Source of the DNA: a virus
Lineage: Duplodnaviria; Caudoviricetes
Direction: 5' to 3' (one strand)
DNA: 64,000 nt
Virus record (IMG/VR): IMGVR_UViG_3300013426_000014
Span: 128,001-192,000 of that record
Part shown: positions 1 through 64,000 of the stretch, one piece after another
How positions within the stretch are numbered: position 1 is the first letter of the stretch
How the letters are laid out: each line of letters opens with the position of its first letter
The notes under the pieces: generated by a model
What the model was told of the DNA's origin: nothing
Seen by the model: the letters and a program-made list of their open reading frames with translations, nothing else
Databases searched by the model: none
Made by a program: the position numbers and the translations under genes

Positions 1-1234
1 CACTCCTGGTCGACTCGACTTCCCTGACGAGTGAGTTGTACTCCTTCGAGTTGAATGTCGCCTCCAGCTGCTTGTTTATCTGCACTACCTCCAAGTCGTC
101 GGCGTTGATCACCGGCGCGTTCGGCGTTATAGCTGCCGTCGCCAGCACGGTGTTGCTTTTCGCGTCGTCCATCCACTTCGCGCCGAGGTCGGTGACGTAC
201 CGCCTGTAATATTCGGCGAACGTCATGTCACCGCCGTCGAGCGTCAGCTCGTTCGTGATGAATGATACCGGGTCTGACCACTCGTGTGAGACGACATTGT
301 AGTCGTCGTTTATCGCCTTGAAGTAGACCGTGTCGATTTCGTCGAAACCGAATCCGACGTCAACGGTTTTCGTCTCGAACGGCGCGTTGTAATAATGGAA
401 CGCCCCGCCGACCGCCGGCTGGTCGTAACCGGTGTTATATTCGATCCTGATCCTCGACAAGTCCTTGTCTATGTCCTTGATTTTGAACAGACTATCCGCG
501 TAACGTACAAGCGATCCCTTCGACAGCGCGTAATCATTGCCGGTCATGTTCCCGTTCCTGTCTATCGCGTTGTACATGATTGTGTCCAGGTAGTATCACA
601 GATCCGTCCCGCCGTCACCCACCGCCTCCGCGGATTGTATTGTGAATTCACCAGTGAATTTCTCATATCCCATCGGCAGGTCGACTGTGTCGTAATCCTC
701 CGAATATGATATTTCCGACCCGTTCAGGAGCGTTATCAGATCCGGATACGGCAGGTTTCTGCCCAGTATGTTCTGTGTGTAAAAATCAGTGTATTCCGTC
801 GACAGTATGACCCTATTGACGATGACCCGGTCCGCGTCGTCGTCGATTTTCCCCTTGAGATCGATCTGGACCTTGCATTTCGGGAACATCAGGTCCTCGA
901 ATATCCAGTTGCTGTCTGTCACGAATGATACCGGCGTCTCGACTCCCTCTATTTTCGCCGGTGCTTTCGGGACCGTCGTCACCTTGACCCGCCTGTATGT
1001 CGAGTCATCTGTCTGCACGACGCCGTTCCCCTTGACGAACGCCGCCACCGTGTTCTCCGCCCGCTGCAGGCGCGTTATGACGCTCGAATATGACGGGACC
1101 GTCACGCCGTCGATGGTGACAGAGTCTGATTCGGAGAACATTGACTCGTTTATCGCGTTCAGCGCCGACATCGCGTTATTGACATTCGCGGTCAGCCGCT
1201 CCGTGTTCTCGCTCAATGAGTTTATATTGGCCAT
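1..1234 (-). CDS. Putative virion structural protein, runs off window start; one TGA=Trp at 596-598
   Basis: ORF MANINSLSENTERL... continues in frame through TGA (DLWYYLDTIMY...) to position 1; GATAAATAT late motif at 1257-1265. Confidence 0.65.
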
Positions 1235-1256
1235 TGCCCTTGTCTTACTTTACTGA

Positions 1257-1265
1257 ATATTTATC
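1257..1265 (-). promoter_or_regulatory. Late promoter motif GATAAATAT (T4 TATAAATA-like)
   Basis: Exact 9-mer about 23 nt upstream of the ATG; recurs upstream of many structural genes. Confidence 0.7.
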
Positions 1266-1336
1266 GACCCGACACGGCCGGAGCAAAAAAAACCGGAAAC
1301 ATCTTTAATAATATATTCGGTTAAAATACAGATAGG

Positions 1337-2938
1337 ATGAACCAGCAGACAGAGACGATTATATATCATTATGCGCTCGCCAATCCAGAGCTCGCGCTTA
1401 AGATAAAACCCGACTTTTTTGACGCGAAATATCTCCGTGAGCTTTTCGAGATAGGACGTGATTACTCGATCAAGTACCACAGCGCGCCGACGGCGGACCA
1501 GATGAAGCAGCTTGTCACCATTGCCGGCAAGCAGGACAAACTGCCGGCGGACGTCATTGACATTATATACGCGCAGAAACGTGACATGTCTCAGTATGAC
1601 GAGACATGGCTGTATGACACGACGACGGCGTGGGCGCAGTGGGAGAATTTCACCGCCGCCGTTATCGATTCCGTGCAGTTCGTCAAGCTGCATAATGACG
1701 AGATAACGGCGGAGAACGTCAGGGAGTATACAGAAAAGGCGAAGGGAACGTTCAACCGTAACGCGATAATGGAGTTCGGCGAGCAGGACAATGGGTCAGA
1801 TTTCTATGACGCGGCCGCGCATAAGCCGTCGCAGCTCGTTCACTCGCCGACTGGTGTCGATTATATAGATAAATGCCTTGCCGGCGGCGGATGGCCGGGC
1901 GCGCTTATCGGTTTCGCCGGCGCGCCGAAGATAGGAAAGTCGGTGTGGCTGCAGAACTTGTGCGCCGCATCTGTCAAAGCCGGGCAGGATTCATTGTACG
2001 TGTCGCTTGAGCTGCCGGAGGAGATGATCATACAGCGTATCGGATCAAACCTCCTTGGCATTCCGTCTGGCGATTACAGCAAGATGGCGGAGGATGAACA
2101 GTATATGAAGGATAGGATCCGGCAGTTCAGGGAGTCGAATCTCGTCCCACCGGGACGTCTCGTTGTCAAGAGTTTCCCGACGTCGACGCTGACGTCGATA
2201 GAGTTCGAGGCGTTTATACTTAAACTGGAGGAGGAGTTTTCGACGTCAGACAAGCCGTTCAAGTTCAAGAACATATATCTTGACTATATCAACATCATGA
2301 AGAATTATCGGAATCCTAATTCCGAGAACACCTACATGAAAATTAAGTGTCTCGCGGAAGATGTCAAGGCGGTGGCGATAAAGAACGACTGGTGTGTGTA
2401 CACGGCGACGCAGACGAACAGGGGACAGTTCGACCAGACCGACATGACCGCCAATCAGATTTCGGAGTCCGCCGGTTTCGGCGCCACGGTTGACGCGTTG
2501 TTCGGAATTATCGCCGACCAGATACAGAAGTCACAGGGCATCTACTTTCTAAAATGTTTGTACGACCGCGTCTATCCGATGGACAACACCAGAAAGAAAT
2601 TCAACTTCGACAAGCGGTATCTCAGGATAACAGAGGATATGGAGTCACAGATCGAGACCGCGGAGGATATATACAGATCCGTTACCGTCCCGGGATTTAA
2701 TGAGAACATGCGCCGTGGCGGCGGTCCCGGATCGGATCGTCAGTGGAGTGAGCACAGGGAACGCGCGGCGTCTGTCCCGGTCGCCCCGTCATTCGGTGAT
2801 TCCGCCCCGCTCACACTCGATACCGGTCGGAACGGCTCCGACCTGACGCAGACCGCAGACGATTTCGACGCGCAGGGATCCGCTGCCGCGGTGTTCAACC
2901 AGACGCCGCCTATTTATACTGGCGCCGGATTGTTTTAG
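1337..2938 (+). CDS. dnaB: Replicative DnaB-family helicase (T4 gp41-like)
   Basis: Walker A GAPKIGKS, YVSLELPEE, LDYINIM, TATQTNR and ISES motifs; TAG stop; no TGA. Confidence 0.9.
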   Translation: MNQQTETIIYHYALANPELALKIKPDFFDAKYLRELFEIGRDYSIKYHSAPTADQMKQLVTIAGKQDKLPADVIDIIYAQKRDMSQYDETWLYDTTTAWAQWENFTAAVIDSVQFVKLHNDEITAENVREYTEKAKGTFNRNAIMEFGEQDNGSDFYDAAAHKPSQLVHSPTGVDYIDKCLAGGGWPGALIGFAGAPKIGKSVWLQNLCAASVKAGQDSLYVSLELPEEMIIQRIGSNLLGIPSGDYSKMAEDEQYMKDRIRQFRESNLVPPGRLVVKSFPTSTLTSIEFEAFILKLEEEFSTSDKPFKFKNIYLDYINIMKNYRNPNSENTYMKIKCLAEDVKAVAIKNDWCVYTATQTNRGQFDQTDMTANQISESAGFGATVDALFGIIADQIQKSQGIYFLKCLYDRVYPMDNTRKKFNFDKRYLRITEDMESQIETAEDIYRSVTVPGFNENMRRGGGPGSDRQWSEHRERAASVPVAPSFGDSAPLTLDTGRNGSDLTQTADDFDAQGSAAAVFNQTPPIYTGAGLF

Positions 2939-2990
2939 AAAAATGAGTGACAGCCGTTTATATAATATTTAGAAAAATGATTAGATATGA

Positions 2991-3458
2991 ATGGGTGTCA
3001 AACTAAATAAACTTTTCAACTCCGGCTGAAACGCGGTCGATTATGGTGAGGAACGGTCGAGAAACGCCGACATAGCGGTGCTGCCGCTCGTCAGTGACAT
3101 GTACGAGGAAAGCACGACGTCCGACATAACGGGCGTCATCACACGGAAGAGTATGAACGAGGATATGTACAGGGTGTTCACTGCGTCGCCGTGATTTGAG
3201 AAGTATTCGGAGGATGGCAGACGCGTCGACAAGAAAGACATGCCGTCTGTTTATTTTTACTTTCGAGACGAGATGATGAAGAAGAACGACTACAATCTCG
3301 TTGAGGTGCTGTGCGCGATATGCGAGTTTTTTGACCTTAATTATTCGTATATGTATAATAATGTGCTCAGCCTTGCCGATAAGTCGAAGGTTCTCGAAAT
3401 ACTGGAGGACGATTACGGGCTGTCGGACAGATTCGGCAAAACGAACAGGCTGTTTTAA
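2991..3458 (+). CDS. Hypothetical protein, 155 aa, 2 TGA=Trp
   Basis: ATG 2991 MGVKLNKLFNSGWNAVDY... is in frame with track ORF 3240-3458; TAA overlaps the next ATG. Confidence 0.7.
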
Positions 3459-4561
3459 TGGAGATGTCTTTGAAACATATTGACATGACGGACGTCAAAT
3501 ACGCCGTACTCATATCGGACGTGCATCTCGGGTGTAGGAACGCGAGTATAGAGTGGATTGATAACATCACCTTGTACATGCGTGATTTTTTTGTGCCGCT
3601 CGTCAGGCGGACGGCGGTGAAAGGCAAGACGATCGTCATTGTCGCCGGCGACTGATACGATAACAGGCTGTCGATTGACATAAACGTCATGAACAGGGGG
3701 ATGGATCTAATGCGCGGCATCGCGTCCGTCGCTCCGGTGTACATGATAACAGGAAACCATGACGTTTATAAGAAGAACGGAAACGACGTCAACTCGATAC
3801 GGTATCTCGGCCTGCTCGACAATGTCACGGTCGTCGAGAACCCCACGGTCATGGATTTCGATAGGATGAGATTCCTGCTGTATCCTTGATCTGGTGATAT
3901 CAAGAAAGATACCGATTTCATATCGGCTGTCGACGGTGTCGATTATATGATCATGCATGATGATGTCAAGGGCCAGACGTATGACAACGGACGCAAAATA
4001 TTGTCAGGTCTGGATGCAGGCGTGTTTTCTGGCAAAGGAATATATTCCGGCCATATACACAAAAGGCAGGAGAACGGAAGGGTGACTTACATTGGATCGC
4101 CTTATCAGCTGCGTCGGTCAGATATAGGGAACGTGTGCGGCGTGTACACGCTCGACGTCTCTGATGATGATGTCGTCCGGACGTTTGACGCGAACACGGT
4201 CAGCCCGGAGTTCATAAAGATACGGCTCGATGATGTGCTCGACCTGCCGTACGGCGCAGTCAAGGGGATGATGACCGGCAATTACGTCGATTTTGTTGTT
4301 CGGAAATCCGCGCTTGTGTCGGTTTGCATGGCAGATATGATGCGCGCGCTTGATTCGGCCGGCGCGAAGAAGGTCCGCGTCGTCGTTGAGCAGGATGTTG
4401 ACCCGTCTGTGTCAGATACTGTGACGAAAGCTGTGACTGTCGATGACATGATTAAGAAAAAGATTGATGCGTTCGACTTGTCGGACGAGCAGAAAAAAAC
4501 GATACTTGACTTGAACGGCCGGTATATGACGGCGTTTAATGAGATGTCGATCAGCGAGTAA
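3458..4561 (+). CDS. Recombination endonuclease subunit (T4 gp47/SbcD/Mre11-like metallophosphoesterase), 367 aa
   Basis: Three track fragments join via TGA at 3653 and 3887; motifs SDVHLG, AGD(W)YDNR, GNHD, YP(W), SGHIHKRQ, YIGSPYQ. Confidence 0.92.
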
Positions 4562-4575
4562 AAAAACGGAATTAT

Positions 4576-6243
4576 ATGAGGATAACTGAATTGCAGTGGA
4601 GGAATCTGTTCTCGTACGGGAACGACATACAGACGTTGGATCTGTCAGACGGCGGCAAGCTCTGGCAAGTTGCCGGCAGGTCCGGCGCCGGCAAGTCTGT
4701 CATCATGTCGCTGCCGAAGCTTCTTTTCTTCGGCAGAACGGACGGCGTGTCAGTCAACTCGGTCGCGAACAGGATCAACAAGAACGGTTGGCTTCGCGGC
4801 GTGGTGTCAAAAAACGGTGACACGTACGTCATAGAGCGGACGTTTTCGCCGTCAGGACTTACCGTGTCGAAGAACGGTGTCGATATAGACAAGGCTGGCA
4901 AGAAGAATATGGAGGACGTCATATCGCAGGAAATACTGGACGGCATGCCGTACCACATCTTCGCGAACGTCATTAACCTGTCGCTCAAGAAGTTCAAGTC
5001 ATTCATATCGATGACGCCGGCGGATAAGCGGCTGATCATTGACCGGATATTTTCGCTTGACGTGCTCAACGCGGTCCATGAGATGGTGGCGAAGGACATC
5101 AGGGACGTCGGAAATGTCATCAATATGAACAAGGGACAGATATTCACCATCGAACAGAACATAAAAAGGTCGGAGGACGAACTTGATCGACTGACAAAAA
5201 AGACCGCGGAGGAGGACACTGCCGCCGCCGCGGAGCTTGAGACGAGCATCACCCGGATCGATGGGGAGATTAACAAGCAGAAGACAGACGAGGAGAAGTA
5301 CACGGCGAAATCGCTTGAGCTGATACAGAAGTCCGGCGCGGTGAAAAACGCCCTTTCCGGCATGCGCTTCGAACTGAACAATGTACTTAATATGATCGCG
5401 CTGTATAATCAGAACAAGTGTCCTACATGCGGGACGCCGTTCACCGGCGCCGGCTTCGACGAGGTTCGGAAAGGTCTCGCGGACAAGAAAGCGGAGATAG
5501 AGACGAACATATCGCAATATGACGCGGCAGTCCGGTCGTACGACGACATGATATCAAAGGTTGACACATGCGTCCAGACACTCAGGAACAATGTACAGTC
5601 GCTCGACCGGCTTAGATCCGCCGCCGTCATCAAGCTGAATGACATCCGGTCGGCGGAAGGACGCCGCGGGCAGGCGGCGGCGATCAACAACATCATAACG
5701 GCGGCGAAGGAGAGCAAGGTCGAGATGGACAAGATCGTCGGCGAGAACACCGCCAACATGGAATGCCTTAACATCCTTGAGGAACTTTACGGGTCGGACG
5801 GCGTGAAGAAGGAGATGATGACGGCGTATTTGCCGGAGTTGAATGAAGATATCATGTCGTCGCTGTCGTCGATGTCATTTCCGTACTCACTCGAGTTTGA
5901 CGGAAACTTTGACCCGCACATCGACGATCTTGGTGAGGAAATATCGCCCGACACTTTGAGCGAGGGGGAGCGCAAGCGCGTCGATATTGCGGTCATATGC
6001 GCGCTCGTCAAGCTGATAAAACGGAAATATCCGCAGCTCAACATGATAGCGCTCGACGAAACGTTGGGATCGTTGGATCCGGAGACGTCATGTGACTTGT
6101 TGAGATACCTCGGCGAGCTTGCTGAAGAAATCGACATCAACGTGTTTATCGTGAGTCACGCCGCCCTTGATGAGTCGTTGTTCGACAAAAGGATCACGGT
6201 CACGAAGGAGAACGGTTTCAGCTCGATCGACATATCGGCATAA
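4576..6243 (+). CDS. Recombination ATPase subunit (T4 gp46/SbcC/Rad50-like)
   Basis: Walker A GRSGAGKS, coiled coils, zinc hook CPTCG, signature LSEGE, Walker B ALDE. Confidence 0.93.
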   Translation: MRITELQWRNLFSYGNDIQTLDLSDGGKLWQVAGRSGAGKSVIMSLPKLLFFGRTDGVSVNSVANRINKNGWLRGVVSKNGDTYVIERTFSPSGLTVSKNGVDIDKAGKKNMEDVISQEILDGMPYHIFANVINLSLKKFKSFISMTPADKRLIIDRIFSLDVLNAVHEMVAKDIRDVGNVINMNKGQIFTIEQNIKRSEDELDRLTKKTAEEDTAAAAELETSITRIDGEINKQKTDEEKYTAKSLELIQKSGAVKNALSGMRFELNNVLNMIALYNQNKCPTCGTPFTGAGFDEVRKGLADKKAEIETNISQYDAAVRSYDDMISKVDTCVQTLRNNVQSLDRLRSAAVIKLNDIRSAEGRRGQAAAINNIITAAKESKVEMDKIVGENTANMECLNILEELYGSDGVKKEMMTAYLPELNEDIMSSLSSMSFPYSLEFDGNFDPHIDDLGEEISPDTLSEGERKRVDIAVICALVKLIKRKYPQLNMIALDETLGSLDPETSCDLLRYLGELAEEIDINVFIVSHAALDESLFDKRITVTKENGFSSIDISA

Positions 6244-6328
6244 GGTGTAAATAATTGAAAAATGACAGGGACGTGAACAACGTTCCCGTTTTTTGTTTTA
6301 TATTCGCGGTATCATAAAATAACATATT

Positions 6329-6916
6329 ATGAAAAGAATTATAACTATTATCACATTATTGTTCTTTTACACATTTGCTTCTGCACAAAAGACAAGTTAC
6401 AAAGAAACGATACAAAATTGGAACAGCGGATTTACATTGGGAATGAATTGCGGTATTGTTCCGTCTGTTATACGTTCTGACATGCACGGCGCGGCCGGCG
6501 CATTCATCGGGCTTAACCTGAATATTGCAGGATTTGATATAAATGCGCATTTCAAAAGCAGAAAACATGGAAGTACGATAGAAGTCGGCAAATGGGAAGA
6601 TGAATATAGAGGCGCATTATATCAATTTGGATACAGATTACCGGTTATTTCAAAATGGGTATGTGTAACTCCTTTATTGGGATTATATAAAGAACAATGG
6701 GGTACGACAAACGGTTATGAATACACGATTGATCATAATGGCAGTATCACGAATGGATATAATATTGATATGACAATACTTGATTTTGATTACGGTGGAA
6801 AAATCGAAATAGCTGTAACACGGAATTCCAATATCAGAATGTTATGTTCAATAACAGTGACCAATCATTTTGTTTCTTATGGCATCGCGTTACATTGTTC
6901 GCCTATTTGTTTTTAA
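6329..6916 (+). CDS. Secreted/outer-membrane beta-barrel-like protein
   Basis: Signal peptide MKRIITIITLLFFYTFASA-Q, alternating beta-strand pattern, C-terminal Phe; visibly AT-richer than flanks. Confidence 0.55.
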   Translation: MKRIITIITLLFFYTFASAQKTSYKETIQNWNSGFTLGMNCGIVPSVIRSDMHGAAGAFIGLNLNIAGFDINAHFKSRKHGSTIEVGKWEDEYRGALYQFGYRLPVISKWVCVTPLLGLYKEQWGTTNGYEYTIDHNGSITNGYNIDMTILDFDYGGKIEIAVTRNSNIRMLCSITVTNHFVSYGIALHCSPICF

Positions 6917-6973
6917 GATAAAATAAATTGATACATAATCACATATAATTTTTGAAATATAAATCAGAAAGTT

Positions 6974-7756
6974 ATGTGATCAAGTCATAATGAAACCGAA
7001 TTCTTCAAAGGTGAGTTCGTGCTCGACCGGCAGATAGAAGATTTCTGCACTTCATATTCTGGAGCGCCATATGATTATGAGTTTATTAGGACTGTTGAGG
7101 ACGGGCTGCAGGAACGATTGAACAACACCGAATGGGTGTCGACAGAGACGGGACGGCGGAAAGATGGGACGATCATAGACCAGTACTCGATACCGTCTGC
7201 CGATGGTTTCGGCAGCAGGGCGGAGAATTACGTGTACAACGCCCTTGTCGATATGGATATCGTCGACGAGCCGAAGAATCCGAATGGCCCAATGAAGTTT
7301 CCCGACTATATCGCGAAAAATGGGACATGGATCGATTCAAAGGCGGTGATTTGTAAAAGTCCGAAACGGAAAACTGGACGGTGGATCCCGAACTATAATT
7401 CGGGTTTGGGCGACAGGGACGAGATACTGAAAACAGTCGAGCACTTGAAAACGTGACGAAATCACAATTCGGAATCATCGGCGTTGATAATTCTGACATT
7501 TTACGCCATACAGAACGGGTATATCGAATTACTGTATGTCAAAGTTGTGCCGGAGTTGCTTTACATATCAGTGTACAAGGATCTGCATGACTTTCAGATG
7601 AAAAGAGTCGACCGGAAAACCGGCGAGATCAAGAACGCGAACGTGCAGGGACGGCTGACTGTCAGGACGTACACGGATAATAATAAATCATCCGCCGTCT
7701 ATATCGACAGACTGTTCGACACGGTGGACAATATTCGGAAACGGGAGAAACGATAA
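6974..7756 (+). CDS. PD-(D/E)XK nuclease, restriction-endonuclease-like, 260 aa, TGA at codon 2 and at 7454
   Basis: ATG TGA TCA... is in frame with track ORFs 7019-7456 and 7484-7756; motif RAE...KFPDY...WIDSKA. Confidence 0.6.
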
Positions 7757-7759
7757 ACG

Positions 7760-7788
7760 AACGGCGGATTGCACATCCGCCGTTTTTT
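7760..7788 (+). terminator. Intrinsic terminator
   Basis: aacggcggat-tgcac-atccgccgtt followed by T tract. Confidence 0.8.
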
Positions 7789-7827
7789 AATAAATATCAA
7801 GAACGTAATAGAACGTAATCGGTAATC

Positions 7828-8076
7828 ATGGAAAAACTGTCGGCGAAAGGGGTCAAGATACAGAGAATGATACATGACCTGTATACGGAATGCCTATCGT
7901 ACTGCCGCGCGGCGGAAAAGATCGGCGCGTGCCGTCAGGAACGGACGTACAAGATCGCCGACACACTTGATACGTTCCTTTCAAGATTCATCAACCTGAA
8001 CAATCATGTCATCGCCGTCGAGAACGACAGGGAAACTGACACATCCGGCACAATATATCCGGATCGTCATATTTAG
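7828..8076 (+). CDS. Hypothetical protein, 82 aa
   Basis: ATG to TAG; AATAAATAT late-like motif near 7789. Confidence 0.6.
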   Translation: MEKLSAKGVKIQRMIHDLYTECLSYCRAAEKIGACRQERTYKIADTLDTFLSRFINLNNHVIAVENDRETDTSGTIYPDRHI

Positions 8077-8224
8077 CGCGTATTTCACTTCTGACGCGAT
8101 GTTATGTATCATATGCGCAATCTATCATTTACTATAAAATCGCGCGTCTGGACGTGAATAAACAGTCAAGAAACAAATTTGAATAAAATAATCGGAAACA
8201 TGTACGTGTTTCCGAATTTTTTAT

Positions 8225-8232
8225 TATATTTG
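8225..8232 (+). promoter_or_regulatory. Bacteroidota sigma-A-type -7 element (TAnnTTTG)
   Basis: TATATTTG just before ORF 8237; related TATATTCG at 1312-1319 and 6299-6306. Confidence 0.45.
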
Positions 8233-8236
8233 CGGT

Positions 8237-8632
8237 ATGAATGATTCTTGCAGTATTATGACGAAAGTAAACCGCAGACAATATACGCCGAAACGTTGGC
8301 GGAGGATGATCGATATGCTGATACCGGACGCCGATAATGACGATCTGCTTAATTACGACAACAGGCACCGATCTGCATGGTATACAATTAATATCGAATG
8401 CAGAAACAAGCTTTTTATTGATCCGGACAAGGACCGTGTCTGTGGCATCCGGTCTGGCATTATATTGCCACATCTCCGAATGGAGCCGATGCTGCCGGCG
8501 AGGTATGAGAAGCGGACAGAAATGTTCAGTAATCTTCTATACGGACAGAGCGTGAAGCGCCGCATTGTCGTTTGGTACCCGACACCGAAACAGTATGGTG
8601 ATTACGGAAGGATTTCACCGGGACGGACATAA
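8237..8632 (+). CDS. Hypothetical protein
   Basis: Clean ATG-TAA ORF after an AT-rich promoter region. Confidence 0.6.
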   Translation: MNDSCSIMTKVNRRQYTPKRWRRMIDMLIPDADNDDLLNYDNRHRSAWYTINIECRNKLFIDPDKDRVCGIRSGIILPHLRMEPMLPARYEKRTEMFSNLLYGQSVKRRIVVWYPTPKQYGDYGRISPGRT

Positions 8633-8642
8633 ATAAAATGAT

Positions 8643-8960
8643 ATGACACCGGAATGGAACAGCAAAAAGAAAAAATTCGCGTCGTCACGTTATTATTGCG
8701 TGACGCGGACGTATTCGCCGTCATTCAAGAATCCGGGAATGCAGAACGTCACGTGCAGTATATACGCGGCGGACGACATTAATACTGTCACCGCATATTC
8801 ACAGACAGAGCCGAAGATCAAGGTGACATATCAGATAACGGATGACGAATGGCGCCGTAGGATGGAGTTGAATGAATCTGATTCACTCCGCCGGCGCGGA
8901 AAGGATATGTGGTATTCAAGTGTAATTTTCTCTTATCCGATGTCAACTAAAGAATCATAA
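8643..8960 (+). CDS. Hypothetical protein
   Basis: ATG-TAA ORF, 10 nt after the previous gene. Confidence 0.65.
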   Translation: MTPEWNSKKKKFASSRYYCVTRTYSPSFKNPGMQNVTCSIYAADDINTVTAYSQTEPKIKVTYQITDDEWRRRMELNESDSLRRRGKDMWYSSVIFSYPMSTKES

Positions 8961-9048
8961 CGGAACACGAATAATTTTACGGAATGCCTGATATAATTTA
9001 TATCAGGTTAATTTATTATATTGCTTGACAAACATAAAAGATTTCTGT

Positions 9049-9360
9049 ATGGAATACAGGCTGGTCGAGCCGTACGAGCGGAAGGCGAGATCGATCGAGG
9101 AAAGTCTCGGCGGGCTCGACACGATAAAGGCGGGGACGCCGACAGAACGGGTCGTGATAAAGATGCGGATGGCCGGGGCGCCATACGCGCGAATACAGTC
9201 GGCGCTGGGCATGATACCAAAACGGACGATATCGATGATACTGAAGGAGAACGCTCCGGAGCTGGTGTCGATTGATGTGAATAATCACAAAATACCTGAT
9301 GACCTGCATAAGGATTATGACTGATCATGAGATGATTTCTGCCGCAAAAAGATAAGATAA
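9049..9360 (+). CDS. Small putative HTH DNA-binding protein, 2 TGA=Trp near C-terminus
   Basis: MEYRLVEP...GAPYARIQSALGMIPKRTISMILK (HTH-like) ...DYDWSWDDFCRKKIR-TAA. Confidence 0.55.
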
Positions 9361-9367
9361 TGACAAG

Positions 9368-9775
9368 GTGAACATAAATGACATCAAATCGATACGTCAT
9401 GGATCCGCCGTATATGTGGTGTTTCCGGACGGCGACGTTGAGAGACGTACTGTAAGAACCGTGAACTGGACGAATGACGATCCGCCAAAGATATACACGT
9501 ACGGGGATCATGATGATATGAACGCGACATGCGGGCCGTACAGGCCGGACGAGATAGAGGGTGTTCCGCTCGCGCAGATGGATAAATCACAGCTAGTGTC
9601 AGTCGGTTTTGATCCGGATACATGTGTCATATGGCTGAGTGATAACCTGTATTTCTGTAAGGATGAGGACGGCGTCATCTGGCTCGGCTTTGATGAGTAT
9701 TACGTGACGTCAATCGATTTCCTTCATGAGCTGCAAAACATATACTTCGACATAACGAAAAAAGAGCTGCTTTAA
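9368..9775 (+). CDS. Hypothetical phage protein (C-terminal LHELQNIYFD motif)
   Basis: GTG start; C-terminal HELQN motif resembles small Bacteroidota-phage proteins (from memory). Confidence 0.65.
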   Translation: MNINDIKSIRHGSAVYVVFPDGDVERRTVRTVNWTNDDPPKIYTYGDHDDMNATCGPYRPDEIEGVPLAQMDKSQLVSVGFDPDTCVIWLSDNLYFCKDEDGVIWLGFDEYYVTSIDFLHELQNIYFDITKKELL

Positions 9776-9787
9776 CAGCTCTTTTTT
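9758..9787. terminator. Bidirectional intrinsic terminator
   Basis: aaaaaagagctg-ctttaa-cagctctttttt. Confidence 0.85.
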
Positions 9788-9789
9788 CA

Positions 9790-9930
9790 TTTACGCGGGC
9801 GATGCCGTGAATCATACGGGCGCCCGCCGCGGGAAGTGACCGCGTTCTGCCCGGTTTTTGTGATGTGTGTCAGGGCGTCACATCGCCCCGCTATATGCGG
9901 AATGTCCGGACTATCCGCATCATATGGAAC
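9790..9930 (-). ncRNA. Candidate structured non-coding RNA
   Basis: GC-rich multi-stem intergenic sequence between a minus-strand GATAAATAA motif (9934-9942) and the bidirectional terminator; no convincing ORF. Confidence 0.45.
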
Positions 9931-9951
9931 ATATTATTTATCAGCAGATCC

Positions 9952-9960
9952 GATAAATAT
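9952..9960 (+). promoter_or_regulatory. Late promoter motif GATAAATAT
   Basis: Exact motif upstream of ATG 9984, back-to-back with the minus-strand copy at 9934-9942. Confidence 0.7.
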
Positions 9961-9983
9961 CAGGTAATTAACAATCATGGATT

Positions 9984-10685
9984 ATGATTAATGAAGAGTT
10001 CGATTTGAGCAAAGTGGACAACGTCGACTGGACTGACACGTTCACCGAGGCGGATGACAACGCGATGAATGACAAGATACAAGAATTCATCGACAAGCAC
10101 GTTGAAATCTTTTATATAGACAAAGACTGACATGCCACATACAACACACCGTCGTTCGCCATCACGACGGACGGGAAGGTTATGCTATGTATGCCGGATG
10201 GTAAACCGTTGGACGAAGGCGTTACCGTGCAAATCGGCGACAAGAACCCGATTAATCGTATCATGAAACCGGGGGATCCATTTGATTCAATAAAAGACAT
10301 GCTTTGCGGCATGAGCCTGGCCGATATGCCTGATACTAAAATCGATGTGATTAATATGGATATTGAACATCTTTACGGTTTGCCGGATTCTGTCGGCGGC
10401 TTATGAGTCACCGATTGCGCGTATCTTGCCGATCTGTCCGGCATACCGAAGAATGTAAACGGCAATCTCAAGCTGAATCTTCACATAACGACATGTGTCA
10501 ACACGATGCCGGAACGAATCAAATACCTATATATAGGAGACGGTTATTTCGATCTGACAAAGGATGTAATCGACATGCTTCCGTATGACATACAATACAT
10601 AAAAGTTGTCTCAACATACGAGCAGCCGGATCAGAAGCTTATCTCGCTTCTTAGTGGACATTGTAAAAGTTTGACGACAAAATAA
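9984..10685 (+). CDS. Hypothetical late protein with degenerate LRR-like repeats, 233 aa, 2 TGA=Trp
   Basis: MINEEFDLSKVD...LYGLPDSVGGL(W)VTDCAYLADLSGIPKNVNGNL...TAA at 10683. Confidence 0.65.
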
Positions 10686-11807
10686 TTATATCGAGACAAT
10701 GTCGAACAGTCCGTCACTCCAGTATCTTTTGTCATAGAAATTGATATATCTGGTATTGGGATTCATCTTTGCCCACTTGACGACGTCATTGACATCCCAT
10801 TTCTTCGCGTCGGGGATATTGTTTTCCCTTCTGAACATGTTCCACAGGAAAACCTTCCCGCCTTCTTTGATCTTGTCAACAGCATGCGCCCTGCCGGTAT
10901 CATCGTCGTCGAACAACCACCGGAAATCACCCATGAACGGCATCGTCTTCGCCGCGCCGCACAGCGCTATTGCGTTCTTTATAAGAAACGCGTCGAGCGG
11001 TCCCTCCGTTACAATTACCGGTCTCGTATAATCGACGGTAAGTGAGTTGAACACCATCGACAGCGTGTCTATCTCCGGCGGGACGGTGACATTTAGCGTC
11101 AGGATGTTCTTCATCATCATGCCGTAAATATTGGTCAGGTTAAACGTCCTGTACTTCGGCTCGTTTTTCGGCCGATTCTTTTTGAGCGATCTCGTCTGCA
11201 CACCGAATATCCGTCCGGATTTAGTAAGGTTCAATATATATAGTTCGTCTTTCTTGACCGAATACAGAAATCTTGACCGGTCAAACTGCATCCTGTTTTT
11301 AAGATATACATCCGCTTTATTTTCTACCGCCTCGTCGAGTCGCAGCAGCGATTTGAATGTCTCGCGCCTGAACGCAAACTTGTCGACCTCCGCTTGATCA
11401 TATATCTCGATCGACACACTGACAGACGAATCGCCCGCGCTGACGTCCGCCGGCTTATTCGCCGTGACATAATCGATGATGTCAAGTGGCACGGATCCAC
11501 CGCTGTATTTCTTCAGGAACTCGGTCACCGGCATCGACACGCCGCAATTAAAGCATTTGTACAAGTTCGCGAAACGGCCGGACAGTCCAATGTTCGCCCG
11601 TTTTTTCGACGGGTCAGACATCGAGTCACCACAGACGGGGCAGCAAAAATTAAGCCGGTTCGACTGCCGGCGCACGTTCTGCCTCCGCCTGTCGTCCGGA
11701 AATCGACGCTCAAGAATATCACCGACCATCGCCGCGAGCCGGTCGCTGTACTCCTCCGGCGTCAAATCGTTCTGACCGAATAGTTTGTCGATTTTGCTGC
11801 TGTCCAT
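10686..11807 (-). CDS. DNA primase (T4 gp61-like, zinc-binding plus TOPRIM)
   Basis: FCCPVCGDS, YKCFNCG, TEGPLDA, FDDDDTG and KWDVND motifs. Confidence 0.92.
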   Translation of the reverse strand: MDSSKIDKLFGQNDLTPEEYSDRLAAMVGDILERRFPDDRRRQNVRRQSNRLNFCCPVCGDSMSDPSKKRANIGLSGRFANLYKCFNCGVSMPVTEFLKKYSGGSVPLDIIDYVTANKPADVSAGDSSVSVSIEIYDQAEVDKFAFRRETFKSLLRLDEAVENKADVYLKNRMQFDRSRFLYSVKKDELYILNLTKSGRIFGVQTRSLKKNRPKNEPKYRTFNLTNIYGMMMKNILTLNVTVPPEIDTLSMVFNSLTVDYTRPVIVTEGPLDAFLIKNAIALCGAAKTMPFMGDFRWLFDDDDTGRAHAVDKIKEGGKVFLWNMFRRENNIPDAKKWDVNDVVKWAKMNPNTRYINFYDKRYWSDGLFDIVSI

Positions 11808-11864
11808 AATATAAAACCTTATAAAACCTCAAATCATTATATTATTGACATGCCTTGTTTTTTC

Positions 11865-11873
11865 GATAAATAT
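11865..11873 (+). promoter_or_regulatory. Late promoter motif GATAAATAT
   Basis: Exact motif upstream of the neck gene. Confidence 0.7.
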
Positions 11874-11895
11874 TGGTAGAAATACACCGCGCAAA

Positions 11896-12627
11896 ATGAC
11901 AAGAAAGGAACTGATATCAACCGTCAGCGATGACATAACGATCAGCGGGCAGATGGAGTTGAATATACCGGAAAAAGAGATCAATCGTATAATAGACCAG
12001 GAGGAACGTGTCGCGTACAAGACATGACGCGACACCGTCGAGGTACAGTACGCCGTCATGAATCCTGCCGCGTTCGAGACGGAGGAGTTCAAAGGCAGCA
12101 GATCGATACAGTTGCCGAAGTGCGTGTGGGGGATAAACATGTTCAAGGAGATAAAGGACGGGTCGAGATTCTTTGGTATCAACGACATGGATCTCACAAT
12201 GGACAAGGTGTTCGGGTCAGACCTGTTTCTGAGTCCGTTCTCCAGTGACATCATAACGACGCGGACGGTGACATGGTCGTGATTCGATCTCGCGAAGACG
12301 TTCACACTCACCGACATAGGCTTCAGATTTAATCAGAACTCACACCGGATAACAGTGACAGGACGCACGCCGCGGTTCCCGGTTGTAATACAGGCGTATG
12401 TCGGGATACCGGAGCAGGATCTGTTCGATGATTATTATTTTCAGCGTCTTGTCATCGCGAGGTCGAAGATGCAGCTTCACCGCATGCTCAAGACGTTCGA
12501 CTACCAGGTAGTCGGCGGCGTGCAGATCATAAACACGCTAATGGACGAGGGAAAGTCTGAATATGATTCGATAATCGAGACGAAGCAGAAGCAGGACCCG
12601 GCGGACTGGTTTATCATGACGCCATAA
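11896..12627 (+). CDS. Neck/head-tail adaptor protein (T4 gp13-like), 243 aa, 2 TGA=Trp
   Basis: Fragments join at TGA 12025 and 12280; C-terminal YFQRLVIARSKMQLHRMLKTFDYQVVGGVQI resembles the gp13 A..K.Q...L.KF....LPGG motif. Confidence 0.7.
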
Positions 12628-12648
12628 TGGAAGGATTCATATAAAAGC

Positions 12649-12673
12649 AAAAGGCCGGAAACACCGGTCTTTT
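12649..12673. terminator. Bidirectional terminator between convergent genes
   Basis: aaaaggccgg-aaaca-ccggtctttt. Confidence 0.7.
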
Positions 12674-12702
12674 ATCGTATTATTTCAAAAAAACCAACTA
12701 AA

Positions 12703-13077
12703 TTATTCCGCCGTCACTTCAACCGCCTTCGCCGCGAGCCGGGCGCTCCACTCACGTCATTCCTGCATTTTCTTCATACGGAGTTTGTCCTCGTCCGAAT
12801 CATCGGCATTGAGTATGATGGCAATTTGGTCGTCATTTGAATATCTCGCGTTCACGAACTGTGTCTTGTACGCGGAATATCCCTGCCCGGTTCTCGCCGC
12901 GCATATCGGGATGTCATTAATTCACAGCATCCCCGCCCGTTTTGTCATTGTGTCAAGATCGAGTGACACTTCCGTCACGTTATCTTTCATCGACGTATCC
13001 GTAACGAAATATCTCGCGGCGCCGGCGGAAAGCACCTTGCCGGCGTCGGAGAAAATTCTGTCTTTCAGTATATACAT
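12703..13077 (-). CDS. Putative tail-fibre assembly/chaperone-like protein, 124 aa, 2 TGA=Trp (absent from track)
   Basis: MYILKDRIFSDAGKVL...RYSNDDQIAIILN...MQE(W)REWSARLA; lies directly downstream of the giant fibre-like gene. Confidence 0.6.
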
Positions 13078-13094
13078 TGTTAATAATCTTCTTT

Positions 13095-16000
13095 TTATGA
13101 TAGTGTCGCGCTCACAGTGAAACCGCCATACTCAGAATTGAGCAGGTTCCCGCCGAGATCTGTGCCGGTCCACGCGGCCGGATCCGCGCCGGATTTGACA
13201 TATAGGATATTGCCGCCCGAATTCCTGCCGTTGTAACCGGCCGTACTCGTGCCCTGACCGAACGGGAATCATCTGCCATTGTTCCGCTGTCCGATCACAG
13301 GGGCAGAGGCTGATCACATGATCGTCTTCATGTCGAGATTGTTCCTGAACGCATTGTAAGCTATAGCGACGCCTGCCGGTAGACTGAGCGTCTTTATCGT
13401 CGGCAGCGCGCCTGGCGATCAGTTCGAATTCTCAGCAAACGCCTCGATACCGATAGTTTTGAGCGATAATGACTTAGATAAATCTACCGTATCGAACATA
13501 TTTGAGTTAAACGCATAATCGCCAATCGTCTCGAGATTTACACACTCGTCAAGATTACATTCGGTGAACACCCTTTCGATTGATGTCATGCTGAATGCGG
13601 TGTTCCCGATCGTGACAACCGATGTCGGAAGCTTGACAGATTTAAGGTTATTGCATCCCATCATGAAATCATCCGGAATGGCGGTCAGACCAGACGCCTT
13701 CAGATCCGCGTCCGTGACAGTCGTTCTCCTGAATTGCTGACTTCCCGTCAGTTTTATCGATTTCGCGATTTTAAGCGATCCGACCATCGCGCGGAGAAAT
13801 CCATTGCTCTGTATTTCGGTGAGATTCTGAAAATGCGTATCATCTACCACAAAATCCCTTTGTGACAAGCTTCCATCAGAAGATATCCTCGCGTACGAGC
13901 TCATCGATCCCGGTCCGATCACATTGATACTATATAAGTCGTCATCTTCTGCCGCGGCGCCGCACAGCACGACCGTTATCACGCCAGAATCGTTCCTGTA
14001 TATGAAATTCGTCTCTTTCCCTGACAGACGCGAGCTGAACACAGGATTCGCAGCGTCAACCTTGACCGTTCGGATCTTTGACCCAAATGGTGTGATTCCG
14101 ATTGACATAATGCTCGCCGGCAGAGACACGTCGTCGATTTTCGCCCCGCCGTCATATGCATATTCAGACACGAATGCGTAATCGCCTATCGTCTCCACCC
14201 CGTTCTCGAAATCAATCGATCGAATCGACGAGCACTCCGTGACCGCCTCCCTTTCAACCGTGCGCAACGATGACGGAAATATGAATCCTGTAAGGTTCGA
14301 CAAGTTCATTATCGAGTTCCGGCGTATCATCTTGAGATTTGTCAGCGACCGCAAATCGGCGACACCATTTCAGTTCTGGTTATGCAGTCCGTCATTGTTA
14401 TTGTCTTCCGGTGTACTGCCGAATGACACAAATGAATTGTAACACAATGATTCAGTAATATCAGGAAGGATTGTCGAGCCGCACGTGCACACCGTCCCGC
14501 GTTTGTCCCATCCGCTCGACATGTTGGAATAAGTGTCGTTCGCTGCCAGTATGAAGTTCCGGCCGCCGATCCGCTTGCCGTCGACGACGGAGTCGGATCC
14601 ATAAAATTCCGTATTATCCGGATCGACCGTTATCGTCTCGACTGTCGAGCAATATGCAATGATGCCAGAACCGATGGATGTCACAGACGCCGGGATGTGC
14701 AGTGTCTTGATGCCTGAAAACCAGAACACACCGTTTCCAATTGTCTTCACCGTATTCGGTATATCCAATTTTTCCAGTGACATGCAGGATTGGAACGCAT
14801 TTGATGATATCGTCTCGAGACGTGGATACCGACCGAAAGTGATGTTCGTCAGATTCTGACAATTGCTGAACGCGTAATCCTTTATGATGGTGACATTGTC
14901 CTTTATATAGAAGTCCGTAAACTTCGGCGCCTCATATCCATTATCATTCTGTCCGAACGCGTACCTCCCGATTGATGTGACAGTCGCCGGGATTTCTATT
15001 TGCTCAAGCTGGCTGCAGTCAGCGAACATATAGTCAATGATCTCTGTGACATTCGTGAACTTCGCGAACTCATTGAATGTTTTGATATTGGATCTCCGGA
15101 ATTTGGTGCCGATCATAGACGTCGTGAATTCCTCCGCGTCTGTCAGCGTTATGTATGTGCGCCCGTCATCCCAGTCTATGAACACGGTCGGGTCATTCTG
15201 CCGCGCCGTCCGTATGATACCGGCGAGAATATCAAACACCTCCGGGTTGGTATCCTGTGTAAGCAGTATGTTCGGATCCATCATGACCGTGTCGATCGTC
15301 TTCGTGCACAGCTCGCTGCCGTCGTATTTCTTCGTAAACTTGAACCCACAATATCCATTTATATAGGTCTCGCCGCTCATCGCGCCGTCGATCTGTGTCA
15401 CCGTGACGCCGCCGTAAAATTTGTCGTCTGACTTGATCGGCGTCACGTCGGCCTTGCCTTTGAACTCATCTGACATCACAAACTCCACGTCAAACTCGCC
15501 GGTGACGGCGGTGTTGTCGCACCGCCATGTGAAACGGGCGGTCGACCCGCTTATCGATGACGGGCCGGTCACGGTCAAATCTGATTCGGTCGGATACGTT
15601 TTCCGTCTGACCGTCACATTCATGTAGCTGGAATCTGAAATCGGCTCGTCCCCCTCCGCGTCATTGACTGACCGCATCGTCGCCGTAATCCTGACCGTGA
15701 CGTCGCCATTTTCATTATCCTCCACCGCGGTAAGCACATGTGTCGATCTGTTGAACGTCAGTCCCTCGCGACTGTTTGACACGAATATGTTCGAATCATC
15801 CGCGCTTATGCTGGCGGGCGACATCGAATACTGTACGGCGAACTCCCTGTGCATCTCAGCGACAGGTATGAACGTCACCGCCGTATATTCGGCGCTCGAC
15901 CCGTCAAGCAATTCAGACGGGCCGGATATCACGATCTTCGGCGAATTCGCCGTGATGAACAGTCCGCGGCCGTAACTTGACTTGTCAAACACGTTCTTGC

Positions 16001-19000
16001 CGTATATCGCCTGTATCTTCGCGATCTGCCCCGCGTCCGGGACGGACGACAACTGTATGAATCCGGTCAACGTCAATGACTTCATCCCGGCGCCGAACTC
16101 AACGAGCGCGTCCGGCGACACACCGTCCCATGATATGTTCGACACATTGAGTGTGCATTCCGAGTTGGGAATGTTGTTCGTGACACGGGCGTCATGCCAC
16201 TTGCGGAAGAACTGCCATGATGACTGTAACGTCGGACAGTTCCTGACTGTCATCGATGTCACATTCTTGCCTCCACCATCTTCGCCGAGCCGCAGGCCGG
16301 ATAATTCCAGCTTCGTCAGACCGGAGAAGTTGACGGTCGTTATCGAATCCGGCAGGACGACCTCTGTGAGCGGCGCACCGTCGGCGAACCTTATTGACGT
16401 CAGGCCGGACTCTGCCGCCCAGAATTTCTTAAGGTAATTCAGCTTGACCAGATCCGCGCCGATGTCCTTAAGCCCGGTGAATCCCGTTATGTCAAGCTCC
16501 TCCAGTGACGCGAGACTTCCGAGGCCGGAATAGTTCGTGCCCTGAAGACCGGTGTTCCGTATCCCGCTCTTCGTGTGGTCACCGAGATACAGCCGCCGCA
16601 TCTTTGATCCAAGGTCGGCATTCCACGCGCCGCCAATGTTCAGACGCGTCAGCGCATAGCTCGAACCGTCCGACCCCTGACTGACGAGATTCCTGAGGTC
16701 AAGCTCCTCGATGTTTCACGGGTTGTACACCGCGACCGGCGAGCCGACCTGAAGGGTCATGTACAGCTCGAACCCGTGTCGCGTCTCTGACTCCGGCCTG
16801 ACATTGCCGTCGGCGTCGACTGATCCGTTCGCGTAAAGGTGTACGCCTGACTCCTGCACGCGGTTGTTTGTCCCGTACGCGAAATATGCGTCGTTACCGG
16901 ACGTTATGTAGAACTTCGTCCCTATCTGTACGGCCGGCGCGAGGAACGTGATCGCCTGTTTCTTGTAACTCTCGTTCATGAACAACGCGTCATAATAGTC
17001 GAAACGGTGTGACAGTCACCAGCGCCTGTGTGTCTTTCTTGAACCCTGCAGCGAGCCAAGGTAGTTCTCGTTGTCGGTCAGATACGAATCGATGTACTTG
17101 TACTCCGCGTCGATGTTGAACACCTTCTCTGGTCACTGCCCGCTCTGCAGGTTCTCGAACATGTTGAGCACGCCGCTGTATGTCAGGCCGGCGTTGTTCA
17201 GCGCGCTGTCGACCGCCGGAACTATCGACTTCATGAACTCGTCGTCTGCCTCCAGACAGTTCCACAGCGTGGACTCGCGGGCAGCATAGCAGAAGTCGTT
17301 GATCTCATTATCGAAACTGTTCCTCGTGATCTCTGGCCCGTACTTGAGCAGACCGTCGTTCCTGACGCCGAGTATGGTGTCGTTATCATAATTGATGTAG
17401 TACCAGTGCTGTCCGTCCTCTGACGTGAACATCGCGTTCTTGACTGTCTGATCGACGGCGGCGAAACGTATGAGATAGATGTAATATGCCGCTATCTTAT
17501 ACATGTCGAAGTGCTCCCACTTCTCCGCCGCGAAACGGTCGGGATTTTTCCAGCTTATTATCTTGTTGTAAACGTTCGCCTCCGACTGAGCGAAATACCT
17601 GTTCGTCGTCCGCGTCCCCGCCACCTCGTTTCCGTTTTGGTCCTTCTCCACATATACGTAACCTGAATCCTTGTCGTCGAAATATATGTACGGCGACGGC
17701 TCGACCCTCCCCGTGAGACCGTCCTTGTGATAAAGCGTGGTCTTGAACTCCGATATTTTGCCGGCGGCGTATAGTGTCCTGAATTCTGTTATCAAATCAT
17801 CCGTGATCGGATTGTTCATCGCGCTGTCAGTGAACAGCCGCGGCTTGTCGAGGACCGTTCCGTCCTCGTTTCGCGGCGTGAGCGACAACTCTTCCACATG
17901 GGCACTGTTGCCAGACAGTTGACTCGGCAATACCTCGTCGAACACGGCGTACGTGACGACGTCAGGCACATTGTCGCCCTTTATCTCGCGCTCTATCACA
18001 CAGTCGTTCCTTATGCCGCACATCCATTTCGCGAACGGCAGCACATACTTCTCCCATCTCAGGAACGCGTCCGGCCTTGTCTTGACCCCGGTGTCGGTAT
18101 CAAGTTCATAACCGTCAGACGTCAGTCCATCCGGCTGATCGTCTGGATACCTGGCCTCGAAACCGCGTGCCCAACCAAACGTCTCGATACCGGCGTCATA
18201 GTCATCCCACCCGTCTATGTTCTTATACAGCGCGATGTCATTACCGGAGTCGATAAGCTCTCAACACTGCATCGTGTCCTTGTACTTGAGCGTCCGCGCC
18301 TCGTCCGCCGAAACGGATCCGCCCAGCGCCGCGGAATATTTGACCGGGTCGACGTCGATGACCGAATCGTCGAACGACCACTGTTTCTCCGGCGGAACTT
18401 CAACGTTCTTGTCGTAATTGAGTGAATGCTCCCAGTCGACATCACAGAACCCGAACACCGCCTCATTCGACTTGTCATTGTTGAAATTGTACTTGCCCAT
18501 GAACACCAGATCAGATTTCTCGTCCTTCTGGTAGAACATGACGATAGGGAATCCGTCGACCGTCGTCCTGACATCATATCCGAAGCCGTTCGCGTCCGCC
18601 ATCGTCTGTGCCTTTGTCCTCAGCACTGTCTCATTGTTTGCCGACTGTGATGCATTCTGCTTCACGATAGCGAGACCGGTCCACATGTATGTCCCATCTT
18701 CGTATTTCTTTACAGGCTTATTCGCCTCGACCGACGACGGGTCGGTCGACTTGTCCCATATATCAATGCTGTCATCTGACATATAACCGCTAATCACAGT
18801 ATAATCTACCTGCACATAAACGAAACGGTCATACCCATCGATAAGTTCATCTGTCAATATCCCGTCTGCGTTGTATTCCGTAAGCGATTTTGTATCAGTG
18901 ACGCCATCCTTTACACCACATACTCAATAATACGAGCTGCCGATTGCCGGTGTATACGTTACACGGGCATTATATAAGATATTATTCCATAGTCTGGCGA

Positions 19001-21599
19001 TACCAGTGTTGTGGGAAGAAGATGATTCCGCGAAGTCCGCCTTTATTGTCCAGCGTGGCACAGCCTGTGGCTCACCGTTCTCCCAATCACCTCTATTGCG
19101 GAATGAGAAATAGTATTTGCGTTTGTCCTTATCACCGGGTTTCTTCGGCGCCTTGCCTTTTGGATCCAGCTTCGTTCAGAACGCAGATGAGTCTTCTGAT
19201 ATATTATCTTTTGACATCTTGTAGAAGATGCAGTCATCCGCGTTTCATTTCGCCGGGGTGTTATCTGGCGTCTCTGTCGGCTTCTGCATCTTACTGAACT
19301 CACCGTATAACCTATAGTTACGTTTCGGATATGTCATCGACGATGTTCCTTGCGGACCCATACCGGCGTTAAGATAGACAAAACACGTTTCCTTGTTCTC
19401 TGTACCACAGTTGACATAATCATAGTACTTGATCTTCGGTACGATAATAACCGCTTTCTTGTTTGTGCCTTTTTCATCGAGTACATTAAGGTATCCCGTC
19501 ACGACCATGACTGGAATGGTTGCGGCAAGTTTATCTATAGAAATAGCATTATTCTCTGATATATTGTTGCTGTTGAATAGATTAAGCATTTCTGCCGTCG
19601 TATCACGGTAAAGAATGTAGTTATTAAGAACCTCATCATTCTGCAGTGCGCGGTTATAGACGCGGATCTGCTTAAGCGATATCTCCGCCGTCTGCTTGCC
19701 CGTGAACTTTATCGTCGACGGAGTGACGAAGCTGTCGTCCGCCGTATAGTTAATCGCGCCCGATATGACGCCATTAACAAATAACAATATGACGCGGCGC
19801 CCCGTGTCAGCGGCCGGTTTAATGACGAACGACAGACGGATGTTCTCACCGGACTTATACTTGACCGACACCTTCTGCCCCGCCGCCGTTATAAGCGACG
19901 CCTCCGACGCGGTCACGGTGATACCGGCGCCGGTCGGCTCGCCGTCCGTGCCCGTCCGCCGCATCTCGCACAGGACGGCGGTGTCGTCATTAACGTTCAT
20001 CGTGTTGAACTCGAACTCTATCGTCCGGCCGGCGTTCATTATCACGGTGTCGTCAGAGAATGGCATGAAGTTTTTGAAGTCAACGGACGCGCCGTTGTTT
20101 ATGTTGAGTCTGTTGTCCGACCATCCGGACGCGGCGGACCAGTCGAAATTCTGAAAATCCGCGACGCAAGTCGTCCTCGTGCCCGGTATCTTGTATGTTC
20201 AGTCCGCCTTGTTCGACGAGCTGTTTGTCCTGCCGTTCGCGGCGAACGCGAAGATGAGACCGTTGTCCTCGCCTATCTCGCCGATGCCCATTGTGTTTTG
20301 TGCGACGTCGATGTCGATGTCGCGGACGTAATTGTCGGACTGTATTCTCACCTTCCCTGGACCTGTGAACGGCGGCGTGAACGTCACGCTGTCCTGTTCA
20401 CCGGCAGAAATCGACCGCTCCGCTATGAGATCGGTTGCTGATCCTGTCCCTTCCGTGAGATATATCTTGACTGGTATGTCGGTCCTTGAATCAGGGGAGT
20501 ATACCGCGTAATACAGGGTGTACGGCGTGTATTGTGTGAGATCGTAAAGCGTTGGCGCCTTATTCGCCCCGTCAGCCGTGATCTTGACCTTGTCTTTCGG
20601 TATTACCGTCTTGATCGCCGACATGAACGGGCCGATTCCGGAACGAGTGAACATGAAGTCTCTGTACAGCATGTCGGAATAGAACCTGGTCGCGCCGTCG
20701 CCGGCGATGATGTACGCCCTGTACTGAACGGTGTGCACGCCAGCTGCCGCGTTCTCCAAATTGATCATCCTCGTTTTCGTCATGCCGCCCGGCTGCAGCG
20801 TCCCCTCCGACACGGTCGAGTCGAGCTCGCCATCGACATACCACTCCGTATACGCCGTGCCGTTACCCGCTATGTTATACACAACATCGAGCGTCATCTT
20901 CTCATCAAGATCCTGTACGACGGATATGTCGGCCGAATCAGTCAGCGTCAGGTTGATGACGTTAAAACTAAATGGATATGTAGCGGAAACCTTGTGAACC
21001 TGTCCGGTAATGGTAACGGTGACGGTCAATGACGCGTTAATTGCGACGCCGTCCTCATAAAGGAAGTCGTCAAGCTGTATCGTGACATCGGTGTTCGACG
21101 CCGACAACGGCATCGATCTCGTCACCGCCGGACGCACGTCATTCGCGTAACGCACGACATAAGTGCAGTTGACCGCCTCGCCGGTCGGTATCGGCGATCC
21201 AGTCGACGTCTGCACAAGTGACCATTCGAACCTGATTCTGTTGTTAAGTTCACCGGTAAACACATACTGTTTTTCTGTCCCGTCGAGCGGTTTTATCGAC
21301 GCCGCGTATTTGGACGGGACCTCGAAATAGCCAATGACGAGATCCGCGGTGTCGGCATGATTCTCCGACTTGTCCGCCGCCCATTTCTCGTAATCCGCCT
21401 CTGTCGAGAACACATAACACTGTGACGACTCCATATCTGTGTAGAAATAACCGGCCCTTTTCTTGAAGTTGTCCTTGATGTATTTCTGCACGACGGATCC
21501 GTCGAGCGGCAGGTTTTCTGTGGTGTCGTCGCCGACGCCCCAATCGAGCACGCTGTTGTTCCAGTCAATCGGTTTATCCCACGCCTTCTTCTTCGCCAT
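13095..21599 (-). CDS. Giant virion-associated protein, 2,834 aa: beta-sandwich/LamG-like region, CotH-like kinase domain, LRR and BspA/LRR_5 repeats; 12 TGA=Trp
   Basis: Seven track ORFs share one frame, separated only by TGA; motifs KADFAESSSSHNTG, C(W)E, FEARYPD, DQTVKN...WYYINYDNDTILG, and IPATVTSIGRYAF-type repeats. Confidence 0.8.
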
Positions 21600-21614
21600 A
21601 TGCTGATGTGTCTT

Positions 21615-21803
21615 TTATTCGTTGTTTTTCCACGGATCCGTATTGATCCACGGCTTGTCGTTTATCCAGTATCCGCGTCCGTAACAGGAGCGGACCGCCT
21701 GTCATACAAGACGGTCTCCCTTATAGATCGCGGTGATGTTTCTTTCCATCCCGTCGACGAAGCAGTGAACGCCCGTCACGTTTTTGCCGTCTTTATGTAT
21801 CAT
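21615..21803 (-). CDS. Small Trp-rich conserved phage protein, 62 aa (absent from track)
   Basis: MIHKDGKNV...ITAIYKGDRLV(W)QAVRSCYGRGYWINDKPWINTDPWKNNE-TAA. Confidence 0.75.
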
Positions 21804-21819
21804 GTTTATTTACCGTCTG

Positions 21820-23706
21820 TTATTCATCCTCGTAAATGAAATATATCACGTCCGGATCGTGCGGGTTGGACTCGTACCAGTCCTCCGTCACAAACTGGTG
21901 TCCGTTTATGATCCGCCTGTACTCGGCCTCTATTATCGCGTCGAGCGTGAACGATCCGATGACTTTCCATTCTGTCCCGGTCCATGTGAACTCATAATAA
22001 AGCGGGTCGGATCCGGCCTTACGGGCGAGATACACCTTGTCGCCGACCGGATCCGCGACCGCGGCGGCGATTTCTACTGCAGTTCCGTCTGATATATCGG
22101 TGTCGACGACGATGAACGGATTCTCCGGCAGGCGCTCGTCGATATACTTCTGCATATCAGACCGGACGGAGTTGATCGACCCGGCAAGCGTGTTGTCCGC
22201 CGCTTTCATCGCCGATTCAATTTCATCATCCCTCTTGTCAAGCGCCACTATCTTTTTGTCATACACAGACGTGTCGACTTTTTCCGAAAGCGCGGATTTG
22301 ACAGCGCCAGACGACACGGGATCGTCCGACTCGTCGATCTCCGTCTTTATCCTCGCGTCGAGATATTCCTTGACGAAAGCCGCGACCGCGGCGGATGTCG
22401 GCACGGTCGAATCGGCGGACGCGACCATGCCGTCCGCCGTCCCCGTCACCGATTTGCCGCCGACACGATCTGCGTTGTCAGCCTGTGGCACCGATATGGC
22501 GCCCAGGTCGAGCGTAATGTCACCCATATTCGGGTCATACACCGCGGATCCCGACACGCCCGCCGCCGTCTTGTACTTCACTGTCAATGATGGATAGTCG
22601 CCGGTCGACAGGACCGGAAGCTGCACGCTTATCGTCTGGTCTTCGACCTCCGTTATATGGCCGTTCGCATCGTATGATGTCCGCGGAACGGTAAATGAGT
22701 ATACGGACGCATCATTGTCCTTCACCGCATGCGGTATGAATATATCAGTGTTATCCGCCGTATGACCGGCGGATATCTTGTTGACATGCCCGACAGTCAA
22801 GCCGTCGGATCCAATCTCAATGCCGTCCGTCCCGGTAATATGTTTTCACTCACGGTGATCGGTCAGCACCCTGCTTACATCAGTTGTCTCGCCAGTCGCC
22901 GGCGCGTAACCGGCGTTGGTCCTGTCATATAAATCGGACGGTGACTCGATGACGTTTCAGTGGACCGGACTGCCGTCCGATCCATCATTATCACAGATAA
23001 GTACGTCACCGGCGTTCTTCACGACAATGTCGACGGTGATTTCATTACCGACCGCGTCAGTCGATTTATAGTGGTATGTGTTCGCGTCTACCACCTTGTA
23101 CGACGCGCCGGCCTTCGGATTATCAGGCAGGTCATAATTGTCAGAGTATGTCCCGTCCGGGTTGAGCTTTGTTCCCTTGCCAATCACCTTCATGACGAAT
23201 GTCGATGCGTTCTCATTGATGAGATACATGACACGTGAGTTCGTCGCGAGTGACGCGTCCGCTGTGCCGGCGAGCTGATACTCGACAGTCGACACATCGA
23301 CGACGTGGCCGTACTCGTCTATCGTTATGAACGGGCATTTCAATGACGCCGTCTCGTTATCGTCCATGACGTTCCACTCCGATTTCAGCTTCTTTGCGTC
23401 CGCCGCCGACAAAGGATGTATGCTCCTAACGTCGACTGTCTTGTCCGCGGATCCATCATAGTCGAAAGAGTTTGTCCCATTCGTCACCGTCAGTGGATGC
23501 GCGACTGTCGCGTTTATCCGCCGCGCTTCACCGCCGTTCGACAGTGAGTCAAGAAAATACAGCGTGCTGTCATCCCGCACATAGATGATGGCGTTCCTGA
23601 TGCCGTCGTACAAACGCTGTATCTCGCCGGTCGTGTCTATCTTGTCGAGCATCACCGCGTCGACAGACACGAACTTGATCATATCGGCTATATTACTGTT
23701 CGCCAT
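21820..23706 (-). CDS. Tail fibre-like protein, 628 aa, 2 TGA=Trp
   Basis: Track ORFs 22957-23709 and 21820-22800 are in one frame; DxxGH[VI] fibre repeats; ends DPDVIYFIYEDE. Confidence 0.7.
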
Positions 23707-23708
23707 CA

Positions 23709-25622
23709 CTAACTGATATTATTCTTTACGTAATCCTTCCTGTACGTCCTGCCGCGGAGCGTGACGTTGATGACACTCGATAGATTGTCGATATCGTCGT
23801 AATACTCGACGCCGGACGGGGACATGAACGACTCCGCGTTGACCGACCTGAACACCGGCAGTAGGTCCTGCACCTCCGTCTGCGTCCCGGCCGCGTCGGT
23901 GAGCTTGCGCGTCAGAATGATATCGCCAAACTCATCCAACCCGTAACTGCCGTCACCGTAATACGTCGAGTTGTTCCGGTCGGCATCGAAATAAACTGAC
24001 ACGGAATCAACACCGTCGATCCCTTCGATGGCCGCGACCAGATCGGACGACGGGATCCTGTCCCGTCTCGTGTTCGATATAAGGTAATCAGAAACGGCCG
24101 ACACGATCTCGTGCTTGACATTCTCAAAAGTGTAGCCCTCTCACATCTGTATGAAAATGTTGACTGCAAATTGTGGCATCTTCGGGTCGATGATCTCATT
24201 ATCCACCGTTATGATACGCTGACCGGACTCCTCTATCAGGTCAAGAATTCCCTTCTTCTCATCATCCGTTAGCTTGAAACATTTCGGGTCGCATGTAAAG
24301 TAATTTTCAGACACGCCCATCCGCTTCGATATGTCGGGTACAAGGAAAAGATATATGATATTGTCATCGAGCTTCGAGTCACGGACCGCCGCCTCCGCCT
24401 TGTCAAGCTCAGTCTCCGCGTCCTTAAACGCGGCAAGCTTGTCCTGTGCGAGAAGAGAGTTGACACCGGTCAGGTTGACCTGCGACTTATACTCATTTTG
24501 CACACGAAGGTAGTTGCTCATCGCCACGCCGTATTTCGTCTCGGCGGTCGAATCCTCGTATGTAGAGAAGCCGGATATCGTATCGATGACTGAGAACATG
24601 TTCAGTTTCCTCAGAAAATACTCATAATTGGTCGCGTTCGCCAAAACGAACGATCTCGATGCGTGCGGGGCGATGAGCCGCGTCACCGGTATTACCTCCG
24701 GCGTCGCCCCGAACAGGACGTCTGTCACGGCGGATATCGAAAATATCTCATTGAGCGACACCTCCTCCCCGCGGTCGTTCCAACCGTTCGACTCGAACGT
24801 CCACGCGTCGTTATCGGACACGGAAACGGACTCTATATTGCCGGCGTCGGCGGACGACACGAGATACTCGACCTTGATCGTTGACCCCTGATCCGGGACA
24901 CGTCCCTGAGCGCCGGTGCCGAAAAATATGTCTATCCCGCCGGACGCGCCGGTCTTGACTATGCACGCTTTCTCGTCGAATGTCATGTCGAGCAGCGACT
25001 CGACGACACGCCACCGCTCGCCGTTCACGTACACATTAACGAAGAACTGATCGATGTTGCCCTCTCCGCGAAACGGGACATTGAAGCTGTCGAGCGCGTA
25101 ACCCGAACCCGTGAACTGCTGGTATTTGACCGCGCCCTGTACAATAGGGACATCGATCGTCGACTCCGACGACCCGACTATCACGTACATCCGCTCCGAC
25201 GGCATGTTGAGTACATACTTCATGCCGTTCGCGTAATTCTTTATGACCGTGTAGTTCGGTATAATCACCGTGTCGCCGTCGTAATCGGTCGCGGATCTGC
25301 AGGTCAGTCTGACCGTTCCTCTGGCGGCGACACCCCTTGACGGATTATGCCCGGTCAGAGTGGCGAGCCCGCGGACCGAACGAGGGTGAAAGGCCCTTGT
25401 TATGTTGAGCTCGTTTATCGACGTCGATATATAGTACAATATCATTCTGCCGATATGCAGTATCACTTGTACTATCTGGAAGAACGGCGACGCCGTTGTG
25501 AACGTCTCACCATTATCTTTGTACACGCCTTTCAGATAGCCGATCACGTCCTCCCTCATCTGCGAGAAACGCAGACGGGAACGCTTGAATATGTTGAGCT
25601 CCTCGCCTTTCTTGCCTGCCAT
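23709..25622 (-). CDS. Baseplate wedge protein (T4 gp6/baseplate J-like), 637 aa, TGA at 24141
   Basis: LYYISTSINELNITRA...SVRGLATLTGHNPSR, IFFGTGAQGRVP, IKVEYLVSSADAGN, ...DLVAAIEGIDGVDSV. Confidence 0.8.
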
Positions 25623-25643
25623 TCGCCGAATATTATTTCTCAA

Positions 25644-25696
25644 ATATTTATCAATCTGAGCCGTCCGGCCAGCCGGGGCGGAAAACCGATAAATAT
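25644..25696. promoter_or_regulatory. Divergent pair of late promoters (GATAAATAT at 25644-25652 minus and 25688-25696 plus)
   Basis: Two exact motifs facing away from each other between divergent operons. Confidence 0.75.
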
Positions 25697-25717
25697 GCAA
25701 AGAACATAACCCGTAAC

Positions 25718-26059
25718 ATGAAGAGACTGATTATTTTCATATTGTCCGCTGTGTTGCTCGCCGCGTGTGGGCCGGGGAACAAGGTGAACACCGGGACGGA
25801 TCCGGTGGCGTCGTCGATGCGGCTCGTTGAGTACAGGATGATCGGTCCATGACAGATCGACTCGATGATGACGGCGGAAAGACTGCCGGAAATCGAAAAA
25901 TGGACGCGGACCCTGCTCGTGTCGGATGAGACGAAAGATCCGGTGGAGCAGTGATTGACGACAATGAAGACAGACTCGACAAAGACCGACTTCACGCTGA
26001 CGCGTCTCGCCACGGCAGACACGTCGATGCTATACAGAAAGATAATATACAGATGGTAA
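25718..26059 (+). CDS. Lipoprotein, 113 aa, 2 TGA=Trp (absent from track)
   Basis: MKRLIIFILSAVLLAA-CGPG lipobox; TAA overlaps the next ATG. Confidence 0.75.
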
Positions 26060-26694
26060 TGAATTACGGATGATCGCCGTCGCAGCTGGACGGCACCGAA
26101 CATATAGCGGCATATGACAACGCCGACATGCCGGATGCATTCTCGTTTAAGGACGCGATCCCGTCGGCGCTCAATCAGGGGTCGACATCGACATGCGTCC
26201 CGCACGCCTGCTCCGCGCTGTATGACTGGATGGAGTCGTTGAAGGCCGGATCACCGACGTCTTACGGGATGTCAATATACAACATATATGACAGGCGTCA
26301 AAACCGGCCGGAAGAGGGAATGAGTTTCAAGAACGCCCTTCACGACTTGCTGCATATCGGCGCGGTAAAGCCGGATGAGTACAAACGGCATGATTTCTCG
26401 AACGCGTGGAGGATCAAGGAGTACGCGATGGTCAGAAACATCATATCGCTCAAGAACTGTGTCATGATGAACGGCCCGGTCATGATAGCGACACTCGTCC
26501 GCGACCCGGATTCAACGAAATACTGGAACGGCGCCGGCAATTACGGCGGGCATGCTGTATGCTGTGTTGGATGAGACCGCAAGGGATTGATAATCAGAAA
26601 TTCATGAGGCAGGAATTGAGGAATCGGAGGATATACCCGTATGCCTTATGACGAGTTCGGCGCCGTGCTGGAGGCGTGAACCGCGATATTATAA
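26059..26694 (+). CDS. Papain-family (C1A-like) cysteine peptidase, 211 aa, 5 TGA=Trp
   Basis: NQGSTSTC (catalytic Cys), GGHAVCCVG(W)D (His), IIRNS(W)GRN(W)GIGGY (Asn). Confidence 0.92.
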
Positions 26695-26703
26695 CGAACA
26701 GAC

Positions 26704-26955
26704 ATGATACAGTACAACAAGAAACCGAGGCTGTACAACGCCGTCCACTTCAGGGACAGAATCAGCGGACTGGGCTTTGACTACCACGGCAAGGTGTTCC
26801 GCAAGACAATGAGTCCTGCCGTGTTCGCGAACAAGAAGACGGCGGCGATGATCGACTATATAGGGAAAATGATCGACTTTCTTATCGACCAGGTCAAGCT
26901 GATCCCCGTGCATTTCTCGATAGCGCATGACAAGGGCAGCATCAACATAAACTAA
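26704..26955 (+). CDS. Small baseplate-region protein
   Basis: ATG-TAA ORF within the late operon. Confidence 0.65.
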   Translation: MIQYNKKPRLYNAVHFRDRISGLGFDYHGKVFRKTMSPAVFANKKTAAMIDYIGKMIDFLIDQVKLIPVHFSIAHDKGSININ

Positions 26956-26959
26956 CGCG

Positions 26960-29900
26960 ATGTTCGACTATTCATCGATACGGCTTTTCGACAAGAAAGG
27001 CAAGGCGCTGCCGGCGGACTATGTAAAAACGCCGGACACGTTCTTTTATATAAAATCCGAAATAAATTCTGGTCATGACGCGCTGCTGTATCCGGTGACA
27101 GATATGGACGGCGGGTTGACGAAATTCGCCGGCATATGTGTCGACGACGGCGGTCTGCTGTTCACGGATAACACGGAACGGCGGGTCGACATCAGATCCG
27201 TCACGACAGACGATATCGTCTGCACAGCGACGCTCAAATCCGCCGACTATATTGAGCTGAACACCGCGGACGGCAAGGTATACGGGGTGAAGAACGTCAC
27301 GGCAGACGGTGTGCCGGCGATGTCTGGAACGGGCTATACAGTTCCGTTCCCTTCGGTAAAAATCCGGTCCCGTGTCAACTTCAGCCCTGTGTCGACTGGA
27401 CTTTTCGAGACGGAATGTGTGTACGCGCTTACCGAAACAGCCGGTAAATGAACGAAACAACGTGACGACCGGTGGAACCTGATGGGAGTGATAGATCCGG
27501 CCGACACAGAGTTCAGGTTCTTCTCCGTCGACACGACGACAGAGGAAATAAGTTACACGTCAAGCGTGACGCTCGACCTGTCTTCCGGCGGATACAGGTT
27601 CGATTTATGTTTCACCGCGGAAGATGAAGGTGTTTACGACGGGACGATGTATATATGCCTTGTCGACAAACAAAACGGCAACGAGCCGTATATGTTGGGG
27701 ACGGTCGCGCTGCACGGCGAGGCGGTCGGCGAGGATGAGCGTTTCAGGACGCTGCTGACAGATTTCGGTGTGCCGGATCCGAAAGAATACATCAGTACGT
27801 TGAAGGAGTCTTCCGTCGACGAGTCGAAACCGGATATGGCGCTGCTCAACAGGAAGAGCAAACAGCTGTTCCTGACATATCCCGACATATTCCCGTATGC
27901 CGGCACATATAAGGCGCTGGTGAACGCCGTGAAGTTTATGGGTTATGATGACATCACGTTCAAGGAGTGGTTCCGGACTATAGGGTCTGATGGCCCGTCG
28001 AAATATGTAACCTATGACATAACGTATGACGGAGGATCCGGAACCGTCCACTCGGCGGGAATCGAGGAACGGGCGGGCATGCGGAAGATGAACTGACTGT
28101 CGATGATGTACAGGCTCAACCGCGAGAAGGAGACGATGTCGGAAGACGGGACGCCCGATGTGTTCAATGTGTACGACTATGACGGGGACGAGCTTATGGT
28201 GAAGCTGCAGTCATTACGCAAGTGACTGGAAAAGAATATCATAGCACAGAACTGCCGGATAGTAGAGGTCGTCGGCGAGGGTGTGTACTTTGAACGTTAC
28301 CGATATGACATATATGGGACGGCGACGGAAAGCGAGACATATGACGCGGAGATGCGGCTGAGCCCGTATATCAAAGGCGGCACCGACACGCGCGTGCTGA
28401 AGGACGGGACGGCGCGGATAACGATCGGAGTAAGGGAGATCGACAGCGCGCTGACAGAACATGACATGTCGATGTCGGATCTGTCGGTCAGGAATGTCGG
28501 CGGATATGATCCGGAAGGGCTGTATATTGACAAGGAGTCGATGTCCGTCCGGAAAATGTCGGACGGGTATGACGCGGCGAAGGCGGATGATGGCTTGCAG
28601 ATCCCGCTCGACCGGACGTTCGGCCGTCCCGGCGGGATAAAATCGGTCGGCGTCAGGGCGAGCGTCTCATGCGCGGAGCATGTGTTCGCCCCGCCGTTCA
28701 CTGATCCGTCGAAAGGACGGATGCTGCTGAGGGACGGCGAGCTGACATTCGTGACGAGCGAGTGGGAAGGCAGGACCGATCCGATGGAGTGTGTATTCGC
28801 GGTGACGCCTGACATATACGTTGAATCCGCCGTCATCCGCGACCCGAACAAACCGTGACGCGAATCCGCGCTGTACACGGTGTCGGAGGGAGACGGAAAA
28901 TTCGTGATCGCGGACCAGTCCGGGAAAACCGTCGCCGAATCGACGGATTATGTAAAAATCAAGGACGGAAAACTCAGATACACGACGGCGAACAGGCACG
29001 GACTGCCGATGCTGATGTGCTCCGGCATGGCGCTGACAGCGGACGGGAAAGACACCGGCCTGATGAAAACGGGGTCGGAATACATAATCGACATCCGCGA
29101 CGGCAGGCTCGCATGAGAGAACACCGTGTCGGATCATCCGGAGTTCGTTTATCTCAACTTCAGTTATGACACGGCCGGCGGCGAACAGGATATAACGGCG
29201 AATTTTGTGTTCACCACAGACGGGATGATGACAGATGAGACTGTATACGACGGCGAATTCGTCAAAAGGTATCTCGCCGATCCCGACACGGCGTTCAATT
29301 ACAGGACCGATTTCTCCGTCGACGTGTACAAGGCCGGTGAATACGACGTTACTATGACGGGGCATGACGGATACGGCGGGACGTTCGCCGCGGCGGTATG
29401 TCCGAAACCCGCCGTCATATCGACGGATCCGCCAGAGGATTACGGGCCGGCGCCGAAATGGATCATACAGGGTATAAGTGCGGATCCGGACGCCGGCGTC
29501 ATCACATATGACGACATAAGCTACGCGGTCGATACGCCGAAACCCGGGCAGACATTGCTGCTGATGAACCTCGGCGACAGGTTCCGGCTGTCGGGCGCAG
29601 GCGGGTCATACACGGCTGAGCGGTGGGGATCCGCCGAATCGCAGGTGTTCGACATGAAAACGAAACGGGCGTATGACAACGCGGCGACAAGGAAATGATG
29701 CGCCGTTCGGGTTTCCGTCGTGTCACAGACGGACGGACGGCTAATATATGATCTGGACGGGTCGCTGTATGTCAATAACGGAAAGTATGATGTGAAGGTT
29801 GACGGCGTCGACGCCGGATTCGATAAGGCGGTGGCGGAATCGGCCGGCGTCTGGATAAGGGACAACGCCGTATATACGGGGACGGCGAAAGGATCGAGTA

Positions 29901-30241
29901 GCGGGATTGTACTTTCCCTTGATAAAATCGGGACGGCGTCATGGACGGACGGCAGCACCCCATATAAAAAAGGTCAGAACATCAGGATAAAGACGGATGA
30001 CGGGACCGCCGTATACAAGGTGACGGAGAATAAATCCGGAATCTTGACAGCGCGCGGCCGTGTGCCCCTTACCGTAAGTCAGAAAGCGGCGGTGACCTAC
30101 CAGTCCGTGGTCACGGAGATGATGACGGCCGGCGTCGATGCGGCAGAAGAGACATCTGACGGATACTGTGTCGTATTCACAGACGGATCACCGGCGGTCC
30201 CGTTTATCGATGACACATTCTCGATGATTGTTACGGATTAG
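26960..30241 (+). CDS. Large baseplate/tail structural protein, 1,093 aa, 6 TGA=Trp
   Basis: Six track ORFs in one frame joined by TGA; PYAGTYKALVNAVKFMGY resembles wedge/tail protein I motifs; TAG stop 11 nt before the inverted repeat. Confidence 0.7.
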
Positions 30242-30252
30242 GATGATTTGGA

Positions 30253-30410
30253 TACGCCGACTTCTCGTCCTACACGTCGAACTCCGACTACTTCTACATC
30301 AACCTGTACGGTCCGGGGACGACATCTTCGACGTTAATCTCGGGAAACGTACAGATGAAGTGGACGAAGGTCGCACAGGCTGTACACAAACTGAAGGTCA
30401 TCCTGGACGG
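30253..30410 (+). repeat. Left 158-bp inverted repeat (IR-L)
   Basis: tacgccgacttc...tcctggacgg; exact reverse complement of 31238-31395, checked base by base. Confidence 0.97.
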
Positions 30411-30783
30411 CGCGTCGGGCACGCCGAGCGGCGGCAATCCGTATCTCTACGCAAACTATGATAATAATAGTAAACTGCGATATGGCATATGCGGTAACAA
30501 CATACAGCAATCCGGAACAACTGTATATTTTTACATAGATAACAGTACAGAACTGGATACATGACAAATATGCTTAAATGATATAAACGCCAAAGCGTCA
30601 ATGGAAATGGGAATAACTATATCAAATGACGCATCAGTGATATGGGACTCCGAATATATACACACTTCCGGAACGGACTACCAATCTGTCGGCAACATAA
30701 TACAAGATTTAATAAACACGTATAATGCAGCGAGCACATCAAATCCGAAGACGTTCACGTTGTCGACACAAGATTTTACTTAA
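30253..30783 (+). other. Silent alternative C-terminal cassette (tip B) of the BACON adhesin
   Basis: One open frame YADFSSYTS...ILDG-ASGTPSGGNP...NSTELDT(W)Q...TFTLSTQDFT-TAA; paralogous to the expressed tip. Confidence 0.85.
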
Positions 30784-30810
30784 TATAATGGTATGTAACT
30801 GTATATTTAC

Positions 30811-30838
30811 AAAAAAGTCCGGATTACTCCGGACTTTT
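30811..30838. terminator. Bidirectional terminator at the centre of the invertible segment
   Basis: aaaaaagtccgga-ttac-tccggactttt. Confidence 0.85.
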
Positions 30839-30861
30839 ATAAATAGTTGAATACCGTTACA

Positions 30862-33800
30862 TTAAGTAAAATCTTGTGTTGATAATGTAAATGTCGATTC
30901 GCCGCTATTATATGCTGTTATCAGGTTTTGTATTATTGTACCGACTGTCTGATAGTCGGTTCCTCCGGTAGTACTTGCGTAGGATGAATCCCATATTGTA
31001 ACACCATCTTCTGTTATAGTGAACCCGCATTGCATCGACAGCATATTATCATTATATGTCATCATCTGTTGTCACGCGCTCAGTTCTGTTGAATTATCTA
31101 CATAAAAATACGCGTTTAATGAATTGTCCAGATTAAGGCTATTGCCGCATACGCCACATGACGTTTCACTGCCGCCAGAATTATCAACGTACTTTAATTC
31201 CGGGGTTGCACCTGTTTGAAACCCGGTATAGATTGTCCCGTCCAGGATGACCTTCAGTTTGTGTACAGCCTGTGCGACCTTCGTCCACTTCATCTGTACG
31301 TTTCCCGAGATTAACGTCGAAGATGTCGTCCCCGGACCGTACAGGTTGATGTAGAAGTAGTCGGAGTTCGACGTGTAGGACGAGAAGTCGGCGTAAATGT
31401 ACAGGTATGAACTGCCCGTTCCCGATATTGTCTTCGAACCGGTCGACGCGCCTGACTTCGCGGCGGACGCTGACGTTGTCGACAACCCGTATTTTACCGA
31501 GGATGAAATACCGCTTGTTGCAACTTTTCATCCGGATCTGCTCGTATCCGTTATGCGCACCGTATACGCGAAATCGCCGGAAGACGTTTGATTCTGTGCG
31601 GAAGCGTTCCAAGAAGGTTTCGAAACCACATTGGACGTCCATGTCATTTTCGCGGTTTGTATCACATTCGTGGATGACGTGCCCGGCCCGTATAATTTAA
31701 TGTTGAACCAGTCAGAACCAGTTCTCGCGGAAAAGTCCGCGTATAGATAAACATAGTCATTCCCGGTTTTACTTACCGAAAAATCAGACGCGCTGCCTGT
31801 CGTCGCTTTCGATTTCGCGTCAGATGAACCTGTAGTGGATAATCCGTATTTGACATTGGAAGATGTGTATTCAAGACCCACTTTTCATCCAGTGTTGCTT
31901 GTGTCGGTTACATATAACAAATATGTGAACTCACCGGAAGTGGTCTTGCTTTGTTCGGATGCGTTCCAGTAAGGATAGAGCACGCCAGCGGTTCCGACCT
32001 GTCTTACTGTAAATCTCTGATCATACTGATCACTTGCAGTCTTATTGATATATACATAACCCTTTCTGTCTTCCGCCGCTGTGTTTGCTGTTATCGACAA
32101 TGTCACCGAACTATTACCTACGCCGGATGTCTTGTTCGATGTGATCCATGAGTCACTGGTCGTTATCGTTCATCCTCTATTACATGCATCATCTAATGTA
32201 ACATAATTACTGATGGCGGAATTATTCTTCAACGACGATCAACTGCTCGATGTAAAATATGGAACGCGCTGTCCGGGCCAGTAAAATATACATGACTGTA
32301 GGTACGAACCGGTATTCTTATTACAAAGGGTCAGCGTAAAACTGAAGTCACAGTCTGGATTGGCAGTGTTGCCTGCGCCGATATAAATATTGATTCTCTT
32401 GTCGCCTGTCCCGCTTAATATGTTCTGTGTGTCTGGAAGATTTCCACTTGGATCCATGGCGATGTCACCGGTGTCGTCATCACGGACATATATATAACCA
32501 CCTGCAGGATCTTCATCAATCCAAGAGTTCGGACCGGATGTCGCGGTGAGCATTACAAACCATCCGACGTTGTCAGGATCTGTGATATTCGCATATATGT
32601 CGCCGGCGATGTCCATGTCAAAATCCTCATTTGTCGTTCCGAGATCCCATGACGGCATCACGATGTTGGCGTCCTGCGTCCAATACCAGTTCGGCAATTG
32701 GCTGTCTGAACTGGCCTTGTATCCGGAAAATATGGAGTTATATGCAACTCCGCCGTACCTTGTGCTCGTGCCGGTCCACGCCGGCGCGGTGACTGTGAGC
32801 ACGTCGCCGTCATACAGGTATCCGCCGGTCCACGCGGATGTCGATCCGTTCCGCGTCAAGGTCGCCGTGTATACATCACCGTAACTCGAATGTGACGTGT
32901 ACATGACATAATATACGGAATCATCGCGGTCCGTCACGGTGGATGTAACGCTCCCCGCCGATCCTCCGCCGTATTTCCAGTAATAATATTTCGTCACACT
33001 CGCGTTGACATTCAACGTCCGGGTGTCGCCGCCGGCGGATGACATGTTGGTCATGGAACTGTTTATGGCGTTATAACTGTACTTGCGCTCTATCTTGCCG
33101 TCGCTGCCTGCCTTTTCCACCTTCTCGTCACCGTTCTGTGTCCATGACGCCGTCGCCGTCTTCGTGCCTGTTCCGGCAGAGTCTGTGACGGTCGCGGTCA
33201 GCGACACGGTCCGGGTCGAGGTTGTATTGACGTTCGTCGACGCCATCAGGTAAAGTTTCGATCCGCCCGACGCTGTCGACGATGACGCCGCGCCAGAGCT
33301 CGACGTCGCGGTCGTCCACGCTCCGTTCGATCCTGTTATGCTCGCGGTCACGTTAGAATACGATCCCTCCCCGTTCGACGTCCCCGCCACGGTTCAGTAG
33401 TATACCGGCTTGCGCCGCGCGGTCAGCGTCACGTACGTTCCCGATATGTATCCGCTCGCGTTGCAGGCTATGTTCGCCGTCGATCCCTTCGAGAGCGACA
33501 CGTCATAATAATAGTGATGCGTGTACGTCGTGTCACCGGACTGCGTCACCGACTTCGACGCGGTGAGTCCGGACGTCGAGGACGAGCAGTTGCCCGAATC
33601 GGACGATGATACCGACACCGTCGCGGTCCTGCTCGACGATGTCCCACCGTTCGACGGCACATATAGGTACGCCTCGGTAGATGGCGTCATCGACGTTATC
33701 TTCGTGCCGGACGAGTTCCTGATTTCCGCCCCTGATATGCCGGATACAGATACGGTGAATGACCGCGCACTGTCCGTGTGCGTGGTCGAGCCGTAACTCT

Positions 33801-36800
33801 CTACCGTCCCGTCAGAGTTTCATTTCGTGCTCACCGTATACGTGCTGTTCAGCGTCAGTCTGGTGCTGCTGTTCGCCGCGCACGCCGCCGTGGTCGACGA
33901 CGCGGTCAGCGTCGTGGTATGGTTGTTGCACGTGTACGTGCTGTCGGCCGGCTGCGTTCACGATGTTGTTATGCTTGCTTCTTCTCCGCTGCACACATTC
34001 GTAAAGGCGACGTTAATATTAACATTTTTCGCCGACTTATTGTAAGCGTTCGATGTGACGCCGTACAGATAGATCTTCGTGCCGCCGGTCACTTTCGTCA
34101 GTTTCGTGCCGGACGAGTTCGACGGCGTGCATCGGTCGCCGGACACAGAGAATGATGTCGTCGTGTCGGTTACCGCCGTCCCGTAATATGTGGTTCCGGC
34201 GACGTCTCACTGATACTTCGGTGTCCTTTTCACCGTCAGCGTCGCGTATCCGTACGAGCTCGACGCCACTCCGGACGATCCTGTCACTGACGGGTTCCAT
34301 GACGAGCTCGCCTTCGTCAGTGTCGTCCCGTCGTATTTGTAGCAGACGAACGACGCCGTGTCGCCCGACTGCGTGATCGTGACGGATCCGGTCAGGCCGG
34401 CGGAGCTTGACTGACAGTTATCTGACTGCGAATTCGAGAAGCTGACCGTCACGGTCCTGCTCGATGTGGTCCCGCCGTTCGACGGCACGTACAGGTATCC
34501 GGCTGTGCCGCCCGTCAGCGACGTTATCTTCGTTCCGGACGAGTTCCTCAGCTCGGCGCCGGTGACGCCTGAGACGGTTACTGAGTATGTCGGCTGTCAT
34601 GATGATGTCTGACTACGTGAATATGTATTGTCGGAATTTCAATAGTATTTTTTCGTGGCTGAACATCTCGGCGTTATCGTGACGGCGCTGTTCGCCGCGC
34701 ACGCGGTTGTCGTCGACGAGCTTGATACCGTTGTACTGTAATCATAGCATGAATACTCACTATCCGCCTCCTGGGTCCATGACGTGCTCGTCGCATATGT
34801 CGAGCATCCTGTGATGGTCGCGTTAATCTTCACGGTCCTTTCCTGTGTCGTGTGGTTGTTGTCGCCGACCGTCACATAGATGACGTCGCCGTTCTTCGCG
34901 GACGATATCGCCGTCCCGGACGAGTTGACGCACGTGCAGTTCGTGCCGGTCAGCGTCACCGTCCCTTCATTGTCAGTCGAGCACGCCGTCGTGATGTTTC
35001 CCCCGACTGATCATTTGTAATACCGCATCCTTGTGACGGAAAGCACCGCCTTGTACGTCTCGCTCTTCGACGTCCCGGCACGCGGTATCGCGTTCGTTGA
35101 CGCCGGCTCCAGCTTAATCTCATACTCGTCGCATCTTCATGTCTTCGAGTCCGCCGCCTGCGTCCATGTCACGGACTTCGACGCCGCCGCGCATGTGTCG
35201 GACGGCGCGGTGACGGATATCGAGCATGTCCGTGACGACGCGGAGCATGACGACGTCGATCCCGGGTTGGACGATGCCTTTATGTACGCCTTGCCGCCGT
35301 TCGTGATTGTCGTTATCGCCGTGCCGGACGAGTTCGTGAACGAGCAGTTTGATCCGGACAGCGTCAGTGTCCCGTTGTTGTCCGCCGTCCCGGTGTACGT
35401 CCCGCCGCCGTTGGCGTACACGTATTTCGGCGTGCGCGTCACCGAAGCGGTCACATAATAGTCTTTGTTCGCGGAGATGCCCGCCGCTGGAATATCGGTT
35501 GATAAAGATTTCGTCAGTCCGATGTCATATGTATAGCATGACAGTGACGATGTGTCAGGGTTCTGTGTTCATGACGCGGACGTCGATGTCGACGTGCTGT
35601 CAGCCTGACGGAAATACATCGCGACCGTCCTGCTGCTCAGCGTGTTGTAGTTCGTGCCGACGTGTGCGTATACCTTCGTCCCGTTGGAAAGGCTCGATGA
35701 TGCCGTGTACTGCGTTCCGGATGTCGAGTCTGAACTTCACGCCGTGCAGTTCGTCATGCTGTACACGTTAAACGGCGCGTTCACCGCGGATCCAGTGTAG
35801 CCGGACGAGTAGACCGGCTTGCGGGTCGACGTCACGGTGGCGTAAAACGCGTTCGACCCGCCGACCGCTATGTTCGACGATGACGATTTCGCCGCCGATA
35901 TGGTTCTGCCTGTGTATGACGTCAGCGAATTAGTCGCCGACACGGTCGCGGTCTTGGTCGTGGACGTACTCGACCCGTTTGTGCAGGTCAGCGTGCATGA
36001 TCATGTGCCGGTATTGCTTGTCATGTTAGGCAGCGACAGCGTACACGTGTTCGACGAGCCGGACGCGGATGTCGTGCCTGACAGCGTATACTTCGAGTTA
36101 GCGTCTGACGTCTTCGTCACCGCCGCGGTGTCATACACGGTATGGCTGTTATTCGACGACCCGGATGAATAAAGATCCGACGCCGTGTGATACGCCCGGT
36201 ACGTGACCGTCGCGGACGTGCCGGACGTGCCGGACATGCCCGGACCGATACCGGATCCTATCGAAATCTCGGCGGTGTAATTTGACGGACTGTAGTTCGA
36301 GTTCGTTTTCCTGTTCTCCGCCTGATACGCGGTAAGCGTGTAATAGCAGTTCTTGCCGTTCGCGACTACATAGAATGTGGTTCCGCCGTAATCCCCGCAC
36401 GCCGTGTCAGACACTGTCGTTCCCTTGGACGCGTATGTGATCACGCCGGCCGAAGACAACGACGGCGATCCGGACGGTCGAGTGACATTATTGGTCGTCG
36501 AAGAGCTCCGCCATCCGTCAGGTATCTGGTTGATGTAGACACCGGCGACATACCATGTGACCGGCGCGGACTCAGTCCCCGCCGTTCCGGTAAGGTATCA
36601 GTGACCGATTATCGACGCTCCCGGACCGAATTTAATATACGCCGCGTATGTGCGCCATTCGCCGGCTCCGTCAAGATCAGTCGTGTCCATACCATACGAC
36701 CCGCCTGTTCCCGGGGAATTACCCGCCATATTGAGCCTGTATCCTTTCGGGATCCACGCATTAATCGTTATCTCGATCAGCTTTATTCCGGATGTCGGCA

Positions 36801-38748
36801 TCGCCGACGGCTGGCAGTTCGTATAAAACCCGCCAAGTCCCGGGTTCGTGCCGCTCCCGGTGTTCGTTATCTTCAGCGCGTATCCGGAGTTGTTCGGCAG
36901 TCCGGACGGATATCCGGATGACACGCGCGTGACAACTGTCTTGCCAGTTGCGTTGTTGTCATATGTGTATCCGGCAAAGCCGTTGTAGAATTCGGGATCG
37001 GTTCCGGCCCCTGTCGCCAATGACGTGATCGCTTGTGTGAGCCGTCAGTCGGACGCGGATTTCATCTCGTCCTCCGTCAGCGTCACTGTCCCCGTGTCTG
37101 ACGTATATGTTGCCGTCTGATACATGAGATCCCATTTAGGGGTCGCGGACCCGCCCGCCGCCGGGACAATCTTGTCATAACGCAGCCCCTTGAATGACGG
37201 CAGTCCGTACGTCACGGTGTTCGCCGCCTGGCTCGCCGTTCCCGCGCATGACGCGGACGCCGATTTGGTCGCGGTTCTGCCGCTTGTCTGGTAATCAGAT
37301 TTCAGCGTGAACGTCATTACCGCGGTCCTTGTTATGGTCGCGGATCTCGCCGCGCCGGTGACGGTCCCCCTGTCGACGCTCGTGACAGTCAGGCTCGCCG
37401 CGTTAGAGGATGTCAGCGTCGCGACGCCTGAATTCGACGTCGACCATGAATAAATCGGACCGGACCACGAGCCGTATGTCGTGACGCCGGATGTCGTTGT
37501 TGATCCTGAATCGAATACAAGCGTGCACGTCCCGGCGGACGCGGATGTCACGTTGCTGAACGCCTTCGACTGCTTTCCCGCCGAATATGACACGCTCGAC
37601 GTTATTGCGCCGGCGTTCGCGGTCACCGACTGCACGGCGACATGGTTCGCCGCCTGGCTCGCCGTCCCGGAGCATGATCCAGCCGCGGATTTCGTGGATA
37701 CGGACCCGCCGTTATATGACGATTTCAACGAATATGAATATGTCGCGGTCCTTGTTACCGTCGCGGATCTCGCCGACGCCGAATATGTCGTGCCTCTTGA
37801 CACGCTCTTTACAGAAATCGCGTTCGCGTCGGTAGAGGTCAGCGTCATGACATCTGAATTTGACGTCGTCCATGAGTACGACGGTCCGGATAATGTCCCG
37901 TACGTCGAGTAGTTCGCGACGCTCGTCCCCGATGAGAATGTTACAGTGACACCGGATATCGACGCCGCCGTTACGTTCGCGAATGTCTTCGACTCAGCCG
38001 CGGCCGAATATGACACGCTCGACGTTATCGCGCCGCCGTCAACAGACCCCATCGTGACCGCCGTTATGACATTCTTCGCCTGCGTCACCGTGACCGTTTT
38101 CGACGCCGGACCGGAAAGTGTTCCGGTCGACGGCGTCGCCGGCGAGTACGAGTAAGTTACCGTAAACACGGTCGACCCGTCGTAATAATTGTTCGAGAGT
38201 GACGACACAGTCACCTTGCCGGCGGAGTCTATCGACGCGGATCCCCCTGCCGACCCTGACGTCCGTGCCACCGACTTGGAAGGGGTGAATGTGCCGGATG
38301 TGTTCGCCTTGCCGGATTTTCACGTGTATACGATTGTACCGGCGCCGCCTGACACCTGACATGCGCCGCCCGACGCGGCCACGCTCGCCGGCGAGGCGGT
38401 TAATGTTCCTATTGAGTATGTCGTGGACATGATCCAGTCGCCTTTCTGCACGACGGTCAATGTCGCCTTAACGCCCCGTTTCTTTGTAACCGCGGTGATT
38501 ACGGCGGTCCGTTGCGAGCCCGTGTTCGACGCGATTGTCACCGTTACGGCCGTCGTCCCTTTCGGTCCGGACGTCACGTCGAGCGAACATCACGACTGGT
38601 TGGACGATACCGTCCAGTCCGTGTTCGACGTCACCGTGAACGTGAGTTTGTCCGCCGCCGCGTCCGGCGTGTATGATGTCCGCGATAATGATATCGACGG
38701 GTCGACCCCGCCTCCCGATAGCAGCCTGTGCCTGTTGTTCAATGCCAT
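30862..38748 (-). CDS. Giant Ser/Thr-rich BACON-domain adhesin/tail fibre, 2,628 aa, about 20 TGA=Trp, with switchable C-terminal tip (tip A expressed)
   Basis: Fifteen track ORFs share one frame separated only by TGA; BACON motifs TVTSNTDWTVSSNQS(W)CSL...NTGSQRTAVIT and G(W)TITTSDSWIT...NTAAEDRKG; carbohydrate-binding-like module near 36600-37020. Confidence 0.85.
31238..31395 (-). repeat. Right 158-bp inverted repeat (IR-R), inside the adhesin coding sequence
   Basis: Exact reverse complement of 30253-30410; encodes YADFSSYTS...KVILDG. Confidence 0.97.
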
Positions 38749-38795
38749 CTCTCGCCTGTTTGTTTTCGTTTTTCAGACGGGTATAACCCGTCTTG

Positions 38796-38804
38796 ATATT
38801 TATC
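38796..38804 (-). promoter_or_regulatory. Late promoter motif GATAAATAT followed by a leader hairpin (agacggg-tataa-cccgtct, 38775-38793)
   Basis: Exact motif upstream of the adhesin ATG. Confidence 0.7.
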
Positions 38805-38971
38805 GAATCCCGGCCGTAATCCAGATCATATGAAAAATTCACACGGGACAAAATAATTTTTCTGTTTCCGCATATAATTTGTGTAAGCAAATTTCGGTTG
38901 GGAATAGATAATATTTTAATATATTAAATTATTAAACTTTAAGAATTTAACTTTCTATATATTATATGTCC

Positions 38972-39011
38972 AAAAAAGAAAAAGATCAGGTGTTTCCTGA
39001 TCTTTTTCTTT
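38972..39011. terminator. Intrinsic terminator
   Basis: aaagaaaaagatcagg-tgttt-cctgatctttttcttt downstream of gene 39027. Confidence 0.8.
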
Positions 39012-39026
39012 ACTCTATCTGATATA

Positions 39027-42000
39027 TTAGAAAGTCTTAAGCTTTGTCAGTATGCCGTAATTGTCGATGATGCTGAACTCGTACGTCGACCCGGATACAA
39101 TATCCGGCCTGTCTTCGTTCCACATCGTGACACCGGTAAACGTGACGCTGCCTGATCCGGCCGTGAAACGTCCGCAATATTCGTTCACGATTCCGGATAT
39201 CGCTGTGCCCTGGTTGAGTGTCACGTTTCCTGTGAACGGGGAGCTCCACACATACATCGTGTTCGGGTTGAGCGTTATCGTGCCGCTCAGCGCCGCGTCG
39301 GTCTTTTTTCAGAATTTGGTCGCGAAATTTGACAGTCCTCATCCGGACGGGGCGGCCGCCGGGAGTTGCGCGTCTATCGTCTTCCCGCCGATTGTCGCCA
39401 ATGTGACGGTCTGTCCCCACTGCAGTGCGGACGAACCGTCGACCGCCGTCCAGTTCGCGTTGACGACACCGAACTTGCCGGTTCCGTCGCCGATGAGCAT
39501 GTCGCCTTTCTCGAGCGTTTGCGGCGTGCCGGTCGATGATTTCGCCGCGGACAGTGTGAACGCCCCGTTCGCGAAATAAACAGCGCCTTTCGCTGATGAT
39601 GCCAGTCCTGATTCCGACGTCACAACACTTTCGTATTTTAACGCCTTCGCCAGATCCGCGACCGCTGCGTTCACCACCGACGTCACATAATTGACTACCG
39701 CATTGCTGGTCGGAACGTCGTTGTCGCTGGACCACACCGCGGTCGACGCGTCTTTGAACGCGGCGGACTTCAGCGCGCCGGACGCGTGCGGCATGAGCTG
39801 TCCTGACGTGTTCGTCACTACAGGAACGTTATCTGCCGTCCCCAACGCTGCCCCGACAACCGGCACGTTCCCCGCGGCGGGTCCGGCTGTTTTTTCACAG
39901 GCGGACGCCAGCGTATATGTTCCCGCGACCGGCACTCCTCCACTGAAATACACTGGTTTCGTCGCTGATCCGGCGTTCGTGCCGAGCTTGTTCGCAGTCG
40001 TGGCAACTGACGCCGTAGTGGCGGTGGTCGCGTTGCCGTTAAGCGTCACAGTCCCGCTCTCTGATTCAGCCAGGATTCACTTACCGTTTTTGAAATCATA
40101 CAAACCGGCGTTTTTCGACGATGATCCGACGATAAGGCCCATTTTTTGTGTTGACGACGCGTCAACCACGAATCCTTTATCTTTCGACAAGTCCGTCGAT
40201 ATGTACAGGTTGTCTGTCATTATGTCGCCGTTCTTCGATACCGCGTCAGTCAGTCCGTAACCGGATATTGTGGTAGGGGTTGACCCTGCCGTCACGTGTC
40301 CGAGCGCGTTGACGGTCACACTCCGGTATGTCCCAGCCGTCACGCCGGATGTGTTGTGACTCACTGTCGCCTTCGATGTAGTTCCGCCCGACACGGATAT
40401 TCCGGCGCCGCCCGCGATTTCCGTCACGCCGGACGACGTCACGTAACCCTTCCCTTCGACGAATGACTTCACTGCCGCCGCTGAAGGCACATTGACCGAC
40501 GCGTCCGCCGTGAAATCTGACGCGCTGTTCGTGAATCCTTTAATTTTTTTGCTTGTGACGGTGTTGTCCGCTATCGTCGTCGCTATCGACGACGTTCCGG
40601 ATCCGGTTACGTCACCGGTCAGACTTATCACGGAGTTCGTGAGCGTGTCTGTTCACGGCACGCTCACCGCGAGCTTGCCTGACGCGTCGACGCCGACCCC
40701 GTACACCTTTTTAGTCGTGTCGATCGTGAGCTTCGTCGTGTTGCCGAGATTCGCCTTCACCGTGACGTTTGCTGATGATCCGTTCGTGACCGTAATGCCA
40801 TCGCCGTTAGACACTGTGTTCACGATACCTTTATCATTCGCTATCACCTGTGCGGCTGATGCGGCTGCAGCCGCTGCCTTCGCCGCGGTGTTCACCGCGT
40901 TCAGGGCACTTATCGTCGGCACTGTGTACTTCGTGTCGTTCTCCGTGGTGACGGATGAGTCGGTCAACTGGACGATTCCTGCCGCTGATGTCGATGCGGT
41001 CGGCAGCGACGATTCCGCCGCGGCTGTCACATGACCCAACGTGTCGACCGTCAGTCCGGATATGAATTTGCCGCTTGTGTTGAGATTATATGCGGTATGT
41101 GATGGATGTGTGTACACCGTGTTGTCGTTCTGCCACGGCACGCTCACCGCCAGGTATCCGGAAGAGTCGATCCCGACCCCGTACACCTTACCCGTTCCGA
41201 TCTTGCCGACCGCGTTTTTCGTGTCCGACATTTTCAGCGACAGTTTCACATCCTTTCCTGATGTCGTCGCTGTTATTCCTGCGGACGCGTCATTCGCATC
41301 GACTGATTCTATCTTGCCTTTGTTGTTCGCCGTCACCTGTGCGGCTGATGCTGCATCAGCCGCTTTTTTCGCAGCGGTGTTCACCGCGTTCAGAGCGTTT
41401 ATCGTCGGCACTGTGTACTTCGTGTCGTTCTCCGTGGTGACGGATGAGTCGGTCAACTGGACGATTCCTGCCGTCTTATCTGTGGCGGTCGGTAGAGACG
41501 AATTCGTCACAGCTGTCACATGACCGAGACCGTCGACCGTTATACCAGTCAGCCATGTCGACGATTTGTTTATCGCTGTATGGGACGGATGGGTGTATAC
41601 ACTCCAATCCACTTTCACGGCGAGATCACCGTTTTTGTCAACACCAACAGCATAGACGCGGGATGTCGTGCCGCCGACGGAAGCCGATACATCCGTCGCC
41701 TTTGCTTTGACGGAGATTGTTCCATACTTCTTTCCTGACGAATCCGTGTTGTTTGTGACGGTTATGCCCGTCCCGACGGACAGGTAATTGATTACGTCTG
41801 TACCTATCCTGCCGTCCGTTTTTTTCAACGCGGTTGACAGGTCGGATATGCCGCTTTCTGCCGTACTTATCCTGCTTCCCAATGATGTGCTGACCACGCT
41901 CAACGCGTATGGTGTCGCCGCGGCAGAGTCTTTCGCCTTCTCTGTCCCGGCCGTGTCAAACAGCTTCACATGCCCGTATAAATCCGCCGTCGCTCCGCCG

Positions 42001-42200
42001 TATGTGGTTGACCCCGCCGCGTGCGCCTTCGGCGTCGTCGTGTTGCCGCCGAACATAGTGCCGTTCGCGTATATTTGGCCGGTGTCGGCGATGAACGTCA
42101 CCGATGTCGCCGGTATGTTTGATTTTTTCGCGTTGAACTTATCCGTCGTCGGGAAATAAAGGAAAACGGTGTTATCGCCTATTTTGTTTGTGACCGCCAT
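39027..42200 (-). CDS. Tail fibre protein, 1,057 aa, 4 TGA=Trp, with an internal 163-aa duplication
   Basis: Four track ORFs in one frame; LGHVTA, GIVQLTDS and YGHVKL fibre repeats; late motif at 42242-42250. Confidence 0.8.
40910..41473. repeat. Direct repeat, about 75-bp identical cores at 40910-40984 and 41399-41473 (489-bp period)
   Basis: ttatcgtcggcactgtgtacttcgtgtcgttctccgtggtgacggatgagtcggtcaactggacgattcctgccg occurs twice. Confidence 0.9.
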
Positions 42201-42304
42201 TATATCTGCTTGTGTATATTTTTCATGATAACCATGTCTTAATATTTATCGGTTCTTCCGCCGTCCGGGCGGATGACGCGATTAATATATGATTATATAA
42301 AAAC

Positions 42305-42331
42305 AAAAAGACGGGTGCCGCCCGTCTTTTT
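42305..42331. terminator. Intrinsic terminator
   Basis: aaaaagacgggt-gcc-gcccgtcttttt. Confidence 0.75.
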
Positions 42332-42350
42332 CATATCAGTGATGTTCGGA

Positions 42351-44201
42351 TTACTCCTCGACATACCACGCGAGTGACGTCTCGATCGTCGTCACGCGGC
42401 TGGATACCGCGGATACATTCGAATTTGTCGTGGCGAGTGATGCGGATGTCGCGTAATCGCCCGCTTTCTTAAATGCCAGGATGTCTGTTGCATCAAGCCC
42501 CTTGACCGTCACGGTGGTAGTGTCGCCGCCAGTGTTGACACTGATCGTTCCGTTCACCCCGGTACCGGTCGTCACACTCCTTACTGCCGCGTTAGCGTTC
42601 GACACGGCGGTCGAGAGTGCGGTTGTCGCCTTGACAGTTACCTTCTTGCCGGACGCGCTGGCGTCGATGAGCGTGTCGCCTTCCGCCGTCACGGCCACGC
42701 CGGACGCGGCCGAGCTCGCCATCTTTTCCGCGTACTTGCGCACGCCGTACAGGTCGATGCTGCTGTCTGTCGATTTCGAGTCGTCACCGGTGAGCGTTTT
42801 CTTCGCCGCCTCGATCTGTCCTTTCACTGAATTTGCGTTGGTCGATCCATCGGTAAGTGTGCTGATACTTTCCGCGTGTGAACTTACTGTTGTCTCGAGC
42901 TTTCCGATGCTGCTCTCTGCCGTCGATAATCTGCTCTTGACACTGCTTATGCTGTTATCAATCGCGGAAACCTTCGTGTCGTAATCAGTCGTCTTGACGA
43001 AAACGCCATCCTTTACCTTGAATATTGGGTTGTCTCCGGTCTCATCAAGTGTGATTGTCTTCTCATCCGCCTTATATGTATCGATAAACTCTTTTAGCGA
43101 TATCGTGACTGGATCCGTTTTGCCCGAATCAGTATTCCATGTAAACGTTATTGTTTTCGTGCTCGCATCATATTTAACGTCGCTGAGCATGCCGTCCTTG
43201 ATGAACGGATCGGCGCTGACAGTACTGATCGCATTGCCGTCCTTGTCTTTGAGTATGATGTTCTTGTTATCATACACGAGCGACACGGCGGCGGAAAGCA
43301 TACCGTTGGAGTCGAGCGTCAGGATCTTGTCGCCGGTCTTGACGCCTTTCACCGCCTGCTCGCCTTTCACGCGGGCGTCGATCAGGCTCGTGATGTCCGC
43401 CGCCTTGCCGCTTATTGTCGCGGTAAGCGTCGACTCTCCGTCTGAATCGGTCGCCGTCACGCTTTCGATGACATTGACCTGCGCGCCGGCGTTGATGCCG
43501 TCGAGTTTTGTTTTCTCGGCAGATGTATATATGCTGGTGTCGGTTTTGTTCAGCTTGGTGTCGAGCTTCTCGTATATATCGCCGATGCTACCGTCCACGT
43601 TTTTAATGCTCGTGTCAATTGTGGTGAGCTTATCGGAAAGGCCGCTCACCTGACTTTGCCCGATGCTGATCGCCGAGTTGTCGACATACAGGTTCTTGCT
43701 CGAGTCGACCTTAAGCGCGTTGCTTGCCTTAATGTTGAGACTGATCGTCGCGTTTGTCTCCGCGGTCACGGTGCCGTCTTCTGCCGTTTTGAGCGTGCCC
43801 GACGTCACGGTGAGCGGCGTGCCTTCCGCCGCGGTAAGGACGAGTGTCTGCTGGATCGCGATGATAGAGCTTACCGATTTCTCGAGTTTCGCGATTTTGT
43901 TCGCGGCGTCTGTTCCGGTTGATGTTTTGAGATCATTGACCGTGCCTGTCAGCGCAGTGATCGCGTCATTAAGCGCCTTTCCCTGCGCCGCGGTCAACGC
44001 GTTCGTCGTCGACGTTCCGGTCAGGGTGTTCACCAGCCCCGGAATCTTGAACTCGGTGTCGCTTGCCTTGAAATAAATCACGCCGTTTCCCTCACCTTCG
44101 AGGAACGCTATCGCGCCGGCCGGCATGTTTTCTTTCGCCGCGTCAAGAGTCGCACGTTTTTTATAATATTGGAACAGTGATTTTGTCTTATCGCCTGCCA
44201 T
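42351..44201 (-). CDS. Coiled-coil fibre/whisker-like structural protein (FIKDGML family)
   Basis: Heptad-rich; SADPFIKDGMLSDV; late motif at 44262-44270. Confidence 0.65.
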   Translation of the reverse strand: MAGDKTKSLFQYYKKRATLDAAKENMPAGAIAFLEGEGNGVIYFKASDTEFKIPGLVNTLTGTSTTNALTAAQGKALNDAITALTGTVNDLKTSTGTDAANKIAKLEKSVSSIIAIQQTLVLTAAEGTPLTVTSGTLKTAEDGTVTAETNATISLNIKASNALKVDSSKNLYVDNSAISIGQSQVSGLSDKLTTIDTSIKNVDGSIGDIYEKLDTKLNKTDTSIYTSAEKTKLDGINAGAQVNVIESVTATDSDGESTLTATISGKAADITSLIDARVKGEQAVKGVKTGDKILTLDSNGMLSAAVSLVYDNKNIILKDKDGNAISTVSADPFIKDGMLSDVKYDASTKTITFTWNTDSGKTDPVTISLKEFIDTYKADEKTITLDETGDNPIFKVKDGVFVKTTDYDTKVSAIDNSISSVKSRLSTAESSIGKLETTVSSHAESISTLTDGSTNANSVKGQIEAAKKTLTGDDSKSTDSSIDLYGVRKYAEKMASSAASGVAVTAEGDTLIDASASGKKVTVKATTALSTAVSNANAAVRSVTTGTGVNGTISVNTGGDTTTVTVKGLDATDILAFKKAGDYATSASLATTNSNVSAVSSRVTTIETSLAWYVEE

Positions 44202-44310
44202 ATCTGGATGTTTTTTTTTTCTGTTTGAAAAAACGGCGGAGCGGATTACCCCGCCGTTATGATATTTATCCGATGTTTCGCGTTATGATGTGAAACACCG
44301 TTGTTTCATT

Positions 44311-45954
44311 TTATTCGCCGGTCACGACGATCCATTCCATCTCTGTTTTCGTCACATAATCGGCCTTGCTCTCGTACGCCATGTCGCCAAGCTTGCCGAC
44401 CGTGGTCACAAGGGATTTTAGCGCGTCCGTCGACGACAGCGTCACCGTGCCTTTTCCGTCGCTTTCCGCCTTGACGAGCGTCTCGCCGTCTGCCGTCTTG
44501 ACGCCCTTCACGAACGTCTCGCCGTCTGACAGGTTCGCCTTCAGCGCGTCGAGCGCCGACTTCGTGTCGGTCGCGGTATTCTCCACCGCGGTCAGCCTTT
44601 CTGTCACGCCGCCTTCGCCTGTCACCTTTGTGTCGAGCGCCGCGAGCGCGTCGCTGACCGTTTTGAGATCCGCCGCGCCGACGATGTCCTTCGTGACGAG
44701 CACGCCGCCCTCTGTGAACTCGAGATGTTTCTCATCTTCCGACAGCCTTATCGAGATCGTCTTGCCGTTGACCGCGACGCCGTTGCCGGCCGTGTACACG
44801 TCGATGAGCGACGTCACGTCGAGATAGATCACCTTATTGCTCTCCGCCGCGTTGAATTTGAACTCGACGAACGTGCCCGATGTCTTTTCGTTGACAGGCT
44901 TCTCCGCCGTCGCGACCACGAGATTGACATCCTCGAGCATGCCGTCCTTGATGAAGTCGGCCGCGTCAAATTCGCTGATTACAGCGTCTCCGGCGCCGAG
45001 AAGTTTCACCTTCTGATCAGCGTATGCGATTTTGATGTTTGACTTGAGACCGTCTGCTGTCTGTGTCAGGACCTTCTCGCCTTCGGCGATGCCGAGTTTG
45101 ATTGTTGTTGTCTCGTCTTCACCGGTGACCACAGACACGGCGTTACCCGTCTCACCCTTGATCTCCTTCGTCTTAGGCGCGGTGACATAAAGCCCGCCTT
45201 CCGCGTCGAGCTTGAGTGCGTTATCCGCGTCCGCCTTGATGTTGACAGACACCGTCCTGCCGTCCGCGCCGATCGTCACGGATTTGTCGCCCGTGATCTT
45301 GACCGCGTCTATCTTGCCGGTAAGCTCAGTCTTCGCCGCCTCGATCTTGTTGTCGACCGATCCGGTAACATCCGCCGCGCCGTTGATTGTGCCGATTTTC
45401 TCATTGATCGCCGCTATTTCGTCCTTGTTCGTCGACACGTCTTTCTTGACGTCAGACACGGACTGCTGCAGATCCGCGATGTCGCCGGCGACATCACCGG
45501 ACGCGGAGCTCTGCGCGAGCTTCATCACCGTCCCGACGCCCGACACGATATACGCGCCGGCGTCATACTTAGTCTCGTCGATCGTCTCCGCAGACTTGAC
45601 GTATATGATCTGACCGACATTGTCCGCCGTCGCGAGACTTATCGCCTCCGTGTAGTTCTCCGCGGTGACGGAGCCGAGCCCTTTGCCGGCGCCGACCTCC
45701 TCGAGCGTGCTGTTGGCGAGGATTTTGTAGATTTTGACCTCGTCGTTCTCGACCACTGATATGATCTGTCCGATATACCGTGTCTTACCGATTCCGCGTT
45801 CGTCGGATCCGTCGCCTTTTGCGTAAGCGACCGCGTCCGCGTAACTGTTGAACCATCCCGACCGGTCGATCGGGAATTTACCGGTACGCTGGAACGACAT
45901 CGCCCAGTCAAGCTTGTTACCGTCGATGATTAAATCTGTTGTATAGTTTGCCAT
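44311..45954 (-). CDS. Coiled-coil fibre-like structural protein (FIKDGML family)
   Basis: DAADFIKDGMLEDV; N-terminal FQRTGKFPIDRS. Confidence 0.65.
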   Translation of the reverse strand: MANYTTDLIIDGNKLDWAMSFQRTGKFPIDRSGWFNSYADAVAYAKGDGSDERGIGKTRYIGQIISVVENDEVKIYKILANSTLEEVGAGKGLGSVTAENYTEAISLATADNVGQIIYVKSAETIDETKYDAGAYIVSGVGTVMKLAQSSASGDVAGDIADLQQSVSDVKKDVSTNKDEIAAINEKIGTINGAADVTGSVDNKIEAAKTELTGKIDAVKITGDKSVTIGADGRTVSVNIKADADNALKLDAEGGLYVTAPKTKEIKGETGNAVSVVTGEDETTTIKLGIAEGEKVLTQTADGLKSNIKIAYADQKVKLLGAGDAVISEFDAADFIKDGMLEDVNLVVATAEKPVNEKTSGTFVEFKFNAAESNKVIYLDVTSLIDVYTAGNGVAVNGKTISIRLSEDEKHLEFTEGGVLVTKDIVGAADLKTVSDALAALDTKVTGEGGVTERLTAVENTATDTKSALDALKANLSDGETFVKGVKTADGETLVKAESDGKGTVTLSSTDALKSLVTTVGKLGDMAYESKADYVTKTEMEWIVVTGE

Positions 45955-45975
45955 GACTTATTCTGTTATGTTAAA

Positions 45976-48066
45976 TTAGGCGATTGTTATTTTATATGTG
46001 TTGGCGCCGAGAGCCGCATCCGGACGGTATACATATGCTGTGTATTCCGCCGCAGCGAATCCGTTCGCGCCTTCGACCTGCACGGATCCTTCTGATTTGA
46101 AAGAATCTTTAATGTCAGTGCCGAATGCGCCGGTGTCTGCCACTTTCGTAATGGTTTTACCGGTCGGAACAACCACATACACAGCATTCGTCCCCTCCGC
46201 GATTGACACGGTGATCTCACCGGTCGTCGGAGCGACATTGTTGCTGAGCGCCCTGACGTTCGCGGAGTTGAGCTCGATCGCCGACGGTTTCGCGCCGAGG
46301 AACCAGTGCCGCTCGCCGGTCACAGTTCTATTATCGCTCTTTGTCGCCGCCGATACGGCCTTGTCTGTTATCGCCGCGATGGCGGTCGTCTTGTGCTCCT
46401 CGCTGAAATGACCGATATTCGAGCATACGTATTTTGACGGGATTCCGTCACATGAGATTGTGTACGCCTCCGACTTCACGTCGATTTTCACGGTGTTCGC
46501 GCCTTCGCCGACAGTCAATCCGGTCTGCGCCGCGATCGACTCGGCCGCCGCCGGAGCAGTAGCGCCGTTGAAACCTGTGTATGTGACAGTGACGTTCGCG
46601 GCCGCGGTCACTGCCGGTGTTCCCCATTCTTTCGTGATAGATTTCGCCGTTGACTTGTTCGTTCCGGCCGCGTCGTCCGCGTATCCGTACGTGATGCCCG
46701 TTACAGCAGATCCGACCTTCTTCCATGTTGCAGACGGCTTCGCGATCGCCGAAAGGTTGACCTTTGTCCCGACCTCGACTTTCGATCCGGCCTTATCGAG
46801 TGCGCCGCCGGATATGGCTGTCGTTATCGACGCCGTTCCTGGTGTGGACGTCGGTACCGGATACTCTTCTTTGCAGAGCAGCTGCGTCAGTATTTCCTGC
46901 AGCGATGTTCCCGCCGGGATCTTGCCGTCGGTGAACATCGACGGCTCCGCTATACCGCCGCCGACCAGAATCTCCTCTGTAGTCACCGTCATCGCGGTGT
47001 CCATGTCCTTGACTGATATCTCGTTAGCGTCACTGATCGCGATGTGATCACCAGCCGTGTATGTCGTCGCGTTGAAATCCGCGAGTGACACGAATGACGT
47101 CTTCTTCTCGCCGGTCGTCTCGCCGTCGATGTTCCATGTGAACTTGAGACCCTTCGCGCCGTCCTGTGTCGTGACCTCAACACTATCAAGCATTCCGTCG
47201 ACGATGAACGGCGTCGCGTCTATTGAACTGCCGATCACCGCGTCATCCTTGCCGGTCAGGCTTATCGTCTTCTTGTCACCATCATACTTAAGCCCGATTA
47301 CGGTCTCGAGCCCGTTCGCGCCGGCCTTGAGCACCTTGTCGTCAGAGTTGAGCTTGAACGACACGGTCGTCTTGTTCTCGACCGTGCTCGCGTCGATCAG
47401 TCCGGATCCGACGACCTCACCGGTCTTCGGCGTCTCGACATAAAGCTTGCCGCTCTCGTCGATCTTAAGCGCGTTGTCGCCTTCCTTGACACTGCCTTTC
47501 GTCAGGATGTCGCCGTCTGTCACCTTCTTGTTGACCGCGTCGACACCGGCCTGCGCCGCGTCTGCCGCCGTCTTGGCCTCTTCCGCCGCAGTCTTTGCCT
47601 CTGCCGCGGCGGTCGAAGCCGCCGACGCGTCGGCCTTTGTCGCGAACTTCTCGTCAGCCGCCGCCACGGTGAGCAACTCTCCCTTTTCGAGCAGCGCCTT
47701 GATGCTCTCTATCATCGAGAACTCGAACGCGTCAAGTTTTGCCTTGTCGTCTTTCGACATCAGTCCGGCGACGCCGTCCGGCGTGCTCGCGTCCTTGTCC
47801 GCCTTGACGTACGGGATATAGATGTAACCTTTGCTGCCGTCCGCCTTGGTGAACTCTATCGCGCCCGCCGCGTTATCCGGCTTGTCCGCGTCCGTGATAC
47901 CCGCAACGTCTGACATGTACGCGAGGTTCTGGATCCCGGAAACCTGCGACGACACGATTTCCTGCCCGTGCATGAACACGGTCGGACGGTCGTTACATAC
48001 ATAGATTCCCGCGCCGTGTGTCTCGGCGTTGTATCCGGCGTATGCGCCGTAAAAGAACTGAATCAT
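45976..48066 (-). CDS. Fibre-like structural protein (FIKDGML family) with a C-terminal beta domain
   Basis: DATPFIVDGMLDSV, AGLMSKDDKAKLD; late motif at 48126-48134. Confidence 0.65.
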   Translation of the reverse strand: MIQFFYGAYAGYNAETHGAGIYVCNDRPTVFMHGQEIVSSQVSGIQNLAYMSDVAGITDADKPDNAAGAIEFTKADGSKGYIYIPYVKADKDASTPDGVAGLMSKDDKAKLDAFEFSMIESIKALLEKGELLTVAAADEKFATKADASAASTAAAEAKTAAEEAKTAADAAQAGVDAVNKKVTDGDILTKGSVKEGDNALKIDESGKLYVETPKTGEVVGSGLIDASTVENKTTVSFKLNSDDKVLKAGANGLETVIGLKYDGDKKTISLTGKDDAVIGSSIDATPFIVDGMLDSVEVTTQDGAKGLKFTWNIDGETTGEKKTSFVSLADFNATTYTAGDHIAISDANEISVKDMDTAMTVTTEEILVGGGIAEPSMFTDGKIPAGTSLQEILTQLLCKEEYPVPTSTPGTASITTAISGGALDKAGSKVEVGTKVNLSAIAKPSATWKKVGSAVTGITYGYADDAAGTNKSTAKSITKEWGTPAVTAAANVTVTYTGFNGATAPAAAESIAAQTGLTVGEGANTVKIDVKSEAYTISCDGIPSKYVCSNIGHFSEEHKTTAIAAITDKAVSAATKSDNRTVTGERHWFLGAKPSAIELNSANVRALSNNVAPTTGEITVSIAEGTNAVYVVVPTGKTITKVADTGAFGTDIKDSFKSEGSVQVEGANGFAAAEYTAYVYRPDAALGANTYKITIA

Positions 48067-48207
48067 ATGTTCCTGTTTTTATTTTTCTGTTTTTCTGTTT
48101 CCGGTACGAGCCGGAAATTTCCGCTATATTTATCAAAAAAGACACGCGCGAACACGTGTCTTTACAAATAGATGATATATTCGTTGTTTTGTCTATCCGA
48201 TATTCTT

Positions 48208-48630
48208 TCAATTGAGATTTTCCTCTATCAGATTGACTTTATTCTCGACCGCGGTGAGACGCATGCCGAACGTGTCGAAGTCGCCCACTGACGCGGACCA
48301 CAGGTTTTTCAGGTTCCATTCTTTTTTGCCTTCGGATCCGTCGACATATTTGACCGTCAGCACGCCGTTGTCATAGTCGAGATTAACGTCTTTCACGTAA
48401 TTTTTAAGCACGGCCCGGATTTCCGCGACGCTGTCGTCCAGCGTCTGTATCTTACCCGGCACGCCGGCGAGCTCTGCCTTCAGCGTCTTGCTGATATTTC
48501 CATATGATCCGCCGTTCATCCAGATTTCCTTCGTGTCCGTCGCGAAATACACCGCGTTGGTGTACTTTTCCCTGTTGACCGGGTTCTTGTAATCCTCCAG
48601 CTTGCCCCTGTAAAAATTTAATGTCGCCAT
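48208..48630 (-). CDS. Small fibre-associated structural protein
   Basis: FYRG...AVYFATDTKEIWMNG resembles the N-termini of neighbouring fibre genes. Confidence 0.6.
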   Translation of the reverse strand: MATLNFYRGKLEDYKNPVNREKYTNAVYFATDTKEIWMNGGSYGNISKTLKAELAGVPGKIQTLDDSVAEIRAVLKNYVKDVNLDYDNGVLTVKYVDGSEGKKEWNLKNLWSASVGDFDTFGMRLTAVENKVNLIEENLN

Positions 48631-48654
48631 ATCTTGTAGATCGTTATTCTTGAT

Positions 48655-49833
48655 TTATTCGCCGTCGATCTCGGTGTCCCATCCGCTATCGCCGCTGTCA
48701 TCCTTCCAGCTCATGCTCGAGTCGATTTTCTTGACGACCTCCGTTATCTTCTCCTCGATTTGCGGGTCGGTTGTCACCGTCTCCGACACGATGCTCGTGA
48801 TCGTCTCCTTCGTCGTCTCGGACTTGATTTCGGTGTTGACAATCTCTTTTATCTTGTCGTCCGAAGGCGCCGCGGCCGCGGCTTCCTCCTTCGCTATTGT
48901 CCGGATGTCGTCTGCCGACGGTATTTCCGGCATGTTCGCGTCATGGACCTCTTTCGCGAGATCCTTTATATGATCGTCGGTCGGCACTTCCGGAATGTCA
49001 ATCGCGGCGACGGCGGCGGCGATTGCCTTGTCCGATTCGGATTTAGTGACGAAACCTTTATCCGCGATTATCGTCTCGACTTCATTCGCGTCGACAAGGT
49101 TTTTAACATCGTCTTTGGTCACGAGACTGTCAAGCTCGGCTTTGGTGGCGAGACCGGCGATTTCGTCTTTCGTCGCGAGACCGTCCAGTTCGTCCGCCTT
49201 AACAAAACTTGCAGTTTTCTCGTCGATCTTCTTGTCGACGTCAGACCCCTTCACGAAATCTTTGACATCATCGGCTGACACCAGATTCGCGTTTTGTATC
49301 GCGTCGTTGACCGCGTCGTCGAGCTGATCCTTCGTCACGACGTTGTTCCCGACCGTCTGTTTGACGATTTCGGTAATCGTCTCTTGTATGATTTTGTTAT
49401 TTTGTATCTCAGATATGACAATATCGGATACGGCGCCGGCGGCGATCTGCTCGATTCTTGAATCAATCTCGCGCAACGACGGGATTATCATCGGGTCCTC
49501 CCCGTTCACCCCGCCTATCGCGAGAATCATGTCGTAATGATCTATTTCTTTGAGTTCCTTGCCGTCCTCAACAACATGTACTTCATATGGCACGACCGCC
49601 GGCTCACCCGGTCTGAGCGGCGGGCGTTTCTTCTTTATGATATCGACCGCGTCGTCGAGATCATTCGCGGTGTTCTTATATGCCATAAATTGGATGGCCG
49701 GACGCTCCATCGGACGGCCCGGCTTTTCCGGACACGCGCACATGAAAAAATTATCGGAATAACCCGTATTATTTGCGGATCCGGTTCTCGCCGACATGGC
49801 GGACTCCGGCGTGCCGCAGTTTTTGCAAGCCAT
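48655..49833 (-). CDS. Coiled-coil structural protein with LATKxE repeats
   Basis: Acidic helical repeats (LATKDEIAGLATKAEL); late motif at 49859-49867. Confidence 0.6.
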   Translation of the reverse strand: MACKNCGTPESAMSARTGSANNTGYSDNFFMCACPEKPGRPMERPAIQFMAYKNTANDLDDAVDIIKKKRPPLRPGEPAVVPYEVHVVEDGKELKEIDHYDMILAIGGVNGEDPMIIPSLREIDSRIEQIAAGAVSDIVISEIQNNKIIQETITEIVKQTVGNNVVTKDQLDDAVNDAIQNANLVSADDVKDFVKGSDVDKKIDEKTASFVKADELDGLATKDEIAGLATKAELDSLVTKDDVKNLVDANEVETIIADKGFVTKSESDKAIAAAVAAIDIPEVPTDDHIKDLAKEVHDANMPEIPSADDIRTIAKEEAAAAAPSDDKIKEIVNTEIKSETTKETITSIVSETVTTDPQIEEKITEVVKKIDSSMSWKDDSGDSGWDTEIDGE

Positions 49834-49982
49834 TATCAACGCGTTTTATGTTTTCTGTATATTTATCATCCGGGACCCGGAATTTGATGAAAAATAAAAC
49901 AGCGACGGACGGTATATAATATTCAGACGGACGGGTTGTTCGTCACGGTTTATAAGTTTAACTTTCTAAAACAGGTTTACAG

Positions 49983-50891
49983 ATGCCTAAAAACAAACTG
50001 ACGCTGCACATGGCGGGATCGTCGTCGCAGTTCGTCAATTACCTCAAGGACTTCCAGAAAATTTCAAGAAGTCTTTTGCTCGAGATTGATCCTTTCAACC
50101 GGCAGTTCATCGCGAAGACGTTCTCTGAGAACAGGAACGCGATCAAGTTCAGCGCGATATCGTTCGACGACTGCAACATGCAGATTTCCGCGCATGACCA
50201 GACGGACGAGCTCAAGGATCTCAAGTACAGGATCAAGCTTGGAATTCTCGTCCAGCTTCCAAAGATTATCAGCATCATCGAGCGTTTCGAGTCCGACGCG
50301 AAGGACGAGAACTCGTTTGACATCATTGTCAATTATGATGTGCTCCGCGACGCGTCCGGCGGCGTGTCAGATTTCATCGCGGAGAATATTCAGTTTAACT
50401 CGTCGTTTCTCACTATGAAGATGGATGGTTTCAGACCGGCGGAGTTCCGGTATCTTCCGGATGACCAGTTCAACAACAGTATATTCAAGCTGACGGATTC
50501 GGTCGATTTCCTTATGCCGTCCGCTGTCATCGCGTCCGTTATCAAGACGTCCGACATCGTCAAGATTGATCCGAACAAGGACACGCTCGTGTTCTATGTC
50601 GACGGCAAGGACGTTTACGTCAAAGACTACACCGGCAAGGATAAGTCTGGCAAGGACAACCAGTCGAATTTCGTCTATAAGATAGGCGAGCTTGACTCCG
50701 AACCCGGATATCCGGTGCGCGTCATGATCTTCAGGAACATGTTCATCCAGTTCCTCGATAAGTCGTCCGACGATTATACTGTGTTCTTCGGTAAGTCGGT
50801 CAACGGCGCGGTCGACAGGTTGTGCATGCAGACAGTGTCAGACAAGGGCGCTGTGTCAAAGGTCGTCATTTCTGTTGTCAACGAGGATTAA
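49983..50891 (+). CDS. Putative DNA sliding clamp (T4 gp45-like)
   Basis: Size (302 aa) and N-terminal YLKDFQKISRSLLLEID pattern; no catalytic motif, so the function is tentative. Confidence 0.45.
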   Translation: MPKNKLTLHMAGSSSQFVNYLKDFQKISRSLLLEIDPFNRQFIAKTFSENRNAIKFSAISFDDCNMQISAHDQTDELKDLKYRIKLGILVQLPKIISIIERFESDAKDENSFDIIVNYDVLRDASGGVSDFIAENIQFNSSFLTMKMDGFRPAEFRYLPDDQFNNSIFKLTDSVDFLMPSAVIASVIKTSDIVKIDPNKDTLVFYVDGKDVYVKDYTGKDKSGKDNQSNFVYKIGELDSEPGYPVRVMIFRNMFIQFLDKSSDDYTVFFGKSVNGAVDRLCMQTVSDKGAVSKVVISVVNED

Positions 50892-50911
50892 TCTCCAAAT
50901 TGCTTTGAAAC

Positions 50912-52003
50912 ATGAGTAACATTAAAAATATCAAGAGCGACGGCCAGCTCGAATGGTCGAGAAAGGCTGCGGCTGAGTTTGACTGGAGCCTGTATGAAGA
51001 CGGGTGGGACGGAAGTGGATTGCGCGTCAATAAGAAGGTGAAGACCAAATCGAAGAAGGATTTGGTGTTCTGCCATGAGAAATACGCACAGAAGCTTTAC
51101 GATCTGTACGAGAATAACGGCATGCCTGCAGAGGGCGGCGGCAAGGATCTCGGTGTCAACACTGTCGTCATGGCGAAGACGATGACCAGGATTTCTGACC
51201 ATGAAATCAGTCTCGACACCGACGCGGGACTTACTGTCATTGTTGACATGAATAAGGAGAAACAGTTCATCGACGCTTGTAACGGCGCGTCTGTCCGGGA
51301 GTTCATGGATGAGATCGCGAAGCCTGATTCCAAGTTCCGCGACGCGTTGCTTAACCAGGGCGTTTACGCGAAGCAGATTAAAGGCGGCAGGACCTCTATT
51401 TGGGAAGGTCACATCGCGAAGATCCAGTCAGAGTTCGCCGAACAGCTCAAGAATCCGACTTTCGCGTACAAGGCGAAGGTGCTTGACGCGAACAACGGCG
51501 GCTATATCGTCGATGTGCAGGGTATCAGGTGTTTCATGCCGGGATCGCTCGCCGCGGCCGGTGTTATCACGGATTTCTCTGAGCTCATCGGCAAGGAGGT
51601 GCCGGTCATGGTTATCAACTATGTCAAGAACCTTGGCTTCATTGTGTCGTATAAGAAGTATCTTAGTACGATTCTGCCGCATAAGATTGAGACGGAGCTT
51701 GTTATCGGTCAGCAGATTACCGGACGTGTCACCGGCTGCAGCAAGTTCGGTGTATTCGTCCAGTTCCCTGACACCAATGGTGAGTGGGTGTTCTCTGGAC
51801 TTGTTCATACGTCAACGATGAGCAAGGATTTCCGCCGTGATTTCGACGCGCACCGCATCGATACCGGTGACGGGGTCGATCTGTACATCAGCAATATCGT
51901 GTTCGAGCCGAAACGGCAGAGGATTATCCTTACCGATATCAATCCGCTCGACAAGCTCAAAGCGGCATTTGACTCATCCGTGTCTGAAAAAAGACATAAG
52001 TAA
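50912..52003 (+). CDS. rpsA: Ribosomal protein bS1-like S1-domain protein (truncated, about 3 domains)
   Basis: EFDWSLYE N-terminus, GGYIVDVQGIRCFMPGS, ITGRVTGCSKFGVFVQF...GLVHTS. Confidence 0.8.
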   Translation: MSNIKNIKSDGQLEWSRKAAAEFDWSLYEDGWDGSGLRVNKKVKTKSKKDLVFCHEKYAQKLYDLYENNGMPAEGGGKDLGVNTVVMAKTMTRISDHEISLDTDAGLTVIVDMNKEKQFIDACNGASVREFMDEIAKPDSKFRDALLNQGVYAKQIKGGRTSIWEGHIAKIQSEFAEQLKNPTFAYKAKVLDANNGGYIVDVQGIRCFMPGSLAAAGVITDFSELIGKEVPVMVINYVKNLGFIVSYKKYLSTILPHKIETELVIGQQITGRVTGCSKFGVFVQFPDTNGEWVFSGLVHTSTMSKDFRRDFDAHRIDTGDGVDLYISNIVFEPKRQRIILTDINPLDKLKAAFDSSVSEKRHK

Positions 52004-52032
52004 TCTGTCTTCTGACTTATATAATCTGTATT

Positions 52033-52677
52033 ATGAAGATTATAATTTTGGAAGGTGTTGATAATCTTGGCAAGAGCACGGTGGCTCGTGCTCTTGCCGA
52101 TTTTTACACGAAAGAAGGTTACGGCGTCGTGTCGATCCACTGTGTCGCCCGGACGGATTTCAACTGTCTAGCCCGCGAGATTTGCGAGATGGAATATGAA
52201 GAGTACAGGTCGAACAGGGACGGTGAGTTCAGGAATGAGACGCTGTTGATACTGGATCGGTCATGGAAGGACGAATATGTTTATGGTCCGATTTACAGGG
52301 GCAAGACAAAAGGTGAGATGATTAAACGCATACATGACATAGTCGTTCCGATCCGGAAGAAACTGGTCGATTGGCGCGCTAACATGTATGAGGTCCTGCT
52401 TGAGGCGGATCCTGATTTTGCGATTGGCAATGACGATGACAAGTCTTATTATTCCGGGATGGAGTATGACGACAAGGTCAACCGTGTAGAGTATGAGATG
52501 TCGATGTTCCGTGAGGCGATGTCGGTCAATGAGTTCTTTCTTGACGGTGATCATAAGATAAATGTCAAGGTCGATCATGACGGTAAATTCCGTCCATTGT
52601 CCGATATTACCGGCCAAATTACTGGCCGAATTAAATTCAAAAAGTTACAGGATGATACAGTATCTTGATCTGCTTAG
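52033..52677 (+). CDS. Deoxynucleoside monophosphate (thymidylate) kinase-like
   Basis: [15 protein letters not shown]-loop and ILDRS; TGA at 52666 followed by TAG at 52675. Confidence 0.75.
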
Positions 52678-53479
52678 GGATGTGTTGAAGAACGGCGTTA
52701 AGAAAGAAGACAGGACTGGCACCGGCACGTTGAGTGTGTTCGGCAGGATGGTCAGGTTTGATTTGAATGCCGGTTTCCCGTTGGTCACAACGAAGAAAAT
52801 TCATATGAAATCGGTAATACACGAGCTTCTGTGGATGATTTCTGGAAACACTAATATAAAATATCTGCAAGACAACGGCGTGCGAATATGGAACGAGTGG
52901 GCGGATGGAAATGGTGATCTCGGCCCTGTTTATGGAGCGCAGTGGAGAAATTTCGCCGGTACTGGTGTCGACCAACTTGCTGACGCGGTAAAGACGCTGA
53001 AAGAAAATCCGTCCAGCCGCCGGATCATCGTGTCGGCATGGAATCCAGCTGTGCTTCCGGATGAGTCGTCTAAAGATTTCGCCGCGAACGTCGCCGCCGG
53101 TAATGCTTCACTTCCGCCGTGTCATTGTTTTTACCAGTTTTATGTGTCAGATAACAGGCTGTCATGCATGGTATATCAACGTTCCGCGGATATGTTTCTC
53201 GGTGTGCCGTTCGACATCGCGTCATACTCACTGTTGACGATGATGATGGCGCAGGTCACCGGCCATGAGTTGGGTGAGCTCGTCTATGTGTTCGGCGACA
53301 CGCACATTTACTTAAATCATATCGATCAGGTAAAAGAACAGTTGACGCGTGAGCCGCGTTCACTTCCTGTCATGAATATCAATCCGGACGTCAAGGATTT
53401 GTTCTCGTTCGGTTATGACGACTTCAAATTGGAAGGATATGATCCGTGGCCGGCGATAAAGGCGAAGGTTTCTGTGTAA
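52652..53479 (+). CDS. thyA: Thymidylate synthase
   Basis: [51 protein letters not shown]. Confidence 0.97.
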
Positions 53480-53985
53480 TGATCGGTATGATAGCTTGCG
53501 TGGCGTCCAACGGCGTCATAGGAAAGGACGGCAAGATGCCGTGGGGTAACGGATTCAAGGACGATCTCGCTTTCTTTAAGAAATATACGATGGGGAAGAC
53601 CATAGTTATGGGCAGGAAAACGTATAAGTCATTACCCGGCGGCAAACCGCTTTCTGGAAGGATTAATATCGTCGTGTCGAGACATTCGACGTTGTCCGAT
53701 TATCCGCCCGGTGTCATGTTGTACGACAGTCCCGAATCTGTTGTCGATTATGCTGAGAACGGCGGGCAGTGGATAGCGGTGATAGGCGGCGGCGAGCTGT
53801 ACAGGAGTTTTCTTGACAAAACCGACGAGCTGATGCTGACTGTCATTCGCAAGAAGTATGACGGCGACACGTATTTTCCGGAATGGGAGAATATTGATAA
53901 GATCTTTCCTGTCAGGAAACGGGTCGGCGGCGGCAAGGATGAAAAAATCGGATTATACACAATTTACAAATACACCAGGAAATAA
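53479..53985 (+). CDS. folA: Dihydrofolate reductase
   Basis: NGVIGKDGKMPW, MGRKTYKSL, PLSGRINIV, IGGGELY, GDTYFP. Confidence 0.95.
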   Translation: MIGMIACVASNGVIGKDGKMPWGNGFKDDLAFFKKYTMGKTIVMGRKTYKSLPGGKPLSGRINIVVSRHSTLSDYPPGVMLYDSPESVVDYAENGGQWIAVIGGGELYRSFLDKTDELMLTVIRKKYDGDTYFPEWENIDKIFPVRKRVGGGKDEKIGLYTIYKYTRK

Positions 53986-53986
53986 T

Positions 53987-54265
53987 ATGGCGGATATGAA
54001 AATGAAGGCGCCGGCGGTTGGCGCGATAAACCAGACAGAGGTTTTGCTGAACGCGGAGAACGTCAGGTGTTCGGCATGCGGATGCACGGTATTTACACCG
54101 GGCGTCGTGTTTAAGCGGGTCAGCGCGTTGGCCAGCCCGTCCGGCCGGGAGGAAACGGTCCCGATTGATGTGATGCTGTGTCAGAAATGCGGCAAGCCAC
54201 TCAACCTGTTCAAGTCGGAGGATCATTACAATAGAATCCTTGGCGAGGGCGTCGTGAAACTTTAA
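53987..54265 (+). CDS. Small zinc-ribbon protein
   Basis: CSACG...CQKCG pairs. Confidence 0.7.
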   Translation: MADMKMKAPAVGAINQTEVLLNAENVRCSACGCTVFTPGVVFKRVSALASPSGREETVPIDVMLCQKCGKPLNLFKSEDHYNRILGEGVVKL

Positions 54266-54285
54266 CAAACAAAACGATTTTTTGT

Positions 54286-54510
54286 ATGGAATCATTCGGT
54301 TACTATAAGGTGACGGTGAAAGTCGGTGTCGAGCAGGACAACGGCAAGATAAAGAACCACAAGGAAACTTATCTTGTGATGAACGCCGGATCGCCGCAGG
54401 CCGCGGCGGATCGGGTTCAGGACCTTTTCAAGTCATGCATGGACGAGTGGCGGATTGAGTCGGTCAAGGTCGAGAAGATCGACGATATATTGAACTGCTC
54501 CGTTGATTAG
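54286..54510 (+). CDS. DUF4494-like small protein
   Basis: YYKVTVK...DNGKIKNHKETYLV.A.S...A..RV pattern, recognised from memory as a Bacteroidota family. Confidence 0.6.
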   Translation: MESFGYYKVTVKVGVEQDNGKIKNHKETYLVMNAGSPQAAADRVQDLFKSCMDEWRIESVKVEKIDDILNCSVD

Positions 54511-54528
54511 ACACATGTTGTTACAGCG

Positions 54529-54558
54529 AAGGCGGGAGGTGAGGCTCCCGCCTTTTTC
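54529..54558 (+). terminator. Intrinsic terminator
   Basis: aaggcgggag-gtgagg-ctcccgccttttt. Confidence 0.85.
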
Positions 54559-54612
54559 ATTATAAAAAATGACGTTCAGTATTTATATTATATATAAGAT
54601 TAATTGTGTTCA

Positions 54613-55176
54613 ATGTCAAAAAGAAAAAATAATGACGGCGGATCCGAACGCGCGGAGATGTCGAGCATGATAACGAACGGCGGCAAGATGTCCGCGACGG
54701 GTTTTGTCGGTATGATGTGTGCCGGTGTCGCGCTTGTCGTGTTCTTGTGTTTTTCCGCGTATTTTATTATCCATCCAGACAACGCAGTCAATATATTCGA
54801 GATGATGGATAAGTCGCTGACCATATTGACCATCGCCGCCGCCTTGCTTGGAGTCCGCAAGATATCCGGCGCGATGTCAAGCACGTTCGGCAAGAAGGTC
54901 ATCACCGTCGGCGGTGATGATAATGATTCATGCAACAGACGCGACAACCGTGGGAACAGATATAATAACGGATATAATAACGGATATAATGATGGATATT
55001 ATAACGGTGGGTATGACAACGGTTATAATGACGGTTATAATAATGGAGGTTATAATTCCGGTAATAACGGCGGTTACAATCCACGGTATTCGACAAGGAC
55101 ATCAACCGGATCCGGCATGGACTACACGATGTCGGCGGAGCGGTCAGAATCGGAGTTTGATCAACTTGACGGTTAA
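54613..55176 (+). CDS. Two-TM membrane protein (holin-like) with a GYNN-repeat tail
   Basis: Two hydrophobic segments, then YNNG/YNDG tandem repeats. Confidence 0.55.
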   Translation: MSKRKNNDGGSERAEMSSMITNGGKMSATGFVGMMCAGVALVVFLCFSAYFIIHPDNAVNIFEMMDKSLTILTIAAALLGVRKISGAMSSTFGKKVITVGGDDNDSCNRRDNRGNRYNNGYNNGYNDGYYNGGYDNGYNDGYNNGGYNSGNNGGYNPRYSTRTSTGSGMDYTMSAERSESEFDQLDG

Positions 55177-55181
55177 CAGTC

Positions 55182-55553
55182 ATGCCGTTTGTTTATGATT
55201 TCAACAAGGCGTTCACACCGGTCAAGACGGTGGACGTCTGTCCGGATGGGTGGAAACCGGTCACAGTGGAATATGTCACCGGTCAGCCGAATATGTATGA
55301 CACGATGCAGAGTGTGTGCTGGCGGGTCAAGGGGACGACACACACATTCACAATATATGAGCGGCGGCTCAATCAAATTTCACACGGCGATTATGCTGAA
55401 CATTTTAAGGAGGCTCTTGAGGGGTTCAGAAAAGACTACAATAACTGGCAGTCGGATCCAAAATACGCCGGATGCGGGTGGGTCGACGAATATATCAGAC
55501 AGTTCGGCGGGTTCATCTTGCCGGACGGGGGTAATGTCGGCGCGGGTCAATAA
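55182..55553 (+). CDS. Hypothetical protein
   Basis: ATG-TAA ORF in operon. Confidence 0.7.
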   Translation: MPFVYDFNKAFTPVKTVDVCPDGWKPVTVEYVTGQPNMYDTMQSVCWRVKGTTHTFTIYERRLNQISHGDYAEHFKEALEGFRKDYNNWQSDPKYAGCGWVDEYIRQFGGFILPDGGNVGAGQ

Positions 55554-55577
55554 TGTAAAAATAGGATAGTAAAATAT

Positions 55578-56447
55578 ATGAAACGTTACTTTCAGTGGAT
55601 AACGGGAGATGATTTCGGTAAGGTCGAGACGCTTGCCGGCATAAGGTATGAGAAAGGCGAGTATTTTCTTGATTTCGATTCCGGTGATTCGATGAACATG
55701 CGTTTTGTCGCGGCGATGACGAATGATCCGAATTCGTTACATAACAGGTTTTTGGTCGAGATTAAGGATCCGTATGATAGGTGGGGCCGGGATGTGAAAA
55801 AACCGAGGGTCGAGACCGTCGGCGACGCGGATGGTAATGATATCACGGTAGAAATTCCGCCGATTGACGATATCGTCGGGGCGACAAGGAATGGCGACGG
55901 CGATTACACAATAGGACAGTCTTCCGTCGGCAAGGTGACGCTGCTACCGCCGAAATTCAGGGGCCCGTTCCTTCCGCTGCCGGATCCAGCCGATTATTTC
56001 GCTGAAGAAAATGAGCGGAAGATAACGGCGATGCGCGAGCGCCGCCGACCGGATGACACGTGTTCCGCCGCGCCGGAGCCGGAAAAAATCGTGGTCCAGA
56101 AGAGTGAGTCCGCCGCGGTCATTGAGCCGCCGGCAGAATTAAAGACTATGGATGGCAGCGGGAAATCTACTGTGATAAAGGCGCCGACTGACGTTATATC
56201 CGAATCAGATCCGGTCTGGATTCTTGTGAACTCGTCGAAGAAGACGGCGGCGAGCATGGACGTCACGATAGAGATCGGACTGCCGTCGAAAGATCTGTAC
56301 AAGCTGGTGTCGACACAGTTCGACGGCGGTGCCGATAAATTTGAAAAAATCATACGGAAATATATTGTCGACTCGCTTACGACCGGCCCGGCGGCGGAGC
56401 AGATCGTTAAATCCGTGATGGAAGAGTACAAATCTGGAAATGAATAA
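55578..56447 (+). CDS. Hypothetical protein
   Basis: 289-aa ATG-TAA ORF. Confidence 0.75.
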   Translation: MKRYFQWITGDDFGKVETLAGIRYEKGEYFLDFDSGDSMNMRFVAAMTNDPNSLHNRFLVEIKDPYDRWGRDVKKPRVETVGDADGNDITVEIPPIDDIVGATRNGDGDYTIGQSSVGKVTLLPPKFRGPFLPLPDPADYFAEENERKITAMRERRRPDDTCSAAPEPEKIVVQKSESAAVIEPPAELKTMDGSGKSTVIKAPTDVISESDPVWILVNSSKKTAASMDVTIEIGLPSKDLYKLVSTQFDGGADKFEKIIRKYIVDSLTTGPAAEQIVKSVMEEYKSGNE

Positions 56448-56515
56448 CGGGAGTTCCTGGTAAAGCGTGTTGGGTGATAAATAGTAAAATTTTATCACCC
56501 AACTATTTTGTTATT

Positions 56516-56941
56516 ATGAAGTTATACATGACAATAGAGCCGTTGAGTACATTGAAGCACGTGTTCACGAATCTCCGGTCATTCGAGATAATAGATGTGG
56601 ATTTCATCATCAATGATATCGGGCTTGATGTCACAAAGGAGCGCAATGCGTTTATAGTCAATAATGAGATAGTTGATTTGTTGAAAAATTATTCCCGGAG
56701 CAGACGGACGTCCGGTATAATATACGTCAACAGGAATCTTAATTGTGACGTCATAAACAGTATACGCGACACGCTGTCCGGATATGACAAATCACTTGTT
56801 GACGAGCTTATCCTTATGGATAACAAGGACGTGCCGCGGATTTCCGGATTGTATCCGTGTGTCGATGAGGTGCTTTACTTCACCGCGTTCAAGAAGGTCC
56901 GGATAATAGAATGCAAGCCGCTCCCGAATTTCAACATTTAA
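56516..56941 (+). CDS. Hypothetical late protein
   Basis: ATG 56516 after GATAAATAG at 56476-56484. Confidence 0.65.
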   Translation: MKLYMTIEPLSTLKHVFTNLRSFEIIDVDFIINDIGLDVTKERNAFIVNNEIVDLLKNYSRSRRTSGIIYVNRNLNCDVINSIRDTLSGYDKSLVDELILMDNKDVPRISGLYPCVDEVLYFTAFKKVRIIECKPLPNFNI

Positions 56942-56944
56942 CAT

Positions 56945-57949
56945 CTAAGGCTGACCCATCAATCCGAAACACTGCTTGCCGGCGAGATTTCATCCCGTCG
57001 CGAGTCACAGGAAAAATCCGAGGTTTTTTCATATAGGAAGCCGCTCGTACTTAGGCAGCGGCTCGACAAGCGGAAGTAACGCGAGCGCGATGTTTATCGC
57101 TTTCAATATCTTTTCCCGTGTGTCATATACGAATGTAGGCGAATCTCATTTAACTGTCGGTTTCGCGGTGTCGATGTCGCCTAATGCTGATTTTGCAGCA
57201 GACATTCCCTTTTTTATAGATGACGCCATCTTTACCGATTTCAGTTTTCCCATCGCGACGACGGGCAGGTCGAGTACAGTGTCTATGGCTTTAATGACTG
57301 GTGTCGGTATAACGCGAACGCACGATTGGTTGAGATTCAATATTTTCGTCTTAACAGGGCGCATAGATTTCGGTGTCAGGAAAAAGGCGATCCCTTCCGG
57401 ATCGATGGTGAATAGTTTCGGTATCGCCTTCAGTAGTGCCGATATGACGCTGAGCACGGCGGCTATTATTTTCAGCACTGCCTGTATCATAATAACAAGC
57501 GTTGAGAACATCGCCTGTAGTACCGGTGCGATTTTTCCTTCTGCCGCGAGCATCAACAAGTTTCGCTTTATTTTGACTATCAATAGTTTCGCGTAAAGGC
57601 TTGCTTTTTTGATCTTAAGTGATAACAGTTCCATTTTGGTCCTGCATCTTTTCTGCATCGCCGCTATCTTGGACGCTGCTTTTTTCGAGATGCCATTGAC
57701 GAATTGGTTGAATATTCTGTTCAGATCGATTCTCCGAATAAAATCCGCGTATTTTTCGATTTTCGTAATGAACTTGTTTATCTTGTCGATTCGTTCCTGC
57801 ATTTTACATAGTCGGGATTCGGTCTCGATATCCGGCGTCTCGACGGTCATGTCGTCATTTATGTATATTCCAGCCTCCACCGATCCGGTATCGGTGTCGG
57901 CTATCATCGCATCCAGCGTGAGTTCAAGATTGTCCGATGTTGTCGCCAT
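56945..57949 (-). CDS. Helical/hydrophobic protein, 334 aa; all four Trp are TGA in the last 67 aa
   Basis: Read-through of TGA 57146 gives ...EPLPKYERLPI(W)KNLGFFL(W)LATG(W)NLAGKQCFGLMGQP-TAG, abutting the convergent gene. Confidence 0.7.
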
Positions 57950-58089
57950 AGTAAAATACGCATCTTATTTATTGAAATACAGGATCATCCTTATATTTTC
58001 GCTCCGGAAAAAGTTGTTCTGTTTATATCGGCATTTTGAAAAAGTTGAGCAATGCCTCAATAATATATTAAGACAAATGATTTTTGACT

Positions 58090-58749
58090 ATGCTTGACAA
58101 AGAAACAAGAGAAGTTCTGGACCGGTTGACCGCGCCGGTCATAAAGACGAAACAGAATCCGGTTGACTTTTACAAATGTCGCGATGTGAATGACCCGACA
58201 CGGGCATGGTCTGCCGCCGGCATTGATTTTTATATGCCGCGTTTTCGCGATGGTAAAAATTGGCCGGATGATGATAAGGAATCATGCCCCGCCATCGCCG
58301 ATACAGTCTTTTCTAAAGATTTGCGGGCGAGAAGCGGTAGTGGATGGAAGTCACATATCTTTGGTTATGACCATGATTTCGATCTTAACTATATCGCACT
58401 GCAGCCCGGCGAACGTGTGGCGATACCGTCCGGTATTAAAGCAAGGTTCAATATAAAAGACATTGCGCTTATCGCGTTCAATAAATCTGGTGTCGCGACG
58501 AAAAAAGGACTTATCGTCGGGGCGTGTGTTGTCGATGAAGACTATCTCGGCGAGATTCATATCTCGTTGATGAATACATCAAACACTGATCAGATTCGTC
58601 TGTATGAAAATGAGAAGCTTGTACAATTTCTGGCAATTCCGCTTGTTCGGCCGTGTTTCGGTATGCTCACCGAAAATGAGTGGAATGAATATGTCAATGA
58701 GTCTGATTCACTCCGCGGCGCGGGATGGCAGGGATCAAGTAACAAATAA
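58090..58749 (+). CDS. dut: Trimeric dUTPase
   Basis: AAGIDF, PSGI, NKSGVATK, VVDEDYLGEI, LVQF, RGAGWQGSS. Confidence 0.9.
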   Translation: MLDKETREVLDRLTAPVIKTKQNPVDFYKCRDVNDPTRAWSAAGIDFYMPRFRDGKNWPDDDKESCPAIADTVFSKDLRARSGSGWKSHIFGYDHDFDLNYIALQPGERVAIPSGIKARFNIKDIALIAFNKSGVATKKGLIVGACVVDEDYLGEIHISLMNTSNTDQIRLYENEKLVQFLAIPLVRPCFGMLTENEWNEYVNESDSLRGAGWQGSSNK

Positions 58750-58758
58750 TCAGGTATT

Positions 58759-59256
58759 ATGAGTTTGGATCTTTATATAATTTCACCTGAGCCAATTAAG
58801 AAGAAAACAACAGGCGTATTTTACCGCAAAGACGGTAGGACGCTTGAATGTGAGACGATTGAGCAGGTCAAGACTGCGTTTCCTGATTGTGATCTTTCAG
58901 AAATTACAGTTCATGAATATGAGACCGATGAGTACTGGCATGGCAATCTGACACATAACCTTACCCAAATGGCGGCGGAGGTCAAGGCGGACGGATACAC
59001 ATTGTATGATTTGATGTGGCATCCAGATGATCACGGATTCGTTTATGTGACATATGAGTACGTTGAGCTTGTAAACAGGATGGTTGATATACTCGATGAT
59101 CTTGATCCGGAAGTCATTATAAAAACGACACCAGAAAATGGGTGGGGAACATATGATCTGCTTCTTAGTGTCGCCGGCGATTTCGCCGATCAGCTTATGG
59201 ATCTTTACAATTCTGTCGAGAATTACGAGGATTACAAGGTTGTCGCCGATACATAG
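58759..59256 (+). CDS. Hypothetical phage protein (MSLDLY...NLTHNL..MA...PENGWGTY)
   Basis: Clean ATG-TAG ORF. Confidence 0.7.
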   Translation: MSLDLYIISPEPIKKKTTGVFYRKDGRTLECETIEQVKTAFPDCDLSEITVHEYETDEYWHGNLTHNLTQMAAEVKADGYTLYDLMWHPDDHGFVYVTYEYVELVNRMVDILDDLDPEVIIKTTPENGWGTYDLLLSVAGDFADQLMDLYNSVENYEDYKVVADT

Positions 59257-59285
59257 CGGCTACATCAAATTTGTTATAAAAACCC

Positions 59286-59317
59286 AAAACCGGGCGGTTA
59301 ATTCCGTCCGGTTTTTT
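59286..59317. terminator. Bidirectional terminator
   Basis: aaaaccgggcgg-ttaatt-ccgtccggtttttt. Confidence 0.75.
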
Positions 59318-59344
59318 GTTGTAATGGTCGGTTCCGACCCGTTC

Positions 59345-61048
59345 TTATACGGTTTGTGACCACATGACGCCGAATCCGTCGACAATGCTGTATCTGTATG
59401 TTCCTGCCGTGAATTCCGCGGGTTGTCCTGACATTGTCAGTTCGTCCCCGCCATATAAGAATTTGACCGTCGCGGAGGTTTTCAGTCTGAACTGACCTCT
59501 GTATTCGGTCGAGCCATTCGCCGGCATGCTGATCCGGATGACAGCGCCGTCTATATTGTCGAACACGTACATCTTGCCGTCCGTGATAGTGACATTCTTC
59601 GTCTCGTCTGGAAAATATGTCGTATCGGACAAGTCGATATGCTTTACTGCCGTCTGCCCGCACAGGTTGAGCAGGTTAAGATACATCTCGCACGCCGAAT
59701 CCTGTGACAACGCGGCGGAGTCGTCTTCCGCCGGCGTCATGTAGTCGCCGACGCATTTGACATGACCGTACTGCTTCGCGGTCCCGGCGCCGTGTGTCGT
59801 CAGCGGCGACGCGTGGTTATCTTCCGCGTACTTGACCGCCGACCCGTCCGATATCGCCGACAGCACAGTGTCGACTTTCACGGTCAGCGCGTCATACTTG
59901 TCGTTCAGCGATCTGTTGAATTTGATGTTCGACCGCATGAGATCCAGCGCCTTGTTCAAGTTCGCCGTTACGTTCGCGAAATCTGCCGTTATCTCCGACT
60001 CGCCAGTCGACCAGTCCGATATCTCCGCCGTCGTGTCATCCGTTATCGAGCTTGTTTTGAGGTTCAGCCTGAAAGAGTATCCGTTACCGAATCCGGCGGC
60101 GTTGCTTTTCTTCTTCGTTAGCGACGGAATTGTGAAACTCCCGGACGTCCCGTTCGGCGCGTCAAGAAACAATACGCCGAAAAGATTTGTCGCCAGTATG
60201 TTGTTGCTTGCGCTGTCGTATATCGAGTAATACACGAGCACTGTGTTGAACGTGTATTCCGCCACCGGCTTTATGCCGAGCTTGTCGACGCCTATCGCGA
60301 GATCATCCATCGACAGCGAATGCGCGTCTGCCGCGTTGGTATATGTCCCGTATATATCGCGCAACCCGTTTATGTCGAGCTCCATCGACATGCAGTCGTC
60401 ATCACTTACCGTGTACGCCTCCAGTCCGGACTCGTCGTAATATGGAGACGCGTCGCCTGTCTCCTGAGCGAAGGTCGACCCGGTTTTTCAGTTGTCGTCC
60501 TCTACCTTCTTGAAATATGCGGTCATGCCGCCGAATGACGACGGCACCTGTACATATATCTCGTTGTATATTGTCCGGTCATCCGTCCTGTAGTTCGCCG
60601 CTGCGACTTTGCCGAATCCCCTGACGATTTCCGATCCGGCTTTCTCCTTGTAATATGTCGAGCCGGACGGTGTTGTCACCTTCTCTGATATGTCGATCAG
60701 CCCCTCATGTCGCAGCCATTTTCAGAACGCGCGTTCGGATACGGTCAGGTTCGCGGAGTAGTCATAACCAGTCTCGTTCCGTGCTGCCGTCTCGAGATTC
60801 ATCATATAGTGCTGCAGCTCGTCCTTTATCATGACGCCGGGATTGTCTGACCCGGATCCGCGGTTTTTCCACGCCGTCGTGTTGTCCTTTGTCCCCGGCA
60901 GGTCGAGCAGCGCGTAATGTGACACGCCGACTTTGTTTCCCCTTTCGTTTATGTTGAGCCCTACGTCCTCCGTCGCCGACGGCATTGTATAGAATGTGCC
61001 GCCTTGCGTTCGCATCGCGTTCAGAACGGGTGTCTTGAATTTCGCCAT
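59345..61048 (-). CDS. Structural (baseplate/fibre-anchor-like) protein, 567 aa, 2 TGA=Trp
   Basis: Three track ORFs joined at TGA 60722 (ERAF(W)KWL) and 60488; YGHVK fibre repeat; C-terminal domain resembles that of gene 39027-42200. Confidence 0.7.
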
Positions 61049-61052
61049 TGCC

Positions 61053-61970
61053 TTATGCCTTTTCTATTTTGCCGGACGCCGATATGATTCTGAGATCACA
61101 TCTGCCGTCTTCGTCTGTCCCGGCGCAGACGAGCGTCAGCTGTGTCACCTCCGCGTCGGATTTCATCACTTTCACGCTGATGCCATCATTAAGCCTAACA
61201 ACGAAATCGGATTCCGTTTTTGGGTTGAATATCAGGCTGACCGTGTCACCCTTCGACATCCCCCGCGGGCAGGCCGGTAGTTCGTTGTCTATCTTCAGAT
61301 ATCTCGCGCCGCCGACCTCATAATACCTGAACTTCTCGCCCTTCACCGTATCGGCATAATCGGCCTTGCGGCGGAACTTGTCCGGATCATAAGACACTTT
61401 CGTCATGTAGTATTTGAGCGGATATGTATATGACACATCGGCGTCGAGCGCGGCGAGGTATCTGTTCGCGTCCGCCGCCGTCAGCGTCGCCGGCGTCGTC
61501 GACACCGCGACCACCGTGGATTTCTGCTGCTCCACCGTCACCGGCCTTGCCGTTCTCATCGACTGGCCGGACGTCCCGCCTGTGCCGTCGTTGAATAGAT
61601 GTGCGAGCGTCAGCGCTTTGTACAGCTCGCCGATGCTCGAGTCCATCGCGGTCATTACGTCCTTCAGAGATCTGCCAGTCCCGTCGTCATATGTTACGTT
61701 GCCGATTCCCACCGTTATGTTGTCTGTGTTCTTGATAGTCAGCTGACCATCACAGATTAAATTTTTGAACTTACCGGTGTCACCCTCCACCTTGCCTTCT
61801 GTGTGTACTGGCACTTTCACGTATCCGTCCGTCCCGTCCGACCCATATGACAACACCGCGTCGAGCAGCGCCATCAACGCGTCGTTATTGCCATTGCTTA
61901 TCGACGGGAGCTCGCCGATCAGCGTCGACTGGTGAAGCTGTTTCAATTCCGGTCTTGTAAAATTAGGCAT
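61053..61970 (-). CDS. Hypothetical late/structural protein
   Basis: 305-aa ORF; late motif GATAAATAT at 61996-62004. Confidence 0.65.
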   Translation of the reverse strand: MPNFTRPELKQLHQSTLIGELPSISNGNNDALMALLDAVLSYGSDGTDGYVKVPVHTEGKVEGDTGKFKNLICDGQLTIKNTDNITVGIGNVTYDDGTGRSLKDVMTAMDSSIGELYKALTLAHLFNDGTGGTSGQSMRTARPVTVEQQKSTVVAVSTTPATLTAADANRYLAALDADVSYTYPLKYYMTKVSYDPDKFRRKADYADTVKGEKFRYYEVGGARYLKIDNELPACPRGMSKGDTVSLIFNPKTESDFVVRLNDGISVKVMKSDAEVTQLTLVCAGTDEDGRCDLRIISASGKIEKA

Positions 61971-62063
61971 TTGTCATTGACCTGTTTACGTTTGTATATT
62001 TATCGGTCCGGAATAAAACCGCCGGCGTCCTAATAAAATATTTGATTTGATAAAATCTTGCGT

Positions 62064-63539
62064 ATGATTATAAACAGAGAGATACTGACGGGTTGCGACC
62101 CGGACGGGAACGTGACGAAGACAGAGCTTATCAGCTATGTCGGTGCTGACGGGACCGTCAAGTTCCTTAACTATCCGATACCGAAGGACTGGTGGTTCAA
62201 TTGGAGCTACTCGAAATACGGCGACAGATCCGCGGATCCGTACTACCGGTCATGGGACGGCAAGCCGGTGACGAAACGGTTCCTCGACGACAACAGAGAT
62301 ATATGCGAGAACAGGGAACATGAGATACTGTGCTCGATGGTGAAGGCTTATCCGCAGATGTCTGTCTTGTACGATATGAACATACCGACCACCGCGTTCA
62401 TAGATATTGAGGTCGAAGTCGACGGGACCGGTTTCCCTGAGCCGTCGAAAGCTCAGTCACCGGTGACGACGATATCTTACGTTGTCGGCAACGTCGTGAC
62501 AGTATTCGGCCGCGCCGTCTTGACCGACGACCAGATATCTGGCATCGCGAAGAAGGTGAAGGAACACACGGAGCGTTTCGGTGTCGACTACACATTTATA
62601 TATAAGTATTACCGGAACGAGTATGACATGCTGGAGGATTTCTTCTTTAATTATGTGAAGAATATTCCGGGGTTGACCGGTTGGAACCTGTTCGGTTTCG
62701 ACTGGCCGTATCTGTATAACAGGTGCAAGAACATCGGACTGAACATAAAGAATATTTCGCCGACCGGCAAGTGGACGAAGCACAAGGTGCTGAAATCTGA
62801 GATAACGGCGGAGATACCGATGCACAAGGTCATATACGACTATCTTGAGATATACAAGAAATGGGACAGGACTGTCGAGGTGAAGGAGAACTCAACGCTT
62901 GATTTCGTCGCTTCCGCCGCACTTGGCGTTACAAAAGTGAAGCATAGTCTCGGCTTTCAGGATATGTGGGAGCAGGAACCAGACAACTATGTGTTTTATA
63001 ATGCGATAGACTCGGTTCTTGTTGCGGAGCTCGATAAGAAGATCAAGACGTCGAAAACTATGTACGCGCTCGCAAATCTGACGCATGTCGATCTGCTGAA
63101 CAATATATCGCCTGTACGTACAATCGAGATTGTTCAGTGTGAGTATGCTTGGATGGACGGCAAGGTTTTTCCCAACGTCAAGAACAACGCGGTGAAACAG
63201 GATTATGAAGGCGCGTATGTGTATCCGACGATACCGGGTATTTACAGGAACATCCTTGCCCTTGATTTTAACTCTCTGTATCCGACTACTCAAAGACAGT
63301 TCAACATTTCCCCTGATACGTTCATCAAGAAAGACAAGTCGTACACGCCGGAAGCGGACGAGATCAAGACTGTTTCCGGCGCCGTGTATAAGCGGAACGA
63401 GAAGGGACTGCTGCCTAAGATACTGACCGACTTTTACGCGAAAAGAAAGGGGTTCAAGAAAGTCATGATGGCGGCGGACGACGAGATCAATTATCTCGAG
63501 AACGTTTATGAGCGGCGCACAAGCAAAGCGATGTCATAA
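62064..63539 (+). CDS. Family B DNA polymerase, N-terminal part (3'-5' exonuclease plus motif A), split gene
   Basis: ExoI FIDIEVE, ExoII GWNLFGFDWPY, ExoIII YNAIDS, YEGAYV, motif A LDFNSLYP; TAA occurs before any KxxxNSxYG or YGDTDS motif. Confidence 0.9.
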   Translation: MIINREILTGCDPDGNVTKTELISYVGADGTVKFLNYPIPKDWWFNWSYSKYGDRSADPYYRSWDGKPVTKRFLDDNRDICENREHEILCSMVKAYPQMSVLYDMNIPTTAFIDIEVEVDGTGFPEPSKAQSPVTTISYVVGNVVTVFGRAVLTDDQISGIAKKVKEHTERFGVDYTFIYKYYRNEYDMLEDFFFNYVKNIPGLTGWNLFGFDWPYLYNRCKNIGLNIKNISPTGKWTKHKVLKSEITAEIPMHKVIYDYLEIYKKWDRTVEVKENSTLDFVASAALGVTKVKHSLGFQDMWEQEPDNYVFYNAIDSVLVAELDKKIKTSKTMYALANLTHVDLLNNISPVRTIEIVQCEYAWMDGKVFPNVKNNAVKQDYEGAYVYPTIPGIYRNILALDFNSLYPTTQRQFNISPDTFIKKDKSYTPEADEIKTVSGAVYKRNEKGLLPKILTDFYAKRKGFKKVMMAADDEINYLENVYERRTSKAMS

Positions 63540-64000
63540 TGACTGATCCGGGAACAGACGAAAAGATTATCGGTTACATCACCGGTAAGGACGGCGGTAT
63601 TGTTCGGCAGCGCTGCTCAAAAACAGCGCTGTTGAATCATGGTTATTTTGACTATATCACAGCCCGGTATCCGGATATTGACTGGACCGACGAGAAGTCC
63701 GCGCTGAAGGAGTCTCTGTATAGATTGCGAAACGGTATAGAGATATGTCCGGTTTGCCCGGTGTGCGGCAAGCCCGTCAGGTTTGACACCGGCAACAAGA
63801 TGTATCCGAAATGGTGCTCCCCTAAATGCAGGAACAATGATCTGTCCGTTAAGGAAAAGAATTCCGCCGGCGTTTCTGCCGCGCTCAGGACGGCGTATTC
63901 TGAACACGGCGGTGATATAAAAGCGAAACGTGCCGTCACATTGGGCGAAAGATACGGCGCCGTGACGTCATCCCCGTTTTCCGCCGAATCCGTGCGGAAG
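63539..64000 (+). CDS. Putative free-standing homing-endonuclease-like zinc-ribbon protein, partial (absent from track)
   Basis: ATG overlaps the polymerase TAA; MTDPGTDEK...CPVCPVCGKPV...WCSPKC...TLGERYG; open to window end. Confidence 0.55.
   Translation, partial: MTDPGTDEKIIGYITGKDGGIVRQRCSKTALLNHGYFDYITARYPDIDWTDEKSALKESLYRLRNGIEICPVCPVCGKPVRFDTGNKMYPKWCSPKCRNNDLSVKEKNSAGVSAALRTAYSEHGGDIKAKRAVTLGERYGAVTSSPFSAESVRK

Follow-up and report, generated by a model that had tools for sequence, protein, structure and literature searches.

The TGA codons that interrupt many genes in a 64,000-nt stretch of phage DNA raise two questions: what they encode, and which molecule decodes them. The stretch analysed (hereafter the window) spans bases 128001-192000 of IMG/VR record IMGVR_UViG_3300013426_000014, a 269-kb phage genome that is ~87% complete and has a GC content of 50%. 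An initial annotation, made from the letters of the window alone, had claimed that TGA breaks genes and that reading it as a sense codon merges the fragments, and this was borne out. The longest ORF in the window was 781 aa under code 11 and 2839 aa with TGA as sense; TAG and TAA as sense codons were rejected since the gain in ORF length was absent (longest ORFs of 781 and 1326 aa, respectively). A coding-density comparison of codes 4, 11 and 25, as the annotation had proposed, agreed: greedy tiling of the whole genome gave 372 ORFs with a mean of 212 aa under code 11 and 239 ORFs with a mean of 351 aa under code 4, with codes 4 and 25 producing identical ORF maps. Within the code-4 gene calls, TGA occurred at 3.5 per 1000 codons in frame versus 31-34 per 1000 in the other two frames. 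In-frame TGA was present in 21 of the 42 genes called in the window, which contain ~77 TGA and 177 TGG codons, the TGA counts being approximate because the simple gene caller over-extends some N-termini. All 42 genes end in TAA (33) or TAG (9), as is true by construction of the calls. Genome-wide, at least 263 in-frame TGA codons lie in called genes; ~46% of these genes contain TGA, and TGA accounts for ~25% of Trp codons. A third giant ORF, at genome positions 114607-123225 on the minus strand and with 25 TGA codons, was missed by the gene caller.

The window carries genes for replication together with a module of tail, baseplate and adhesin genes. Its main features, including the motifs in which in-frame TGA (x) had been noticed, are as follows, in window coordinates.

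1337..2938, plus strand: DnaB-like helicase (Pfam), no TGA
3458..4561, plus strand: gp47/SbcD-like metallophosphoesterase (Pfam Metallophos, E = 1.4e-8), 2 TGA (3653-3655 and 3887-3889)
3647-3667, plus strand: GDxYDNR motif
3881-3889, plus strand: YPx motif
4576-6243: SbcC-like gene (Pfam), no TGA
13095..21599, minus strand: 2834-aa protein with C-terminal BspA-type LRR_5 repeats (Pfam LRR_5, E = 2.2e-57), 12 TGA
17013-17027, minus strand: RRWxL motif
21820..25700, minus strand: two tail genes, for a 629-aa protein (2 TGA) and a 663-aa baseplate wedge subunit (PHROG 219; 1 TGA)
26053..26694, plus strand: C1 (papain-family) peptidase, ~213 aa, 5 TGA (26071, 26572, 26605, 26617 and 26677)
26566-26622, plus strand: VGxD and NSxGRNxG motifs
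26960..30241, plus strand: tail-module protein phrog_28177, 1093 aa, 6 TGA, aligning over ~1165-1215 columns to relatives L024 and L025
30862..38748, minus strand: BACON-domain adhesin-like protein, 2628 aa, 20 TGA (Pfam BACON, E = 1.5e-12)
38584-38604, minus strand: SNQSxCS motif
38590-38592, minus strand: BACON TGA codon, aligned to W in 3zmr_A and 9s8x_A
39027..42200, minus strand: phrog_5181 protein, 1057 aa, 4 TGA (PHROG match)
42351..49839, minus strand: four large genes of 616, 547, 696 and 394 aa (code-4 ORFs), zero TGA
48193-48630, minus strand: small called gene, 145 aa, 1 TGA located five codons ahead of its stop
62058-63539: family B DNA polymerase (Pfam), no TGA

All five motifs cited in the initial annotation were located where it implied, and three points of its account needed correction, the third of which, TGA near gene ends, is treated below. 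The C1 peptidase, credited with seven TGA codons, has five, its real start lying near position 26053. The protein bearing RRWxL had been labelled CotH, which neither Pfam nor PDB searches support: a CotH kinase profile was absent, Pfam returned only LRR families at E ≤ 0.01, and residues 1000-1620 had no PDB sequence match. This protein is 43% identical to a TGA-recoded relative; a scan of bacterial genomes for the LRR domain gave no matches. The baseplate wedge subunit (PHROG 219, E = 2.9e-26) shares 74% identity with its counterpart in relative L024 and 43% with those of Lak phages, and the sole family match among the four TGA-free genes at 42351..49839 was a weak tail-fibre repeat hit.

Within the window, in-frame TGA was concentrated in genes for tail, baseplate and adhesin proteins. 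Some replication genes contained it too, and it recurred close to the tRNA array described below, so that early standard-code genes and late recoded genes are not cleanly separated. Among the last five codons of genes, TGA was found 12 times against 3.8 expected (~3-fold), versus 13 against 12 for TGG; some TGA codons near gene ends may hence retain a stop function, with a TAA or TAG close by as backup.

The identity of the encoded residue was investigated by aligning the C1 peptidase, the BACON domain and proteins of diverged relatives with TGA masked as X. At the five TGA columns of the C1 peptidase, W was found in 51/51, 50/51, 37/51, 12/51 and 21/51 homologs, the remaining homologs having aromatic or hydrophobic residues (F, Y, C, V and others), and the five closest homologs had W at all five columns. 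In the PDB alignment this protein aligned with the NSWGxxWG motif of papain and cathepsins, and the BACON TGA column was W in the BACON domains of both solved structures listed above. The two TGA columns of the gp47-like protein were not diagnostic for Trp, and that protein had no match among PDB sequences. When compared with diverged relatives, TGA codons stood opposite TGG or TGA in 24 of 36 cases, as did TGG codons in 34 of 57, and the relatives matched database proteins only when translated with TGA as W. These masked alignments agree with the earlier proposal of Trp and support the reading of TGA as tryptophan in this phage genome, as judged from sequence comparison. Glycine at TGA sites, which the initial annotation had named as the observation that would speak against Trp, was looked for and was found at none of the columns in either the C1 peptidase homologs or the diverged relatives; code 25 was accordingly rejected. 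That TGA stands for glycine or another residue, or that the broken genes are pseudogenes or assembly errors, would be compatible with the identical ORF maps of codes 4 and 25, yet Trp dominates the TGA columns and 17 TGA codons are conserved as such in diverged relatives that were assembled independently, leaving this explanation with a negligible probability.

The molecule that decodes TGA was then sought in the whole genome. The initial annotation had predicted a tRNA-Trp(UCA) and/or altered release factors outside the window. The first part stands, since a split tRNA-Trp(UCA) gene was located 14.9 kb beyond the end of the window, at genome positions 206860-207225 on the plus strand (L001 6860-7225). 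The second part is not supported, as neither a release factor nor a TrpRS gene turned up in the 269 kb, about 87% of the genome. As the record is incomplete, the missing ~13% could encode further decoding factors. The split gene belongs to an array of 33 tRNAs at genome positions 202.4-222.4 kb (~11-30 kb beyond the window end), which also holds a tRNA-Trp(CCA). The relevant features, in genome coordinates, are the following.

202836-202907, plus strand: tRNA-Trp(CCA) (ARAGORN, Infernal)
206860-206892, plus strand: tRNA-Trp(UCA) exon 1 (ARAGORN -i, Infernal half-hits)
206893-207185, plus strand: predicted group-I-type intron of tRNA-Trp(UCA), 293 nt (ARAGORN -i, relatives)
207186-207225, plus strand: tRNA-Trp(UCA) exon 2 (ARAGORN -i, Infernal half-hits)

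The insert interrupts the anticodon between U34 and C35, so that the UCA anticodon exists only once the RNA is spliced. The joined exons form a 73-nt cloverleaf with a 7-bp acceptor stem, a 5-bp anticodon stem, the loop CU-UCA-AA and G73; the CCA end is not encoded. Because the gene is split by 293 nt it is missed by default searches: default ARAGORN, also with lowered thresholds, reported no UCA tRNA and miscalled part of the gene as tRNA-Cys, and Infernal gave two weak halves. The genome-wide search for a UCA anticodon proposed earlier thus succeeded with ARAGORN -i, and the split gene was the only UCA tRNA found in the 269 kb. At other loci ARAGORN -i fuses neighbouring tRNAs into false introns, and hence it was not taken as the sole basis for the call; a very lax intron mode yielded ~300 false calls and was useless. 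In relatives L146 and L147 the same tRNA lacks the insert, its exons being identical at 33/33 and 41/41 positions and joined at precisely the site that was predicted. The D and anticodon arms also match 47 intron-less tRNA(UCA) genes found elsewhere, with 46 of the 47 differing from the phage gene at one D-loop base, a difference allowed by the search pattern, and about a third showing an additional one-base difference on the 3′ side of the anticodon stem. A usable UCA tRNA is predicted to be present only if the intron is spliced out.

Homologous introns were found in relatives L144-L145, L148-L149, L150-L151 and L152. They include orthologs of 333 and 212 nt in the same tRNA and, in L152, a 200-nt homolog that follows CUU in a tRNA-Ser(UGA). 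This last homolog scored 48.4 bits (E = 1.4e-11) against the Rfam group I model (RF00028, Intron_gpI), just under the gathering threshold of 50. Neither the 293-nt intron, also in narrow searches, nor its closest ortholog (L150) matched the same model. A P2-P9 structure including a P7 pseudoknot was read by hand from one of the four sequences in an alignment (A2) and evaluated on all four: 91% of cells were paired versus 28-47% in slid controls, and 22 pairs were changed on both sides versus 2-10 in controls, a result reached by none of 500 shuffles. It contains a P3-P9 core with the P3/P7 pseudoknot and a P7 with the bulged A of the G-binding site, where a G-C pair is replaced by C-G in L152. 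Exon 1 ends in CUU, with U preceding the 5′ splice site, the last intron base is G, and a guide GAG, kept in 6/6 intron versions, pairs with CUU (U.G at the splice site). The P1 loop carries an AT-rich hairpin of 75-115 nt that is missing from the 212-nt ortholog, and there is no homing endonuclease inside the intron. Searches with the intron of IMG/VR, INPHARED and 14 more distant jumbo phage records (those sharing the C1 peptidase at 35-42% identity) returned only T-arm matches. From these features we infer an intron of group I type whose core has drifted below Rfam detection and which is predicted to be self-splicing.

Taken together, these data make it probable that TGA is a Trp codon in this phage and that decoding is most likely by the phage-encoded, intron-split tRNA-Trp(UCA). 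The intron would remove itself by splicing and so create the UCA anticodon; host enzymes would add the CCA end, since the gene does not encode one; host TrpRS would charge the tRNA with Trp; and the charged tRNA would outcompete host RF2 at UGA in a host that itself presumably uses the standard code. It is unlikely, by comparison, that the split gene is dead and that UGA is read in some other way, for instance through near-cognate decoding by tRNA-Trp(CCA), through a tRNA of the host or through a factor from the 13% of the genome that the record lacks. The lack of an Rfam match to the 293-nt intron, the tRNA-Trp(CCA) carried by the phage, the incompleteness of the genome and the intron-less alleles in relatives, which leave room for a recent insertion, are all in keeping with such a loss of function. 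Against it, many compensatory changes keep the intron structure across three lineages, all of which still have recoded genes, the two exons match the intact allele at 100% identity, and at least 263 in-frame TGA codons need efficient decoding.

Still less probable, and in our estimate very unlikely, is that the host uses code 4 and the phage merely matches it. One contig bearing a homolog falls in a 'Bacilli' MAG, and GTDB counts code-4 lineages among this class; nevertheless, the phage has its own tRNA(UCA) alongside tRNA(CCA), only ~25% of its Trp codons are TGA, and TGA occurs in ~46% of its genes compared with ~90% in phages of recoded hosts (10.1101/2021.08.26.457843). Its 50% GC also speaks against a code-4 host, as do its kin: the nearest phages in GenBank are Prevotella Lak megaphages, and the more distant IMG/VR relatives, with C1 peptidases at 35-42% identity, carry TAG suppressors instead. 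A host with the standard code is plausible on the indirect grounds of the Lak relatives, the share of TGA-containing genes, the TAG-suppressor relatives and the GC content; such a host could belong to Bacteroidota or to Bacillota.

Gut phages that recode TGA to Trp have been described before, and the split suppressor tRNA is the new part; no paper on a group I intron in a phage suppressor tRNA was found in the literature searched. The code-4 phages (Jade and Agate) described by Borges et al. (10.1101/2021.08.26.457843) are likewise animal-gut phages with TGA as Trp, partly recoded genes, a bias towards structural genes and an expected phage suppressor tRNA. The present phage differs in its 50% GC, its clade being otherwise 25-39% GC, in its intron-split suppressor and, relative to two Jade genomes, in that RF1 and TrpRS were not found in its 269 kb. 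TGA as Trp thus persists in a 50%-GC genome inside an AT-rich clade. The Lak megaphages (MK250015-MK250029), its best GenBank matches (DUF7873 59%, baseplate wedge 43% and TerL 32% identity), are also large recoded gut phages with many tRNAs, but they are ~540-550 kb and recode TAG rather than TGA, and the low identities mark them as distant relatives.

Group I introns in the anticodon loop are known from bacterial tRNAs (cyanobacterial tRNA-Leu(UAA), Azoarcus tRNA-Ile; 10.1101/2020.01.27.920355). The predicted phage intron shares with them the U before the 5′ splice site, the terminal G, a short guide (here GAG with CUU) followed by a P2-P9 core, and GNRA loops on P2 and P9, and with the classical tRNA-Leu intron the insertion site CUU/...g/. 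Unlike those introns it resides in a phage opal-suppressor tRNA, has a core below Rfam detection and an AT-rich P1-loop hairpin, and lacks a homing endonuclease. Theta (HDV-like) ribozymes adjoin suppressor tRNAs of recoded phages and have been proposed as a possible lytic switch (10.1101/2023.06.13.544163). The two cases have in common that a ribozyme or ribozyme-type element is physically linked to the maturation of a suppressor tRNA of a phage; what theta ribozymes cut is the 3′ trailer, whereas the element described here lies inside the anticodon.

How recoded phages alter stop-codon reading by host ribosomes is largely an open question, and a TGA suppressor tRNA was found in only 35% of code-4 phage genomes in the main survey (10.1101/2021.08.26.457843). 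The present case offers a concrete, testable reason for this gap: a suppressor that is present yet split, and so evades standard finders. Because the UCA anticodon would be assembled only by splicing, we tentatively suggest that the ribozyme could control when, or to what level, the standard code gives way to TGA as Trp during infection, and that split suppressors may explain many of the ~65% of code-4 phage genomes in which none has been detected, a proposal that we regard as speculative. Close relatives with and without the intron provide a natural comparison for the effect of splicing on the code switch. A single-protein scan of IMG/VR had returned no relatives. One close relative is JS_HB1_S134_scaffold_565796, whose name resembles in style that of the Jade clade representative, JS_HF2_S141_scaffold_159238 (10.1101/2021.08.26.457843), a likeness that does not imply a common dataset.

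The phage record is linear, 269,322 bp long and about 87% complete (CheckV), with a GC content of 50% over the whole genome and 52% in the window, which carries two gene groups.

Replication genes: DnaB-like helicase, gp46/gp47-like SbcCD and family B polymerase
Tail, baseplate and adhesin module, including genes of 2834 and 2628 aa

The longest ORF in the window is 781 aa under the standard bacterial code (code 11) and 2839 aa with TGA as sense; reading TAG or TAA as sense instead gives 781 and 1326 aa, respectively. Genome-wide, greedy tiling gave 372 ORFs (mean 212 aa) under code 11 versus 239 ORFs (mean 351 aa) under code 4, in which TGA is Trp. These values agree with the initial annotation, which had reported that fragments merge when TGA is sense, and every motif quoted there was located in the window. 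Among genes called with a simple codon-usage scorer, TGA occurred in frame at 3.5 per 1000 codons versus 31–34 per 1000 in the off frames. The called genes of the genome contain 263 TGA versus 774 TGG, and 98 of 213 genes (21 of 42 in the window) bear TGA; these TGA counts are approximate, since the caller over-extends some N-termini (two spurious TGAs were added 5′ of the C1 peptidase) and missed a giant ORF with 25 in-frame TGA. This third giant ORF, of 2872 codons, lies outside the window (genome 114607–123225, minus strand) and appeared as a 6-kb gene-free gap in the gene calls.

TGA was masked as X in alignments to avoid bias to Trp. The five TGA columns of the C1 peptidase had Trp in 51/51, 50/51, 37/51, 12/51 and 21/51 of 51 database homologs; the other residues were Phe or Tyr in the 37/51 column, Tyr in the 12/51 column, and for the most part aromatic or hydrophobic residues (F, C, Y, V) in the 21/51 column. 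All five columns are Trp in the five closest homologs (57–62% identity), and two of them are the tryptophans of the papain-family motif NSW-G-xxW-G. The BACON TGA column corresponds to Trp in two solved BACON domains. Relative to genes of relatives at 33–74% protein identity, 24 of 36 TGA codons aligned to TGG or TGA and none to Gly, while 34 of 57 TGG codons of this phage did so in the same comparison. The relatives' genes, from independent assemblies, yield database proteins only with TGA as Trp. Taken together, the masked alignments and these translations argue that TGA acts as a Trp codon in this phage, as initially proposed; code 25 (TGA as Gly) was rejected, the Gly residues named beforehand as evidence against Trp being absent opposite any TGA in the diverged relatives. 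The gp47 columns also cited for Trp proved not to be diagnostic, and Pfam and PDB searches lent no support to the CotH label given to the RRWxL protein.

Genome-wide, the last five codons of genes contain 12 TGAs where 3.8 would be expected, a three-fold enrichment not seen for TGG (13 versus 12 expected). One of these TGAs is a conserved Trp at the C-terminus of the C1 peptidase, and several others directly precede TAA. Gene-end TGAs may be old stops followed by a backup terminator, or may still terminate early in infection.

The initial annotation had predicted, outside the window, a Trp-tRNA(UCA) and/or altered release factors. Default ARAGORN identified 33 tRNAs, all on the + strand between 202.4 and 222.4 kb of the genome, including Trp(CCA) and none with a UCA anticodon. 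When introns were allowed a single gene changed, becoming the expected tRNA beyond the window.

Genome 206860–207225: tRNA(UCA), split by a 293-nt insert after U34
Genome 207253–208053 (7253–8053 of L001, the stretch holding this locus): DUF7873 gene, 27 nt downstream of tRNA(UCA)

The default search miscalls the 3′ part as tRNA-Cys, and Infernal recovered two sub-threshold halves (14.5 and 17.4 bits). By eye, the two halves together form an acceptor stem of 7 bp, a D arm, a perfect anticodon stem of 5 bp whose loop is CU-UCA-AA, and a T arm (GGTTCGAATCC), with G73 as discriminator, and splicing is predicted to leave a 73-nt cloverleaf. In its D and anticodon arms the gene matches 47 intron-less tRNA(UCA) genes on AT-rich metagenome contigs and one in another phage; 46 of the 47 differ at one D-loop base, which the search pattern permitted, and about one-third at a further base in the 3′ strand of the anticodon stem.

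The tRNA(UCA) locus of relatives was fetched through homologs of the DUF7873 gene, which itself has no TGA and more than 500 homologs, Lak megaphages included; a weak tmRNA-like or T-arm-like match lies downstream of it (L001 8246–8328). Two relatives (L146 and L147, ∼81–89% DNA identity at the locus) carry the same tRNA without the intron, the exon bases being identical (33/33 and 41/41) and joined exactly at the predicted site, with a BLAST break at 6892|7186 of L001. In four contigs the intron of the same tRNA is 333 nt long (84.6% identity), and in the orthologous tRNA(UCA) of a 318-kb relative and of a Logan contig it is 212 nt long and lacks the AT-rich hairpin of the P1 loop. A homologous intron of 200 nt follows CUU in the tRNA-Ser(UGA) of another relative (L152), and larger versions lie in the tRNA-Lys(UUU) of two others. 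Introns of this family seem to have spread into several of the tRNA genes that these phages carry. The tRNA-Lys(UUU) introns are anticodon-loop group I introns of ∼400–580 nt (L156, about 1556–2228; L159, about 1617–2098) whose P, Q, R and S core elements are of textbook form. Just upstream of the intron-bearing tRNA-Ser, L152 10889–11107 matches the Rfam permuted tmRNA (48.7 bits, threshold 47).

The Rfam Intron_gpI model did not match the intron of this phage or its closest ortholog; in the tRNA-Ser homolog it matched along the whole model, scoring 48.4 bits against a threshold of 50 (E = 1.4e-11). The intron is preceded by U at the 5′ splice site and ends in G, and a conserved GAG guide pairs with exon CUU. 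The copy in this phage has a P2 hairpin capped by a GAAA loop, P3, P4–P6, P8, a P9 with a GUAA loop, and a P7, G(A)GAGUA/UACUCC, that spans the P3 helix to form a pseudoknot. In an alignment of four sequences, with the structure derived from one, 91% of the cells were paired versus 28–47% with slid partners, and 22 pairs had changed on both sides versus 2–10 in slid controls, a number reached in 0 of 500 shuffles. By homology and architecture, the insert is classed as a group-I-type intron, below the Rfam threshold, and its splicing is putative. The insertion site, CUU/...g/, is common to the cyanobacterial tRNA-Leu(UAA) intron (10.1101/2020.01.27.920355).

The 269 kb of this ∼87% complete record yielded no RF-1 or PCRF domain and no class Ib synthetase (TrpRS), leaving the release-factor branch of the earlier proposal without support there. 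Host TrpRS would charge the tRNA(UCA), host enzymes would add its CCA, and it would compete with host RF2 at UGA. The ∼46% of genes bearing TGA lies within the 26–71% published for recoded phages whose hosts use the standard code, and far under the ∼90% for recoded hosts (10.1101/2021.08.26.457843), and thus the host likely uses the standard code. MAG bins of DUF7873-bearing contigs are mostly Bacteroidales, the closest contig (72%) being in a Bacillota MAG, and the best GenBank matches of three genes are Prevotella Lak megaphages (59%, 43% and 32% identity). IMG/VR jumbo phage records with the C1 peptidase at 35–42% identity have tRNA(CUA) suppressors instead of tRNA(UCA), so that stop-codon reassignments differ within the clade. 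The tRNA arrays of five 200–400-kb records (L089, L091, L092, L093 and L094) contain tRNA(CUA), one of them also tRNA(UUA), and no tRNA(UCA).

Recoding of TGA to Trp in gut phages is already established (10.1101/2021.08.26.457843). This phage is unusual in its 50% GC genome, in a clade of 25–39% GC, and in its predicted suppressor tRNA, interrupted by a group-I-type intron for which close relatives are polymorphic. No description of an intron-split phage suppressor tRNA was found in the literature searched, the nearest published idea being theta ribozymes beside phage suppressor tRNAs (10.1101/2023.06.13.544163).

Two other features were observed. The large terminase TerL (genome 72296–74407, outside the window) has a weak Intein_splicing match at residues 125–161, ahead of a T4-type N-terminal domain. 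In the window, a perfect 158-nt inverted repeat (30253–30410 and 31238–31395) overlaps the gene of the 2628-aa BACON adhesin at its 3′ end. The 827 nt between the arms include weaker nested inverted repeats, and the arrangement resembles an invertible cassette for a tail-fibre tip.

Follow-up and report, generated by a model that had tools for sequence, protein, structure and literature searches.

A phage that reads TGA as tryptophan need not use the codon evenly, and this locus raises the question of why some of its genes are rich in TGA and others free of it. The window that we analyzed is a 64,000 nt stretch of DNA, positions 128,001-192,000 of record IMGVR_UViG_3300013426_000014, from a 269 kb jumbo phage genome with 50% GC; feature coordinates refer to the window unless marked as genome. 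Genome-wide statistics cover 244 genes, all called with a simple custom caller, only 34 of which carry a functional label. The original prediction held that TGA is partitioned by function, such that replication proteins are readable by unmodified host machinery while virion proteins need the code switch.

TGA as a tryptophan codon in the window

TGA is a Trp codon in this recoded genome. In the translation of a papain-family (C1) peptidase (25849..26694, plus strand; PF00112, E=1.4e-10), TGA falls on the Trp positions of the motif NS-W-G..W-G, and at 86 TGA sites aligned with a standard-code relative, that relative has W at 42 and F or Y at 25. The phage encodes a tRNA-Trp(UCA) outside the window (genome 206860-207240). 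A 293-nt intervening sequence interrupts the gene, and the tRNA is obtained when genome positions 206892 and 207186 are joined. No genes for a release factor (including RF1) or TrpRS were found in the phage. The host is most likely a standard-code organism, judging from the kinship of the phage with Lak phages, a TAnnTTTG motif, and the similarity of its ThyA to those of Bacteroidota, its nearest relatives (65-71% identity).

Nine genes for replication and nucleotide metabolism in the window contain 46 TGG and no internal TGA, exactly as the original hand count had it. On the plus strand are the DnaB-like replicative helicase (1337..2938; phrog_19, E=1.7e-47; 0 TGA / 7 TGG), an SbcC/gp46-like ATPase (4576..6243; phrog_77, E=1.6e-73; 0/3), an S1-domain protein (50912..52003; PF00575, E=4.6e-10; 0/5), a dTMP-kinase-like protein (52033..52677; phrog_761 and, weakly, PF02223; 2 TGG), thymidylate synthase ThyA (52652..53479; PF00303, E=1.4e-115; 0/6), dihydrofolate reductase (DHFR; 53446..53985; PF00186, E=7.1e-42; 0/3), dUTPase (58090..58749; PF00692, E=4e-9; 0/5), and the N-terminal part of a family-B DNA polymerase (62064..63539; PF00136 and PF03104; 0/10) with 40% identity to Lak phages. 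The DNA primase lies on the minus strand (10686..11837; phrog_47, E=8.5e-29; 5 TGG). For the primase and the dTMP-kinase-like gene, TGA-free status hinges on the choice of gene boundary. In the primase, the third codon from the called start is TGA, and this codon is therefore probably 5' of the true start. The dTMP-kinase-like gene has its only TGA at codon 212 of 214, three codons ahead of the TAG, and its protein is nearly identical under both codes.

The sole DNA-metabolism gene with internal TGA is that of the SbcD/gp47-like nuclease (3458..4561, plus strand; phrog_100, E=1.6e-57, residues 3-349; 2 TGA / 1 TGG). Its TGA codons, 66 and 144, lie within the homology region, and codon 144 is also TGA in G002, a second TGA-recoded relative with 24.5% GC. 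Immediately upstream, a 155-aa gene of no assigned function (2991..3458, plus strand; 2 TGA / 0 TGG) has an ortholog in G002. Several small genes of the replication cluster carry TGA, as does gp47, and this counts against reading the pattern as one of timing.

Other genes of the window use TGA. A BspA-type LRR protein of 2834 aa (13095..21599, minus strand; Pfam LRR_5, E=2.2e-57; phrog_14959) has the 12 TGA attributed to it (with 34 TGG), although the CotH domain that had also been proposed was not found with Pfam. The 2628-aa BACON-domain adhesin-like protein (30862..38748, minus strand; PF13004, E=1.5e-12) has 20 TGA / 31 TGG, matching the earlier estimate of about 20, and the count of five TGA among eight Trp codons in the peptidase holds if translation starts near 26053, the likely start. 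TGA also occurs in the genes for a baseplate wedge subunit (23709..25622, minus strand; phrog_219, E=2.9e-26; 1 TGA / 3 TGG), a 1093-aa protein of no assigned function that is virion-side by neighborhood only (26960..30241, plus strand; 6/7), and a 1057-aa protein of no assigned function (39027..42200, minus strand; 4/8). In the window alone, the TGA skew gives a Fisher p = 5.5e-8.

Depletion of TGA across the genome

Genome-wide, TGA is present in only 39% of genes. Among the 113 genes with at least four Trp codons, 49 are TGA-free, compared with a permutation mean of 22.6 and a maximum of 35 in 5000 permutations (p < 2e-4). A mixture model with a 40% TGA-free class and a TGA share of 0.35 in the rest improves the log-likelihood by 39 units over a single rate, supporting the conclusion that selection holds a defined gene set, ~40% of genes by this fit, free of TGA. 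Genes that use TGA do so at the neutral level (TGA share 0.392, neutral A-ending share 0.395). Therefore, the signal is a purge from one gene set and not an enrichment in late genes: the pattern is a constraint on that set rather than a gate built into late genes.

Expected TGA counts were derived from each gene's own share of A-ending codons. By this measure the DNA-metabolism genes should contain 34.7 TGA but contain 4, and minor virion genes contain 61 compared with 60.1 expected; one of the 20 DNA genes has internal TGA, compared with nine of 14 virion genes. Small genes with a high A-share in the block at genome 232-251 kb, dozens of them with no function assigned, have 6 TGA compared with 46.3 expected. 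The original prediction had proposed comparing TGA/TGG with functional class throughout the genome, and this comparison gives a significant class effect that is kept with A3 and GC3 as covariates (LRT chi-square 31.6, p = 2e-8; gene-label permutation p = 1.5e-4) and under strict PHROG categories only (p = 0.002).

Base composition could have produced such a skew if local GC or third-position bias favored TGG regionally. TGA share does correlate weakly with A-ending share, climbing from 0.12 to 0.39 over quintiles, and is maximal in the lowest GC3 quintile. However, both GC and GC3 are higher in minor virion genes than in DNA genes, and TGA is nonetheless far commoner in the former; together with the covariate analysis, this refutes a compositional artefact, to which we give next to no credence. 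The same conclusion follows from the plus-strand genes at genome 178-203 kb, which have 2 TGA compared with 31.5 expected, whereas the minus-strand islands embedded among them have 6 compared with 4.4 expected (Fisher p = 5e-6). One island is a 334-aa gene of no assigned function (56945..57949, minus strand; 4 TGA / 0 TGG) and the second comprises two genes (59345..61970, minus strand), one of 567 aa (2/4) and one of 305 aa without Trp, with a GATAAATA box at 61997.

The skew might instead record history: if recoding were recent, enzymes would retain ancestral TGG and TGA would mark new Trp codons in fast-evolving fiber and adhesin genes. The largest TGA users are indeed giant, fast-evolving adhesin-like genes, and Borges et al. 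(bioRxiv 10.1101/2021.08.26.457843) describe code change over short evolutionary timescales. Yet where a Trp site is conserved with G001, the standard-code relative, the counts are 1 TGA : 46 TGG in DNA genes and 14:30 in minor virion genes (p = 1e-4). In the minor virion genes these shared sites are already 32% TGA, close to the proportion at non-conserved sites (14:23). TGA also occupies the family-wide papain Trp positions, and its share in TGA-using genes has reached the equilibrium A-share. The same genes are depleted in G002, with its 24.5% GC: orthologs of the TGA-free genes have 9 TGA : 19 TGG and those of the TGA-using genes 53:17 (p = 1.3e-4). An evolutionary lag is thus largely refuted and, in our judgment, extremely improbable.

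Nor is it at all likely that the TGA-free genes are recent gains from standard-code donors, or that the host itself decodes TGA, with the skew arising in a different way. ThyA, with its close Bacteroidota relatives, DHFR, dUTPase, NrdD, and NAD ligase belong to types that are commonly host-derived, which favors acquisition, but the TGA-free set also contains phage-core genes whose orthologs occur in Lak phages and both relatives: DnaB, PolB, primase, SSB, gp46, helicases, sheath, tube, and major head. A host that natively reads TGA gives no reason for a purge in 40% of genes, and the phage encodes its own tRNA(UCA). According to Borges et al., TGA occurs in ~90% of genes in code-25 phages and in 26-71% in recoded phages of standard-code hosts.

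Timing or translational cost as possible causes

We favor, with a probability of about 0.6, an explanation in which early genes are purged of TGA and late genes are released after tRNA-Trp(UCA) becomes available, probably because the host's standard code must read the early genes. The tRNA of the phage would itself decode TGA as Trp in a standard-code host. In genes translated before it, or independently of it, purifying selection would remove all TGA, leaving a set with an identical reading under both codes: the replication, recombination, and nucleotide-metabolism genes and the two long small-gene blocks at genome 178-224 kb and 232-251 kb. In genes expressed only once the tRNA is available the constraint would be lifted, and TGA/TGG would drift to the A/G ratio of other purine-ending pairs. 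Until the switch, no TGA-bearing protein could be made at full length, which would apply to most proteins of the minor virion class as well as to gp47 and the late sigma factor gp55. We infer the code of the host, the temporal classes, and the sequence of events in this scheme, the early or late timing of genes coming from promoter-like motifs and from analogy with T4.

In T4, late transcription depends on the gp55 sigma factor and the late promoter TATAAATA. The phage has a gp55 homolog (PDB 7d7c_F, E = 3.6e-4) that also matches cyanophage late sigma factors; unlike T4 gp55, it holds an in-frame recoded stop (TGA, codon 85), and a host-type TATATTTG promoter box lies at -31. As in T4, an 8-bp A/T-rich box, GATAAATA, a putative late promoter element, is strongly enriched in intergenic DNA, although its first base is G and not T. 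The window contains 13 copies where 2.06 are expected (span 1258..62004), at 1258, 9935, 25645, 38797, 42243, 44263, 48127, 49860, and the island position above on the minus strand and at 9952, 11865, 25688, and 56476 on the plus strand. Of 39 copies genome-wide, 34 are not fully within a called gene, with intergenic DNA making up ~11.5% of the genome. Most lie 27-41 nt 5' of start codons. They precede the major head, portal, baseplate wedge (30 nt upstream), and adhesin genes, as well as that of the 1057-aa protein, and none of the nine replication and nucleotide genes (0/9).

Two motif proxies lean weakly in the direction that an early/late reading predicts. TGA occurs in 2 of 12 genes with a host-type TAnnTTTG box upstream and in 72 of 133 without one (p = 0.016), and in 17 of 24 genes with NATAAATA upstream and 57 of 121 without it (p = 0.044). 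A link between TGA and promoter-like boxes is seen for boxes directly upstream, but not when whole same-strand gene runs are classed as late by GATAAATA, a cruder assignment (p = 0.17). The tRNA-Trp(UCA) gene itself has a box of each kind upstream, host-type at genome 205714 and GATAAATA at 206602, which counts against the timing explanation.

Translational cost offers a different account, in which competition between TGA decoding and host release factor 2 truncates some of the product, and the purge scales with the output or fidelity importance of each gene, regardless of when it is expressed. The major head, sheath, and tube genes, late by analogy with T4, have 0 TGA / 18 TGG, and the rise of TGA share with A-ending share also fits a cost, as does the failure to find a phage release factor or TrpRS that would tilt the competition. 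In G002, depletion is graded and not all-or-none: DnaB (TGA/TGG 2/4), helicase 3 (3/1), and gp46 (1/2) carry TGA at conserved Trp sites, so the clade as a whole does not keep its replication genes free of TGA. However, the G-ending bias of DNA-metabolism genes is no stronger than that of minor virion genes (mean A-share 0.31 vs 0.34), and yet they are depleted; the high-A-share small genes at genome 232-251 kb are purged too; general codon bias accounts for the absence of TGA from the major virion genes (2.7 expected, P = 0.05); and the motif associations agree with timing. We regard cost as a possible but rather doubtful substitute for timing. Under the timing explanation, the abundant major head, sheath, and tube proteins would be TGA-free for a separate reason, their strong G-ending codon bias.

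The claim that virion proteins need the code switch is contradicted by these three genes and by four fiber-like or unassigned genes of 616, 547, 696, and 392 aa (42351..49833, minus strand; PF22337 tail-fiber repeat in the first). The latter have 0 TGA / 11 TGG (3.6 TGA expected, P=0.012) and GATAAATA boxes before three of them, and so appear to be late genes without need of the switch. Partition by function thus survives as a strong genome-wide skew that gp47, the 155-aa gene, the fiber-like genes, and the major virion genes break, and readability by unmodified host machinery describes DNA-metabolism genes that are nearly TGA-free, excepting gp47 here and DnaB, helicase 3, and gp46 in G002.

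Relation to known recoded phages

A contrast between TGA-free replication genes and recoded structural genes, with the same early-then-late model, is already published for other recoded phages, as the original prediction recognized. In Borges et al. (later Nat Microbiol 2022), the Agate, Jade, and Sapphire clades reassign TGA to Trp and share with this phage the placing of TGA in frame where Trp is expected, a suppressor tRNA encoded by the phage, a gene set recoded only in part, recoded structural and lysis-type genes, and replication genes compatible with the standard code. Unlike those phages as described there, this one has a GC content of 50%, and not a low one as in the published route to recoding; it is kin, through PolB, to the TAG-recoded Lak phages; RF1 and TrpRS were not found in it, and its tRNA(UCA) is interrupted; and TGA is at the neutral codon ratio in its recoded genes rather than enriched, with the most abundant virion genes TGA-free. 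According to the same source, Lak replication genes are mostly recoded, which differs from this phage and counts against timing.

The Lak megaphages of Prevotella have T4-like core genes in common with this phage, including PolB and gp55. Their genomes are twice as large, and they reassign TAG (to Gln) and not TGA. As in this phage, gp55 of Lak-C1 holds recoded stops, in the form of three in-frame TAG codons.

TGA as a tryptophan codon and its predicted decoder

The window spans bases 128001–192000 of a single virus contig of 269,322 bp and 50% GC, which is linear according to IMG/VR and 87% complete according to CheckV; positions below refer to this contig (the genome) unless marked as window positions. 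Among named phages, it is closest to the Prevotella Lak phages; the family-B polymerases of the contig and of the Prevotella Lak megaphages share 40% identity, and the contig's ThyA is nearest to Bacteroidota. Viral and metagenome matches reach a top identity of 50–63%, with no closer relative for following TGG/TGA flips site by site. Genes were called with a dicodon-based caller of our own in which TAA and TAG are the sole stops and TGA has a neutral score, followed by two manual corrections. The 244 called genes contain 262 TGA and 838 TGG codons in frame.

Open-frame content is approximately doubled once TGA is taken as a sense codon. In the papain-family peptidase, TGA occupies the Trp positions of the hallmark NS-W-G..W-G pattern. 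We used the whole genome of a relative, G001 (IMGVR_UViG_3300031992_000003; 364 kb), whose open-frame statistics fit the standard code, and aligned 98 phage proteins to it. At the 86 TGA sites covered by these alignments, G001 has W at 42 and F or Y at 25 (67 of 86 aromatic), and the TGG sites have a similar profile. Together, the alignments and reading frames indicate that TGA is a tryptophan codon in this phage. We considered and rejected the possibility that TGA is a true stop in some genes, as no called gene has a long non-coding-looking tail past a TGA; the lone doubtful case is a 150-aa ORF at genome 224203. Despite its standard-code fit, G001 carries a tRNA with anticodon CTA (an amber suppressor) at ~93489–93560, among 46 tRNA genes called by ARAGORN.

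ARAGORN finds 33 tRNA genes in the phage contig, including Trp(CCA), and no tRNA with a UCA anticodon in the unspliced contig; scanning the tRNA region against Rfam brought up no tRNA(UCA) and no intron family. Only after genome position 206892 is joined to 207186 does ARAGORN call a tRNA-Trp(UCA) (tca), the gene being interrupted by 293 nt in the anticodon loop. The phage thus has its own decoder for TGA, in a split gene. Release factor and TrpRS genes (PF00472, PF03462, PF00579) were not found in the contig, which is 87% complete.

Distribution of TGA among genes

The original prediction held that TGA codons are partitioned by gene function, with replication genes using TGG only. Its hand counts are exact: DnaB helicase, gp46/SbcC, primase, the S1-domain protein, the dTMP-kinase-like protein, ThyA, DHFR, dUTPase, and the N-terminal part of PolB together have 46 TGG and no internal TGA, with 20 TGA in the BACON adhesin, 12 in the LRR giant, and 5 of 8 Trp codons in the peptidase. 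The skew is real but leaks in both directions. SbcD/gp47, whose gene immediately precedes gp46, uses TGA at codons 66 and 144 (2 TGA, 1 TGG), both within the homology region and the second also TGA in a relative, and a neighboring 155-aa gene has two. On the virion side, the genes for the major head, sheath, and tube proteins, outside the window, have 0 TGA and 18 TGG, and four fibre-like genes (window 42351–49833), of which three follow late-type boxes, together contain 11 TGG but no TGA, so the claim that virion proteins need the code switch does not extend to these proteins. Adjoining the tube and sheath genes, genome 43–4410 encodes a 1455-aa Ala/Gly-rich protein with hydrophobic, membrane-like stretches and a GC3 of 0.90, much higher than elsewhere in the genome; family and PDB searches with it gave no match, and it may be a tape-measure protein, possibly cut by the contig end.

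Across the genome, 94 of 244 genes (39%) carry TGA, and a two-class mixture, in which 40% of genes are TGA-free and the remainder have a TGA share of 0.35, describes the data far better than a single rate. When TGA and TGG labels were shuffled over all Trp codons, the 113 genes with at least four Trp codons included 22.6 TGA-free genes on average and 35 at most, as compared to 49 observed, and the heterogeneity among genes was never reproduced. TGA is thus not used throughout nearly all genes, as it would be in a phage of a natively TGA-reading host (code 4/25), because of this 40% TGA-free class.

Functional labels were assigned with PHROGs and Pfam to 34 genes, comprising 20 for DNA and nucleotide metabolism (DNA genes), 3 major virion genes, and 11 minor virion or virion-side genes, of which 3 (a 1093-aa protein, a 1057-aa protein, and the peptidase) were placed by neighborhood alone. 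PDB sequence searches with four Trp-rich unknown proteins gave no matches. The DNA genes have 4 TGA and 109 TGG codons and the minor virion genes 61 and 113. Base composition could in principle produce such a skew. We derived a neutral expectation for each gene from its own share of A-ending codons (A-share) among its two-fold purine-ending codons (Lys, Glu, Gln, and Leu-TTR). On this scale, TGA is depleted in the DNA genes (4 observed, 34.7 expected) and at expectation in the minor virion genes (61 observed, 60.1 expected); the major virion genes have 0 where 2.7 are expected (P = 0.05), a zero explained by their strong G-ending codon bias. A plus-strand block at 178–203 kb has 2 TGA codons with 31.5 expected, while three minus-strand genes embedded in it have 6 with 4.4 expected (Fisher p = 5e-6). 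A composition artefact is further disfavored because GC3 is higher in the minor virion genes than in the DNA genes. Rather than vanishing once GC content is controlled, the association between TGA and gene class survives: the class term remains necessary in a logistic model that includes A-share and GC3 (chi-square 31.6, p = 2e-8), and permutation of class labels among genes gives p = 1.5e-4. A test restricted to PHROG categories gives p = 0.002. The 71 TGA-free genes with at least three TGG codons hold 355 Trp codons, for which ~110 TGA would be expected at their A-share of 0.309.

The ends of genes have a pattern of their own. TGA is ~3- to 4-fold over-represented in the last few codons, with 9 in the last three codons genome-wide and 2.4 expected; four genes end in TGATAA, and seven have their sole TGA within the last 8 codons. 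Examples are the dTMP-kinase-like gene, with TGA at window 52666–52668, three codons before its TAG, and the gene at window 48193–48630, with TGA at codon 141 of 145. These codons may be what is left of former TGA stops, or else gene ends whose protein is nearly unchanged between the two codes. TGA-free genes also shun TGA as a terminator, which TGA could be in no more than 2 of the 29 genes of the 178–203 kb block. Gene-end TGA and terminator avoidance can both be read as further signs of a genome working under two codes.

Two observations concern individual genes. The family-B DNA polymerase is fragmented: its N-terminal part, at window 62064–63539 in a wider region at genome 190064–194000, is followed directly by genes for a 536-aa homing endonuclease and a metallophosphoesterase, and the C-terminal part lies far off on the opposite strand at genome 11184–12455. 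Genome 32981–37093 (5 TGA, 14 TGG) encodes a 1370-aa protein whose C-terminal domain is an N-acetylmuramoyl-L-alanine amidase (Amidase_3, PF01520, E = 5.4e-15); the protein may be a cell-wall hydrolase that is carried in the virion or related to lysis.

Selection against TGA and gene history

A serious alternative to selection is history, in which conserved enzymes keep ancestral TGG codons and fast-evolving fibre genes gain new TGA-Trp codons. At Trp sites conserved with G001, minor virion genes have 14 TGA and 30 TGG, approximately the same as at their non-conserved sites (14 and 23), whereas DNA genes have 1 TGA and 46 TGG at conserved sites (p = 1e-4 against minor virion genes). In all TGA-using genes pooled, the TGA share is 0.392, with an A-share of 0.395 in comparable codon pairs, so that exchange of TGG for TGA is at neutral equilibrium where it is allowed and blocked elsewhere. 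The pattern is one of purifying selection on one gene set. There is no sign of TGA being favored in late genes, and positive selection for it was rejected. A TGA share of 80% or more is seen in five genes, compared to 1.3 expected, but all five are high in A-ending share. The first TGA in a gene is slightly nearer the N terminus than chance (median 0.20 versus 0.26, p = 0.016), a shift that start-codon miscalls could cause.

The only other TGA-recoded relative reached, G002, is a 49.6-kb contig of 24.5% GC that is syntenic with genome 91–140 kb. Its orthologs of TGA-free genes have 9 TGA and 19 TGG, versus 53 and 17 in orthologs of TGA-using genes (p = 1.3e-4), with a neutral TGA expectation near 0.9 for both sets. 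The idea that replication proteins are free of TGA as a rule, which already fails for gp47 in the present genome, fails in G002 for DnaB (2 TGA, 4 TGG), a second helicase (3 and 1), and gp46 (1 and 2), all with TGA at conserved Trp positions, so these replication proteins could not be made there without the decoder. TGA depletion is a graded, conserved tendency that is nearly absolute in the present genome.

Promoter-like boxes, the code-switch model, and gp55

In T4-type late transcription, a single A/T-rich, −10-like box of the TATAAATA type precedes late genes without a −35 element. A box in the phage that resembles it, GATAAATA, occurs 39 times genome-wide with ~8 expected, and 13 times in the window with 2.06 expected. 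Of these copies, 34 are not fully within a called gene, and they mostly stand 27–41 nt before start codons, preceding the major head, portal, baseplate wedge, and adhesin genes, among others. Genes with NATAAATA upstream carry TGA in 17 of 24 cases versus 57 of 121 without it (p = 0.044), and genes with a host-type TAnnTTTG box upstream in 2 of 12 versus 72 of 133 without (p = 0.016). Both associations run as early/late timing would predict, but are modest in size. When whole same-strand gene runs were labelled as late from their first GATAAATA box, TGA was not associated with the label (odds ratio 0.82, p = 0.17); with early and late genes interspersed, this labelling is too coarse and was set aside. 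Near the decoder, a GATAAATA box at genome 206602–206609 sits immediately against the 5′ end of a tRNA-Met gene, ~258 nt before the split tRNA-Trp(UCA), with a host-type box 1.1 kb further upstream. With both box types upstream of it, the decoder could be expressed early or late.

The partition matches the model proposed by Borges et al (bioRxiv 10.1101/2021.08.26.457843) for other recoded phages, as predicted. They describe the recoded stop in 26–71% of genes in phages of standard-code hosts versus ~90% in those of recoded hosts, with structural and lysis genes recoded and replication genes compatible with the standard code. As in those phages, in-frame TGA encodes Trp, there is a phage suppressor tRNA (here the split tRNA-Trp(UCA)), the gene set is partially recoded (39% of genes), and structural and lysis genes are recoded while replication genes are clean, with gp47 and the major head, sheath, and tube genes as exceptions. 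The model would further require decoding to shift during infection, from standard early on to alternative later, and a standard-code host, to which the Lak kinship, the Bacteroidota affinity of ThyA, and the TAnnTTTG boxes may indirectly point. The same study calls replication-gene recoding "variable", with Lak replication genes mostly recoded, in agreement with the graded depletion across relatives. The partition is numerically right and statistically robust, and adds one more well-supported case to a phenomenon already known. The published code-switch model is the best available explanation of it, at a probability of roughly 0.6. Our results refine that model in three ways: the mark left by evolution is that early-type genes are purged of TGA, with neither a gate nor stop-codon selection in late genes; abundant virion proteins are exempt; and the rule is graded across relatives. 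TGA status would also sort the genes of an uncultivated jumbo phage, by sequence alone, into those readable in a naive host cell and those readable only after the decoder appears, covering ~200 genes of unknown function here.

A homolog of the gp55-family late sigma factor is encoded on the minus strand at genome 77666–78073. It matches gp55 in PDB 7d7c_F (E = 3.6e-4) and, by tblastn, cyanophage "late transcription sigma factor" (E down to 1e-13). Its start is preceded at a distance of 31 nt by a host-type TATATTTG box, and codon 85, within the aligned conserved region, is an in-frame TGA where G001 has TGG (Trp); in the gp55 homolog of the Prevotella phage Lak-C1, TAG occurs in frame three times. 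The code switch might time the whole late program via this one regulator, though we consider this unlikely. Production of full-length sigma factor, and with it the firing of GATAAATA late promoters, would then have to await maturation of the intron-split tRNA-Trp(UCA), and TGA in virion genes would be a neutral by-product of expression after the switch. Such a timer fits the neutral TGA share of virion genes as well as the absence of TGA from the major capsid, sheath, and tube genes and, if true, would explain how late genes can do without TGA themselves. However, one TGA among two Trp codons is the chance level for a permissive gene, and the link between the code switch and late transcription thus stays conjectural. 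Should the link be real, a transcriptional cascade would be controlled by a change of genetic code, as a new kind of developmental timer.

Two further features of the boxes can be noted. Tight back-to-back pairs of GATAAATA on opposite strands, at window 9935–9959 (17 nt apart) and 25645–25695 (43 nt apart), resemble divergent late promoters. Enrichment between genes is also seen for the Bacteroidota-type −7 box TAnnTTTG, with 50 of its 124 copies there, and a full TTTG-N16-TATCTTTG promoter-like site stands before tRNA-Ile at genome 203176–203203 in the tRNA region; the enrichment and this site are a clue to a Bacteroidota host.

Follow-up and report, generated by a model that had tools for sequence, protein, structure and literature searches.

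The window analysed here, a stretch of 64,000 nucleotides from a 269,322-bp IMG/VR record (an uncultured, TGA-recoded gut phage), quite probably carries an invertible switch that exchanges the C-terminal cassette of a giant tail-region adhesin, flipped most likely by homologous recombination of the phage itself. In the mechanism that we propose, two inverted arms would supply the same stretch of the adhesin, the one just before its tip. A crossover between these 158-bp arms would flip the 827-bp middle, placing an alternative tip (tip B) on the adhesin and leaving the present one (tip A) as a promoterless copy behind a 1,093-aa gene. The crossover would most likely be the work of a UvsX-like recombinase and a gp46/47-like nuclease acting on long, perfect homology, a dedicated invertase being less likely, and the same recombination process would keep the arms identical. 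The two tips would bind different receptors, making the population mixed in adsorption specificity. The elements of the locus and of its module are as follows, in window coordinates.

30253..30410, plus strand: left homology arm, on the side of the silent cassette; exact reverse complement of 31238-31395
31238..31395, minus strand: right homology arm, within the adhesin gene; identity with the left arm 100%
30411..30783, plus strand: tip B cassette, silent in the window orientation, about 123 aa and a TAA stop; shares the reading frame of the left arm
30862..31237, minus strand: tip A cassette, current C-terminus of the adhesin, about 124 aa and a stop; in frame with the right arm
30813..30838, no strand assigned: core of a bidirectional terminator-like hairpin (extended, 30781-30864), from folding energy
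30862..38748, minus strand: 2,628-aa adhesin made of BACON-like repeats; open under code 4, with BACON Pfam matches
26960..30241, plus strand: convergent 1,093-aa late gene, predicted, phrog_28177; its stop abuts the silent cassette
23712-25700: baseplate wedge, phrog_219; module context
42354-44201: Phage_fiber_rpt; module context

The perfect 158-bp inverted repeats announced by the sequence-only reading are indeed there: the arms are 158 nt each, 100% complementary and 827 nt apart, and a self-blastn of the whole record returns them as its sole long inverted repeat. The left arm begins 11 nt past the TAG stop of the 1,093-aa gene. Both copies encode the same 53 residues (YADFSS...KVILDG), predicted to form four beta-strands (AF2 model, pLDDT about 60), and this peptide resembles the latter half of the final BACON-like repeat. 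Over 158 nt the arms have 0 differences, and over 52 codons 0 synonymous differences; pS reaches 0.73 in the adjoining tips, and DNA identity drops from 100% to about 55% at the arm's inner boundary. Four substitutions distinguish the arms of the window from those of a sister strain, and within each genome both arms carry them. Likewise, a C>A change specific to a more distant relative, L004, is carried by both of its arms. As judged from these shared changes, the arms are shown to evolve in concert. The locus is no artefact of a single assembly, as ENA contigs from other samples match base for base: L006/L008 reproduce the locus over 8,183 nt, and L010 is identical across the whole left arm and both flanks.

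Between the arms lie the two convergent, paralogous, in-frame tips that had been described from the sequence. Each has some 124 aa and no stops (coding parts without the stop codon: tip A, 30865-31237, minus strand; tip B, 30411-30780, plus strand), and they are 48% identical, with dN/dS at about 0.17 and dS saturated. Before the arm, tip B lacks a start codon of its own; its first in-frame ATG, at 30355, is inside the arm. Its 123 codons form an open frame with a GC content of 40%, and it looks maintained. Both tips have TGA at one invariant tryptophan column, where relatives have TGG, which agrees with the earlier remark that TGA-Trp falls at the same position in both. Tip A is modelled as a compact alpha/beta domain, with AF2 pLDDT 80-90 over most of the tip (77.8 for the tip model), and its fold has no clear PDB match (Foldseek best E = 0.07; VIA-align wide best Z = 4.6). 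The bidirectional terminator placed between the tips corresponds to a strong hairpin (-32.1 kcal/mol, z = -7.75; 0 of 200 shuffles reach this stability) flanked by A/T runs on both sides, though a simple terminator scan did not list this intergenic hairpin in its output.

The adhesin frame contains 20 in-frame TGA codons and is open only if TGA is read as tryptophan. Its BACON Pfam matches and its code-4 extent bear out the claim that the right arm belongs to a 2,628-aa BACON adhesin, and also the claim that the system is invisible under code 11. The gene sits in the baseplate/fibre module, and this position, together with the BACON repeats, suggests that its product is a receptor-binding protein. 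Its convergent neighbour, the 1,093-aa gene, is kept in all relatives (synteny in L003, L004 and L014). The phage is a distant relative of the Prevotella Lak megaphages, its nearest known relatives. In IMG/VR, neither the tip protein, nor the C-terminal third of the adhesin, nor an exact 65-nt arm pattern found a match, and the only match of the 1,093-aa protein was a 33%-identical relative (L001) with a different layout. A tip-alignment search of JGI metagenome contigs gave 68 pattern matches, of which 0 were confirmed; a near-length protein search with the tip had no matches, and the INPHARED phages had none at the protein or DNA level. Among the other matches of the representative search, P0004, P0007 (a wasp protein) and P0008 aligned in several stretches, being repeat-rich proteins, and were judged compositional.

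In the sister strain, both orientations of the segment are found. Its flanks share 98% identity with the window, and its perfect arms, of 125 nt, enclose a middle of 1,082 nt. Five contigs present it one way (L014, L015, L016, L025, L026) and two the other (L017, L024). Once the arm-bounded segment is flipped, L015 (the same as L016) and L017 differ by a single mismatch in 6,522 nt. In a second genotype of the strain both states are seen again, L024 against L025/L026, and orientation is independent of genotype. In either state the adhesin is in frame with the fused cassette, with uninterrupted open reading frames; in L014-L016 the cassette carried on the adhesin is a 72%-identical homologue of tip B. 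Six SPAdes contigs (67-211 kb, 47-1031x) stop either 55 nt inside the arm or precisely where it ends, and an orphan contig of 1,082 nt at 455x (L005) is exactly the inter-arm segment of the sister strain; such breaks and orphans fit a repeat that is mixed or ambiguous. This evidence on orientation is at the level of contigs, and it comes from a strain whose second cassette differs from that of the window. The orientation of a contig may, in principle, be the choice of the assembler.

In the strain of the window itself, every spanning contig examined (the window, L006/L008, L010) has the window orientation. The earlier inference that the segment flips is backed by the contigs of the sister strain; the 827-bp core of the window has been seen one way only. 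An orphan contig of 827 nt (L007), 100% identical to 30411-31237 and present in two samples, hints at orientation ambiguity, and is the sole sign of it in this strain. The exact look-ups used code-11 tip fragments (P0001, P0002, P0006), and contigs with similar neighbours were collapsed; because all three fragments lie inside the segment, these look-ups were unable to reveal a flipped contig of the window's strain. We infer that this strain, too, flips its segment.

Which enzymes would do so? The following genes are relevant.

3458..6243, plus strand: gp47/gp46-like nuclease pair (SbcD/Mre11, SbcC/Rad50); phrog_100 at 1.6e-57, phrog_77 at 1.6e-73
G000:C1:59258-60508, outside the window: UvsX-like recombinase; RecA Pfam at 3.6e-16, phrog_97 at 1.2e-47

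The gp46/47-like genes had been noticed in the window, together with the lack of an invertase nearby, and a search of the rest of the genome for serine and tyrosine recombinases and for UvsX had been proposed. In that search the UvsX-like gene is present, and site-specific recombinase families are absent from the whole 269-kb record. Ten recombinase, transposase and reverse-transcriptase families had no match there, with positive controls. Among them are the serine invertase domain PF00239 (Resolvase; the control search matched 12 of 14 control genomes), PF07508 (Recombinase), the tyrosine recombinase PF00589 (Phage_integrase; 14 of 14 control genomes), both domains of the DEDD, Piv/IS110 type (PF02371 and PF01548), PF07282 (TnpB), the DDE domain PF00665 (rve), PF01797 (Y1_Tnp) and the reverse transcriptase PF00078 (RVT_1). 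Since near-identical sister phages occur in both orientations and no invertase gene is found, the phage probably flips the segment by means of its own general recombination enzymes.

A site-specific recombinase acting on a short core, the long identity of the arms being a by-product, is an unlikely alternative. Such an enzyme might be a phage protein that we fail to recognize; and, as the record is 87% complete according to CheckV, its gene could also sit in the missing part, or in the host. Many invertases are present in Bacteroidales, and the tail-fibre switches known from the literature all use one. The long inverted repeats of P1 (0.6 kb in its C segment) coexist with the site-specific Cin/cix system, so that long arms alone are no proof of homologous recombination. 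Furthermore, the window, the sister strain and both arms of the relative L003 share the first 19 nt at the outer edge of the arm without a difference, despite tips that are only 35-41% identical between L003 and the window, and this stretch could be a crossover site. Against this, the 19 nt, kept in three of four lineages, vary in L004 and display no clear dyad symmetry by eye; the ten families are missing from the 269-kb record; independent assemblies agree in length (263.2-263.5 kb versus 269.3 kb), which suggests near-complete genomes; and concerted evolution over the full arm needs homologous exchange anyway. Arm length depends on the lineage as well (158 nt for the window, 125 nt for the sister strain, 121-123 nt for L003 and L004), each arm ending where the homology between cassettes ends, as expected if exchange is driven by homology rather than by a site. 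Arms of such length, perfect in the window and the sister strain and 98% identical in L004, lie well over the homology that recombination minimally needs.

Inversion might also occur without being programmed. The second cassette would then be a leftover of duplication or horizontal acquisition, in a heavily recombining phage where any long inverted repeat flips, and the alternative fusion would have no selected function. We hold this to be decidedly improbable. The single orientation of the window's strain speaks for it, as do the relatives in which silent cassettes are frameshifted or degenerate (L004, L034/L035). The arms of L003 have drifted to 87% identity over 123 nt (those of L004 are 98% identical over 121 nt), which, with the degenerate cassettes, indicates that the system is not maintained everywhere. 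Yet L003 has the layout of the window (adhesin, arm, tip, terminator, silent tip, arm, 1,093-aa gene), conserved in spite of its divergent tips, and its silent tip is an intact frame of 176 codons. The window, the sister strain, L003 and L039-L041 all have an intact, in-frame silent cassette; the degeneration in relatives that the sequence-only reading had named as a sign against the switch is seen in some of them. In different samples, one or the other orientation came out of assembly as the main path. SNPs are about 14 times as dense in the cassettes as in the flanks, which is what diversifying pressure on this part would lead one to expect. The comparison of relatives that had been suggested yields a flipped state (L017/L024) and tips that differ by lineage. 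Across strains the slot holds three types of cassette: the alpha/beta tips A and B, and a double BACON-like end.

It is most improbable that there is no inversion at all, tip B being expressed in place (joined to the end of the 1,093-aa protein by stop read-through or frameshifting, or made on its own as a 142-aa protein that starts at the ATG of the arm) and the opposite orientations being misjoins induced by the repeat: every contig seen of the L003/L004 lineage does have the arm right after the TAG of the 1,093-aa gene and in its frame, and the ATG (MKW/MRW) is kept in all arms, with a 142-aa open reading frame in the window and in L003, but in the window/sister lineage an 11-nt spacer intervenes and the two frames differ, 3 of the 38 codons in the frame that precedes the arm are TGA (0.5-0.8% in real genes), no slippery heptamer is visible by eye, and the flipped contigs, from three samples and including one of 77.6 kb at 28x, match the other state within 1-13 bases, which is unexpected for random misjoins. 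Fusion of tip B to the 1,093-aa protein is, for the same reasons of spacer, frame and upstream TGA codons, unlikely in the lineage of the window.

A switch driven by the phage's general recombination, our preferred reading, has features in common with several known systems. In the Mu G, P1 C, e14 P and p15B Min segments (inverted by Gin, Cin, Pin and Min), inversion also swaps a variable C-terminus onto the constant N-terminal part of a host-recognition protein; the alternative cassette is likewise convergent and silent, and the repeats lie inside coding sequence. In our case, in-frame fusion of alternative C-terminal cassettes to a constant part is apparent from the reading frame in the window, and as assembled states in the sister strain. 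Those segments have an invertase, whereas no invertase gene was found in the 269-kb record; Gin-type systems use a fixed, dyad-symmetric crossover site of ~26 bp at the repeat ends, with a Fis-bound enhancer, in contrast to 121-158 nt of coding homology with a lineage-dependent length; and the segment of the window, unlike Gin-type segments, has no chaperone gene. The present phage, by contrast with the temperate enterobacterial elements Mu, P1 and e14, has no integrase match and has Lak megaphages as nearest known relatives.

Inverted repeats of plastids and herpesviruses are known to produce flip-flop isomers by recombination. Among phages, flip-flop genome isomers are described for the Burkholderia jumbo phage Matilda (bioRxiv 10.64898/2026.10.21.760668) and for the Anabaena cyanophage A-1(L) group (bioRxiv 10.64898/2026.02.14.705889). 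The likeness is close: the inverted repeats are long, populations contain both orientations, a dedicated recombinase has not been identified, and the proposed cause is intramolecular homologous recombination. There, however, repeats of 0.4-18 kb flip whole-gene blocks of 1.3-30 kb, with no known coding change reported, whereas here a segment of 0.8-1.1 kb inside a gene rewrites the C-terminus of a protein. Gene-altering inversions and shufflons (Rci, Rin; invertons of the Fim type have a tyrosine recombinase too) also use coding inverted repeats to make alternative alleles of specificity proteins, prophage tail fibres included (Milman et al., NAR 2023, PMC9881135); these systems adjoin tyrosine or serine invertases, and none was detected here. 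Finally, diversity-generating retroelements (BPP-1, crAss-like phages, Hankyphage) also diversify the C-terminal part of a receptor-binding fibre by means of a second, non-expressed repeat copy. We reject this explanation for the locus: such elements need a reverse transcriptase, of which the record has none; its repeats, in inverted orientation, are 100% identical and lack adenine-specific mismatches; and two discrete tips result, not mutagenesis.

To our knowledge, textbooks describe phase-variable receptor binding of phages only where a temperate enterobacterial phage has a Gin-type invertase. The same result, one clonal lineage with two alternative ends for its adhesin, is met here in a stop-recoded gut phage, and it appears to need only coding arms and general recombination enzymes. 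The two tips may well differ in the receptor that they recognize, and the switch would then be one of host range. We lean somewhat, with only slight confidence, towards a broader view, in which virulent large phages endowed with UvsX, gp46 and gp47 would run a programmed host-recognition switch without an invertase: an inverted copy of a 120-160-bp arm upstream of the tip would suffice for continual flipping, gene conversion would keep the arms perfect, and the silent slot would be a docking site for unrelated cassettes exchanged between strains, making receptor phase variation both recombinase-free and modular.

If this is true, searches for invertons that are centred on invertases miss a class of phage switches, and the prediction of host range from a single assembled orientation is incomplete. 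In viromes, broken contigs and small orphans would become readable as signatures of a switch, and standard annotation would be blind to it, the genes being readable only with TGA as tryptophan. The turnover of cassettes between strains, with three types for one slot, provides a concrete model of how large gut phages keep pace with the variable surfaces of Bacteroidales.

The window comes from bases 128001-192000 of a 269,322-bp IMG/VR virus record, in which self-comparison found no long inverted repeat besides the pair reported, on inspection of the sequence, at the end of a giant adhesin gene. The features of this region are as follows (window coordinates).

30253-30410 and 31238-31395: left and right arms of the inverted repeat, 158 nt, 100% complementarity, 827 nt between
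30411..30783 (+): tip B, silent cassette
30862..31237 (-): tip A, present C-terminus of the adhesin
30862..38748 (-): adhesin ORF, 2,628 aa, 20 in-frame TGA (TGA = Trp), BACON domains, contains the right arm
23712-25700: baseplate-wedge homologue, same module as the adhesin
42354-44201: fibre repeats, same module as the adhesin
13095-21599 (-): BspA-LRR protein, 2,834 aa, code-4 ORF (TGA read as Trp), five BspA-type LRR_5 stretches (2.2e-57), EndoS-LRR match, same late module

The perfect 158-bp repeat described by the sequence-only reading is confirmed. The adhesin belongs to a baseplate/fibre module, where the 2,834-aa protein is a candidate second giant adhesin, and a convergent gene for a 1,093-aa protein ends, with TAG, 11 nt before the left arm. 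As that reading had it, both arms run in frame into convergent, paralogous tips, each of about 124 residues. The 53 residues encoded by the arms are identical, while the tips share 48%; DNA identity falls from 100% to ~55% right where each arm gives way to its tip, and pS goes from zero across 52 arm codons to 0.73 in the tips, where synonymous divergence is saturated. The TGA-Trp noticed at the same position of both tips lies in an invariant Trp column that is TGG in relatives, which supports this decoding of TGA. In place of the proposed bidirectional terminator there is a terminator-like hairpin between the two tip stop codons (-32.1 kcal/mol, z = -7.75) with A and T runs at its sides. There is no start codon for tip B upstream of the arm, and the frame there is so rich in TGA (3 in 38 codons) that it looks non-coding: in the present orientation tip B is therefore a cassette without promoter or start. 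An AF2 model of arm and tip A (pLDDT 77.8) makes the arm part four beta-strands and the tip a compact alpha/beta fold, for which no convincing PDB match was found. Upstream of the arm, ~110 residues (31396-31974) form a tandem copy of the arm-containing repeat, 55% identical, which makes the arm a single unit in a series of Ig/BACON-like repeats. Both tips end in the same ~19 nt, stop codon included, as part of an inner inverted repeat (30750-30806 / 30839-30895, 81%). Another late ORF of 1,057 aa, 39027..42200 (-), contains a 224-nt direct repeat (40828-41051 / 41317-41540, 86% identity), indicating internal domain duplication.

Does the middle segment invert? A related phage, which we term the sister strain, was located via the last code-11 fragment (TGA read as stop) of its 1,093-aa gene, 98% identical in DNA to that of the window. 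Its arms are perfect (125 nt) and its middle is 1,082 nt long. Its locus is spanned by seven contigs, from as many samples. Five of them (L014, L015, L016, L025, L026; orientation O1) place a tip-B-like cassette on the adhesin and leave a double BACON-like end silent; the other two (L017, L024; O2) have these roles exchanged, with the BACON-like end joined to the adhesin. Flanks of O1 and O2 are collinear (99.8-99.9%), and the 1,332 nt bounded by the arms align reversed, with no gaps. Once L017 is flipped computationally, it differs from L015 (identical to L016) by one base in 6,522. L024, an O2 contig, stands 12 bases from L015 (O1) and 13 from L017 (O2), so that orientation and genotype do not go together. 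In both orientations the adhesin reads uninterrupted into the fused cassette, and the other cassette stays in frame with its arm. Exchange of the adhesin C-terminus by inversion is thus supported at the contig level in the sister strain.

The assemblies themselves bear traces of the repeat. Six SPAdes contigs (67-211 kb, 47-1031x) break off within the left arm, 55 nt in, or right at its end; the sister-strain middle exists as an orphan 1,082-nt contig (L005, 455x), three positions away from the L014 middle, and window 30411-31237 exactly as an orphan 827-nt contig in two samples (L007, L011). Such contig ends and orphans are typical of an assembly graph in which an inverted repeat was left unresolved. 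A 233-kb contig crosses the window-type locus at 7.9x, but none does in a sample at 13x, which could reflect conflicting read support there. The possibility that one repeat copy is an assembly artefact, raised from the outset, is contradicted by ENA assemblies that reproduce the locus base for base: L006 and L008, from other samples, match over 8,183 nt covering both arms, and the 993-nt contig L010 covers the left arm completely, reaching unique sequence at either end.

Few other sequences carry the tip module: ten matches came from a full HMMER scan of 1.84 billion representatives, and the usable ones led to three further lineages. Related genomes had been proposed as a place to look for flipped or different tips, and both exist: beside the two sister-strain orientations, a 101,868-bp ENA contig (L003) has the window-like order of 2,520-aa code-4 adhesin, arm, tip, terminator, opposite-strand silent tip (intact frame, 176 codons), arm and 1,093-aa gene, with tips 35-41% identical to those of the window and arms of 123 nt (87%). 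In the closely related L004 (arms 121 nt, 98%), the silent slot is occupied by an unrelated BACON-like end (of 'X-type', with TFG as its last residues), frameshifted in this contig and in frame in L039-L041. In every contig examined of the L003/L004 lineage (L003:10205-10225; L004:7980-7995; L034-L041) the 1,093-aa gene, at its TAG stop, borders directly and in frame on the silent arm (...SMIVTD*YADFSS...), and its protein may be extended there by read-through; the window lineage differs, with its 11-nt spacer and another frame.

Four substitutions separate window and sister arms, each present in both arms of its own genome, and an L004-specific substitution likewise sits in both L004 arms. 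After the split of these strains, the arms have therefore swapped sequence more than once, as recombination between them predicts. In the middle, differences are dense: 20 of the 27 between L014 and L015 fall within its 1,082 nt (positions 3678-4718), against 7 in ~5,200 nt of flanks, a ~14-fold higher SNP density. None of the seven contigs shows any variation in the 125-nt arms. GC of the cassettes (window 30411-31237; L014:3659-4740; L003:8966-10056) is 10-16 points below adjoining genes in three lineages (0.40 vs 0.55; 0.51 vs 0.61), which suggests exchange with, or circulation in, a sequence pool other than the rest of the genome. The sister-strain tip (L005:2-361) looks like a mosaic: over the N-terminal half it shares 86% identity with window tip B and 36% with tip A, over the C-terminal half 56% with each; chimeric tips may possibly arise by exchange inside cassettes.

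What enzyme might be responsible? The lack of an adjacent invertase, initially noted near the locus, extends to the whole record: six-frame profile searches, each with positive controls, found no match to Resolvase, Phage_integrase, the large-serine Recombinase domain, either domain of IS110/Piv, TnpB, rve, Y1 transposase or reverse transcriptase. The suggested search for serine or tyrosine recombinases and UvsX yielded only the latter, a UvsX-like recombinase (RecA Pfam 3.6e-16; phrog_97 at 1.2e-47) closest, in the phage collection, to those of Prevotella Lak megaphages (47-50% identity). The gp46/47-like genes placed in the window are indeed there, as an SbcD/Mre11-like and SbcC/Rad50-like pair. 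T4-type phages recombine often, for which a homology of some tens of base pairs suffices, so that a perfect inverted repeat of 125-158 bp should recombine as the genome replicates. Arms vary in length with lineage (158, 125, 121-123 nt), each ending where cassette homology ends, a pattern more in keeping with exchange driven by homology than with a fixed site. An invertase encoded by the host, or in a missing part of the record (87% complete by CheckV), might nevertheless drive the flip, and in P1 long repeats coexist with a site-specific system. We favour intramolecular homologous recombination, in which a crossover between the arms would flip the middle.

Decoding raises a separate question. 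The late genes require TGA = Trp, as with the 20 TGA of the adhesin, opposite which relatives have TGG; none of the 33 tRNA genes of the record (G000:C1:202467-222425, outside the window) has anticodon TCA, the only Trp tRNA being CCA. Decoding of UGA could rely on the host, on genome sequence missing from the record, or on an unusual tRNA. Also outside the window, self-comparison showed a perfect tandem array of 39-nt period (G000:C1:52888-53051).

Several features suggest that the cassettes matter to the phage: a layout kept between lineages even where tip identity has fallen to 35-41%, intact silent cassettes in four lineages or strains, a tip A/tip B dN/dS of ~0.17, well below 1 though with dS saturated, and the SNP density and low GC described above. 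Frameshifted or degenerate cassettes in some relatives, and the drifted L003 arms, count against a universal function. From position and analogy, the tips would bind receptors, and a flip would alter host range or adhesion target.

Like the Mu G and P1 C segments, the locus joins a constant part by inversion to alternative variable parts; their defining invertase, looked for here, is absent, which places it outside that family. In probable mechanism, recombination-driven, it resembles the flip-flop isomers of jumbo phage Matilda (bioRxiv 10.64898/2026.10.21.760668) and Anabaena cyanophages (bioRxiv 10.64898/2026.02.14.705889), where repeats of 0.4-18 kb bound the inverting blocks of whole genes and no effect on coding is reported. 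In systematic surveys of gene-altering inversions, the genes affected include prophage tail fibres, and invertases are among the genes enriched next to them (PMC9881135). In our incomplete coverage of the literature we found no switch of receptor tips in a large phage, virulent or recoded, that uses coding arms and lacks a recombinase. The system follows the known constant/variable inversion logic, here without a detected invertase; homologous recombination as its mechanism and a change of binding target as its effect are inferred.
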